A DNA stretch of 64,000 nucleotides, from contig NC_081355.1 in assembly GCF_030684315.1 (NCBI RefSeq), positions 15,614,761 through 15,678,760 on the forward strand. The letters are read 5' to 3'. A program made the position numbers and the translations under genes. Positions 1 to 64,000 of this stretch are shown here, one piece after another. This stretch comes from Stegostoma tigrinum (lineage: Eukaryota). The notes beneath the pieces were generated by a model. It was not told the DNA's origin, did no database searches, and was given only the letters and a program-made list of their open reading frames with translations. Numbering within the stretch: the stretch's first letter is position 1; every line of letters begins with the position of its first letter.

Positions 1-877
1 GACGAACATTTCTGCATGTTGAAATATAGTGCATAAATGTGAGCTTTTCATTTTTAAAATATCTGCTATCCTCACAAACTTATCAAATTATGGAATGTTT
101 TCCAGTGAGTATTTATACCAATAACTTCCCTGAGTAGAGGCAGAAGAGACTTTTATGTTATCAGTTTGGCTGAATTCCAACACAGGTCCCAGAGGCAAAA
201 GAACAATTTTTAAACCAACTGCACCACCCAGTCTTTCGCAGAATTGTGCATCCAAAACACATAGAGGAGTCAGGAAGGATTAGACCTTTTGGATGTGAAA
301 TGTCTACTTCTGTGTTTAATCAAAAAGTTACTTGCAGCTCCCGAAACACAACATTGCTTTTCTTTTTCTGGTGTTATTGAGCTAAGGCCTCCAATCCTTA
401 CCAAGTATATTATTATTGAACAGAAATGACAGTTTATTCTTTTAAACCAGATTTAGTATCCATAAACAATTTGTCTGATTTCAAACAGGCAGAATATAAT
501 CAACCGTGACTGGCTGGAAGATTCCGTGGAAATTAATTAACTCAGTTCTGTTATAATGCCAGCTGATGGTGCTACTGGACAAGTCTAATTCCAGGCCGAA
601 TCTGGCCTGATCAACCATATACTTTTAAAAATGATTTTTAGTTCACCTGGTGGTCGTTCACTGGAACATAACCAAACGAGGCTGCAGAATTTCCTTAGCC
701 ACAGAGCTTTATCACACCAAAGACAAAGAAACAATCCAAGCTACCAAGATATTCAACAGGTAGCAAAACTTAAAAACACTCATGAAAACAATATTTCAAT
801 ATATTCCTCAACAGCGTCAGTTTACAGCCATTCAAATAGAGACAAATTACAGCTTTGAATCAAATTCAAATGAAATC

Positions 878-1372
878 AAAGGATTCAGAAGAGATTTACC
901 AGGATTTTGATTTACATCATCACTTGGACTCGATGGGAAGAATCACAGCTCACAATAATGGATCTTTCTGTTCAATTTGCATTGGTCAGCCAGACTAGTC
1001 GAGTATGGAAGGTTTAAGTTATAAAGGAAGGTTGGACAGGCTGGGACTGGGTTCATGATAGGTGTATTTTCACTATGAAGGGGGATTCCTAGACTAGGGG
1101 TTACATATTTAATGTAAGAATAGAGAGATTTAAGAAAGACTTGGGGCAAATTTGGAACAGAGAGGGTGCTTTGCGAGTGGAACGAACATCCTCAGGAAGT
1201 GGTTGATGTCAGCACCATTACAATGTTTAAAAGACATGTGGATAAGTAAATGAATAGGAAGGGTTTGGATGGATATGGGCCAGGAGCAGACAGGTGGGAC
1301 TAGATCAATTTGGGATTATGTTTGGCATAGACAAGTTGGACTGAAAGGTCTTTTGCTGTGCTGTATGACTCT
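878..1372 (+). mobile_element. CR1 LINE 3' fragment (interrupted)
   Basis: attcagaagagatttaccagg...ttataaaggaaggttggacaggctggga...ctgtgctgtatgactcta, a typical CR1 ORF2 end and 3' tail. Confidence 0.75.
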
Positions 1373-2399
1373 AAATTGTTAAGATGGACTTGACTGATTC
1401 ACCTCAGTTTCTGCCCTATAAACTTACATGAATCCTCAAAAACTGAAAGCTAAGACTTTCTCAGCTTCTAATACCAGTAGATTTCAAACCAATCTAACAT
1501 TCCTATTCTGGAAGTTGCACAGATCAAATATTTCTACTGAGTTATTACCTTAATTGTTCTAGAAAAAAAAACATAGATTAACCATACTTGATTCTGACCC
1601 CAGTCAGGTATTGTCCGAACTACTGTAAAACTTTCATGAGTGAATTTTACTAGAAACTACCCAGTGAAAATTTGGCAAGTTTTATGGACGGTTCTTTCTG
1701 TGAGCCCTAGCAAGATTTCTCATGTTGTCTCTGAAATTCACCACATAGGCAACTCACCATTCTTCCATAACACTCCGCTTGTCCTACCTTCTCTCTCACC
1801 GCAGGTGAAAGTAGTCACCATTGCCTGGAAACCCCGAAACTTATAGTAGCAATGTTATTTTTAATAAGTTCAGCTGAGCACCAGATCAAATGCTGTCAGT
1901 CAGGCGTGTACTTCAATCCGCACAGTGAAAATGGAACAAAAATCAGATGCTTCTTAGGGCATATAAGAGGCATGGTTGACATCTCATTCCAAATACAAGT
2001 GTACCTTTGTAAATCTATTCCTACTAGTCAAGGAACAATTACACACCTTAGCCTCCTGAGTGTCACCCGACCTTAGAACCGTGTCTTAAGGATTGCTATT
2101 CCATCCAATGTCTGCTGTAACCTAACATCATCCCATTGTTCAATGTGAGACAATCACATACAGGAAAGCCTTCAAATGGTTGTTCAATTTTATTCATCAA
2201 AATGCCAAACCATGAATGAGCAAACAAAAGCTGAATTGCCTCAGGGAAATAAAAAACAGGGACTGCTTACCTATTGGGCACCAACAATTTTACAGTCAAT
2301 GGTTGATGACTGTACCCAGCTCTAACCTAATGGAACCAGGTGTCAATTAAATCATTTCTGACAAGTTGATGTGGCATTGCAGTCCACTAACATGCAGAA

Positions 2400-3620
2400 G
2401 GTAATGTTTTTGCTCAATGTCCTCATCTTCCTGTTCTGAATACTGCTCCTGCTCTTTCAGTTTTTCAGCGTCGGGCCCATCTGCTTATTGCCCTGTCCCA
2501 GTTGCACAAAGCACACCATGCTAAGATTATGCAGCACACCCTTTCTGGAGTGTACAGAAAAGCCCTGCAGAACAATCCAAACATTGGGACATCATCTTCA
2601 ACAAATGTATCATCTGCTCCAAGTTGACCCTGATAGAAGAATGGGCTGCGTTGTATCTATGTTTGGCCTCAGTTACGGGACTATGTAATGAAATAATTAG
2701 CAATGGTTGCAGAAGGCAGTACTTGTCTCCCAGTAAGCATCTTTGTTATGCATTCAGCCCTTGGAATGAAGCAGGAAATAAGACTTCTCAAGAATACATG
2801 CATCATGATGCAGAATTCTAAGGTGTGGTATTGATGGTCACAGATGACCTGCACATTAATCGAACGTAAGTCTTTTCTCATAATGAAGCAAACCATGTTA
2901 TGATATGGCACTCTCAATGCAACATGTGTACAATCTATAGTGTTCTGCACCTGGAGGATGCCAGATATGTTGCCAAAGTCTACTGTCCGGGCTGTAGTAC
3001 TGACCTTATCATTGGTAAATGAGATAAAACAGTGTGATCAGTAAGAATCTTAATACATTTGTGGATCAAAGGTTGTTAGGTGCCCATACAGATTCTCAGT
3101 GGCTCCTCAGTGGCCAGTTACGAGCAAGTTTAGCATCCACACAAAAGAAGGCAATTGCTCAGCGGTGTTATTGCTGGACTGTTAATTCAGAGGCCCAGGT
3201 AATGTACTGGGAACCCGATTTCGAAACCTCCCACGGCAGATGGTGGAGTTCTTATTCAATAAAAAAAATCTGGATTTTAGAGTCTAACGATGATCATGAA
3301 TCCATTGTCAATCGTTGAACCTATCTGGTTCACTAATGCCCTTCAGGGAAGGAAACTGCCATCCTTACCTGGTCTAGCCTACATATAACTCCAGACTCAC
3401 TGTAATGTGGTTGGCTCTTCACTGCTGTCTGGACAATAACTGCAAGCCCAGCCAGAAATGCCTTAATTCTGTGAATATATTAAGAAAAAAGTGCTGCAGC
3501 TTCAATTCCCACATTTGTCATAGTTCTGTGACAGTATCCTGAGATATCCTCAATCTGCAGCAAAACTGCACCTTGTTCCTCTGAGGGAAATGGCATGTAG
3601 CACAAAAGGCTCTACAATGT
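2400..3620 (-). pseudogene. Decayed PIF/Harbinger (HARBI1-like, DDE_Tnp_4) transposase, interrupted by a SINE
   Basis: Minus-strand frames give CCRLRISQDTVTEL, QVQNTIDCTHVAL..RKDLRSINVQVICDH, HDA, and LLGDKYCLLQPLLIISLHSPVTEAKHRYNAAHSSIRVNLEQMIHLLKMMSQCLD. These are the Harbinger D-D-E motifs, with frameshifts and stops. Confidence 0.85.
3148..3482 (+). mobile_element. tRNA-derived SINE (family unassigned) inserted in the Harbinger remnant
   Basis: A/B-box-like head and body ctggttcactaatgcccttcagggaaggaaactgccatccttacctggtctagcc. The same family recurs at about 30120-30380 and, internally deleted, at 42368-42475. Confidence 0.75.
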
Positions 3621-4009
3621 ATAGGAAGGTTAGAGACAATTGTTGGAGGATCAGACATTTTCCTGCTGACATTGTGGATCTCATCACTGCCTATCTCACC
3701 TGCTTTACTCAAAATTCTTGTCAATGCCCTGACTTTCAGGAACTGGGAAGATTCTGCCTTTAATGTCTGGGTTTTCTGAAACAAAAATCAATCCTTGATT
3801 ATCCTAAACTGAAAACAAGCTTCAATGCCTTCAGTGATTACTCTACCTGCCGTAAACCACCCCAGTACAAACAATTTTCCATCAACTCTTCACGGCATTC
3901 CTGCTCTCTGACACACACTGGATTAGATCACTGTTCAAAAAACACTGCCTCAACTAACTTTCTTCAAAAAAAACTTCATAAAAGGAGGTCACTATCTTAA
4001 AATCCAACA

Positions 4010-4800
4010 CCTAAAAGTGATATTCATAAGCTTGTACATATTTCACACATACCTCTTTTGTTTCACCTACCAACTTTGTTTGCATTAAAGCCCACATGGT
4101 CATTGGCCACTTTGTTTGTTTAACCACTTTCTCAAATGAGATGAGAAAGGCTTCTACATTCTTCTCGTCAAATTCAAGCAATGCTTGGATATATTTAAAC
4201 ATATTTCCCACCAGGCCTTTGGCTACAATGGGTTTGCTCCACGTCACTACCTTCCTCACTAAGCCTACCTGCTACCTTCACCTCCATCTTTCTATGTCAA
4301 GTTTCCTGTCTAACTGCCAACTTCTAAAGTTCAAACTCTCTCTCTTTCTTCTACTAGAGCCTTTCTCTCCTTTTCTATTTGTTCTGCCAGAGTGATTCTT
4401 TCCTTTTCTCTTTCTTCTGTTTTCAACCATAATTCAAATTATTTCAGTTCAAGCTGCTTCATCTGCAATTGAATTCTAGCCATTTCCAAAGATTCCAATG
4501 ACATTTCCTGCAAACTTAAATATCAAGCTGTTGCTGTAATGATCTCTCCTTTTCTTGTAAAGACAACCCCAAATACAGCTTGTCTGCCAATTCCAACAAC
4601 TTTGCCTTGCTCACCTGTTGTGAATCTCCCAAAGTAACTTCTTCTACCTCCGGAGAACTCCTAGTGACTGAAAGAGGCATTACCACACAAAGCACTGTTT
4701 GAACCAACCAAATTCACCACCTGAAACAAAAGACACAAACCCCTACCACTTCCCACCTTTGAGTCTAACAACCCTAAAGCCAAACTGGAATTATAGAATT
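4010..4800 (-). pseudogene. Ty3/Gypsy gag remnant
   Basis: Minus-strand peptides VSKAKLLELADKL and FDEKNVEAFLISFEKVVKQTKWPMTMWALMQTKLVG resemble fish Gypsy gag; lies directly downstream of the PBS. Confidence 0.75.
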
Positions 4801-4822
4801 ATCCTGACAAGAGGCCCCAACC

Positions 4823-5403
4823 TGTTATGGACCAGGCCAGACCCCCTCAAAATATTTTAGAAGGTAGCCTAGATCCTAACTTTTCCTTATTTTAAAGGTG
4901 GATGTAAAGTGGGTGTTCCAGCTGTGATGTAACTGGTCAAACCACTTGGCTTAAAGCAAAACACAATTTATTAAAACACTACAGTTAAAACATGAACAAA
5001 AGAAAGTAGAATTTAGAATAACTTAAATATAGGAAAACTTAACCAAATACTCAATACAGTAACTTAACAAATAGCTGTTCCAATATAGTAACATTGCATA
5101 AACACACTCCTTGGCAAAAAGGTAAATTCAAACACAGATCGCACTGGCAGGAGGGAACAACAGCCAGAGAGATTCCAGAGAAAGTCTGCTTAGAATAATT
5201 TACTGAAGCTTGCAACCCTCTGCTAATCAAAACATTTTGTGACTGCCACAGCGAAAAAAGTTCAGAAAAAAACGTGAACTGGGTAATCGGCCATAACCCT
5301 TCTAACTGTTACTTCCTGGTCTCTTCTGTACTTCTACCTTTACAACCTCTCTTCAAAAAAACTAAGAGCAAAATAACCTTTTTAAACTGATAGCATTGTC
5401 ACA
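4823..5403 (-). mobile_element. Gypsy 5' LTR (TGTGAC...ATAACA in element sense) with adjacent degenerate tRNA-Pro PBS at 4801-4819
   Basis: TG...CA termini. Reverse complement reads ccataaca-ggt-tggggcctcttgtcaggat, against the tRNA-Pro PBS TGGGGGCTCGTCCGGGAT. Confidence 0.75.
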
Positions 5404-5829
5404 TACCGCAGAAGTCTTTTACATGCCTTTGTTACCTCTACAGTACACAATGTTCATTCTCTTCCATTTAAACTTAAATCCTAAGCCAGCAGCCAATGTC
5501 CCAAACTGCAACAGGCCTTGCTCCTTCATTATCCCGGATGGAGCTGATTTACACTGGGTTGAGCAACACCTTGAATTTAAAATAGCCATCATTGTTTCCA
5601 AAGTCTACCCATTTCCTTGCTTCCTCATATCTTTGTTACTTCCATCAGCAATACAACGTGATAAAATACCTGTTCAATTTACATATTCACAAATTTACCA
5701 GCACTACTATTGGCAGCCCCTTCAGCTGCTCAGGTCATAGTAAAACTCTGGGAATCTGTCCATAAATTTCTCTGTCTCTCTTTCCTTCTTTTAAGAAACT
5801 GTTTATAATTTGAATATTTTTAGGCCTTT

Positions 5830-6225
5830 TATGTAAGGAAAGATATATTAGCATTGGAGGCAGTCCAAAGAAGGTTCCCCAGGTTGATCTGGTGTAGGGA
5901 GACATTTTCATATGAAGTGAGCTGGAGTAGCTTGGGCTTGTACTCATTGCAGTTTAGAAGAATTAGAAAGGACTTGCGAGGGTAGATGCACACAAGTTGT
6001 TTCCCCTTGTAGGAATGTCAAGGAACTGAGTGCATAATCTTAGTGTTCAGCGTTGCCCATTTACGACAGAAATTAGATAGATTTTATTCTCCCAGAGGGT
6101 GGTAAATCTATGGAATTTCTTGATGCAAGGCAACCAAGGATTTTGGAAATAAGGTAGGAAAATGAATTGAAAGGAGGACTTGAAGGGTTGACTGGGCTAC
6201 TTCAGCTTCTATGTCTTGTTGTCTT
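5830..6225 (+). mobile_element. CR1 LINE 3' fragment
   Basis: gcattggaggcagtccaaagaaggttc...gggcttgtactcattgcagtttagaagaattaga...ttctatgtcttgttgtctt. Confidence 0.75.
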
Positions 6226-7387
6226 ATATTGGCTTGGCCACTGGTGAGAATGCTGTCACTCTTCTTTGAAAAAAATAGTGGGATGCTTTACGTTTAACTG
6301 AGGGAAAATGAAATCTTTAGGTGAAAACCTGATTGAAAGGCCCTCGTAGAACAGCCAGTTGTCTCCTACATTTAGCATCAACCTCCAGATAACTATTGAA
6401 AGCAATCTGGATAATTTGAAATATTATTTTAAGCAAATAAATATGCTGTAAACAGGTACTGAGATGGGTGGCACACACAGATCATGAATCATATTGGGTA
6501 AAAGTTTTCTATGGTGTGTATTTGTAGGAGAAAACATATGTACACTCTAGGTTGATGGCTTACTCGACAAGGGGTGCTCAGCAGCCACCCTTGCTCGTAC
6601 ATTGAGTGCAGGGAACACAGCACTTCTGCAGGAAGCAATTGGCAGGTCTTGGGATCATGTATCTAAATGAGCATACAGGCAGCTCTTACTGCCTGGTCTT
6701 GGGTCCCATTTGTTTTTACACCATAATCTGCAAAAATGAAAACCATGAAGAGAGAGCAGGCTACGGTTACCCCAGTAGAAGCAAAGTAGCTTCTCCTCGG
6801 TACCCAGGGTGTGTATCCAGGGATATCATCTTTCATGGATGCCTATAAGTTTGTATTTGGCACAAGGCAAGGCAATGATTGAATTCGGGTAAGCATTTAG
6901 CTTTATCCGCCCCAGAAAAAAATATCATGATTGAGTGATGCTTGAACATGCCGACATTTCTGTGGCATTACTCTACAATTAGCGAGGGTGGGGTGCATTG
7001 AAGGGTAGGGACAGACCTTTCAATAGTGGACAAGAATAAGCTGCAGATGCTGGAAATCAGACACACACACAAAAACAGAAATTGCTGAGGGGTACGATGC
7101 ACAGCCGGTCTATGGAGAGAAAGTAAGAGTTGATCAGGTCCAGTGATGGTTATTTTTGCTTCCATCGCATGATTTTCCTCCTAGTGTCTGACACAGAAAG
7201 CTCTGACAGATTCACTCCCCTGCAGCACTGCACCAGCATTTAGTGCCTGAGTTCCAAAACGAAGACTTGCACCAACAGCCTCAAGCACGGCAAAGCAAGG
7301 AGACTAACGACTACACCACACTCGCCAGCCAGCACGAACGCCCTGGCAACAAGATGCGGACCTCATCCACGCCGCAACGGAGGAGGT

Positions 7388-7399
7388 GGTCACGTGACC
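7388..7399. promoter_or_regulatory. Perfect 12-bp palindrome containing CLEAR/USF-type E-box GTCACGTGAC
   Basis: GGTCACGTGACC read directly; GTCACGTGAC is the TFEB/MiT-TFE/USF consensus. Confidence 0.65.
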
Positions 7400-7444
7400 T
7401 ACCCGTTACACCCATTTCCCCTTCCCCCGGCGGTGGTTTACAGC

Positions 7445-7489
7445 TTGACCCGGATGTTGTTTTGCGTGGCCGGTGATGGAGCAGTGCGG
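7445..7489 (+). other. EXOC2: Putative non-coding exon 1 of EXOC2 (start approximate)
   Basis: Donor-like CGG|GTGAGA at 7490 just downstream of the E-box/ETS motifs in the CpG island. The TSS cannot be determined from sequence. Confidence 0.55.
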
Positions 7490-7512
7490 GTGAGATCGGT
7501 GGGGCGAACGAT

Positions 7513-7553
7513 TGACTGACTGACTGACTGAGTGAGTGAGTGAACGAACGAAC
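7513..7553 (+). repeat. Compound tetranucleotide microsatellite (TGAC)4(TGAG)3 T(GAAC)3
   Basis: Read directly from the sequence. Confidence 0.9.
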
Positions 7554-8299
7554 GGGAAAAGCGCTCGGTCTCCATTGCACCCTGGTTGCCGGCAGTTACC
7601 GGTCTGGTCCGGTGTAATCCAAGCCCCGGTGGGGCTCGCCCTGACTGGGTGGGCTCCTCCGGGACTGAGGTGGAGGCTGGGCCGCCTCTGGGTTAAGGTC
7701 GTCCCTGACCTTTGGTGTTGCACCGCTGCAGCCCCAGGTCCTCACCGCAAGAAGCTCAAGTCCGATTAAAACAGGCCGTTTTTGTTTTGCCCAGGTGGTT
7801 TGACAGGTTCGTTTCATCTTGTTAAAGTTCACCTTGTTTGATGCTCTGATCGCCGCAGTTGATTGATTTCACTGTCCGACTATTTATTTGATTAAGCCAG
7901 GCCACCGCGAACAGTAAAATTGCCATAGTCCTACCAAACCATAGAAAAGACGACCGCTGGTGGTTTAACTTGAGGGTTACCACACTTTAGACAAAGGGCG
8001 AGCTGGAAAAGGTGGGGTCTTCATGGTCACCTCAACTGGTGCGGGAACAGTTGTGATGAGTAGAGAAATAGTCTCGAAACGCGTGGTGATCCAGCTTATT
8101 CTTTTCAATCTGAGCGTGCGCTGGGCAAGATCAACATTAGCATGGTCAGCATTATTTGAAGTTAGAGTCCATTCATCATAAAAGTGAATGGAGTCATCTT
8201 AGGCTTCACGGGTTAGGCATGGCATAGCATTGTGGAACAAGTGTTCATATTCAAGATCCTCTTGGTTGTTAGGTGATTAATGCTGTCATGAAAATGTAC

Positions 8300-9066
8300 C
8301 GTGTTTTATCTGAGGACGCGATATTTGCCATGAGCAGTCGATTTTTAATCTTTAGACTAATGGTAGCGAAATGAAATGTTTGTTAGTTGACTAATTTGGT
8401 GGTTTTCAGCTTGCCAGTCAGTTGGAAGCTATAAATCTAAAAAACACAATTTGTACCTGCTACAAAAGGAAATTTAAAAGATTTTTTTAAGCTGAACACA
8501 AAAAATGTCTGTCCAGATATTGAGATCTCCAGGTAGTTTTCAACCTCGAGAAATAATTGGCTTGTTTGGGAAAAGATGTGGTTAGTAAGTTGATACATAC
8601 GCATGATGTGTGCCAACAGCCAGATTTTTTTCTTGTAATTTGATGAATCTATGATATACTGTGGAAAGACTTTTTTAAAATTCACTCTGACTTGCTGTTG
8701 TAGCCGTAATATTTATATTGCTGGCCCAGTTCAGCTCTGGTCAATGGTAACTCCCCAAGATGGCAGTGCAGAATTCAGTGATGATAATGCCATTGAATGT
8801 TGAAGCGTGATGGTTAGATTCTCTGTTGATGATGCGCATTGTCTAGGCATATTTCTGGTGCAAATGTTACTTGCCACTTCTCAGCCCAACTGTGGAATAT
8901 GTCCATGTCCTGTTGCATTCAGAGGCTGAGGAGTTGCGAATGATAGCGTGTTTTATCTGAGGACATGATATTTACCTTCAGCAGTCAATTTTTAATCTTT
9001 ATACTAATGATAGCTAAATGAAATGTTTGTTAGTTGACTAATTTGGTGGTTTTCAACTCGCCAGTC
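8300..9066 (+). repeat. 120-bp direct repeat pair (8300-8419 and 8947-9066)
   Basis: Manual ungapped alignment gives about 11 mismatches in 120 bp; offset 647 bp. Confidence 0.9.
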
Positions 9067-9671
9067 TTATGGTCGAGGGAAGCAGCAAAGTTGAATGGGC
9101 TTTGGATATTCCCCCTAAAGAACTTTTGTGTGAAATGATTTTAGTGTCTCTTTCCCTACAATTTTTAAACTGGTTAACTGTTGAAGTATAGGCTTATCGT
9201 TGTCCAACTTAGAAAGGCTGCACATATCTATCTAGTCATAATCAGAAAATTATCTGCGATGGCTACTTTCTCATTCTGACATTGCTAGCCTGAGGTAACA
9301 ATGACCTATGCTAGGTCTGCTCTTATTCTCTTGCTGCCCCTCTGTGACATTCTGTGAAAGTACAGTGTTAGATTCCTGCATATACATTGGCAAAACACAG
9401 CTTCACTTCCTCTTTTACCATCTGCTGTCTTGAAATTTTCTGATGATATGATATCCAGTACTTTCAGTAGAACTTTTTATTTTCAAACTGAATGTTGAAA
9501 AGACTTTAATTATTGTCTTCCACTCAGCCTGAAATAACTGCAGAGAAGTCGCGTGCCATCACCAAATCCCCTTTTATTTGCTCTTGCATAGTCCACTGGC
9601 TGCGGCCAGTTAGTTCGGAGTCAGTCCTCAATTGGGAAGATTCCAAGCCCCTGGTTATTTTCTTTTCTGGC

Positions 9672-10290
9672 TTTTTTTTTGTAAATTCAAAAACCAGAAA
9701 GATACAGTGTCATAAACACATTACATAGCATCAGTCACTATACATAAAAATAAGTTGCCAAAGAGCAGAGACATTTAGGATAGAACGTCCTAAACAATGA
9801 CATCTGAATTTAAACAGTAAATCCAAAGTCCACATTAAGTTAGTGACTTAAACACACCATGTGGCAAAGTCACTAGGCAACAAGAAATTTTGTCGAAGAG
9901 CAGAGACGTTGACGTAGAACGTCGTATAGAAACACATCTTATTTGCAACAGTAGTACAAAATATTACAAGTAGACATACATTCAAGTCCACATAAGGTTA
10001 CGGAGTATCAAACACGATACGTGGCAAAGTTCCTATGCATCAAGGCAAGCTGCTAAAGAGCAAAGACATGGAATTAGAATATCGTATAGAAACATCTCAT
10101 TTCAAACAATAGTACAGAATGTTATAGATAAGCGCGCATTCTAGGGCTATCGGTTGGCCTGCACATGGACCAGCAAGATACAAAGGCATGATGCATACAC
10201 AAAAGCATATTCTAAACAGGAAGGCAAAGTCCAGCACATGAAAGCTCAATCTTGGACCCATACACTGAAACTTGTGTCACAAAGTCTGGG
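9672..10290 (-). mobile_element. Probable poly(A) retroelement 3' end with about 3 diverged internal repeat units
   Basis: T-run at 9672. Motif aagagcagagac...tagaacgtc...acatct...aagtccacat...gtggcaaagt recurs at about 9761, 9895 and 10055. Family not identified. Confidence 0.45.
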
Positions 10291-10292
10291 TC

Positions 10293-10492
10293 CTGTTACC
10301 ACGTTACCCTTTCATTTTACCTGTACAACAGTACCACTGGCTGTAGTGAGCCAGCTCTGAGTCAATCCTCAATTGAGGAGATTATAATCTCCTGATTATA
10401 TCGGTCAGCTAAATCTTTTCTGATTGGCCCAGGTTAATAACCCCAATGAAGAACCTTGTTAATGATGTCAACCTATTTCCCAATCACTACAC
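10293..10492. mobile_element. Short solo-LTR-like repeat; partial second copy at about 9550-9660
   Basis: TGT...ACA termini; shared core ccactggctg..gccag...gagtca.tcctcaattg.g.agatt. Confidence 0.45.
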
Positions 10493-11730
10493 AGCCCCAA
10501 CTGCTGTCCTCCAGCTTCGGGTTCCATTCCACTCCCTGGCTATTCTCAAGTGGAGTCATACTATTTGTAACTGTACTCACATTGGACTTCAACATGAGCT
10601 TCTAATAACTAAGGCTGTCTGCTTTCCCCTCCATAATATTGTATGACTTTGTGCCGACCTCAGCTCACCAGCTGCTGAAACTCTTAATTTGTATTTTTGT
10701 AATCTCTAATCTTGACTATCCCATTGCATACTTGGCTGACCGCTTAACCGACATTCTTTGTAAACCAGAGTTCATCCAAAACACTGCCCACGTCTGAATG
10801 CTCATCAGAGCCTGTTCTTGCAGACCTAAATTGTTCTCAGGTGGCTGAGCGTTTTGGAACTGTAAACAAGTTACAAAAACAGAGAGGGGAAAAGAAGTGT
10901 GCAGAACTTCTCCCAGCCTATAAACTGAATTTCTGATTGCAGAAAACAGGCAGTTTAAATCTGAAGAAAATGAGGTACCACTCCTGCAGCAGTTGTTGTA
11001 AGCTGAAAGTTTTGAATTGATAAATCAGAGACACTGAGTGAATCAGTGACTGTGTACCTTTGTACAAACAAACCAGTAGTAGCTTCCAAAGGAAGACAAG
11101 TGATCAGGAAGGGGTTGGCCAGCCAAAGAAGGATCATCTCAATCTTAGAACTGGGCAGCACGGACCGCTACACTGACTTCAGTTTTTCTGTTCCTACCAA
11201 TAATTCCTGTTTGCTTGCCAGAGGAAGGGTCGAATGTGTGTGAATGCATAAGGGAATTAGAGTCTTACGTATTGTTATATGTAAATGGTTTATCTCTGTT
11301 TACTTGCACTTACAGTTTTTACAATTCTCATTCAGTACAGAGATTTAGTCTGTGCTTTCTAGCAACCTTGGTCTAAATGTCAGGCAAATTGGAGTACTGT
11401 GTGTACTGTAAATCACATTTAATATTAGGTATGACTCTGGAAATAGTAGGGCGTGATTTTAAGGTGCATACCTCAGTGGGTCTTAACACAACTTATTTAA
11501 TCTGCTCTCACAATGGAAGATCAGAATACAAAAAATATTGATATGTGGTTTTGTTTCCGATGTGCAATAAATCTTTTGATAACCGTCCAGTTGATTGTTG
11601 TCAAAAAGGGTTTCTGGTAGATAGATTTAGAGAGTGGTAGAATTGCTGCACACACAGAGAAGCTTGGGATGGCATTTGAGGGTGCACATTTGTTTTTTTG
11701 AAAATAGAGTTGCAGGTTGACAGGGTGGGA

Positions 11731-12255
11731 AGAAGGCATTTGGCACGCTTGCCCGCATTGGTGATAATATTTGTGTGGGCATTGGGATGTAACGGTCTGG
11801 CTGTACAGGACTTTGGTGAGGCCAATTTTAGAATGCTGTGTTCACTTCTGGTTGTCCTTCCATGGAAAAGATGTTAAACTTGAGAGGATGCAGAAAAGAG
11901 TTACAAGGATGTTGTCAGGTTTGTATGGCCTGAGTTACAGGGGGAGCCTGAATAGGCTGGGGCTTTTTTCACTGCAGTGTCAGAGGCCGAGGGGTGACCT
12001 CGTAGAGGTTTATAAAATCATAGGGGTGCATGGGTAGTATGAGTAGCCAATATTTTTCTTGTAGGCTGCGTGAGTCCAAAACTAGAGGGCATTGGTTTAA
12101 GGTGTGAGGGGACAGATTTTAAAAAGGACCTGAGTGGTAACTTTTTCATGCAGAGGGTATGGCAAAATGCTGGCACATGGGGCTAGGTCAGATTGCGATG
12201 CTTGGCCGGTGCAGATGGGTTGGACCAAACTGTTTATTTCTGTACTGTATGACTT
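11731..12255 (+). mobile_element. CR1 LINE 3' fragment
   Basis: ORF 11771-12037 LYRTLVRPILECCVHFW...LERMQKRVTRML...RGDLVEVYKII is the CR1 ORF2 C-terminus. Confidence 0.9.
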
Positions 12256-13619
12256 GAGCCTGTGACTTTATGATTCTATGACTGGCTTCCAGGCAGCAGA
12301 AGGCACGGTCCCAAAGGTGGAGCAAATGAATGTTGTGTCAAGGGAACATCAAGCTTTAAAATATTAGGTTTAGAGGTGTTTATGCGAGAGAATTTAAACA
12401 CAAGAATGAGAATTTTGAATTTGAGGTGTGGGAGACTAGGTATTGTACAGGAACAGTGAATGAGTGAGACATAGCTCAGACAACAGAGTTTCGAATGAAC
12501 TAAAGTTTATGAAGAATCGATGGCTTGCTGGGAGGACACTTCAATATTGAATTTTGGCTGTAAAGATGTCAGTAGGGTTTTCTTTGGGTGGACTATGGTA
12601 AACTTAGAGTGGGTTCATGTTAAAATTAGATTTTCTTGTGATAAAGAATGTGGTGTCAGAAACTGAGCTTTGAGCTGAACAGTTTGGGCTACCAATGAAG
12701 GCATTCTCATGATATAAGTCAATTTACAGATTCGGGAAGGGAAGGAAGACCACACTTTATCAGCCTTTTCATCAGAAAGAAGTAATGTATTAGAATTGTG
12801 AAAGTCTTGTTATATGTTGTTCCTTGACGTTCAAGATACCTTTGACAATTTTACAAAAGAGGATTTTTGTTCAACTTCTCTAATATTCTTGTCTAACAAA
12901 AGCTAATCTCCCAGTAGCAGAAGTTCCAGCACCCACAGACTTAGAAGAGTGCGATCTTCAGATTTGCACCATTTCTTGTTTGAAAAGCGCTTCCTTATTT
13001 TGTCTTAAAATAGCCTGGCTCTAATTTCAGAATTTGACCCTCTCCCATTCTGGATACCCTGCAAGAGGAATTAGTTTAAAGTTTTACAACTCTGGCAGGA
13101 GGAGTGCGCTGAGAGTTATTTTCCAAACCATACCGCAAGTGTAACACGCTTACACAATGATCAAAAATCACCATTTATTTCCACTTCATAACTGCTATCA
13201 AGAACAGAAGGAACTTGCACCAGGCTTTTCAATAAGCTCAAATACAATATATGTATTACATATCCTCCAAACAAAAGACAAATTTCTTATCAAACTGTTA
13301 GGTGAATTAGTGTGTCCCCCCTCAAACGCACACACAGGACAAAGTCATACATGACTACTGAAGGTCAAGGGATGAAATTAGGCAACAAAAATTGCTTGAC
13401 TTCTGTCATTTCCTTTTGAATTTCTGTTGTTGAAACAGTTGCAGAATTATAGAAAACCTTCAGACTATATTTCCGATTCAGTTGAGCTACATAACTGTGG
13501 AGCCAAAGAAAGCTTTAAATTACTTGGGGCTAGGGAAAAATATTTGGCTTAATGTGATAAGTCAAATTGATAAATAGACAAGATTAGTGTAAAAGGTATT
13601 GTTAATATGGGAAATGATA

Positions 13620-15090
13620 AACCCTTCCTGATAGGGAGGTGTAGAGGGTGCATATATCTATGAGTAAATCAACATGGAAGGCTAGAAGTTTCAAAGATGA
13701 TAAAATCTGAATGCAGCATTCAAAATAGTTGGACTGAGTATAAATAAATGCAGTTATGTCTATTGCAGAGACATGGGTATAGCATGACAAAAGGTCATGA
13801 ATATTGAAGGGTCGAGGATATTTTCAGATGACAGTAAGCTAGGGAAAGATGGAGGGTGGCTCACCAAGGGAGTGGTTTACTGGTTTCCTAACAGCACCAT
13901 AAGATCCGCTTAATAAAAAATATTAAGAGCTTTTCAGTCAAGTATGGCAGCTAGCACCAGGGACTTTATTATCCTATTGACTGGAAAAATGAAGTGGACA
14001 AAAGTAGCCTACAGAAGTTTGTAGAATGGTTCCAGGTTAGTTTTTTATAACTACATGTTCTGGAGCTGACCAGGGTGCAGCTATACTAGTCCTGGTATTA
14101 TGCACTGAGAAAGGCTTAATTCATGACTTCATTGTAAAAGGACTTGTAGATTGCAACAGTCAGAATAAACTTCAGTTTTCTTGTCAGCTTGGAGGAGAAA
14201 GGAATGGTTGAAGATGAATATATTAAACTGAACTAAGGCCAAGTTTGACAGCATGAAAATAAAGTGAGCTAAGATGACTGGTAAATTAAATTAAGGGACA
14301 TGTCATTGTAGATGTAGTGGCATACTTTTTAAGGGGATTTTAAAGAATATGCAAAATAGATTCATTCTAATGAGAAAGGGGAAAAAACAAGCTATAAAAA
14401 ATAAGCTAATTTTTTTTTAGATATTTAAAAAGGAAAGAGTTAAAGTGAACTTTAGTCCTATATGAAGTGAGTCAGGGCAACTGAGACAGTTATATGAAGA
14501 GATGGTGGGTGAACTGATGAATTCTGCATCATTCTTCTCTGAAAGAAACAACAATCAGAAATTATAGTTAATCAGGAACTGGAAGGGAGGAGGATTGTAA
14601 GAAAATTACAGCTGGCAGGGAAATGGTATTGAGAAAATTGCTGGACTTGCATGCTGACAAGTCCCAGAGTCCTTATTGACTTCATCCTAGGGTCTAAAAA
14701 GAAGTGGCTAGCAAAAGAGTTGTTTCTAATTTTCCAAAACTCTCCTAGATTTTAGAAAGATTCTGTTAGATTGGCAGGAACTCCTTTATTCCAAAAGAGG
14801 GGGAGACAAAGCAAGAAGCTATAGGCTGCCTTAGCTTAACGTGGGGAGATTTTAGCAATTATTATTAAAAAGATTACAGCAATGCTCTTGCAAGAATTTT
14901 AAAGTAGTTATGCAAAGTTAACATGCTTTTGTGAAAGAGACATCATGAATAAACAAATGATGGACATCCTTTTGAAGAAGTAATGTGCTCTGGATAAACT
15001 GTTCTCAGATAAGGTGCCATGTCAAAAGTTGTTGTGGAAAATAAATGCTCATGGAGTAGTGGCTAACATAAATAGAAGATTCGCAGGCTA
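13620..15090 (+). mobile_element. Old, degraded CR1 ORF2 (endonuclease to RT) fragment
   Basis: Motifs gctgacaagtcccagagtcc...ttcatcctagggtctaaaagaagtggct, gataaggtgccatg and actaaggccaagtttgacagcatga. Confidence 0.65.
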
Positions 15091-15324
15091 ACATGAAACT
15101 AAGTATTGAAGAAGTGCTGGAGAAACTCGGCAGTTCCAGCAGCATTTGATCTGGCTGTATCCATAGACCAGTTTCTCCAGCATTTTCTGTTTTCATGTCA
15201 GGTTTCTGCACTCTTATAATTTAATTACTCTTATGATTTAATCATTAAGGCCTGATGTTCTAGTGAATCTTTGCTATAGCTGTTCCATACCTTTTCTAAG
15301 TTGCAAAATTAAATGAAGCACTGA

Positions 15325-18250
15325 AGATAGGAGCAGGAGTACACCATTTGAACCCTGTGTTGCCATTTAATCTGATCGTAGCTGATCATAGAGCTTAATA
15401 TCCTCATCAGGCACTTCCCCCATAATCTGTTAATCCCTTTAGCCACAAAAAGTTTAATTATCATAAAGCTGCAACATAACTTGCCTATCCTTTATAGTTA
15501 ATGCCCTTTCCAATGAAGGCAAGCATGACATAGACCTTTTTTACTACTTTATCTACCTGTGCTGCCACCTTCAGTGATTCATGGATCTGCGTAGTGAGTG
15601 TCTAGAACGTACTGTTAGAGAAAGTGGTGGAAACAGGCATGATAGCAGTAGTGAAGAAGCACCTAGAAGCGTACATGAATAGGAAGGGAATAGAAGCATA
15701 CGGATCCTGTAAGTGAAGACAGTTTAAGTATGGAAGGCCAAAACGTGTTGGCACGGGCTTGGGGGGCCGAAGGGCCTTTTCCTCTGCTGTATTGTTCTTA
15801 GGGTACTTTCAAGAAAGAGGTACATAAATGTTTTGGCTTTCTGTGGTAGTGAATTCAACAGGCTCACCACTGTGTAGGTGAAGAAGTGTCTCCTCATTTC
15901 AGTACTAAAGTGTTAGCCCTTATCCTTTAAACTGTGACCCTTGGCCCTGGATTCCCCCACCATCAGCATCTTTCTTGCATCTAACCTGTCTAGTTCTCTT
16001 AGAATGTTATAGGTTTCCATGAAATCTCCCTAATTCTTCTGATGTCCGGTGAATGTAACCCTAACTGACTCAATCTCTCCTCATACATCAATCCTGCCAT
16101 CCCAGTGATCAATTTGGTAACCATTTATTGCACTCCCTTTATAGGAAGAACATCCTTACTCTCGATAAGGAGGTCAAAACTTCACACATTATTCCAGATA
16201 TGCTTCGCCAGTATACTGTATAATTGTGTTAAGTACTTGAATTGTCTTGCCATGAAGGTCAATATATACTTTGCCATTCTTTACTGCCCTGCAATACCTG
16301 TTTGCTTACTTTTAGTGACTGGTGCACAACATCACCTAGATTTTATTGAACATTCCCCTGTCTCAATTTTCAACCATTCAGATAATAACCTGCCTTACTA
16401 TTTTTGCAAACAAAGTGGATAACCTCAGATTTGTCCACATTACTGCTGCATCTGCTATGCATTTGCATACTGAATCAGCCTGCCCAAGCCTCACAGCAAC
16501 ATCTCTGCATCCTCCTTGCAGTTCACTTCACCCTTTCACCTAACTTTGTGTCTTCAGCCAACTTTGTTCCCTCATCCACGTTATTAACTTATGTTGTGAA
16601 TAGCTGGTGTCCTAACACTAGTCCCTCTGATACCCCACATTCACTGTCTGTCTTTGACCAAAAAGATCTATTAACTTCTACTCTTTGTTTATTAAAAGGT
16701 GCTTTAATTAATAACATTAATCTTATATGTGGGACTTTGTTGATAGCCCAATGAAAATCCAAGTAAACCAGATTGACTGTCTCTAAAGGGTCAACTCTGG
16801 TTACGTCCTTTGAAGAATTCCAGTAGATTTGTCAATTATGATTTCCCTTTTGTAAATCCATGCTGACTGTGCCAGATTTTACCACTGTTTAAGCACTCTG
16901 CTATAAAATCCTTGATAATGGACTTTAGCATCTTCCCTGCTACTGAAGTGAGGCTTTAATTCCCTGTTTTAACTTGGTCCCCCTACATTGTGTGGTTATT
17001 AGCCGCCTTCTAATCTGTGGCAAAATAGAATTTTCCTGATGGGGTGTGACCAGTGTTCTGTGCAGTTGAAGAATTGTTTCCTTTCTTTTGCATTACAACC
17101 TACTTGAAGTAAAAGCTCTTGTTTCATCACCTTTTTTAATTCATTTTCCTGCGCATCCTTCTATTCATGACTTGTGTACCTAGACACTTAAATTCTATTC
17201 TTTATCATATTTCTTAATTTCAACTAAAGAAAGTTTCATTTATGCCCAACTGAGAACAGATGATTTCACATTTCCCCACATTGAACTTCTGTGGATTTCC
17301 CCACTCTCTTTTTTTTAATGTTCTTTGTGACTACCTGCTGCCAGCCACACAAGTTATTGTCATTTAGTTCCATCTTCTAACATGGATACGCAATTCTGTG
17401 TATCTTCGTCAAAGTCATTAATATATTTGGGGGGAAAAACTGTTGCCTGATCGCTGGAGGCACGGTGTGTCAATTTCAATTAGCAAATGAATCCTCTCTT
17501 AGTCTTTGACCTTCTGAACAACTACTGATTCCTGTCATTGCCTCCAATCTGGTAGATTTTTGCTAATGATCCACATGCAGAACTTTTATCAAAGGCCTTC
17601 TGGAAATCTACAGATTTTGTACAGTATGGGTGACCTTCTCAAAATTAATTAATTAGTCACAATCGACCTGTCATAAATAGACAGTGACTCTTTGTTCAAA
17701 TATGCAATCATTACCCCATTGATGGATTCCAGAAACTTTAGCACAATTGCTGATGACATGTCAGGTAAATAGTTACCTGCTTTTTAAGGAAAAAACACTT
17801 CTCTTCCTCTTTTATGTAATGGATTGATTGATAAAATCTAATAATTGAATTTGAATGAATAAACTATTGAAATGAATTCTCCAATCTAAAGAGACAACTC
17901 CTCCTGATTATGGAGTTTAGGTAATTACAACAAACTGTCTACTTTCTTGTCAGTTCTTTATTTCCTAGGCTGAAAACCATCATGTCCTGAAGATTAGTCT
18001 GTCTTAAATCCTGTTATTTTTCTGCAGAAGATTGTTATATTCACTAAGTGTTTCCCTTTACATTATTTTTCAGATTCTCTTTTACCAGTACTATTTTGTC
18101 CTCTTCCTCCATTGTGAAAAAGTATTCAATTAACAAATCTTTAATTATCTGATTACAGTTTTGCCTGTAATTCTTTAAATGGGTTCTCATTTTATTTTAT
18201 CATCCCCAAGTATTTATTTAAAATTTGTTTTGCCATCCCATGTGAATTTA
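15325..18250 (-). mobile_element. Cluster of CR1 fragments, mostly minus strand, with a plus-strand 3' end at about 15590-15800
   Basis: Antisense CR1 RT motifs (aactttgtgtcttcagccaactt; aaatccatgctgactgtgcc; atcaaaggccttctggaaatc). Confidence 0.7.
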
Positions 18251-20051
18251 AAAAAAAGTCATGTTTTACGCTTGATACCTTTGTATGTCCCTTTTTTCTT
18301 TAATAGGGAAATAAGAACTGGGTGGACATGGGCAACATCAGTTTGATTCTAGAATAGGCTGACAGGAGCCCAAGCCCTCTTATCAGTATTTTATGGCTCT
18401 CTGGTGGAATCGACAGTTTCATCATAATACTGACATCTACTGATTAAAGACTTCCAATACTTCGGTCATCAAGGCTGGTGGTTCTGTAAAGGATTCCATC
18501 TAAAGGTGTGAATTGGCTCACCAGGATTACCCTGACACACTTTCAAAACCTATTTAGTCTAAAGTTGAGCATCATTTCCAAATTCAGGTTATGAAAATGC
18601 CTGCTGTTTCTTTATATGTTTTATAGTCGCTGTGAGAATTCTTTGTTGAGCTTTTGGTTTCCAGGTCTGTGACCTCTGCTTACAATCTTAATAATAATCA
18701 GTAACATCTGGTCGATTTAGCAACATGATTAGCACAGATGTTAGCTTTTAGCCTGATGTGGAACTGTACTGAACTTGTCATATTGGACCAGTGAAATATT
18801 TATATTTTGAATGATCAGCAATCTTTGACTGTTTATTAAACCTTTTGGGAAATGTTAGATTGTCAAGTACACCCATGGTTCGCTTACAGTTGTCAAAGTT
18901 TATCAGAAAGTGACTGATTTGTGACCTAGTCAGATTCAATTTTAGGTTGTCAAGTTAAAAATGTGTGTTTTACTTGTGTGGTCTGCCAACACCATGAAAT
19001 CAAAGTTATTCTTATGGCTGTGACATTGACCTATTTTCACACCTTTCCTATCTCCCAAGGCTTTAATTTCATGTTAAACTTCACTGTGCAATTTATATAA
19101 ATTATTGCAAACTCAAACATGTGGCCTTATAGTTAGAATACAGAGCCGATCAGAGTCTTACATAGTTTAATTTGATTCAAAGTATATTTGCTTAATGGTA
19201 ACAAAACATTACATAGCTATAATTTATCAAATCTATGATTTGCTGAGGTATTAAGTCTAAAGCTGGCTTGACTATTTCTGAATCAGATTGTACAATTTTC
19301 CTCAGATTTATTGTTCACAACAAACATAGTATTCACAAGCCTTGGGATGGAACAGCTGATAATGTTTAACTAGAATTTTAAGTATTTTGGCAAGTAGGGA
19401 GAAGGTCTCTGTGTTTAGAGAAAATGTTTTTCTTTAATCAGAGTATTTTGTAGTTTCATTTGTGATAGATCCTGCTAAATTGAATGAAAATTAAGTTTAT
19501 GAATATTTCTGAACAACTTAAAAATTGTGACATAAAATATGAATCCTAATAACCCGACTCTATTGTGTAGCCTCAGAAGGTTGAAGAAGAATCACAGATT
19601 CCTTCACAATGCATGATGAGTGAAAGACGACATTTTCAGCCATCTTTAAAATATCATGATGCTTGGTTTTGTTAAAAACAACATTTTCCATTTTATGCTT
19701 AATTTTAATTTTTAAAATGACATTCTTCTGACAGTGCTTCCATTGCCTGAAAAAGGATACTTGGTGACTTAAATATGTTGGATATTGATAGGGCAAGTTA
19801 ACTTCCATGAGATGGTATTTTCTCAAAGTTTGATAACTGTCAACATACTTTCTGGTCGGAGAATGATGCACTGTTCATAATGGATTTGCTTTTATTGCCT
19901 CTGAAGTTGTGTAAAGAGTTGTGTTGGGTGAGGGGTAATGCTGCCATGATGGGAATCGGATCTTAGGACCTGAGCGACAGCATGTGTAATACAGGCTGCC
20001 ACTTCAGTGTAGTACTGCATTGTTGGAGAAGCTTTCAGGGCAGAGAGTCAG

Positions 20052-20480
20052 TGTCAGTCATACAGTGTGGAAAAAGACCCTTCTGTCCAACCAGTCCATA
20101 CCAACCGTAATCTCAAACTGCACTAGTTCCATCTACTTGCACTTGGCCGATATCCCTCCAAACATGTCTTATTCATGTACTTATCCAAATGTCTTTTAAC
20201 TGTTATAATTGTACCCACATCCATCACTTCCTCTGGGCATTCATTCAACACACAAGACACTGTGTGTGTAAAAAGAAAGTTGCCCCTCATGTATTTTTAA
20301 AATATTTCTCCTCTCGCCTTAAAAATATGCTGTTAGTTTTGAAATGTCCAACACCTGGTGAAAAGAAAAGATACCTGCCATTCGCCTTATCTGTACCCCT
20401 CATGATGTTATAAACCTCATTAAGGTCACTCCTCAACCTCTTACACTACAGTGAAAAAAGTCCCAGCTTATCTGGCATTT
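20052..20480 (-). mobile_element. CR1 LINE 3' end
   Basis: agtcatacagtgtggaaaaagacccttctgtccaaccagtcc tail; same family as the copies at 22567 and 30598. Confidence 0.8.
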
Positions 20481-20711
20481 GAACTCAAATCTCATGATTG
20501 TAGTTTGAAACTTGAATGCAATCTTTTAAGAAACCTGCTGCCATTGTCTGGTCTGGCCTGCGTCACTCCAGACCAACAAGAACTTCTCTCTGAATTCGTC
20601 TGTTCAGCTACTTAAATGGTTGGAAAGGAAATAAGAGTAAAATTGGAGGGGCTGCTTATTTGCAACCGAGCTATTGAATCTGAACAGGCCACGTGCATTG
20701 AAAGCAAAGTC

Positions 20712-21100
20712 AAAAGTTGCAGATACTAGATATCTGAAATAAAAACAAAATGCTGTAAACATTCAGCAGGCCAGACAGCACCTATGTAGAGTGAAACAGT
20801 TATAATTTCTCCACTCAGTTAGGACCCAAACCACTTTACAGGTAAAACAATTTACAGATGTTTGTATCAGCCTAGGCTGTGGTATTTGCTGCTCATAATG
20901 TGGTTTCTTGTGGCACTGTGGGAAGACCAAGTGCAGACTAGGAGGCTACTTTGCCCAATCCTGAGCATTGAGTTTCTTGACGTTTTAATTCTCCACCTTA
21001 CTGTCACATCTGACATCTCACCCTTGGCCTACTGTATAATCCACAGTAGTTCAGCAAAAGCCTCAGGCACAGCATGAGACTCTCTGTTGCCTTCTGGGCT
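20712..21100. mobile_element. Old Penelope-like remnant (inverted terminal repeat plus GIY-YIG debris)
   Basis: gcagatactagatatctgaaataaaaacaaaatgctg..cagcaggccagacagca, followed by gtatttgctgctc..tgtgg..tgggaagaccaagtgcagactagg (GETKRRLG-like). Confidence 0.55.
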
Positions 21101-22566
21101 GTGTGCATTCAGTTAATTCTGCATCCTGCTCCTCTCACCCCTACCTATTAGTCTGAACATTTACATCTTCTGTTATTGGGTGCCTTTGGATGATGCTTGT
21201 ATTACTTTCTGGATGTGCTGCATGAAGTTGCCAAAGTTTATTCATTGTTATCTCCCAAATCTATCTCTTAGAATGATTTGGTATGTTTCAAGAGCTTTCT
21301 TTTATTTAACAAAACTTCTCTTGAGAATCATTCGCTCTTTTGTTTTTCTACCAATAAATTGAATGTTTCTTTGGCATTAGTGATGTTTATGTTGCCATCT
21401 TGTTGTGAAGGACATTTAACCCTTTGCTTTTGATCCTTCGTGGTTATCCAGACTTCATTTTAGATGTGATTTGATTTCTATTGTTCTATCAGCTCCTTAT
21501 TCATTATCAGTCGGAGTATTCATTTGGTCTTCACTAATTATTCCCTCTTCTGAGGCATTTACAGCAGTAATTTTGCCAAGTTCTGTAGGAGCATCCGTAA
21601 AACCTACGCTCTTCGTCATTGAGAAGTATAAAGGCATTATGTGTACTCTTAAATCATCACAACAAAGTTCCCATCCCCAAACCATTCAATATCCTGATTT
21701 TATTTGTTTGATGTTGTTTCTTCACTGTCGATCAAACTCTATCTTCCAGCACTGGAAGAAACCATTACCAACCCATGATTTCGCAAAGACAATTATACAT
21801 CAGCAATCAATTTTGGTTTTACTCACAGCCTGGTAATAAAATTTTTTAAAAAGGCTCATTTTGCTCGTCAGGAATGGCTAGATGACCCTGTACATTCTTT
21901 TGAAAAGAAGCAGGACTGTATTCCTCATAGCTTGACCAATAGTTCTTGCCCAACCAAAAAGTAACACTATCAAAAGCATGTTGGTTGTTAATTTATATTT
22001 TTGTTTGTGAATTTATGCTGTGTGCACATTGTCAGCCTGCATTCCTTAGTGTTCTCTCTGTGGAATCTGGTGTTCTGGAATTGATTGAGAATCCTGAAAT
22101 TGCAGCTCATTCCTGTCTCTTCTGCATTCTTGAAAATTGCAGAATCTAATTGTTGGGGAAAAAATGACTAAAAGGGGAAGGATTACAAATATGACTGAAC
22201 CTTCTTTGGTGTAGTCCCTTTTTGGTATTTTGTTTTCTTCTGTTTTGAATTGGTCTTGGAATTGAACAGGTGGACTTTATCCTGATATTTTCACACTATA
22301 ACCTGGCGTTGCATGCGAGTGGTGTTACCAGCATCTAATTTTTCTTTCATGTGGGGAAATGCTTTGTATATGGTGGATACTGATTTGTGAAAGTATGGTT
22401 GAAAGCAGATGCTCACTGTGTGGGAAATCACAACTGTAAATTGCTTTACCTGCCTATAGTACTGCACTCCAGCTGTAGAGCTGTTTTTAAATTCATTTTG
22501 TCATGTAAAGTTTACAGTTTTGTAATTATGGTTTATGTTGAAGGTTGAAATAGCAGATGATAATAT

Positions 22567-23682
22567 GAGTCGTAAAGTCATACAGCACGGAAGAAGACCC
22601 TTCAGTCCAACTGATCCATGCTGACCTAGTTTCCTCAAATGAAACTAGTCCCATTTGGCTCATATCCCTCTAAATCTTTCTTATTCATGTGCCTGTCCAA
22701 TTGTCTTTTTAAATGTTGTAACTGCATATGTATCTGCCACTTCCTCTGGCGGTTCATTCAACATACAAACCACCCTCTGAAAAAGCTGTCCATTGGGTCC
22801 CTTTTTTAAATCTTTCTCCTATTACCTTAAAAGTATGCCCGCTAGTTTTGAATACCCCTACCCTAGGGAAATGGCCTTTGCAATTCACCTTATCTACGCT
22901 CCTTGTGATTTTATAAACTTCTATAATGTTACCCTCAATGTCCTGGGCTCCAGCCTATCCAGTTTCCTTACAACTCAAACCCTCCAGTCCTGGTAACATC
23001 TGTAAATCTTTTCTGCATCCTTTCCAATTTAATAATAACCTTCCAGTAGCAGGGTAACCAGAACTGTACAGAGTACTCCAAAAGTGGCCTCACCAACGTT
23101 CTGTACAATAGCAACATTGTCTCACCTGCTACACTCAGTAGTTTGAGCGATGATGACAAGCGTGCCAAACGCTATTTTTTAACCTTCCTGATGTGACTTC
23201 CAAGGAGCTATGTATTGAGCTGCTAGATGTCTCTGTTTGACAGCACTCCCAGAACCCTACCATTAACTGTGAAATCTGCCCTTGTTCATACAAACAAAAT
23301 GTAACACCTCACGTTTGCCTAAATTGAACTCCATCTGCTACTTTTCTAGCCCATTGGCCCAATTGATCAAGAGCCCCTTGCAAGCTTAGATAACATTCTT
23401 TACTGTCTGATATACTACCAAGTTTTTAATGTCATCCGCAAACTTACTAACCATACTTCAGTATTCTAATCCAAATCATTTTATACAAATGACAAAGAAT
23501 AGTGGATCCAGCACACATCCCTGCAGAACACTGCTGGTCACAGATCACCAGTTCAAAAAACAATCCCCACCACCACACTGTGTCTCCTACTGTCAAGCCA
23601 ATTTTCTGTCCATTTGGTAAACTGTCCCTGAATCCCATGTGATCCAACTTTACTAACCAGTCTACCATGCAGAACCTTGTTA
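22567..23682 (-). mobile_element. CR1 LINE, 5'-truncated
   Basis: ORF 22968-23168 LYRTLVRPLLEYSVQFWLPCYWKVIIKLERMQKRFT; RT motifs to 23680; 3' tail at 22567. Confidence 0.9.
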
Positions 23683-24121
23683 TTTGCGCAGCACATCCCA
23701 TGAGTTGGGGATCTTCCTTGTGAGGGAGTAAATGACTGGAATTAGAACTGTCTGGGTATGGAAATGTTTTTGATTAGCCAGCATGGTATAAATGACATTT
23801 TGGTGGACACCCGGGATAGAAGGAAGCTATTAGGGCCTTACTTTCTATAAGGTTGACAATAACATAAATGTAGCTTGACAAAGCATTCTAGGATTTGAGT
23901 ATTCAGTGTGTTTATTGTAGTTGAATGATGTGTCTTCAGGTGCTTTTTAAATTATATCCAATGTGATAGTGCTGCTTCTTAGAGAATGTCCTTGTTGTGC
24001 ATCACCTAAAATCAATGTGAGATGAAATTGTTGAAGGTGAGATATTGCTTGCTTAGGGATGTCTTGATGTTAATTTTTTGTTCTATCCACTTGTTCTATA
24101 AGCAAGCAGAGGATAGGTGGA

Positions 24122-24250
24122 TAATAAAATGTGAGGCTGGATGAACACAGCAGGCCCAGCAGCATCTCGGGAGCACAAAAGCTGACGTTTCGGGCCTAGA
24201 CCCTTCATCAGAGAGCTTGGATTCTCCAGCATCTGCAGTTCCCATTATCA
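24122..24250. mobile_element. Penelope-like mini-insertion (inverted/permuted terminal repeat) with 15-bp TSD
   Basis: CAGAGGATAGGTGGA at 24107-24121 and 24251-24265. The insert is antisense pLTR (near-identical to 28146-28237) followed by the sense tail cttggattctccagcatctgcagttcccattatc. Confidence 0.9.
24184..24211 (-). ncRNA. Minimal type I hammerhead ribozyme motif (PLE-associated), core intact
   Basis: Reverse complement CTGATGA-A-GGGTCTAGGCCC-GAAA-C-GTC: conserved CUGANGA and GAAA boxes, stem II, palindromic ACGT stem III, GUC triplet. Activity untested. Confidence 0.75.
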
Positions 24251-24726
24251 CAGAGGATAGGTGGAGAAGCCCAAAATTATGTCCAGGATTTACCGTACGA
24301 AAGAGAACGTGGGAATTACTGTGGGAAATTAACTTTATTCCTGGCCTGCGGTTGAGATGTCTCATGAAGTTGCATGATAGTTGCCTGTAATAAACATCTG
24401 GTAGATTCTTCATGCCGCTGTTTCCATGCCCAATTCTAAAGTAGTGCTGCATTAGGTAAAGCCACCCTATTGGCGATAAACTCATTTTATAGCATATGGG
24501 GCCATTTGTAAAAGTCTTCAATATTTTGGTAAATATTTGAAAAACTTTTTGAACGTTGATTGGACAGCAGCTTTAGCTGAGAGAGAATGCCTCTACTGTC
24601 GTGGGCAGAACTTTTGTACCCATGTTCAAAGTATTATTGTATGTGAGATGTGAATATTTTCCTCCTGTCTTGAATTTAAATAATTCAAGCAGCAAGCTTT
24701 TTTGAGAGTTTTAAAATCATAAATGG

Positions 24727-25668
24727 AAAAATATTTTCTGCTGAAATGTCTAGGCCTGAAACGTCAGCTTTCCTGCTCCTCTGATGCTGTTTGACCTGCT
24801 GTATTCATCCAGCTCTACACCTTGTTATCTCGGATTCTCCAGCATCTGCAGTTCCTGTTATCTCTGATACAATTTTAACCCCACTGCGAAGCCTCTGCTA
24901 AGGATGCCCAACCTGAAGAAGTTACCCTGCTCCCTCCGGACAAACCTCGGGGGATCTCTCTTCCCACTGCAACTCTCTCAGAATCTCTTCATCCTTGAAA
25001 CTGCTTGACCATGACCTGAACCAAACCAGATACTACAGCCACATCACTTTTCTTAGTACCTGCCTACAGAAGCAGGTGATCCCTAATGGACTACAGTCCA
25101 CATTCGAGCCTTTCCAATTTGGCCCCAACCGTAACAATATCTACATTCAGAACATTGAGACCTTTCAGAAGGGCTTCTCCCTGTGACTCCTGAAACACAC
25201 ACTCGCAACAATCCGCTGGCATCTCCGGACACTACAGTCAAGCCTACCCCAGCTCATCCTCCCTCTCCCAGATCTGCAAAGGATCTCTCCTGTTTTTTAT
25301 TCTTTGTGGGATCCACAACCTGAACACTCAATTCTACTCAGCTTTATTGGGCACCAGAAGCTGTGAGTACAGTAAACTTACTGGTGCCTGCCACCCAAAA
25401 CGGGATTCCTCCACCTCCCAAATCCCCAGCCATACCCAGGGCCTTCCCCACAATATACCCGTCACCATTGGCCATGAGGCCACTGTTGGAGAACCCACAG
25501 ATGACGCCACATCCGCCACTTCTGGGACAGTGAACGCTATCGCTGCTGAAGCCACCATCTAAAAAAAGATTTTCTGAGGAAGGGTCTAGGCCCGAAATAT
25601 CAGCTTTCTTGCTCCTAAGATGCAGCTTGGCCTGCTGTGTTCATCCAGCTCTACATCTTGTTATCTCA
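24727..25668 (+). mobile_element. Internally deleted Penelope-like element with direct terminal repeats
   Basis: Direct repeats of about 100 bp (24727-24830 and 25561-25668), each with a hammerhead motif, flank a frameshifted PLE N-terminal ORF (ATG 24904 MPNLKKLPCSLRTNL; TRYYSHITFLSTCLQKQVIPNGL). No RT or endonuclease. Confidence 0.8.
25574..25601 (+). ncRNA. Minimal hammerhead ribozyme motif, sense to the EXOC2 pre-mRNA
   Basis: CTGAGGA-A-GGGTCTAGGCCC-GAAA-T-ATC: core boxes intact, stem III palindrome ATAT, AUC triplet. Confidence 0.65.
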
Positions 25669-28205
25669 ATATATTGTTCCAGACTTGTTCCTTCGGCCTA
25701 TATTTGTAACACCTCACTCTGTACACACACACCACTGTTCACCCACACAAAAATTAAGTGCATGTGAAGAAAGAAAAAAAATAGAACAAAGAACTGTGGC
25801 TTCTGGAGATCTGAAACAAAGAAACAGAAATTGATGGAGAAACTCAGTAGCTTTGCAGCATCTGTAAAGAAACAACAGTTAACATTTTGAGTCCAGTGTT
25901 CTGAAGCAGGGTCATTGGTCATGAAACATCAACAATATAGTCCAAATGTCTCAGTATTTCTTTAATGCTATGCTTGGAGTTTGTTCAATAAGTTGCTTCT
26001 AGTTGGTGAAGGAATTATAGTTTCTCAATAACCCATGAGGCATTTTTTTGTATATTTGAATTTCCAGGAGTTTGGCTCTCAGCTGAACTTGAATTTGGAA
26101 AAGCCCTTTTCCCATTTTGAGGATGATGCTGTTTATTGTCATGGTTGCTTAGTTGATACAGCTGGTGTAATGGGTTTTCTTTTTGGAACCTCTGTGAACA
26201 GCCTTTTCTGTTATTTTTAAAATAGACAGAAAGGTGGCTTCCTCATCATGTGACTTAAACAAGTTCAAAACCCGTTTGCAAAACAAAGCCTGTCAGTTGA
26301 TTACACATCCTGTTTGTCATTGACACTTGGAAATTTATCCTATCTAGTTTGGATGAGGGGCCAGTATAGTATAATGAAAGGTTGTTGAGATGTATTTCAC
26401 AATTGTCTAACACACATTGAGTCTGAGGTGAAGTAGAAAGATGATTTGGCTGAAATGCTACACTATGTTGACAGTCCAACAGACAAAGGAATGTGTGAAT
26501 TTCTGGATGGCTGTGAATGCCCATATTTATTTAGTTATTTGCTGGAACCTCAGAATGGTCTGGAGCTCGGAACCCAAAGATCACCTGAATTACGGTGGCC
26601 ATATTTAATTATTTGTGTTCAAAATATAATCTGAGTGTCTGACATAACCAAAGAAGATTTGATGAATTCCTGATGGCTGATGACCAAAGGTGGTGTGTCG
26701 AGTTTGCAGTTCGCTGTATTGAGGATAGTGAATGTAATGGTACAGAGTACAGTTTCGAAAACTCTCCTTTTGATCAAAATATGTAGCTAAAACCTCTGCA
26801 GCTCTTCCTACAATGCACTAGTAAACTTGCATTATGTTTGTACATACAAACCCGGTGGCTTGTTTTGAGAGTGTCGGTGGTGGGCGTGAGAAATAGACAT
26901 TCCCAATGAGGTTTCTTTGTCTTAATTGTTTAATGTTCATAAGTTTGTCTATATATCTTTACTAAAAGATGTCTTGTTACTTAATTATGACAAAATTGGG
27001 TTGACTGTTCCTCCAGTTTTCTTTTGTGTTTTAGAAAAAGTAAAGCAATTATTCTGTTTTCAATTAATTTTTAACAAATAAATTACTTGTTGTTTCCCAT
27101 GATCAGTCTTAGGATAAATTTACTGAGTTGAGTGAGACTCTGCAGAAAGATTTTTTGCAGAGCCGCTTAGTGGCTTGGATTGGCAATTACATGACATTTA
27201 CCAGTAATTTAGGATGATACTGTAAATATTATAACCATGTGAAATTGTTGTGCAAGCCCTGGGAATATTTTTGAGATGCTATACACAACCATTATGTGTA
27301 GTATATTTTGTACAGAATCTCCTGTTGAGTTCTAATATAATACTAGATGTGTTTTAGCTGAAAAGATCATGTTCCAAGCATTGAACAGTACAGTCTCTGT
27401 GCAAATTATTATATAAAAACTAAATATAATTAAACCACTTTCATCTCTTCACCTCCCTCCTTTTATTGAATTGCATTCATAAAGGCTCAAGGTGTTAGAA
27501 AAGTAAGTGATTTCACACCCTTATTACTTAATAGCACGCAAAACCGCTTCAAAAATTTATAGTGCGTAAGAGATGTGCCAAGAATTGCATATTGCCGCAA
27601 ATAATGAGGCAATTTAAACAATTCCACCCTAACCTCTCAGGCATTCACTGTCTGTCTCCCCATGAGCTTCAGGAAAGTAATGAATTGGAGCCATAAATGT
27701 GAATAAATCTTCGTAAAATGATGATGAGTTGAATAGTCGGGGGCCCACTCACAAATGTGTGTTAAGCGGAACTTGGAGATAGCTGAGGAGGCCCCTATGG
27801 AACCCTATTACCTACAAACACATTCCATATTAAAATATATCAATCAAAACATAATGATTAAATGTGAAAATGTTTTCATTTTTCAATTTATTCATACCTT
27901 ACAACAGCCCGGCTTTAAAAGACACTGTGGAAATACTTGGTAATCTTTTTGCTGCCTTATGTGCTCACTTCACATGAGTATGTTACATTCCAGACTGTAT
28001 CACACTGTCCACTGTTGTTAATTTCTGGAGTATTTCTAAGGGCTTTATAGCTTCAGCTAGGGATGCAGGCAGGTGAGTGATCGTGCATTCATCAGATCTT
28101 TGGCATCATTTAAATTGAAGATGAACAGCATCTACATTTTGTCAGATAATAAAATGTGAGGCTGGATGAACACAGGCCAAGCAGCATCTCAGGAGCACAA
28201 AAGCT

Positions 28206-28233
28206 GACGTTTCGGGCCTAGACCCTTCATCAG
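28206..28233 (-). ncRNA. Minimal hammerhead ribozyme motif in the PLE terminal repeat, core intact
   Basis: Reverse complement CTGATGA-A-GGGTCTAGGCCC-GAAA-C-GTC, identical to 24184-24211. Confidence 0.78.
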
Positions 28234-28460
28234 AGAGGGGGATGGGGTGAGGGTTCTGGAATTAATAGGGAGAGAGGGGGAGGCGGACCGAAGATGGAGA
28301 GAAAAGAAGATAGGTGGAGAGAGTATAGGTGGGGAGGTAGGGAGGGGATAGGTCGGTCCAGGGAAGACGGACAGGTCAAGGAGGTGGGATGAGGTTAGTA
28401 GGTAGGAGATGGGGGTGTGGCTTGGGGTGGGAGGAATGGATGGGTGGGAGGAAGAACAGG

Positions 28461-29507
28461 TTAGGGAGGCAGAGACAGGTTGAACTGGTTTTGGGATGCA
28501 ATGGGTGGAGGGGAAGAGCTGGGCTGGTTGTGTGGTGCAGTGGGGGGAGGGGATGAACTGGGCTGGTTTAGGGATGCAGTAGGGGAAGGGGAGATTTTGA
28601 AACTGGTGAAGTCCACATTGATACCATATGGCTGCAGGGTTCCCAGGCGGAATATGAGTTGCTGTTCCTGCAACCTTCGGGTGGCATCATTGTGGCAGTG
28701 CAGGAGGCCCATGATGGACATGTCATCAAGAGAATGGGAGGGGGAGTGGAAATGGTTTGCGACTGGGAGGTGCAGTAGTTTGTTGCGAACTGAGCGGAGG
28801 TGTTCTGCAAAGCGGTCCCCAAGCCTCCGCTTGGTTTCCCCAATGTAGAGGAAGCCGCACCGGGTACAGTGGATGCAGTATACCACATTGGCAGATGTGC
28901 AGGTGAACCTCTGCTTGATGTGGAATGTCATCTTGGGGCCTGGGATGGGGGTGAGGGAGGAGGTGTGGGGACAAGTGTAGCATTTCCTGCGGTTGCAGGG
29001 GAAGGTGCCGGGTGTGGTGGGGTTGGAGGGCAGTGTGGAGCGAACAAGGGAGTCACGGAGAGAGTGGTCTCTCCGGAAAGCAGACAGGGGAGGGGATGGA
29101 AAAATGTCTTGGGTGGTGGGGTCGGATTGTAAATGGCGGAAGTGTCGGAGGATAATGCGTTGTATCCGGAGGTTGGTAGGGTGGTGTGTGAGAACGAGGG
29201 GGATCCTCTTGGGGCGGTTGTGGCGGGGGCGGGGTGTGAGGGATGTGTCGCGGGAAATGCGGGAGACGCGGTCAAGGGCATTCTCGATCACCGTGGGGGG
29301 AAAGTTGCGGTCCTTAAAGAACTTGGACATCTGGGATGTGCGGGAGTGGAATGTCTTATCGTGGGAGCAGATGCGGTGGAGGCGGAGGAATTGGGAATAG
29401 GGGATGGAATTTTTGCAGGAGGGTGGGTGGGAGGAGGTGTATTCTAGGTAGCTGTGGGAGTCGGTGGGCTTGAAATGGACATCAGTTACAAGCTGGTTGC
29501 CTGAGAT
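28461..29507 (-). CDS. Partial PLE polyprotein: RT thumb region plus GIY-YIG endonuclease (TE-encoded, no native start)
   Basis: ISGNQLVTDVHFKPTDSHSYLEYTSSHPPSCKNSIPYSQFLRLHRICS... then CNRRKCYTC, NVVYCIHCTRCGFLYIGETKRRLGDRFAEH, VANHF, RRLQEQQLIFRLGTLQPYGIN. The frame is open for 59 codons upstream of the track's Met at 29330. Confidence 0.9.
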   Translation of the reverse strand: MSGNQLVTDVHFKPTDSHSYLEYTSSHPPSCKNSIPYSQFLRLHRICSHDKTFHSRTSQMSKFFKDRNFPPTVIENALDRVSRISRDTSLTPRPRHNRPKRIPLVLTHHPTNLRIQRIILRHFRHLQSDPTTQDIFPSPPLSAFRRDHSLRDSLVRSTLPSNPTTPGTFPCNRRKCYTCPHTSSLTPIPGPKMTFHIKQRFTCTSANVVYCIHCTRCGFLYIGETKRRLGDRFAEHLRSVRNKLLHLPVANHFHSPSHSLDDMSIMGLLHCHNDATRRLQEQQLIFRLGTLQPYGINVDFTSFKISPSPTASLNQPSSSPPPTAPHNQPSSSPPPIASQNQFNLSLPP

Positions 29508-30119
29508 AGGGTTGTTCTCTTACCCGCTGATTGGCTTGATTTAACCTGAAGATTGGCTGCCATCTGTACGTGGTTTTTAAGTTTCCTGACATGTCTATTA
29601 TCTATCTGTTATTTAGCCATAATGTTGGGAGGCAGGAATGCCAGCTTGATTCTCTTCAGGCCAGCATTGTTGGGGTGTACAAGGTAATTTATTTGTCATG
29701 GTCTGTCTTCTGCTGATATGTTTTATCCACTATCCTGAGCCTTACCTCAAAAATGCTGACAGTCGTCCAAGTGATTTTGTTGATTGTATACAGAGTGGCT
29801 AATGTCTTGACTTTTAAAAGATATGTGTCTCCTTGGAGTTTCCTATCGCAAGAAGCGGCAGCTGTTCAATGCTATCCATCTTGGCACAGACAATACCCAG
29901 CTTTGCTTTCCACCAATACACTTTAAGCATTAAAAAGTAACCTGGTAAAGTAGAGAGTCCAATTTCAGGTGTTTAAAAATGTCACTTTCTCTATACTAGT
30001 TCAGGATATGGTTGAGATTATTTTGGAGCCAAGTGTGTGCTATTGCTATTCTGAATGCCAACCCATCAGTGTTTACTGCTCAGAAGACAATGCCATGCTT
30101 TGGTGTGAATGACTTTTAA

Positions 30120-30380
30120 TTTGGAGACCCAGATAACATTCTGGGAACCCGGATTCAAATCCCACCACAGCAGGTGGTGGGATTTGAATTCAATAAATGT
30201 CTGGAATTAAGAGTCTAGTGATTGATAGTGAACCAGATGGTTTTTCTAACTTTCTTTAGGTAAGGAAACTGCCATCCTTACCTGGGTCTGGCCTACATGT
30301 GACTCCAGACCCACAGCAATGTGCTTGACTATTAACTGCCCTCTAAGGATTAGGGATGGGCAAAAAATCTTGCCCTCCAC
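30120..30380 (+). mobile_element. tRNA-derived SINE, same family as 3148-3482
   Basis: B-box ggattcaaatccc; body aggaaactgccatccttacctgggtctggcctacatgtgactccagacccacagcaatgtg. Confidence 0.75.
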
Positions 30381-30597
30381 CACAAAGGGGGAATTTCAGG
30401 ACTAATGCTCAAAGAATTGGGTTTTCAGGAGCCTTTCAAGGGAGAAAGGAGTAGATGTGAGGGAAAAATGAAGACCAGGCAACTGAAGGCATGACTGCCA
30501 ATGGTGAAACAGTGAATATTGGGGTTGCTCAAAAGTCTAGAATTGGGGGCATGTGGATTTCTCGACTGGTTCTTGAGCAAAAGAGATGCAGAGGATT

Positions 30598-31900
30598 GAG
30601 GTCATAGAGTCGTACAGCACGGAAACAGACTCTTCGGTCCAACCAATCCATGTCAAACATAATCCCAAACTAATCCAGTCCTACCTGCCTGCTTCTGGCC
30701 CGTGTCCCTCCAAACTTTTCCTGTTCCTGTACCTATCCAAATAGCTTTCAAATATTGTATTGGTACCTACATCCACCAGTTCCTCCAGAAGTTCATTCCA
30801 CATGCGTATCACCCTCTGTGTAAAAACAAAAAAAATTGCCTCTTCTGTCTTTTTTAAATCTCTCCTCTCCTCTTAAAAATGTGTCCCCTGTCTTGAATTC
30901 CCCTATCCTAGAGAAAAGACAACTACCTCTAACTCTGTCTATACCTCTACCAGCTCACCTGTCAACCTCCTACATTCCAGCGGAAAAAAAAAGTCCCAGG
31001 CTATCCAGCTTTTATTTCTAAATCGAACCTTCCATTCCCAGCAACATTCTGCCAAGTCTCTTCTGAACCCTGTCCAGCTTAATGATGTCTTTTGTATTAT
31101 TGGGTGACCAGAACTGGACACAGTATTCTGGAAGAGGCCTCGGCGATGTCTGTACAACCTCCAACATGACCTCCCTAGTCCTTGACTCAAAGGACTGAGC
31201 AATAAAGGCAAGCGTGCCAGATGCCTTTTTTAACCACATGTCTATATGTGACACAAACTTCAAAGAATTATGTACCTTCAACCCCTAGGTCCCTCTGTTC
31301 TTCAACACTATCCAAGGCGCTACCATTAATTGCTGTTGTGAAACCAAAATGCAATACCTTGTATTAATCCAGATTGAACTCCATTTGCTATTTTTCAATC
31401 CATTGAGTCATTTGATCAAGATCATTTTGTAATCTTAGCCTTTTTCGCTTTCTCTTATGCCACCAAGTTTGGTGACATCTGTGAACTTACTAACCGTGCC
31501 TTCTATATTCTCACGTAAGTCATTTATATAAATGACAAACAAATGAGGACCCAGAACTGATCCCTGCAGAATCCTGCTGGTGACCGGCCTACAGTCTGAA
31601 AAGCAACCCTCCACTCCCACTCTGTCTCCTGTCATTAAGCCAATTATGTATCTCATTGGCATGCTCACCCTGAATCCCATGTTACCTAACTCTCTTAATT
31701 AGTCCACCATGTGGAATTTTGTCCAAGGCTTTACTGAAATCTAAATAAACAATGTCTACTGCTGTGCCATCATCAATCTTTTTGGTAACTTCCTTGAAAA
31801 ACTCAGTCAACTGTATGAGAAATCATTTTCCTCGCACAAAATCAAGCTGGCTATCCCTAATCAATTTCTGCCTCTCAGTGCCCATAAATCATATCTTCAA
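30598..31900 (-). mobile_element. CR1 LINE, 5'-truncated
   Basis: Minus ORFs VTSRILQGSVLGPHLFVIYINDL..VSKFTDVTKLGG and EYCVQFWSP..DIIKLDRVQKR. Confidence 0.92.
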
Positions 31901-31989
31901 AGGTTTTGAAAGCAACAGGAAGAGCAAATAGTAGGAACTGCTCTCCCTATTTATTTCAGAATCCCCCTTGCCTCCGCCATTCTGAGCCC

Positions 31990-32160
31990 AAGAGTATCAA
32001 GTGGACTTCGCAAGCTTCAAAATCTCCCTTCCCCCGACTCCATCCCAAAACCAGCCCAGCTCATCCCTGCCTTCCTAACCATTCCTCCCACCTTAAGCCC
32101 CACCTCCTTCTCCTACCCACTAACCTCATCACCCCTCCTTGACCTGTCTGCCCTCAACTC
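31990..32160 (+). mobile_element. Penelope-like 3' fragment
   Basis: gtggacttcgcaagcttcaaaatctcccttccccc...ccagcccagctc matches the reverse complement of about 28370-28620. Confidence 0.75.
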
Positions 32161-35100
32161 CCGAAGGATGGGAGGTGTTCGTTGCTGTCTTTAATTCTTT
32201 GTCCCAGTGTAAGATCGCTGCATGCCACTGTCACTGCTTTTGTTTCAAAGACAATCAGAGTTAACTTAAAGGGAGTGCCAAATTGCTTTATGTCGGGTAT
32301 AAAAATAATTAGAATGGGAGAGATCTGTTTAGTCAATGTTGTCTTTTTTATAATCTTAAACTTTTAACTTCGTCCAGTTAAACTTCTACTCTACATTTTC
32401 ATGACAGTAGAGCTTTAAACTTTTGTGGATGCCCTTGTAGTTGAAAGGGCTACAAAGCATTGTTAAGAATTTCCTTCCGAAAATTCACCATTGTAGTGAT
32501 ATAATGGCCTCACTTTGAACCATGGCTTATTCTGAACCACGTTTATATCTGATGCTTTGAAGTTGACTGAAGTTGGCTGTTGTTCTAGATAACTGAGAGC
32601 GCCTTGTGAAGTCTTGCAATAATTTGTATCAGCAACAATTATTAACTATTTGAAGGATTAAAATACTATTTTTAGATTCATGTTTTGAACAATACCAACA
32701 ATGAGGTGTGCCATTTTTTTGATTACAGATGTTCTTGTGTAATATTTTTATATTGGTGCAAAAATAATTTTGTATTTTAGAAACTTTTTGACAGTTTATA
32801 GCAATTGAAATTTTGCAAAGTAAAAAAATGTCAAATTTGTTTAGTCTTTGAAAAATTCATAAACTACATTGCTCTACATCATTCAGACATTGGTTTTCTT
32901 CTGCTCCCCTCTGTTTACGTGTCATGCTGCTGTAGTTTTCTTTTGAAAAAGAAAATCAAAACCAGAACCTTTATAAAATATCACACAAAGGGAATGTGGC
33001 AGGTGGTTGTGGTGATGAGTTAAATTTAAAACAGTGCGTAGTGGCTTTGAATAGTCTGGGTCTGCGAACATAATCATTCAAAATTTTCATACTTGTTTTG
33101 TACAACGACCTGGTGATGTCGTAACTCTATTAACATGATTTCTCCCCACCCTCCTTCTACCTACTGTCATATTAAAATTGTATTTATCCCATACATTGTT
33201 CTATTTCTGCCTCCCTATTTTTCCTCAATAGCATGAATCTGGAAGCACAGTTGGATTGGTAAGTGACCCACCATAGCGATCCACTGTAATTGCTCTGAAA
33301 AATACTACCAGGAGATTTGGAAGACTTGACCCTGTATTTTGTTTTATTTTCACACACATTTAGGGGAATGTTAGCTCTTCCTTTAGTATTCCCTTCTGTA
33401 CAGATTAATGGGGACAGGGACACCAGTATTGATTTATTTTACCCTTCTATCTATGTATGCCTAGTTATGTTTCTTGGAAAAAGGAATCCCTCTGCTTCCT
33501 TTGATTTTTATTTCCCCCATTTTTTTTGGGCTCTGTCTCTCTCTCACCACCCCTTGAGGGTACCCAACAGCATTTTTCCCTTGTGTTTAAAATCCAGTTT
33601 AAATATTTAGTCAGCTTCCTTGTGCCCTATTTTCCCCCATGCACCTTCCCAGAACATAGTGGCGTTGATGTTCTCATTTGGGTGGTGTTTCAATTAAAGG
33701 CAAAATGGGAGCTTGGTTGTAATCTCTGTCAGAATTAAATTACACATCAGTGGTGTCAATGTTGTATGTTTAAGGAAATATGTATTAACCTATTAGCTTC
33801 CAGTTTTCATTGGAGACGAGCCATTTTCACGCTGAGCTTGTGTTCCTGCTTGAAGTCTTCCTGTCACTGTTCCGTATCCACGACCCAGCCTAGGGCGTCT
33901 TTTGACGGATAGCTAGCCATTTCCTGTACTGTACACTAACACTAATTGAAAATTTGGGTGGCCTTGCTTATTTATTTTGAAGGAATGCAATGGGTTATAT
34001 TTTCATGGCAGTTTCTCAGCAGTGCTGCGTTTCAGTTTCTCGATCACTGAAAGCTAAAAATGAGATTGTGAGGCTTAATTTGATTTAGGTATTTTGTATC
34101 ATTTTAAAACCTTTTTGAAATTTCTGTAGCAGCATAAACAATTTCTGTTTTCTTTGAGACTTGTAACGTTATTTGAATTATACTATATTTCAGTGTCAAC
34201 AGAGCTGTTGTGGAGCTTCAGTGCATTTGATGTGAATATTTGAAATGTTTCATTTGAAAGAACTTATCTTTGGTAAACTATGTAACTATGTTTATACTCA
34301 AAAGCACTTTAAGTAATCAAATAGATTTAAATGGAAAACAAAATAAAGTCAAAATAATACCTAATAGAATGCTCTGCTAACTCCTGAGAGCAAATACTTT
34401 CCCAACAAAATTCCTCTTGTTGGGAATTCGCCTTTGTCTTTTTCAGGCAAAGTGGAAGTTCATTTACAGTAGTAACATGTACCTTAAATTTCTTGGCTTC
34501 AAACACATTTCAGTATGTTTTATGAATTACTATATCTTTACTATGGACTTGTCAGTACAGTACGAGCAAATTCCATTTGTCAACTAATTGGGAACACATT
34601 GCCTTCTAATGAGTGAACAAACTGACTTGTTAATGGTATTCAATTCTTCACTGTTCTCATCCTTAGCTAATTGTTGTGCATAATCTGTTTTGACTTTTTA
34701 AAAAATATTAACTTGTAGAATAGAAAGAGACAGTTGTTTTCACATCCATGTTTTCTGCAAGAAAATGTCTCCTCTCAAAACATTGAATGTCTAAAGGCCT
34801 TCTTGGCAGCACTTTATAAAGACCTCTACCGTCTCAAAGGACCAGGTCAGCCGGCACATGGATAAATAAATCATCACCTACAATTCCCCTCTAAGTCTTC
34901 AAACCTGGTCTTGTGTTGCTATTCCTTCATCATGATTGGATTATTTACTGAAGCTTCATATTTAATATCAGAGGATTAAAGACCCGCTATAACCTTCTCA
35001 AAGGCAATCTGCATTAATGTCAACCTTGCCAGCAATGACCACATGCTGTGATGAGTAAGTAGGCCTTACTGCCTTGCTGATATATGGTTTCATAGCCATT

Positions 35101-38002
35101 GGGTACCATCAGATCTTCAGTATCCTAAGTCACCATTTTTAAGCTTCAGGTAGATCACAGTTGAGTCCATTCCTATTCATCCAAATTTGTAAAGATTTCT
35201 TGCTAATCGGTGATTATTAATTGAAATGGAGACTTCAATAATTATCGAGGACGTACGTCAGAAAATCTGTATCTTGGGTATGATATTAAACTAAGGACTG
35301 TTTTGATTTTTGTAAAAATTTAATGGAATAACATGCAGATAAACAGTGTATTTTATCCTGCTGTCTGGCTAATATCTCTTATCAACTTGACTGACATAGA
35401 TTATCTGGCCATTTACATAAATACAGGTTGTAGAATCCTGCTGTGTATGTATTGGGTGCTATGTTTTCTCCATTTAAACAAGAATATTAAACATTAAAAA
35501 TCCTTCTTTGGCTATAAAGAGCTTCTGGGCTGCTGAACCTGTGAAGAGTACCATTGAAGGCAAATTTCTTTTTAGCTCGTAATTGATCCAGCCCTTCTCC
35601 CTAGATGTTAAATGATTGACACTCAGACTTACCTTTCTTGGAAAATATTAGCTTATGTGCAGTAGAAAAGTGATTTTAGTTTTTAATTTTGTGAATGTTA
35701 TTAAACAGCAAGTTTTTTTGTTATCTAGACTACAGGACATTTTTAAAAAAATACAAATTTCATTCATGGCTCTTCAAGTTTATCCTGTGACTTTTTTTAA
35801 TCAACTGTATTTTGATTAATTTGTATGGATGTTTGCTGTTTTATTCAGAAATTTCTCTATTACAGTTATCTCCCCGCTCTAACAGTATAAGCGATTTGTG
35901 ATGCTGTTGAAGCCTTTGGTTAAATTTTAGGTCACTCAAAAGCATATGTTCCTGCATGTGTTGGTTTATAAACACTGTTTAACATGAGTGCACAGAGGAA
36001 AATAATAGATGCACATTCTGTGGCAAGTTGTGAAATTGTTTGATGTTGTCTGAGCTGTGGGGTGGTTCTGTTCAATGTTAGACTTTGTGTTACAAACCAA
36101 AGTTTGAAATTGTCTCTGGTGAAAGAAGACATCATATACTATGGTTCCAAACTGAACGCTCTAGAGATTTGCAGTAATATTTTTCTGTACACTTCATTAA
36201 TCATTCACCTCCTATTTTTCAAAGTTGACTTCTCTTGTACAGGTAGTGACTTTTTAACCCAGCAGCCTTGGAATTGGGCTTTTGCCGGCCCAGGGCGTTT
36301 GCCAAACTTGGGAGGTCAAGTATATCAATGCACAAACCTTTTAAAAATAATGACCTCACCTTGACTTGTGTCAGTTACATGCCTAATGAATGTTTTTGGT
36401 GTCTTACTGGAAAATAAGTCTTGAAGGTATCCTAACTCGACGAAGTGGGATATAAAATATTGTGAGTAAGGGTTGAAACTGACCTACTACAGCAAAATCC
36501 GGAAGTACTGTGGTTGCCAGACCAAAGAACGTTGATTAGGAAGGTACAAACTAAACTCTGGTTTTACTTGAGTAACGGTTAAGAATCTCAAATTATAAAA
36601 TTGTGTAGAGTGTGCATTTTTATAGCTAACCTTTAGAAGCTATGCAAGGGTCATGGGGTGAATGAAAATAGTTTAGTCATAGAATTATATGGTGTCAAGG
36701 TTTCTTTTTGCATTCTATTGCTTTTGATGAAACTGCTGCTTATTATGAAGTTCAGTCTATGTTAATGAAACATTTGTCCAAAAAGTTTAATTTACAAGGA
36801 ACAAATATGGAATACCCATATTTTAATGTGTCTTCAACTTGGCTAAGAATGTTGCTACTGATGTGACTCTTGTATACCTCATTAGTTCATAAGTTCGGCA
36901 CAAGCTAGTGTATGTGATTTAAAGATTCTTAAAGGTCATATTTTTACAACATTTTTTTGATGTACAGCAAATCCCTATGTAAGGGGTTTAGCCACTCAGC
37001 TGTCATTTGGTTGATTGCTGAATACGGTTCAGGTCAGCTAACTGGGTATGTGAAATATTGTGTAATGTAGAGTAAATAAAGTGTAGTATATAGATTTAAT
37101 TTGAAATGATCAGTTTGTGGCAAAAAAAGTCACTTGAGAAAAATAGCCATCCAACAATCGTAAAAGTTCCTTTTAAAATACTAAGCTCAATTTTCATTGT
37201 ACTCTTGCTCAAGATAGACAGAAAGAATTGCATCTGCTGTTGCATATTAAATGTACCCCAAGTTAGACATTTTGTATTAAAGGCTGAACTTGAGTGAGAC
37301 AAACTTTCCAAAATCAACCGCTCCAAATATGCGGCTTACTGATGACCCAGATGGCTGTTGGAATGTTGATATGCAAAATATTAAATAGGATGAAGGATGT
37401 TTATTTTGGATTTAAAATTTAAGTGTCGTCTTTGCACAATTCGTAAGTTTGTAATTTTAATTTAGCTCAACATTTTATTGATGGACTGGATGTACAATGG
37501 AATGCTTGACATCGTCAAGGCATTCAGTCTGGAAAGCATTAAAGAGTGCTAAATCGAGTATTTTTTCAAAATCAAATCTAATGTGTTCAATTTTTTGGTG
37601 CAGTATGAATTTGTCAGATTCTTACGTACAAAAAAAAACCTTGTTTCCACTTAATGTGCCATAGTAGTACTTCTGCATTTTTTTATTTTGATTGTATTGT
37701 TTAACATCTTGGCTGAGAAATCATTTAAGCTTATGTTTGAAGCATGGGTATGCACTAAGAAGAAGATTACTTTTTTAGGTTGGTCCTTAATACATCCAGA
37801 TGTTCTAGCAATATAAAATATTGTTGCAATACCCATTTTACCAGAAGTCATCGAACAATGGAAAGCCTGAAGTTATATGATTAATGTGTTTTATTACTAC
37901 TTTGAGATGTAAAGAATGGATGGTAATGGAAATTGCAATATAAAACATTAATTCAAGGGAGAGATTCTGCAAATGTCCTGAACAAATGAGTGCAAAGCCA
38001 GT

Positions 38003-38081
38003 TAACAAGGTGTGGAGCTGGATGAACATAACAGGCCAAGCAGCATCATAAGAGCAGGAAAGCTCACCTTTCGGGCCTAGA
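38003..38081 (-). mobile_element. PLE terminal-repeat fragment with half hammerhead
   Basis: gagctggatgaacataacaggccaagcagcatc..gcaggaaagctcacctttcgggcctag. Confidence 0.8.
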
Positions 38082-38149
38082 AATGCTCCATTTGCATTAC
38101 TATTTTAAATCCTGGTTTGCATTTTAGTTGACAATTGGAGATAAGTTAC

Positions 38150-38560
38150 TAGCTTTCTGATTTGCTTTGAGTAAGGAGGTGATGGGTTAAAGTCCCAAAA
38201 TTTGTGTACAAAGACCTGGATTGCTGGTTCAGTGCAGCAGAGAGGAAATGCTGCAAAATCTGAGATGCTGTCTTTTAGGTGACACGCCAAACTAAGATCC
38301 TGTCTGGTTTTTGCAGGTGGGAGTAATAAAGATCCTTGGCATGATTTCAGATTGGACCAGGGGTTATCTTCCTGGTGACCTAGGCAATATTTGTACCTCA
38401 ATTAACATTAACAAAAATGAACTGCTTATTGTTGTAAAGGCATTGGTGGGAACTTGTTTTGCACAAATTAGCTTTTGTGCTTACATTATTTGAAGAAAAT
38501 CTTAATTTGCTTTAAAACATTTGGGGATGTCCTAAGATCATAAACATACACTTATAAAAG
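38150..38560 (+). mobile_element. Deu-domain SINE (SacSINE1/AmnSINE1-like)
   Basis: gatgctgtcttttaggtgacacgccaaactaagatcctgtctg...taaagatccttggca...ttcctggtgacctaggcaatattt resembles the Deu core. Confidence 0.6.
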
Positions 38561-40974
38561 AGAAATTTACTTTAAAATAGAGGGAAACTGAGTTAAAGTA
38601 ACAATTCAAAATTCCAATTTGTGTCAAAGGTGTTAACTACTCCTGCCAGAAGAATACCAAATCCAATAGGATGATGCCTTTTGATAAGCCTAGGTTCTGG
38701 ATTGATATGTCATGATTACCTGCATTTGTGCAAGCTTGTCATGTCACCATGCCAACTAGTTAGAATGGAGTTAGACCATACTGGACAAGTCAGCATTCAA
38801 CAAGATCTCCCTCCCAAATTTGAAGAGTCTGAATGCCTGCCCTCCCTCTTACTTGCCTGTTTCCCTCATTGCAGACAAAAAGGCTGTAGAGATGTTCTGA
38901 AATTTGGAATTGTAGTACAAGAATATTTTTGACTGTCTTGATGACATGGCAGCCTATTACACTCGGTCAAAGGCAGACTGCTACACAGAAAATATCAGAG
39001 TTTTTAGAAGCTAACTCCTAAACTACCTTGATGCCTTTTGGTTTACAAGGTCAGGGCATTTTAATATGTAGAAGTTGAAAATAAATACTTTTTCACAATT
39101 TTACTGATTTACTTGGTCTTCTTTTGGAAGCTTTTCAATAGCGAGTGTGTTTGTAGGAAAATTGAATTGTGTCACAGCCTCCTTGGGTGTCTCAAAGTTC
39201 CAATCAGTAGAGACTGTAGGCGGATTCCTTGAGATGTGGTTCACTGATTTCACTGCTGATACTCTGTACTTTTGCTTTAAAAAAAATGTTTACTTACGGG
39301 GTGTGAGCACCACTGGCTTAACCAGCATCTTGTTATTGAGTCCTGACTGCCCATGCATAGGTTATGATGAGCTGCTTTCTTTGTTGCAGTCCATATGGTG
39401 TTGCTTATACTAACTGTTAGGAGGGAGCTCCAGGTTTCTTATTGTCACAAAGGTATGATGATACCATTCCAGGTCAGAATGGTTATATCATTCCATTTTG
39501 GAATGGTGTGTGGATTGGAGTGGGGCTTGCTGATGTTCCTTCCACTGTCCTTGTCCTCCCAGGTGGTAGAGGTTGTGGATTTGGAAGGTGCCTTTAAAGG
39601 ATCTTAGCAAGTTGATGTTATGCACTTTTTTGGATAATGCACACAACGCTGTTGCTGTTGCAGAAACATTAGTCACACTGTGGTGGAAAATCCAGTGTAC
39701 ATATAAGAAAATATGATGTGACAATTGGAACATCCTGGATCCTGGATTGTTACTTGACTCTGTTGTGAAAGGATTCCAGGCCCATAGAATTAGATAGGAA
39801 GGAGAGAGATTGATGATGAAGGAATTTACTTAGATTCAGTTGGAATTGGCTTTTAAAAAAGGTAAATAGACGGATGAAGGTTAGGAGAATGAGTCTGACA
39901 TGTTTAGATCGTCTTCTTTAGCAGAAATGTAACAAATGGATTATAAACTGAAAGTTAAATCAAACAGTCAACTTGAAAGTTGAGTCTGATCCAATACGAG
40001 AGTTTTATTACTTGAAAGACAATGTACTAATGAGAAAGGAAATACCTCAACAGCCAACTTGAATACCATCTGATGAGAAGTAGTCACTGGCCCATCTGGT
40101 GGTAGTTCCATTTAAGTGTAGTAATGAAAGTTTACAATGGAGGGTTGCTTGGGAATTAGAAAGATACAAGCTCAAATATTAATATTTTTTATTGCCTGGT
40201 ATTACTTAAGGGTGTGACCAGATTTTGCCAGGTAGTGGGAAAGCCCTAACCACTAATTAAAACTGTGGATTTGCGGTCTCATGAAATTTACGTAAGTTTG
40301 CGTAAAAGTGCCAGATGTTCTTCCTTAAGAGCACTTTTGAATTGGTCACAATTTTTAAAAAAAGTGAAGGCATCAACAATGAAATAGATGTATATTCCCA
40401 AGTTAGATATTTCTAATATTGGACATCTCAGGAGTAGGTAGGACTTGAAGCAGGGATACTACCATTGCACCATAAGAACCTCCATGTACACCCGACTTTA
40501 TTTACTTGAATTTAAATGTCAGTAGCTGCTGCGGTGGGATTTGAACCCAAATCCCCAAAGTGTTAGATATTACAACTATGCCACCATTTATCCTTGTGAA
40601 TCCATTATTAAATGTAAGAATACTTGCACCGTAAAATAATTCAGCCTGCTGAAAACTCTAGCATACTTTTTTGGCTTATTGAGGGGGTTAAATTGTCTGG
40701 AGCGAATGGATTTCAACTGATCATATGTCCTGCATTCAGTCTTTCTGTAAATGAAGAATTCTCTATTCTGCTTCTAAGCCATTCTCTCAAATCTGAGAAT
40801 GCAATAAACTGTGGATTTTTTTTTAAACAATAAAGTATTTGTGGTTGTTTAATAAGTTAACCAAAATGTTTAATGTTTTGAAGATGTGAGCGACTAGTAA
40901 AAGCAAATATGTGTTTCAAATGGCAATTCAAGATATTTCTATATTGTTATATTCAAACCAAATCAAGTCAATAT

Positions 40975-42020
40975 GTTTTTACAAAAGCCAAATCATGTTT
41001 GACAAATTTGTTAGAGCTGTTTGTAGCTATTCTGGTTGGTAAAAGGGAACCAGAAAATGTAGAATAATTAGCTCTTCAAAAGGTTAATACATTAAATAGG
41101 GTTCCTGGAGCTATGGTTGATCTATTAAGATGTATAGAGGATTGGATACCAAACAAGAAACAATGAGGCTCTTTCAGTTCACATACTAAGTAATAGATTT
41201 CTGGAAGATCCATTGCTTGGTCCTGAACTATTAACATTCTATGTTCATGACTTGTATGAAGAGACAAAGAATAATATAGCTAAGCTTACTGATGATATTA
41301 AGCTAGATTGGAATGCAAACTGAGCAGAATATAACGAGGCTTTAAAAAGACATGGTCAGGTTGACAGACTGGCAACAAGTTGCCAGCTGGTATACAAGTT
41401 GTAAAAGTAGAAAAGCAGAATTTTTAACATATGAAACTTGTACAATAGAAACAGTTGGGTATATTGCAAAGGAATTGGAGTGAATGGGTGAGGGAGTCTT
41501 GCTCCAATTGTGTGGGGTTTTATTGAGACTATACTTTGTTTACTGTGTGCAGTTTTGCTCTCAATAGTTAAGGATATACTTGGCGATGAAGGTACACAAG
41601 ACTGGGACCTGGAATGAGAAAGTTTTCTTATTACGAGAGGCTGAATAAATTGGATCTACAGTCTCTGGAATTGAAGAAAATGGGAGGTGATCTCTATGAA
41701 GCATGCAAGATTCTGGATGGCCTGACCGGGCAGATACTGAGCTATTGTTTCAGGATAAGAGGCTAATGATTTAGGACTGAGATGAAAAGTTTATTCACTC
41801 AAATAGCTGTGCATCCATGTGGAATCCTTTGTCCAAGAGAATTGTGGATACTCCATTGTTGAATTTATTAAAGGCTAAGATAGACCAAGTTTTGGTGTAT
41901 CAGGGAATCCAGGGATGTGGGAAGTGGGCAGGAAAATGAAGTTGAGGAATAAGATCGGCTGTGATCATATAAAACAATGGAGCAAGTTCGACGGGCCATA
42001 TGGTCCACTTCTGTTTCTGG
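40975..42020 (+). mobile_element. Old CR1 LINE 3' part
   Basis: aaatcatgtttgacaaatttgttagag; aagcttactgatgatattaagctag; tactgtgtgcagttttgctctc; 3' tail ggtccacttctgtttct. Confidence 0.8.
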
Positions 42021-45000
42021 TACCCGAGTTGCGGGCTGAAATGCTTGTGCTGTCTTTTGTTTTTGATTATGAATGACTGTTCAAAATATGAGGAACTTTG
42101 TTACATTGGTTTTCTAGATGAGACTTGCAGTGTAAAAGATTTTGCTGCTTGCTTGTGATTGGAACTACCATGATGGTATTACTTACTTTATTCCAACAGG
42201 TAGGAAATTCCACCTAAAGCTTGATTGAAGTAGGGATTTGCAGCTGAGCTCTTCAGTAAGTATTTGACAGGAGTTGTAATCACTGCCTGTAACCCAGTGA
42301 TTATCGATAGGCATTGAGTGCTGGGGATTTCAATAATGAATAATATGCTTTTAATGAAATATATGCAGGGAGGCGATGGCCTAGTGGTATTGTCATTGGA
42401 TTGTTAACCCAGGTCCCCAGATAATGTTCTGGGGAGCCAGTGACGCCTTTATCCCATGAATGAATAAAGAATAAATAACTTTAAACTGGTCATTCTGGTG
42501 CCACAGTATCTCCATTGTGGAACGATTCGAATTTTTTTGCTTCATGTTAAAACTTGAAATTTGCCACTATGCAAAGCTACCACTTCCGGTGACAAACCTA
42601 CACACAAATATGTTCTAATATGCCATGACTGAAAAGTTGACTTTTTCTGCCATTTTCTGACTAAACTATTTTTCCACCATTAATATTGTTGAATTAATTC
42701 TGTATTAACAATATTCATCTCTGTCTTGCTGTAGAGCTTGTAAACTTTTCAAAAATATGTGAACAAAAATTGCTTGTAATGCACAGGCTTGTCGGCTTCT
42801 TGACGAGAAATACTAATGAAACATTAATTTGTCTCATCAGATGATAGACTTGCATTGTGTTTTTAGTAATTTCTGTTTTTATTCAAGAGCGTTTTTTTTC
42901 TTTGTTTGTTGAAAGTTGAAAATTAAATGGAAAAATATCATGCCAGAGCAATGCTTTGTAACTGGATGAAATGAGTGGGCCTTGGTTTGTATGCTGTTCA
43001 CTTGCCCCATGCTGAAATGAGGTTTTTAAGATAGTTGAACTGAATGAACAGATATGGTAGATATTGTACGTTATATACCTGCTGTGCTGGCCCCAACAGA
43101 ACCAGCTGATTTGTTTGCATTACACTTAGAATTCTTAAAGTTGACTATGTAAAGCAAGGTAATTCTATATTGAAGGAAGCTGCTTCTTGAATTAACGTAA
43201 CTTAGCATGAAGCAATGAATATTGATTTAAAGCAAACTTAATAATTTTCAATATTTTGTACGATTCTCGAACTCATGAGTTTCTTGTCTCACGTTGTAGC
43301 TTTTTATCAGCCCTCTAAACCAAAGATAGCTTTTTATATTAGCAATGAAGCAGTCTGATAATTCCTATTTCAAACTGAATGAATAAACTGCAACAGAACC
43401 AACTCTTATACTGAAAAGCACTGTTTTGTTTTGTTTTTGTTATTGCAAACTCAAGGTTTTGAAACAAATGGTAGTTGTAATAAAGTGTGAACTGTCAATT
43501 CTTTTAGGCATCCATGACAATCTTGTATTGGGTATGTAAGACATGGAAGGACTCACTGAAGACGGTGAATTCTGTTAAAACTTGGATGTATTTGACTAAA
43601 GACTAGTCTACCACCAACCGCTTTTGTACGGAATTGCCCTTTTCTATTTCTTAGTTATATTAACAAGGTTTTAGGGATTTAAAGGTTTTTTAAAAAAAGT
43701 GTCTGGAAATCTATTTTAAAGATATGATTGCCGCAGATAATGTTTTTCAGTAAATACAAAAGCTTATAATCATGAGATGTTTGTATCACTCTACATTTGA
43801 AATAGCTGGAAACTGTATCCGAAAACTTGCTATTTCCAATAACTTCACATCATTTTTTTCATCCAAATATTTTTGATCTATTTTGGATTCAGGCACTCTT
43901 CAGTTCATACCACAAGTTATTTTGTGAAAAATGTTTGTTTAGCATAATTGGGACTCTCAATAGATGATCTTATAACTGCCATCTATTTTTGGGTTTGCGC
44001 ACATATATATTTTATCTCCCAAAATGCATAATTAGACTAATGTAACTCAGAACTGTCAAAATATTTTAAAAGGATTGTCAGCCCATTCTGATTTCCTGGT
44101 TCTTCACTAAATTGCATATTGAAAATATCAATTGTGGATTGCCCCTAAATTATATTGCTATTTGAGTACTGAACTCGAAAGATAACATGCGGATATCATT
44201 TGATTACTTTCTCCTATATTTGAAACTTTGCCCACCATGGTTGCAGATGACCTCCATTGTGAATCTATCTTTTTGAAAAAGAGCAACGAAATTTGGAAGC
44301 TTCAACAGGCTTATACCTGTAACTTCCACATTCTGCATTTTGTCATATTAACATACTGACAGTCTTGAGGCAGGTGTGAAACAGAACTAATGTACTTTTT
44401 TTTGCATTATCTAATTATGTCGGTTAGAATGGCATTGGTGAAAGCCTGCTTGCTATTTTGTTGGCTGATTTCAAAATGAAAAAATGTGATTTTTATGTTG
44501 CTTTTTGCTCCATTTTTCCTTTTTAAGTTCTCAATCTCTTCCTGTGTCCCCTGCCCTCTTGTTTTCAAAAATAAAGATCTATAAGAAAGTATTAATCTTA
44601 AAATGAGTGCACCACAATGCAGTGAAAGAATTCCAAATGATTTAAATTTTAGCTGTTTTTATTTTACTGAGGTTCATTATTTTTGAGCTTTCTTAAATTT
44701 GAGGCAGTAGGTTAGGAGCTGTTAACTTGAAGGAACTTGATGTTAATAGGATTTACAAATTGTGAACAAGTATTACCTTTGAAGTACAGACATTTCCCAC
44801 TAATGGATGCAACTGATTTATGTACATTGTTTTTCACCAATATACTTAATGCAAAAGCATCTTTGTCATGAAGTGGAATTTTTTTTGTGGCTAAAATTGC
44901 AAACAAAAGTTTTGGATGAGAAGTTTCTTTTGTTGAGGCGCTTGTTTACTTTTTACATGGAATAGATGTTTCACACTTCATGTGCTGGGTGACTGAACAG

Positions 45001-45566
45001 CTGATTGTTTTGGGAGCTGCATTGTGCAAACGTCCTCACAATTGTCTGTTAAGAGCAAAATTCACGAACAGACTGTCTGTCTGTATAATCTAATACTATT
45101 GCCACCTGCTGTATTGTCATTTGTACCGCATTGCTCATACCCATCTATATGCAGAAATTAGGCAAAAGTCCTTAAGAGCAATTGCAAATGTCATTTATGT
45201 ATACTACATTCTTATGTCCTTTGTCACGGTTTTTTTGATGACTTACAGTAAAGTAACTGCTCAGTTTTGTATCATCGTAATGATTCTGCAGCTTGGAGCA
45301 AATGAAGATACCAAGTTGTATTACAGTTCAAAAATCTATTTTATTAACTTTGCTATTTGGAAAAATAGTTCGCACCTTACTACTAATTTTGTTCCTAATA
45401 TGTTAATTAAGGGAAACAAAATCTTGATTGCAATACTTTTTTTCTTGTTTTTTTGTGTGTTCTTAAAATGAATCCATGGTAACATTCTTAAGTTTATTTA
45501 TCTTTTCCTAAAAAATGTTCATCCAACTAAATTTGAGGGACAGTTGAAAGATATTGCTTTCATAGA

Positions 45567-45790
45567 ATAACTAGATGTAGAACTGGATGAACACAGCAGG
45601 CCAAGCAGCATCAGAGGAGCAGGAAAGCTGACGTTTCGGGTCTAGACCTTTTTTCAGAAATTCTGAAGAAGGGTCTATACCCGAAAAGTCAGCTTTCCTG
45701 CTCCTCTGATGCTTCTTGGCCTGCTGTGTTCTTCCAGCTCGACGCCTTGTTATCTCAGATTCTCCAGCATCTGAGTTCCTACTGTCTCTG
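45567..45790. mobile_element. Palindromic PLE terminal-repeat insertion with two back-to-back hammerhead motifs
   Basis: Inverted arms of about 85 bp centred near 45660. Minus motif 45630-45657 (CTGAAAA, G8 lost); plus motif 45663-45690 (CTGAAGA...GAAA-A-GTC). Degenerate TSD tgctttcatagaa / tgccttcattgaa. Confidence 0.88.
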
Positions 45791-46226
45791 CCTTCATTGA
45801 AACATTGAGGTTAGGAAAGGCATTCAAAGTGTCTTACAACCGGTGAGTCACCTTGTAGTTTAGTCGCTATTATCATGTAGCAGAAAAAATAAAATTTGCA
45901 TTTTTGTGCGTAAGAATACTGGGAGAAATTTCTGCTAAAGAAACTTCAAGTAATAATTCCTAAGTTATTATTGATTTATGCTTCAGTTTATAAAATAACT
46001 GATTTAATTAAATTTTCGTTTATATGGCTTATTTTATTGGAGAAGAAATGAGGAAAAAAGCTATAAACAACACAGCTTGTTAATTTGCTGCTACAGTGTT
46101 TTTTTGAAAATTGATAGCCCTTATAAAAAAAACCTATTAGGGGCAATTTTTAAAGACCTAATAAATTCTGAGGGATTTCTGATAAATCATGAATTATTTC
46201 CAACAACTGCCTTTTGTGTGTAGTGA

Positions 46227-46227
<1 letters not shown>

Positions 46228-46266
<39 letters not shown>
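46228..46266 (+). repeat. (TGTC)n microsatellite, about 10 units
   Basis: Read directly from the sequence. Confidence 0.95.
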
Positions 46267-49139
46267 GTAAATGTCCTCAGAAAATAAGCTGTCATTGGAG
46301 GTACATTTAATATTTTAGAAACCGTTTTGAGTACAAGTTTAAATTTGGGTTAATTTTTATTCCGTTCTTAAGATTACATAGTACTGTATGACAACTCACT
46401 GCATCTGTAGTGTCCTGATTTCTGTTTTTTATAATGTTTCACAAAAAACATAAGAATCTTGTCAATCTGTAATAATATGTTTATTTTAAATATAATTCAA
46501 AGTAGCTGTCCGTAACCATGACGCATAAACTGAACTGTTAAGCAAAACTTAAACACATTTCACCCTGTGAGAAGAATATCCGAACAGCAGAGGAATAGTG
46601 TTCTCAGTATTGTGGGATGTTTAGTGCCATTTCACAACAGCTATACTATGTGACATAGGCGTGTAATGACTTTCATATATGCGAATTCTGTAGATTTGGG
46701 ACTAATATTCATTAATTGCACATTTGAATGTCTGGAGGAATGAATGGTTGAATATATGTCAAGGGTATTTTTAACTTTTTAACTAGAAAAAGTGTAACTT
46801 GAACAGATTATTTTGAGTGGAAAACCCCCACTTTGAATTATAGTATGTGGCTCTCTTCCAGCATTATGCTCCATTATTCATGCATCACATGTATTTGTTG
46901 TGATTTGAAAATTTTAACTGTACTCATTATCTCTATGAAGAAATGCTTTTAAATGGTTTAATTTGCATCATAAATTACCAACTTCTGATAGGTTTTTTTT
47001 AGTTATTGCCATGTTTGGTGAAAGGGTGCATTTTTAGCTGTTTTCTGTCTGTAGGTTAGGTAACTGGTGTTTCAGAGTGTTTAAATCTGTGTACAATAAT
47101 GTGTTTTAATAAATTTAGCTAAACTTTCTAAATATTGACTTTCATATAATGTAATAAGCTTGCTGTGTCAAAACAACTTTGTGGATAGCATGAGATGTGA
47201 GAAGTTACGAAGCTACCTTTTAGTTATTCAATGAATTAATAATGTGAGGTTTGTTCGATTAATATTTCATTGAAACAATGCAAACTACTAACCATGTTAG
47301 TCATGCATAGGTGTGGAACTTTAAGAGCGTTTCCTATTCTATAACGGAATGGAAAGGAGTAATAACAGTGTTTTTTTGGTAATTATTGTTAAAACTTTAT
47401 TGCCTGTCTAATTTCTATTTTATCACCATACTTTTCATTAAAGTTATTACCTTTAATTTAAAATACTTTGCTTACAAAACTTGTAAAATTGGAAAAGCAA
47501 CACAAACTTTATACAATAAATTATCTATTGTATGCTGATGTTGAAACAAAGTACCTTTAATGACATGTGAAGCTTAATTTAAAAAGACTGTCAGTAGTTT
47601 TAAGGCTACGTTCATGCGTAAAACTTAAAAACTGCTTTGTTATCTGATTTTACTTTTCAGAACAATTAGGGAAACAAAACTAAAAGTTTTGTGATGACAG
47701 AGCCTCAAATACAGTCATCTTTCTGTCATGAAACTGAGTTCTTAGAACTTAACCACTTGTCAGTTTACAGCACGCACCATCGCATGTGACAACAGTTCTT
47801 CATCATTCTTTTGTTTGTCAGTTGTTATTGAGTGTATTTTCAGAAGAATGTGCTCTAAATTAGCATCTTGTTACTATTTGAGATCTTGATTGTTCATCTT
47901 CACATACTGTTTTTTTTCTATTAAAGGCATTCTTTAAAACTTCAATCATTCTGCAGATTTAATGGAGATTACATGAAATAATGTGCAGAAACAGATTGCT
48001 AACCTCCTGTGAAATGTGGTCTCCTTTATAAGCTAGAAATAATAACCAGATTTTTCATGCATTAAGAAATCCGTATGGAACTCAGGAAAGCATGCAGGAT
48101 TATGTTTTGAATATTTTCTTATTAAAGGAAGCTTGAAAAACATTAAGATTCATTTTTTCTTCCTTCGCAGTGAATAAGAACCATCAATCTTTGAAATATA
48201 TTTTCTTACAGAATTGAATAGCTAAGCTGTTAATGTGGATAGATTTTGCATTCAGTTTCAGCATGATGTTTAATATTACTTTGTAATGCTGGGCAGCAAC
48301 AACTTGTGTTTTTGGAATTTGGATCGGAACAATTCAATAGTTACAGTAGATGTGCAGTTAAGCTAAAATATTTTGCTGAAATATTATAGTGAGGATAAGT
48401 TACTTCATGGCGGCCCACACATAATTTGTTTACTTCCAATCAAGAGCAGAATCCTTTTCAAGTGGAAATGAAAACCATATTGCATCTCTGAAGTATCCCA
48501 GTCATATCAGTAGTGTAAAAGGTTTTGTTAGAATTTTAAAATGATTTTCAATGGATTATTTAATGCTGGAAAACAAGAATGAGTTATCTGCTGACATCGA
48601 GTCATGTGGAAACTTGATTCTTACTTCTACAGCTTTAAAAGCACATGGGATTTTTAATATTGTGAAGAAATCCCTCAGATTACAGAACTTTTAAAACATT
48701 AATTTTATAAAATCTTGAAATGTTGGGTAAAAGTCAGTAAATCCTTTAATAATACAGTATAGGTGATGTTATTTCTCTCTCTGGTTCCCAAAAACTACTT
48801 GGAAAAATTCCCAGGATCTACATTCAAGGGACTCTGAAAGTCATGGGATTTCAAAAAGAATATAAAAAATGTGTTTCTGAATATTTGTGGGCTCACTGGC
48901 ATTTTACAAGGTTAGTACTTTTTGACACTTCAAGATCTACACAGTCAAAATACATGCGTTTTCTTGTTGAACCGAATTGGGAATAATAACGTACCTATTA
49001 TTTGGCCTGATTTCTGTCATCGTAATTTTTTTACTCCCCACCCACACTAACCTCTCTGTCCTTTGACTTTGAAACAGTGTAGGAGACAATCTGAACTGAA
49101 GCTGTAGACACAGCACCTGCCAGTTTTAATGTTTTTACG

Positions 49140-49625
49140 TATGAAATGTTAACCCTGTTGCATTCTCAGCAAATGCTGCCAGACCTGCTGAGTTTCCTCC
49201 AAAATGTTCTGTTTTTATTTGGATTTCTAGCATTTGCAGTATTTTGCATTTATTAAAGTTGAATTCAACAATTTTAGATCATCATCTCGGCTTTCTGTTT
49301 TTCTTTTTCTTGCTTATTTTAGATGGTAGCTTTGGTAATGAGTCTGTATAGTACTATTTAACACCATTTCTAGATTTACTTGATAGAGTACCACCCACTT
49401 TTGTCGTGCATCATTGTCTCACTTGCGACTGAATTTCTGTTGCTGTTTATAGACCTTTCCATTTGTTCTTTTTCTGCATTTCCCACTTTGAATTTTTTTT
49501 TAAAACCTGTTACATTGACATTTTCCTCTCTAACAAGAGTTCGTTGACCCGAAATGTTAGCATTTTTTTCTCTCCTCAAAAGCTTCCTGACAACGTGAGT
49601 ATCCGTTATTTTCTGCTTTTATCAT
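49140..49625 (+). mobile_element. Two old PLE terminal-repeat remnants
   Basis: gaaatgttaac...atgctgccagacctgctgagttt...gatttctagcatttgcagtattttg and gacccgaaatgttagc. Confidence 0.55.
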
Positions 49626-50059
49626 TTGGACAAATCAGTTAGTTTAACACACACAAAATGATTTTTAAAGCCAATATTTCAACCACTGAGTACAGTGTAT
49701 CTTGCTTTTGATCATTCATACTCGTCTGAAAAAGAGGAATGGAAATCTTTCTAACTGTATAAGTGAATATATTTGTTTTTTTTCTTTCTTAAGTATATAA
49801 ACATTTCTGCAGAAATACACATTTGATGGTTAAACCATGAATTTTTTAAGTGCCTTTTTATTCGACAGAAACATTACGATTAAAGTGGGGAGAAAATCAT
49901 AAGAGAAAATCAGTTAAACCCCTGTGAAGCAGATAATTTGGTCAACCAGTACTTTAATTCTAATCACATTTAAACAATCCTGTTCATCCATTCAACCTTT
50001 TTGTTTCATCCACCTTTTCAATCTAATGTTGAATATTAAGACCAATGTTTGAAATATGG

Positions 50060-51665
50060 AGTAAGAATAGACCATATAGCCCATTGAAACTGATTTTAGT
50101 ATTTAATATGATCATGGCTGATCTTCTACCTCAGCTCTGTTTTGCTGCCACTCGTACATCCCTTGATGCAGGGACACATTAAAATCTGTGTTATCCTTAA
50201 GTATATTTAGGAATGAAACATTCCCCACCTCTTGGGTTGGAAACTCCGAAGACTTACAACTCTCTGCTCAGCTAAGCCCTAAATGCAGTTTCCTTATTTT
50301 GCAAAGTATGCCCCCATTTTCAAGATTCTCAAGCAAGAAACAACAATCGCTTAGTGTCTATCCAGTAAAGACCCTTCAGAATCTTGTATGGTTCAATGAG
50401 ATTGTCTCTGTCTCTTCTTCCAAGTGCGAAGGAATGTAATCCAGTTTACTCGGTCTCTCATCAGGCAGCCCATATGTACTGAGGCCTAATCTAGTGATTG
50501 TAATTGCTTTCAATGCAGCATTATCATTCTTTACATATGGAGACCAAAACTGCTCATGTATTTCAAATGAAGTCACACCAAGTCCCTGTACAACTGCAGC
50601 AGGATTTTGTTTCTGCTTGTTCTCCAATCATTTTGCAATACAGGCTAACATTCATTTGTATTTCTAATTGCTTGATGTGCCTGCTTTCTATAGTATGAAA
50701 TCCAACACTGTACACAACACTAGGTCTAATTCTAGTTCGATTTAGACAAAACATTGCTACTTGGGTTTTGTATTCAGAGCTTCCTCAAATAAAAGCTAGT
50801 ATGTTTCTAGTTGAATGCAAAATCTGCACTGTTGTCATGGAGTAACTGATTTTCGGGAATGTACATTGGGAGAATTGTTACACTATTCATTAGGAAGTAA
50901 TAGAGACCTGCCAAAGTAATATCGGCATGTCTCATGGCTTATTATCTCCACAAGTGAGCCTCACTGAAATATTTGCGTGAGCCAGTTGTCTCTTAGGGTT
51001 CTATCTGTGTACATGTTTGTATGTGAGTATTATTTTGTACTGATTTATGAAACTGAACAAATTATTAAATTGGTTGGAGCAGAATGCATAAATTATCAAT
51101 TAACTAAGGGGCAAGAATTGGCCATTAAACTATTTGTTTGCTCTGCTGTTTAATAAGAACAACACTGATCTGATTGTACCCTGAAACCCATGTTCCTGCC
51201 TACCCTGAAAGGCTTTCATCCCCTTACTTACCTAAAATCTATTCACCTCTGTCCAACGATTTTAAAAGGTTAAGATATTCAAAGACTCTGCTTAAACCAC
51301 TTTTTCTGGAAGAGGTCCAAAGACATTCAGTCTTCCGTGAGAAACAATTTCGCCTCATCTCTGTTTTAAATTTGTGATTGCTTATTTTTTTAAGCAGTGA
51401 ACTCCAATTCTAGATTTTCCTATGAGGAAATATTTATCAACGTCCAATTTGTGGAAGACCCCTCAGAATTTTGTTTCAATCGTCACTTCTTACTCTTACA
51501 TTTGCTGGGGTTTACAAGTCTAGTCTGTCCAAACTTTCCTCCTAAGACAACCTGCTCATTCAAGATCTTAATCTAGTAAACCTGCTTCTAACACATTTTT
51601 ATGTTCTTCCTGAAATAAGGTGACCAATACTGTGCACAGTTCTCTAGATGTGGTGCTGCCAGTAC
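50060..51665 (-). mobile_element. Two CR1 3' fragments (about 50060-50690 and 51105-51665)
   Basis: ggagaccaaaactgctcatgtatttc and ggtgaccaatactgtgcacagttctctag (antisense EYCVQFWSP) plus CR1 tails. Confidence 0.75.
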
Positions 51666-51801
51666 CCTCATGATCGTTTGCAAATATTTTGATATTTTGT
51701 TCGTACGGCATATTTGTGTAAATTAGGAGTTTTGTTCAGAGAATTAGTTATATTTTACATGATATATTGTGAAATGTACTTTGGGAATTTTTAAGTTTCG
51801 G

Positions 51802-51892
51802 ATCTCTCGCTCTCGCGCTTTCGCCCTCGCGCGTGCGCGCTCTCTACCCTCGCTCGCGCGCACTCTCTGACACGTGCACGCCCTCGTGCGCT
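51802..51892. repeat. CpG-rich degenerate (CT)/(CG) microsatellite
   Basis: ctctcgctctcgcgctttcgccctcgcgcgtgcgcgctctct...cgcgcgcact...cacgtgcacgccctcgtgcgc. Confidence 0.8.
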
Positions 51893-54614
51893 TTTTTGAT
51901 CTCCACCTCTGGATCTTGGTAGCATCCCTTGTGCCTTGAAGGCATATTGCTGTGACAATGAAAAGTTTAATTTTATGCTCAGTTTTTATACTGTATTAAA
52001 ACTGTGTCCTGCTACATGCTCATTAAATTTCTGTAAACTCTCTTCCATCATCTTACAATTAGAATGTTTGTATGATTGACAGTGTAAATTTCTTAACTAG
52101 TTGAAACCCACTGGTATCTGTAGTTATATATCAGTTGATATTGCATTTTACTATAGAAAACTACTCAATGCTTCAGGTTCTGGTCCATGTTTAGCAATAG
52201 GAATGTGTTCCATGACTCGCATCAGTCAGAAAACAATATCAGCGGAACGGTTAAAGCTGCAAAATTTGCTGAGCTTCGCAGGCTGTCCTGAAGTGACCTC
52301 TGCTTCCAGGCTATTAACATTCTCACATGGAGGTAGGAGCTGAAGCCATTGTCAACACTTGAGACTGAAATGATTTATCATGAAGAAACTAGCGTTTCAT
52401 TGTAATAAATTTGGCTGTTCTAGCCTAGTGCACCTAAGCTATATTGAAAAACCTTTGTAGATTTCACTTTTCTTGCTCAGCTAGGGCTAAGCATAAAATC
52501 TACTGTAGTACAATTAGTTATTTAGATGCATATTTGTTATAACTGCATCATTTTGACTTTGATTTAGCATTGCTTTGTGGCTGGATGAATGTTGTTTGCC
52601 ATCATGTCAGTTTGTTAATTACAAGTATATTTTCTTGATACGAGTAGGGTAATGTGAGCTGTGCAAGTGAATTTTAGTTATCTCGCATGTTTTCATGATG
52701 CAGTATTAGATTTACCCATTTTTTACTTTAGCTTACAAGTTAACAAGTCTAGCAACAGATGATCTATTTTTATTGATTGCCAGTAGGTATAATGGAGGCA
52801 TTAGGGTTTGGATTTACCTGTTCATTCAAAAATCTGACTGAGTAGGAACCAGAACTGTGTATTCAAAAGGAGTTTTTGTTCTCAACAAAATATCATTGTT
52901 TTTAATTATATGACAATTTTTGAAATATTCAGGTGAAATATGTTGATGCCTAGATTAATTTATGGGAACCAAATATTTTGGATCAAGTTATCATTATATA
53001 TAATTGAACAACTGCATCCTTAACTATTTGGGCATTTTTCATAATGCGTGGATTGGAGTTGCATTTATTGGAAATAAAATTGTTTCACTAAAGTAAGATT
53101 TTGACCTCAGGAGGCTCCAAAACATTCTACAAGCAATTAAGTGGTTTGAAGTCACAAACGTAAGTTGACACCTAAGGCTAATTCCAGTAGATTCCAGGTT
53201 GACCCACTAGAATATGACAGCCGGTGCTGATACATTCTTCAGGATTGACTAAGAATCTACTGAAATCGGTATCACTGCATTCCGCATTCCTTCCCAGGAT
53301 GCATTCTGAGAGATAGGCAGGTACGTGATTCTTTGCCCACTAGTATCCCTTCAATGAATGGTCACTGCCATGCTGTGACATGCTGTAGCAACAGTGGTGA
53401 AAAGAGCGAGGAGAAAAACACTACTGTTTCTTCGGTCTGTGCTATCTTTTAATGCAGGTAGCTGGTTAGTGCATGTGTGAAGCTGCACTGTCAGTGTTTT
53501 ACTTGTGGTAACATCAGCTGCCAGTCTTCCTTTTAAAGCAGTTGTTGGTATCTCTTCAAGAAAAGAAAATATGATTTCTTCTAATTAAAACATTTCGAAG
53601 AGAACAGGTAGGCGCTGAAAGCCAGCCTGATTGCATCCCTTCCCGGAAAGGAACTTCTCAAGTACTCAATGATCTCTTGAAAATTTTGTTGTTGTACTTT
53701 CCCAATTTCTTCAATGTGCAGTATTTTGTAATATTTATGCATAAGTGCTTGGGTTCTGCATTGAACGTGAAACAAGATCTGCACAGTGCCTTCCAGGCTA
53801 ATTTGCAGCCATGCATGGGATTAGTGTAAGAATAACATTGCAACTGAGAACCCCTAGATGTCAACCAGCTTGTTGATGTTAAAACTGAAACCAGGAGATT
53901 GCAATTGAATGGCTGTTTGGCTTTACTTTAAGATTGTGTCTCCTCCTTGTGATCACAGTTATCTAATATAGGCATTTGACAATTTGGAGCAATTTTCCCA
54001 TAGTTTGAGTTTGTTGAGAAGCTGCTGTTTAGATATGATACTTTTGTATACTTTTTGTTAATTGGCTAATGTGACAGATGACAATGCTTTACTGATCCTG
54101 AAGCAGTTTTGTAGAATGGAGGAACAGAGGCGGTGGTTTTGAAGTGGTAGAGTATTCATTTCTGATGTCATGCAACCTTTTGAAGGTAACCCTCTTGGTT
54201 CAGTTCTTGGGCTGATTTAGGTGGACTCCTGGCCTTTTACTGAGAAGGCGTTGGTTCATTCTCCTGTAATCATTCTGTTTCTCTCTGTCTATGGCTCCAT
54301 AATCCACACCAGCCCCTGTTGCTGCAAAGTGTTGTATCCATAGAATCTGAGGTGCCAGATAAACCTTTTGTTTCTGCTTCTAGAAGTCTAGTTAGTACTG
54401 TAACATTGAGAATGAGGTTTCATGTGACACCAAAATATTATATATGAAACATAAAGAGAATAGTTTTAAAGGGGACCCTGACTTTAAATACCAAACAGAA
54501 AAACTAGCTTCACAGCAGTTTTGGGTGATGTCACTTCTGACAACATCATCTAGAATATGCCCAGCCAGAGTTGGTTATCATAACAGGAATGAATTTCAAC
54601 ACAGCAGTGTGCCT

Positions 54615-55640
54615 TTTGTGGCAATGCAATAAAGTCAAGATAATCTGCTTTATGTTGGTTAAGAATAAATATTGGCCAGGGCACTAAGACAATACACTTC
54701 TTGCATCGTGTTGTGGGATATTTTACAATGACTTTAGAAAGCCAGACTCTGCTGTTACGTGATTTACACATGAAACAACCCATGACTGTGCAGCACTCCT
54801 TCAGTAGTGCATTCAAACGTCAGCTGAAATTATGTGCTCAAGTTTCTACAGTAGTACTGGACTGCTAACCTTTTGACATAAGGGAGAATTCAATTTTGTG
54901 AAGATATGTCATAGGAAGTGAACATGTTGGTTTTGCCAACATTCCTTTTGTGTTAAATATCCTATACCCACTACAATTAAAAATGAGGCGCATCAAGTTG
55001 AGACTGATCGATTGATCATAGTCCATGACATCATAACACTGGATCTGTATTACTGTGTTGTAATTCTCTAGTGCTGACCCAATATCTCCTCTGTTGCTTC
55101 ATAAATTATGGTTTTGGTCAAAATTTTCTTTCTGCAGCTAAACTATTTGAGTAAGCAATCTTATTCAGACTAAACAACATAACTGATGATTTCTGAAAAT
55201 GAAGTGCCACTGAGCGAGTTGGAAAGTTCAAAGTTGAAACCTGTATATGACTAACAGTGCTAGCTTGGTTCATTGATGATACAACTTTTCTCCATGTCAC
55301 TTACTTGTGGGTTTAGCCTCATTCCTGAAATCCAAACCCACAATCTAGCTTGATATTCCCCTGCTAGACTGGCGGTATGCAGTGTGGTCAGTGGAGGTTA
55401 AATTACCTGACCATCTTAAATACCCCAGGCACTATTTCAAGAATAGCAGAGATTTCACCTGGCACCCTGGTCAACAGTCGTCTTTCAAACGGTGTCATCA
55501 GGTTATTGATCTAGTTGTTGTTTGTGGGGCCTTGTAGTATAGAAATTAGCTGCTGCATTTACCAATGTGAAGCAGTGTCTGCACTTAAAAAGTAATGATT
55601 TGCTGTAAAACATTTCAGGATGATTTAAGGGCTTATTGGT
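54615..55640. mobile_element. Two diverged Deu-type SINEs in opposite orientation (about 54615-54890 minus, 55300-55640 plus)
   Basis: aaatattggccagggcac..gtgcagcactccttcagtagtgca and ggcactatttcaagaatagcagag...ctggcaccctggtcaaca. Confidence 0.55.
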
Positions 55641-57955
55641 CTATAGGTGAACAGTCTGAGATGATGAATGGGAACCTGAAGCAGGAGCTGAATTGCATTG
55701 CCATCCTCCTTTGGTACTTTGGAAGCAGAATTGGTAGAGTTTCATGATATCGCTGCCAAAAATATCTCTACTGGACTTGGAGTCACAGTTTTCATCTTGT
55801 AACGTACAGCACATCATGCTCTATGTTTTGACACGTAAACTTAATTTTATCTGTGGGGAATTCTAATTTATGGGGTCTTTGCTTCAAAAGTGGTGAAACT
55901 TTGGTCACTAAATATTATGCTATGACATGTTGCCTGAATTGATAAAGCAATGTTTTATAATATATTTTGAAATTTGAAACCTGTTAATAAGCAATGCTCA
56001 TAAATTTTTCTTGTTACTGTAAGGTAGGTAGCAATTTGTAGAAATCAAACATTCTGTTTGATGATAAAAATACCTGGAATGTAAGACTTTTATTGCAGTG
56101 CTTTTATGATGTAAAAGCTGTTGAGTATTTCTTGTAAATTAGAAAGCAGTTGTAGAATGAAATACTTTGTCAATTTATTCAAATGTTATAAATGTCCAGT
56201 ATTCAGTATTACAGAATCAGCATTTTGGTTGACAAGATGTTGCTAACATAATGCTAGAAGTATTTCTGTCCTGAATACACAGATGTAATTTATTCTAGTG
56301 ATGTTAACCAAAACCTCAGTGTTGTATTACTTGTGCGTTCAACAAGCTCTCCTTTTACACACAGTTAGTCTTTCCAGTAATGTGTGATGTGGAGGAGTTG
56401 CAAGTGTTAGAATCATTCATTCATTTATCATTTGGTTATCGGAGATGGGGGAAGGGGTAGTGGTGTGGGTGGGTGGTAGCAGCAAATGGTGAAAGGCCGT
56501 GACCAGTATGTTTCCCCAGCAAGGGATGGATTTAAACCCCCCTCCACCAGACCTAATGATATAAGCCTAGCACCATTGCTTACAACCCCCACCTTCTCAC
56601 CACCCTATTAAACTGACAGCTCCTAGACTTTGCGTGCAAGTGAGTTCAGCTGGCGCTGTGTGGTCTGGGTGTGTGGTCTCCAGGCTGAGAGGCTGCTAAC
56701 AGGGTGGATGAGAAAGACCTCGTCTGTTTACTTTAATTTTCTTGGACGCAGGAACTCTGCCCAGCATTTCTGGTGTGCTGGTTCCATAAGCAGTGGCCAG
56801 TCCATCACAGCTGCTGAACAGTCTGAAATGCTGGACTTGTGCTAATCACCCTTGCAGCTCGTAGATCAATTTCAACATGTCACGGACAAGCTAATCCAGG
56901 TTGTAAATGAAATTGAGGTGTTATGTTCCAAGCAGGAATTTAATATTTGCCCCACTGTTTCCAGAACTGCAGTATAGTTAATTTAGAACAAAAAAATACA
57001 TTTGGAGGGCATTTCTAAGTTTTCAACATTGGTTTAATAAGATTGTATGTATTGATTTTTGTTTTGTTAAGAGAACATCAGGGTTAATCTCTCAGCATCG
57101 AAAAATTATTTTCCTTTATTTCATTTATGTCTGTGGAAATTAAAAGCAAACATTTTTAAGAAGCCAGGATGAGAAGCTACCAGTTGGCCTGTTTAAAATC
57201 ATTATTTTAATTCAGGTTTCAAAAGTAATTTAGAACTTTAAAATACTTTTCCTTCCCCATGCCAAAATAATTTTTGCATTGATAAGTTTCAAAATTATTT
57301 CTGACAAGCCTGTATAAATGTTCAAAAGCTAAAATCACAAGCTTAACTTTAGTAGTAACTTACTGTGTTGATTTTTCAAAGAAGGAAGTTATGAAGCTTT
57401 GTGGGAATTTGCCATCTTTTAATTTGATGGAAGCATTTTGGTGAAATTGTGGAAACCCCATGTATAGTATAAAGCATGTTCTTTGAAGGGCAAAGGCAAC
57501 TATCTTTTGCTGCATAGCAGTTCAGCATTGATGCAATGGAAGAACACTCAAATACAGCAGGCATTACGGAGGGGCATTTCTCTGTTTCAAAGTGTGTGTA
57601 TCAGTGTTGTCTGTAATGTAGTAAAAGTTCAGATGCTTGAGTAATGCATGTAATTTTCAACTTTGATTAATTTAAAACAGATCATGACATAGCAGTGTTT
57701 TAGTGAAGCTGAATAAAGGCACAACAATCAAAATATTTGTGCATTGTCCCATTGCGTATTTATTAAACCATTTACATTCAGTAAATTGAATTCAGGATTT
57801 ATAATTTTATGTACTTAGTGCTTATCATTTATTCAATTGGTTGAATAATATTTAAAACTTCTTGTACCTCCTCTTTCCCCATATATATATATATATGCAC
57901 ACACATACTCTCTTACAAAATACACTCAACTGTTGTCATAATGTTGTATTTACAG

Positions 57956-57994
57956 ACTGCTGTACCTTGAGAAATATTTAACTGAAGAGTGATC
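57956..57994 (+). other. EXOC2: 5' UTR part of EXOC2 exon 2
   Basis: Acceptor tgttgtatttacag| ends at 57955, 39 nt upstream of the ATG; matches the vertebrate layout with the ATG in exon 2. Confidence 0.75.
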
Positions 57995-58112
57995 ATGTCC
58001 CGAGCACGGCAACCCCCACTGGTAACTGGGATCTCTCCAAATGAGGGGTATCCCTGGACAAAAGTTACAATCAGAGGAGAAAATCTGGGAACAGGATCCG
58101 TGGATCTTACAG
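57995..58112 (+). CDS. EXOC2: EXOC2 (Sec5, exocyst component 2) first coding exon, coding part
   Basis: Translates as [40 protein letters not shown], recognisably the vertebrate EXOC2 N-terminus ([34 protein letters not shown]). 118 coding nt, phase-1 donor ACAG|gtaagt at 58113. Ral-contact residues T11 and R27 are present. Confidence 0.97.
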
Positions 58113-59170
58113 GTAAGTGTCTAATTTTGTTCAAGGGAAGCCATTTTATATAAAAGCATCTAAAATTACCTTTTAATGTAAAGTTGGTGGCATTGAAAAG
58201 TTTATATTCAAGCACATTGTAATGCTTTGTGTATACACCACTTTTTTAATACGCTTTTCTTCAGTCGCCTCCAACACAGCGCACGTGGGTGTATCTTTGC
58301 AGGGATCAAAGCTGGGAATTAACATTCAGGGGCATTTGACCTTTTAGAAGTATAGGAGGGAAGGAAATGTTGGTGGGGTAGCACTGTTAATAAGAAGTGA
58401 AACGAGGACACTTGAGAGACAATTAATGCTTGGATGATGTGGAGTCCGATGGCGTGGGGGTAAAAAGTAGTGGCTGAATGAAGACATTGGTAAGAGTCGT
58501 GTATAGATTCCTAAGCAATAGCCACACTGTAGGAAAAGCTATAAATTTAATAAATGACCTCAGAGTAAAATCTCTCCTCGGAAGAGAGAAGTCAAAATAA
58601 ACATAAGCCGCTTAGAAAATGAAGATAGTTACAGGAACAAGGAAAAGCAGAGGAGTTAAACAGATATTTTGCATAATTGTTTATAGTTGAAGATATTTTG
58701 ACCGTGCCATTAATACGAAAGAGTACTGGGGAGGAATTCAGTATCATTACTAAAGAAGTAATGGCTGTGGTGACCTGCATCCTAGCATGGTGGGGACATT
58801 GGTTGTAGTTTTTCAAAAATCTTTGGATTCTGGAGAAGTACCAGAGGATGAGCAAACTGCCAATGTGACACTTACTCAAAAAGTGAGTTATTGTGTAAGT
58901 CATTTAGCTTAATATCCATTGTTGGAAAAATGTTAGAATTGATTATTCATGGACTAACAACAACACATTTGGGAAGCAATAATCCAGCCAAGCAGTGTCA
59001 TAACTTTGTGAAAGGGATATTGTTTCTGATTAATTTTTTCGAGTTTTTCAATGATGTCTCAACCAGTGTGGATAGAGGGGTAACAACTGATGTGTTGTAT
59101 TTGGAGGTAGTATATTAGCATGGATAAAGAATTAACTCATGCGCAGGAAACTGAGTGAGGGTAAAGGATG

Positions 59171-59770
59171 TATGAATGATGACTTATTGTCACTTATACT
59201 TAAAATGAACAACACAGTAAAATACAGTGGAAAAACTAACTGTTGCCACAATTTGGTGCCTTCCGAATACTTCAGGAATAAAAAGACAACGCTGAAGTCT
59301 GTCTTCGTTCCACCACCTCTACCCATGAATCCTGAGCTCTGAGCTGGTGACCAATGACACCTGGGTTGCCATCTATACTGGACCCACCAACGTCTGAGTT
59401 GCCACCCTTCAGGAGCCATCTCTTCATTGCTGGGCCAACCCACTGATGGGCAACCAATGCCAGATCCTGTGCTGGACCCATCTTTATCCTGTAACCAGAA
59501 GTCCCTGGCTCTGCTGCCACTGCATCTTTTACAATGCCTGGGGTCCCCACTCTGGGTCAACCACAGCCAGGAATCACTGGGTTCACCGCCAGGTGAGGCT
59601 GCTGCCTTGCCAAGAGCCCCCTCTGGCTAATCCCGTCTGCAATGTCGCCCTGTCTGCCACCGAAGATGAGTAAGCAGAAGAAAAGAAAAAAGAAGAAGAA
59701 AGGGTAAGGAAAGAAAGGAGGAAGCGACGTCTGTGGCGGAGTGGCATTTTGCCAGTGTCACCTTCTTGGA
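59171..59770 (-). mobile_element. Non-autonomous retroelement (LINE-type tail) nested in CR1
   Basis: GC-rich body; reverse complement ends gtgacaataagtcatcattcat and begins ccaagaaggtg. Family not identified. Confidence 0.5.
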
Positions 59771-60224
59771 TAAGGTCTTTGTTAGGTTGGGGACCTTTTT
59801 AACAAGTGTGGTTCTACAGGGATCAATGCTGGGACTGCAATGAAATTGTTTACAATAACATATTAGTAACTTGAAAGTGAATGTTTTGTAGCCAAATTTG
59901 CAGATTGTGCAAAATAGGTAGACAGGCAAGTTTTGAGAGATGCTGGAGAAAGCTGCAGCTCAAAGGGACTTGTGCGTGAAATACAGACAGCTAGCATTAA
60001 TTAGGAAGGCTAATGGGATGTACTCCTTTACCGTTAAGGAGATTGGAGTATAAGGGTAGGGAAGTCGTTTGCAACTGTGCAGGCTACTGGTGAGACCACC
60101 TCTGCAGTACTGAGTAGTTTTGATCCCCTTTCAAAAGGAGAGATATTATTTCAGAGCTCAGTGAAGTTTCAATGGGATCATTCCTCATATGGAGGGATTG
60201 TCTTGGGAGCAAAGGTTGAACATG

Positions 60225-60315
60225 CAGTCCTGAAGAGAGGGTAATACCCTAAAAATTGACGGCTCATTTTCTCCAGATGCTGCTGGGCTAGTTGTGTTCT
60301 TCCAGCCTTCTGGCC
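60225..60315 (+). mobile_element. PLE terminal-repeat fragment with mutated hammerhead
   Basis: CTGAAGA-ga-GGGTAATACCC-taaa (GAAA box mutated) then ctccagatgctgctgggctagttgtgttcttccagcc. Confidence 0.65.
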
Positions 60316-60474
60316 TAATTAAACGTGTTGGGCCTATAGAATGAGAGATGATTTAATTGAAATGTAAGACTTTTAAGGGGCTTGACAAGGTTAAAGCTGT
60401 GAAGATGATTCACCCCACAGGGTGTCTAGGACCAGAGGGTATAGCCTCAGAATAATGGGGTGCTGGTTTAAGAC

Positions 60475-61192
60475 CATAAGACATAGGAGTGGAAGTAAGG
60501 CCATTCGGTCCATCAAGTCCACTCTGCCATTTAAATCATGGCTGATGGGCATTTCAACTCCACTTCCCTGCGATCTCCCTGTAGCCCTTGATTCCTTCTG
60601 AGATCAAGAATTTGTCGATCTCTGCCTTGAAGGCATCCAACGTCCCGGACCCCACTGCACTCCGTGGCAATGAATTCCACAAGCCCACCACTGTCTGGCT
60701 GAAAAAATGTCGTCTCAGTTCAGTTTTAAATTTACCCCCTCTAATTTTAAGGCTGTGCCCACGGGTCCTAGTCTCCCTGCCTAACGGAAACAACTTCCTA
60801 GCGTCTACCCCTTCTAAACCATACTTTATCTTGTAAGTTTCTATTAGATCTCCCCTCAACCTTCTAAACTCTAATGAGTACAATTCCAATATCCTTAGCC
60901 ATTCATCATACGTTAAACCTACCATTCCAAGGAGCGTCCGTGTGAATCTCCGCTGGACACGCTCCAGGGCTAGCATGTCCTTCCTGAGGTGTGGGGCCCA
61001 AAATTGGACACAGTATTCTAAATGTGGCCTAACTAGAGCTTTATCAAGCCTCAGAAGCACATCACTGCTTTTATATTCCAACCCTGTTGAGATAAATGAC
61101 AACATTACATTCGCTTTCTTAATTACGGACTCTACCTGCAAGTTAACCTTTAGAGAATCCTGGACCAACACTCCCAGATCCCTTTGTACTTC
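60475..61192 (-). mobile_element. Young 5'-truncated CR1 LINE with open ORF2 C-terminus
   Basis: EVQRDLGVLV...ALVRPHLEYCVQFWAPHLRKDMLALERVQRRFTR...RLRGDLIETYKI...FFSQTVVGLWNSLP without stops; TAAGAC duplicated at 60469-60474 and 61193-61198. Confidence 0.93.
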
Positions 61193-62409
61193 TAAGACAG
61201 TAATGAAGTGAAATCTCTTCACTGAGCATTGTGAAACTTTTGAATTCCTTTCCACAGAGAACAGTGGGGCAGAACCCTTGTGAATATTTAACACCAAAAT
61301 GGAGAGATCTTTGGTTAGAAGGGGGAATTGAGGGTTAAGGGAAAAATGCAGGAAAGGTGATCTGAGGAAAATTGGATCAGCCACAAACCTACTGCATAGC
61401 AGAGCAAGCTTGAGGGGCCGAGCAGCCTACTCCTGTTCCTATTTTTTTTTGGTAGTCTTATGATCTCTACTCTCTTTTTCCTTCTTTTAAGGCACTCATT
61501 AATACCTATCTCTTTGTTCAAACCATTGGTTATCAAGTCACGTATTTATCTGTATGTGGCCTGAAATTCTTTACCATGAATGCGTTTATCAATTTTAAAG
61601 AATGCAGTATCCATCTGCTGATTTGACATTGCTCGCCTATTCACCGATGTGCTCCTCAAGGAAGTCATAGACACCCACACCACAGCACTACATCATGACA
61701 ATACTCATCACCATTGTGTAAATCTGTATTCATTGAGTTTATGAATTCAACAAGCTGGCACAGTCACCTAGTTTTCATGACACTATGCCTAAATCGTGTT
61801 GCCCGGGATTATTGCTATGCCTAGAACTCTCGGCATCCATGAGAAATATGCCTTTGATGGATTGAGGTTTTATTTCCTACCCCTTCCATGTTTCCAATAT
61901 TTCTGACAAATTTTCTATATTTGAATCTGCAGCTGCATGTAAGGATTTCCTTTTATGGGCCTGAATGAGCTCCATCCTGTGCTCCAATCCGTGTTTGCAA
62001 TGGAATAGATATAGCTTTTTCTCTCTGTAGCCAAATTGAGAAAGTGTCTAGGCATTCTCTATTACTGTCTGTCACTAACACAAATCAAACTTTGCTGGTC
62101 AGTATACATAGCCATACAGCATAGAAACAGACCCTTTGGTCCAATCAGCCCACACGAACTGTTTTCCCAAACTAAACTAGTCCTATCTGCTTGCACTTGG
62201 CTCATATCCCGCCAATGTTTTCTATTCATGGATCAATCCAAATGTCTTTTTAAACATAATTGCATCCACCACTTTGATAGTTCATCTGATACACAAGCCA
62301 CTTTCTTTTTTTAAAAATACGGTTGCTGCTCAGTCCTATTTAAATGTTTCTCTTCTCATCTGTTTTTAAAAAAAAGCCCCCAAGTTTTTAAACCCCCCCA
62401 CACCCCATG

Positions 62410-62565
62410 TTAGAGTGGGAGGGAAAAGGTGGAAGGAGGGATCAGGAAAGGAAGTGTGAGGGAGGGGAGGGAAAGGAAGGCATGGTAAGTTCGTGGGACG
62501 GGGAGGGGAAGTGTGAGAGAGGGAGCGGGATGGAGAGGGAGGAAGCGGAAGTGTGAGGAAGGGAT
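62410..62565 (+). repeat. Purine-rich GGA/GGGA low-complexity tract
   Basis: Read directly from the sequence. Confidence 0.8.
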
Positions 62566-62569
62566 ACCA

Positions 62570-63440
62570 TTAATTAGAAACTGAACTGGACCAGGCATGT
62601 AAATACTGTGGCTACAAGAGCTAATCAGTCACCAGGAATTGAGTAGCTTCCCTCTAGTCACCCAAAACTGGGTAAGCACCTACAAGCTGCAAGTCAGGAT
62701 TGTGAAGAAATGCTCTCCACTTAACTCGATATGATCTGGGACAACCTGCTTGATTGGTACCACAATAACAGTCTTCAACGTTCACTTTTATTTCATTAGA
62801 ACACATGATGTCTGCAGTGCGTACTGTCTACAACATGCAGTGCAGTAGGTCTTTCAGCAGCACCTTCCAAACAGGGGCACATGATATGTGGGAATATCAC
62901 TGCTTGCAAGCTCACTTTCAGATTGCCAACCATCCTGAGTCCGAGTAGTAATCCCATTGCTTGATGATCTTCTGTGTCAAAATTTGAAGCTTCTTGCCTA
63001 ACAGTACTGAGGGTGCTTTTACACCCTACTGACAGCAATCGATCAAGGATGTAGCTTGCCATGACTATCTCAAGGGCGATTATGGATTGAAAGTGATGCC
63101 TGGCCTAGCCAGCAATGCCCACACCCCATGAATGAATGAATGAAAGGATCCAATTACCATTACCATAACCATGTCTCCCACTCGCAACATCCCGAGATTT
63201 ACAATTGACCAGAAATTGAACTGAGCTGGCCATATATGTGCTGTGGCTACAAGAGGTGGTCAGAAGCTGGGAATGCTCCAGTAATTCCTTCTGCCTCACC
63301 AGAACCTATCTGCTATTCACAGGGCACAAAACAGAAGTGGTTTCTACATGCCAAAATGATTCCAGCTTCAAAAATGCTGAAGAAGCTCAGCACCATCTAC
63401 GAATAAAGCAGTCTGCTCGTTTGGCATCCATTACTTGTAT
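62570..63440 (+). mobile_element. Two tandem fragments of a CR1/L2-group LINE 3' region with (GAAT)n tail
   Basis: agaaactgaactggaccag..aatactgtggctacaagag at about 62577, repeated at about 63211; tail gaatgaatgaatgaa at 63130-63145. Related fragments at about 8690-8940, 34760-35050 and 39440-39700. Confidence 0.65.
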
Positions 63441-63648
63441 ATCTAAAAGGAATGGCAGTACATCTTGTTGTTTTGGTTTCTGTGTTCAAATGATTACACC
63501 CACACAATTTTTATGATTCTTCTTAAAACATTAGACTAAATTATTGCCGTTTAAGTCCTCCTGTTTCTTGCTACTTGTATATAAATGATCAGATTCTAGT
63601 TTTTAGTTATACTTTGAAATAAATAGCTCTCTACCTCTTGTTTTAAAG

Positions 63649-63825
63649 GTCTAACAATCTGTGGGCATAACTGTTTGCTGACTGCAGAATGGATATCTGC
63701 AAGTAAAATAGTTTGTCGAGTTGGACCAGCAAAAGATGACAAGGGAGACATCATAGTAACCACTAAATCAGGTGGCAAAGGAACTTCAACAGTTTCTTTT
63801 AAACTGATGAAGCAAGAGAAAATAG
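63649..63825 (+). CDS. EXOC2: EXOC2 second coding exon (IPT/TIG Ral-binding domain)
   Basis: Acceptor ctcttgttttaaag|GT, 177 nt, donor ATAG|gtaaat. In phase with the previous exon; encodes [60 protein letters not shown]. The gene continues beyond the window. Confidence 0.97.
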
Positions 63826-64000
63826 GTAAATTGCTTAAGTTTCTTCTATTTCCAAGTTTTAAAATGAATTCTCTTTCTTTTCCAAATATGATTTCTATCA
63901 AGAGTATTGTGTTTGGTTTCCTCTTCACTTAAACTGTATTATTGATGAGATTCTTAGTTTTGACAATAAAAAGATTGTTTTCAGCTTTTGACCAGTGCAA

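Follow-up and report, generated by a model that had tools for sequence, protein, structure and literature searches.

Minimal hammerhead ribozymes are a described component of metazoan Penelope-like elements (PLEs), where they show type I order, a CUGANGA/GAAA/UH core with a G10.1-C11.1 pair, one unpaired base between positions 9 and 10.1, and a palindromic 15.1-16.1 segment with no real helix III (PMC4209133). The extra nucleotide before stem II, the short stem I and the palindromic stem III were presented there in 2014 as general PLE ribozyme traits, and the motifs were placed in the pLTR, mostly as solo copies of truncated elements with some opposite-strand pairs. The same ribozymes are treated by Lunse et al. 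(RNA Biol 14:1499), as represented in PMC6765202. The Poseidon element PAc of Anolis carolinensis also carries a pLTR hammerhead, with uncut RNA as its main template and two 3' end points ~34 nt apart in the tail (PMC11167929). Type I hammerheads from PLE pLTRs further make up the non-LTR retrozymes, which in PMC7229834 and preprint 10.64898/2026.07.22.740005 are head-to-tail arrays, with up to 120,000 copies in axolotl according to a section heading and a report from one chondrichthyan. Domesticated type I hammerheads lie in host introns of amniotes, that of RECK among others (cited in PMC6155905).

The motif studied here is of this known kind and has already been described, and it shares with the metazoan PLE ribozymes each of the features of core, unpaired base, palindrome and location given above. 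The reading that we favour, at a probability of roughly 0.9, is that the window (the whole 64-kb stretch of DNA analysed) contains minimal type I hammerheads in the terminal repeat of a very abundant Penelope-like retroelement, present as 5'-truncated and likely neutral passengers in the introns of EXOC2. A pattern search of the window recovered every one of the seven motifs listed by a sequence-only reading, and its half copy as well. The minus-strand coordinates of that reading give the low end of each 28-nt motif, with C3 at 24211, 28233 and 45657. The features are as follows.

7486..7531, plus strand: likely 3' part of the non-coding EXOC2 exon 1, in a CpG island, with a donor inferred near 7532
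24121..24215, minus strand: short-tail pLTR arm of an inverted twin insertion, starting 4 nt before C3, with a perfect minimal hammerhead at 24184-24211
24216..24250, plus strand: long-tail arm (~34 nt) of the same twin, whose 14-bp target-site duplication lies at 24107-24120 and 24251-24264
24734..24866, plus strand: older long-tail pLTR stub with a degenerate hammerhead at 24738-24765
25570..25668, plus strand: older short-tail pLTR stub with a hammerhead at 25574-25601
28140..28460, minus strand: 3' untranslated end and pLTR of a PLE fragment, with a perfect hammerhead at 28206-28233, ~230 nt past the stop codon
28461..29507, minus strand: 5'-truncated PLE frame with RT thumb, CX4CxxC linker and GIY-YIG endonuclease
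37999..38081, minus strand: half copy, broken off inside stem II and lacking CUGANGA
45567..45658, minus strand: short-tail arm of an inverted twin, with a mutated hammerhead at 45630-45657
45661..45790, plus strand: long-tail arm of that twin, with a hammerhead at 45663-45690
57956..58112, plus strand: first coding exon of EXOC2, ATG at 57995 (Sec5, E=8e-19)
60230..60311, plus strand: old related pLTR stub in EXOC2 intron 2, stem II GGGUAAUACCC, G12 lost
63648..63824, plus strand: second coding exon of EXOC2, matched stretch (Sec5, E=8e-32)

The host gene is EXOC2/Sec5. In one contig, whose RNA status is a guess and which shows a few differences from the window, a match at 7486-7509 (24/24) runs straight on into the acceptor at 57956, and on this one contig the copies between 24 and 46 kb would sit in a 5'-UTR intron 1 of ~50 kb, with 60230 in intron 2.

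The CUGANGA, GAAA and UH core was intact in type I order in four of the seven copies (24211, 25574, 28233 and 45663). Two copies, 24211(-) and 28233(-), were perfect, with nothing lost from the core, stem II or the stem III palindrome (ACGU); they lie 4,022 nt apart on the same minus strand, antisense to EXOC2. The copy at 25574(+) had an intact core and stem II with the stem III palindrome AUAU, and 45663(+) had an intact core with a non-palindromic stem III, AAGU. The remaining three were damaged: CUGCUGA replaced the core sequence and stem II was broken at 24738(+), the core was mutated to CUGAAAA at 45657(-), and UAAA replaced GAAA at 60230(+). Stem II comprised 4 bp (GGGU/GCCC or GGGU/ACCC) closed by a loop of 4 nt, and not 3 bp and a 6-nt loop. 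The AUAU of 25574 was considered as a compensatory subfamily trait and dropped, this being the sole such copy among 138 descriptor hits. The arms of the twin at 45567..45790, for which a possible decayed target duplication was seen at 45556 and 45790 (10/12), pair as a hairpin of ~80 bp, and Rfam hits to miRNA precursors at 45577-45743 stem from this hairpin.

The assignment to a parent element was based on the frame, the linker and the form of the insertions. The motif lies downstream of the RT/GIY-YIG frame. The sequence-only reading was right to see here hammerheads of minimal type I form, carried by Penelope-like terminal repeats in EXOC2 introns. The GIY-YIG match of the frame had E=0.001, below the Pfam cut-off; homologues carry RT and GIY-YIG domains, and the window holds only the 3' half of the frame. 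The linker CNRRKCYTC at residue 175 is of the zinc-finger-like CX2-5CxxC type defined for Neptune/Nematis-type PLEs in Craig 2021 (PMC8557442); Poseidon lacks the CX4CxxC linker. The frame was present at 27 of 30 loci picked by motif, and none of nine 10-kb loci yielded a full-length element. Most insertions were inverted twins in which one arm had the long tail and the other the short one (80/82 among the pairs listed, two entries being duplicates), and target duplications were mostly of 11-18 bp. Inverted and tailed PLE insertions of this structure are described by Craig 2021, and two reverse-transcription starts, matching the long and short tails, by Frangieh 2024 (PMC11167929). An RT frame with a C-terminal GIY-YIG domain, the linker, and an inverted 5'-truncated copy with a 30-40 bp tail, by which EN+ PLEs of Neptune/Nematis type are recognised, were all found, and on these sequence features the window motifs are identified as pLTR stubs of such a retroelement.

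Whether the motifs could be chance matches or artefacts was considered against several controls. A loose pattern gave 11 matches against 5.8 expected, and 4 of 100 shuffles reached at least 11, which is weak taken alone; a scan of the window with Rfam, a check that the sequence-only reading had suggested, returned no hammerhead family at E<=5. These two results would suit a chance origin, but the descriptor combining core and stems matched 138 times in 1.494 Mb against 3 in a Markov control, and an exact 30-mer matched the genome 94,491 times against 0 for its reversed control. Exact matches numbered 94,491, 1,916 and 7,312 in three families that differ in their stems, and 0 in the controls, and these counts already refute chance or artefact, to which we assign a negligible probability. 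The copy number of at least 94,491 compares with the 4,000-9,000 copies given in the literature for coelacanth and Xenopus (PMC4209133). EXOC2 is not enriched for arms, since 109 were counted in 420 kb of spaced samples and 35 in the 274 kb covering the gene; extrapolation from 25 intact copies in the 420 kb gives ~190,000 intact copies genome-wide.

Comparison between families showed which parts of the motif are held constant. One extra base preceded stem II in 131 of 138 descriptor hits; two bases do so at 60230(+), and the statement that all copies have one extra A does not hold. The base between positions 9 and 10.1 was A in three (sub)families, whereas one further family had U; with the general description of these traits in 2014, a lineage-specific variant is not supported. 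CGUC directly followed GAAA in 52 of 72 young copies, the remainder being mostly CpG-decay forms. The main family has a stem I of 2 bp and a stem II of 4 bp (~4 and 5 bp, and 3 and 6 bp, in the other two families), as against 4-5 bp for helix I and 7-8 bp for helix II in the Schistosoma families; these Schistosoma lengths are not universal, and a D. virilis variant has a 2-bp helix I too. In stem I, which was not required by the scan, pair 2.1-1.1 was U-A, U-A and A-U across families and pair 2.2-1.2 was C-G, U-A and C-G. Element families have in common the core, a paired stem I and the CG in the centre of stem III, and stem II differed in sequence between families with its pairing kept. Pairing was counted per family and a covariance model was avoided, since support drawn from tens of thousands of identical copies would be circular.

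In folding predictions, stem I had a probability of 0.00 in 6/6 main-family copies, and the predicted unaided fold was an inactive hairpin in which CUGAUG pairs with CGUCAG; a constrained dimer reached -5.5 to -9.4 kcal/mol against -38.0 kcal/mol for the inactive duplex. Note that nearest-neighbour folding leaves out tertiary contacts and co-transcriptional folding. We agree with the sequence-only reading that the dimer is the expected active form, and infer cleavage activity of this family from its relatives.

The ends of the insertions were then examined. Genome-wide, 7,354 5' ends fell at -4, four bases before CUGAUGA, against 100 at the control position -12, and 41 of 118 young copies started at -7 to +8. 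From these ends, the element transcript is likely to start four bases before CUGAUGA. A G at -5 was tried as proof of a cap and dropped as ambiguous, as a fold-back copy of the C at -4 also yields G. Inverted junctions with their centre on AGCT, the four bases that follow the scissile bond, were ~20-30 times as frequent as those at two control palindromes in genome-wide counts, from which alone this cut-site signal comes, and the excess may record cleavage in vivo. No cleavage-site peak was present in the 1.5-Mb sample, where 1 of 118 young copies fell at +27 to +29, and the fetched loci contained no junction centred on AGCT with perfect arms of 8 nt. Of the first 100 starts listed for the cut site, 38 were non-palindromic, and the ~1,280 to which this extrapolates is close to the +38 control (1,078). 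Tentatively, and at somewhat short of even odds, the stubs could be a fossil record in which most derive from run-off on capped RNA at -4 and a small percentage from RNA pre-cut at GUC/A and joined via AGCT.

In the mechanism that we propose, element RNA would start four bases upstream of CUGAUGA, and pairing of two motifs by way of ACGU would lead to cleavage after GUC, with the element's protein probably assisting. Reverse transcription from two tail sites would run off at the RNA 5' end and leave stubs of 100-130 bp with only a 2-bp stem I, uncut RNA would be the source of most copies, and selection would act on the RNA of active elements, not on inserted stubs. It could instead be that the element keeps the motif for another function, for instance as a downstream promoter element or as a signal bound by protein at the RNA 5' end, with catalysis vestigial. 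The motif follows immediately on the inferred start site and most copies appear to come from uncut RNA, as this would lead one to expect, and in PMC11167929 ribozyme mutants left in vitro insertion unchanged; Naiad elements also thrive without canonical motifs (PMC8557442). Insertion ends here mark -4 and possibly the scissile bond, whereas anole RNA-seq in the PAc study had no reads ending at the cut site. However, stems I and II vary in sequence between families while their pairing stays, and the CG at the centre of stem III does not change, both of which indicate a structured RNA. There is also the surplus of junctions at the scissile bond, and in the anole the motif is cleaved when protein is present, with rescue by C3/G8 (PMC11167929). 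A role confined to non-cleavage functions is judged unlikely.

Once inserted, the cores decay at the neutral rate. Among 118 young copies, non-CpG changes numbered 16/920 in the core, 54/2,997 upstream and 108/6,698 downstream (Fisher p=1.0 for core against upstream; p=0.78 for core against downstream, a rate biased low because copies were chosen on downstream identity). The preferential core conservation among genomic copies to which the sequence-only reading had tied its proposal was thus absent, and CpGs at G12 and in the stem III palindrome decay without compensation. Selection is visible only between element families; family averages would hide a single exapted copy. Across 14 genes, the strand test taking in only EXOC2 and myosin genes, 115 copies were sense and 115 antisense. 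Copies outside short twins divided 60:60, and the 39 intact copies 16:23 sense to antisense, a non-significant antisense lean (p=0.34). Domesticated amniote intronic hammerheads are single-copy, ultraconserved and canonical. The window copies, by contrast, are repeats with neutral-rate decay, the best of them antisense, and a core conserved above neutral, canonical stems and sense orientation were not found at family level. Nor was a head-to-tail hammerhead array found in the 64-kb window; its copies are solo or inverted, unlike the retrozyme arrays, so that no unit-length circles could be released. One 301-nt three-copy array was seen at another locus of the genome (L095).

These data bear on whether some intronic copies cut EXOC2 pre-mRNA, or a putative antisense RNA, in cis or as trans dimers and thereby affect the host gene. 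The copies do lie within the EXOC2 transcription unit, 24211 and 28233 could pair in an antisense transcript, and trans partners would be plentiful given the extrapolated number of intact copies. On the sense strand, however, core and palindrome are kept together only at 25574, which has no matching partner in the window and whose AUAU mismatches ACGU; the earlier proposal of several self-cleavage modules in the pre-mRNA is weak, as 25574 alone is intact in sense and 45663 is buried in a hairpin of predicted -138 kcal/mol. Neither strand bias nor core conservation was seen, the inactive fold is predicted to dominate over a 2-bp stem I, and published PLE motifs are poor cleavers even as dimers or, as in PMC11167929, need the element's protein. 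An effect on the host by this route is very unlikely, and the EXOC2 copies are likely neutral, inert passengers with an unlikely host role.

The only fresh element here is the pair of preferred insertion start points, which is possibly new. A search mostly of literature outside subscription journals turned up no paper that deals with hammerheads of shark PLEs or with insertion ends at the motif, and Craig 2021 calls hammerhead function in endonuclease-bearing PLEs unclear (PMC8557442). A vertebrate gene can evidently carry many intronic hammerhead look-alikes without visible cost. With ~10^5 young copies in one genome, template ends become readable at single-base resolution, and start site and in vivo cleavage are thereby testable from sequence alone. 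If true, the record of pre-cut RNA would be genomic evidence of minimal PLE hammerhead cleavage in the germ line during retrotransposition.

The seven minimal type I hammerhead motifs and the half copy near 38065 that had been claimed in the sequence-only reading were all found in the window. The motifs, named here by the position of C3, have a stem II of 4 bp.

Hammerhead motifs and inverted twins (paired short, 5'-truncated copies, or arms, of the Penelope-like element (PLE) terminal repeat, the pLTR)
24211 and 28233, minus strand: hammerhead, by part CUGAUGA-A-GGGU-CUAG-GCCC-GAAA-CGUC
25574, plus strand: hammerhead, core intact, with AUAUC
45663, plus strand: hammerhead, reading AAGUC
24738 (plus), 45657 (minus) and 60230 (plus): hammerheads with damaged core
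24121-24250 and 45567-45790: inverted twins

A loose motif pattern gave 11 matches against 5.8 expected, which is near chance level, and the Rfam search returned no hammerhead match at E<=5; a core-plus-stem descriptor gave 138 matches in 1.494 Mb versus 3 in a Markov control. Decayed relics of a second pLTR family, lacking the CUGANGA part, lie at 25788-25893(-), 49143-49240(+) and 7041-7073(-) and had been overlooked. A 290-codon frame at 60554-61426(-) had no Pfam match and presumably resembles the 3'-terminal part of a CR1-type LINE reverse transcriptase.

The host gene, EXOC2, is on the plus strand with its start codon at 57995, and the two perfect copies (24211 and 28233) are therefore antisense to it. 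Two exons in the window align with Sec5 proteins of known structure (E=8e-32 and 8e-19), with more Sec5 matches downstream on the same strand. In a contig of a supposed RNA run, the acceptor at 57956 is joined to a loose end, the first 24 letters matching 7486-7509 within a CpG island. On this one contig, six motifs and the half copy likely sit in an EXOC2 5'-UTR intron of ~50 kb; motif 60230 falls within intron 2. Apart from EXOC2, one small contig (G000:C212:138810-139022) carries another Sec5-family match, either a paralogue or an assembly duplicate.

The extra nucleotide before stem II and the short stem I had been taken to mark a lineage-specific variant, a suggestion that did not hold, as both were already described for metazoan PLE motifs (Cervera and De la Pena 2014). 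In those motifs a nucleotide between 9 and 10.1, a G10.1-C11.1 pair and a palindromic 15.2-16.2 recur, helices I are short, and cleavage is low and seen only in dimers and trimers (PMC4209133). In this genome, three (sub)families carry A as the extra base and one carries U. The main family is somewhat unusual in its short stem II and its stem I of 2 bp. Judged by sequence, the motifs belong to, and would work like, the minimal PLE hammerhead class. A retrozyme array and a domesticated intronic ribozyme were rejected as identities of the window motifs.

A 352-codon open frame ends ~230 nt before motif 28233 and shows a GIY-YIG match (E=0.001, short of the curated threshold) and a CX4CxxC linker, a Neptune/Nematis mark according to Craig 2021 (PMC8557442). 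Most of 63 longer homologues carry an RT domain, and the homologue of highest identity (65%) is labelled Chiloscyllium. The exact main-family 30-mer occurs 94,491 times in the genome, and exact copies of the other two families number 1,916 and 7,312. Arm density was 1 per 3.9 kb in spaced samples (109 in 420 kb) and 1 per 7.8 kb across EXOC2 (35 in 274 kb). Insertions are mostly inverted twins, with one long and one short tail in 80/82 among the pairs listed, and target duplications are mostly 11-18 bp. This layout is already known PLE architecture in Craig 2021, and the unequal tails are consistent with two internal reverse-transcription starts as presented in Frangieh 2024 (PMC11167929).

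Elsewhere, at L095:4323-4925 (G000:C22, 10.0 Mb), the intact motif recurs every 301 nt in three head-to-tail units, a retrozyme-like array from the same element. In the second family (L183-L188) a pyrimidine tract and then CAG-ATG come after the cut site, resembling a 3' splice site; retention of introns is known in PLEs. The third family (L189-L192), that of the 7,312 copies, has an extra U and a 6-bp stem II and adjoins a different GIY-YIG type; no clustering of 5' ends at the motif was seen in the few copies examined.

With C3 numbered 0, the 3' cleavage product begins at +28. Among 118 young copies, chosen by downstream identity, 47 extend at least 198 nt upstream, 41 begin at -7..+8 and 1 begins at +27..+29. 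Genome-wide, starts following two non-matching bases numbered 7,354 at -4 versus 100 at -12. The same clustering at the motif was seen by eye in the second family (37 copies), where the natural upstream sequence is TCAGTT, with A at -4, which we take to be an initiator-like motif. Among the first 100 starts listed, 81 have a G before -4, and in 40 retrieved loci 20/26 keep it once other-arm (12) and target-duplication (2) cases are set aside. This G fits a cap as well as fold-back, since both would give G. A literature search covering main article texts found no report of shark PLE hammerheads or of such 5'-end clusters.

Starts at the scissile bond (+28) number 3,376, versus 1,078 at +38. Forty of the first 100 +28 starts listed pair up as 20 inverted AGCT-centred junctions (+28..+31) in 97.5 Mb, a span holding 2 ACGT-centred and 1 GGCC-centred junctions; extrapolation gives about 675 AGCT junctions in the genome, where ACGT and GGCC total 31 and 21. 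Fold-back from an end exactly at +28 fits 10 further of those 100 and 2/82 sample twins. We tentatively read these ends, at somewhat short of even odds, as the footprint of a small share of templates pre-cut by the hammerhead. However, there is little excess among non-palindromic +28 starts, and the sample holds one stem II palindrome junction (L178), the control counts covering ACGT and GGCC palindromes. A stall at +30, where the inactive hairpin has its foot, followed by blunt joining may instead be responsible, as it yields an identical AGCT junction, and secondary amplification may have multiplied such junctions.

For an effect on the host, arm strands were counted over about 1.07 Mb holding EXOC2 and 13 myosin genes. 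Arms were sense in 115 cases and antisense in 115, intact arms 16 and 23 (p=0.34), and arms outside short twins 60 versus 60. Folding gave a stem I probability of 0.00 in six main-family copies and made available an inactive hairpin pairing the core CUGAUG with CGUCAG. At 28206-28233, stem II and its loop (GGGUCUAGGCCC or GGGUCUAGACCC) are nearly self-complementary, and a long inactive duplex between two copies is therefore predicted, at -38.0 kcal/mol versus -5.5 to -9.4 for the constrained active dimer; motif 45663 is predicted to be buried in a -138 kcal/mol hairpin. The anole motif cleaved only with protein (Frangieh 2024). Because strand bias is lacking, inactive folds are favoured and the anole motif needs protein, cleavage of EXOC2 RNA is unlikely, and the several self-cleavage modules envisaged for its pre-mRNA are doubtful. 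There is a small chance that antisense RNA is cut by 24211 and 28233, which share the minus strand 4,022 nt apart.

Beside the observed structure and copy number, the neutral decay, the pairing kept between families and the clustered ends, we propose that the element transcript would begin at -4, placing the hammerhead at its extreme 5' end. Priming of the 5' repeat at two tail sites would produce stubs, priming of the 3' repeat would produce longer fragments such as 28140-29507, and a small fraction of templates may be cut beforehand. Dimeric cleavage is taken here from Cervera and De la Pena 2014, and protein-assisted cleavage and internal priming from Frangieh 2024.

The sequence-only reading had named a lack of preferential conservation of CUGANGA/GAAA among genomic copies as one of the results that would speak against it. 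In the 118 young copies, with polymorphic columns >15% omitted, the core decays no slower than its flanks: 16/920 non-CpG core positions differed, against 54/2,997 upstream and 108/6,698 downstream (Fisher p=1.0 and 0.78). No compensatory change accompanied the decay of the CpGs at G12 and within the palindrome. Between families, stem II reads GGGU/GCCC, GGGUC/GACCC or GUUACC/GGUGAC, and stem I pairing is kept with differing bases, in a scan that had no stem I requirement; its first pair is formed in 69/72, 15/19 and 11/13 copies of the three families and its second in 69/72, 11/19 and 13/13. In every family the form that looks ancestral has CG after GAAA. The motif is thus neutral once inserted and would be maintained in active elements.
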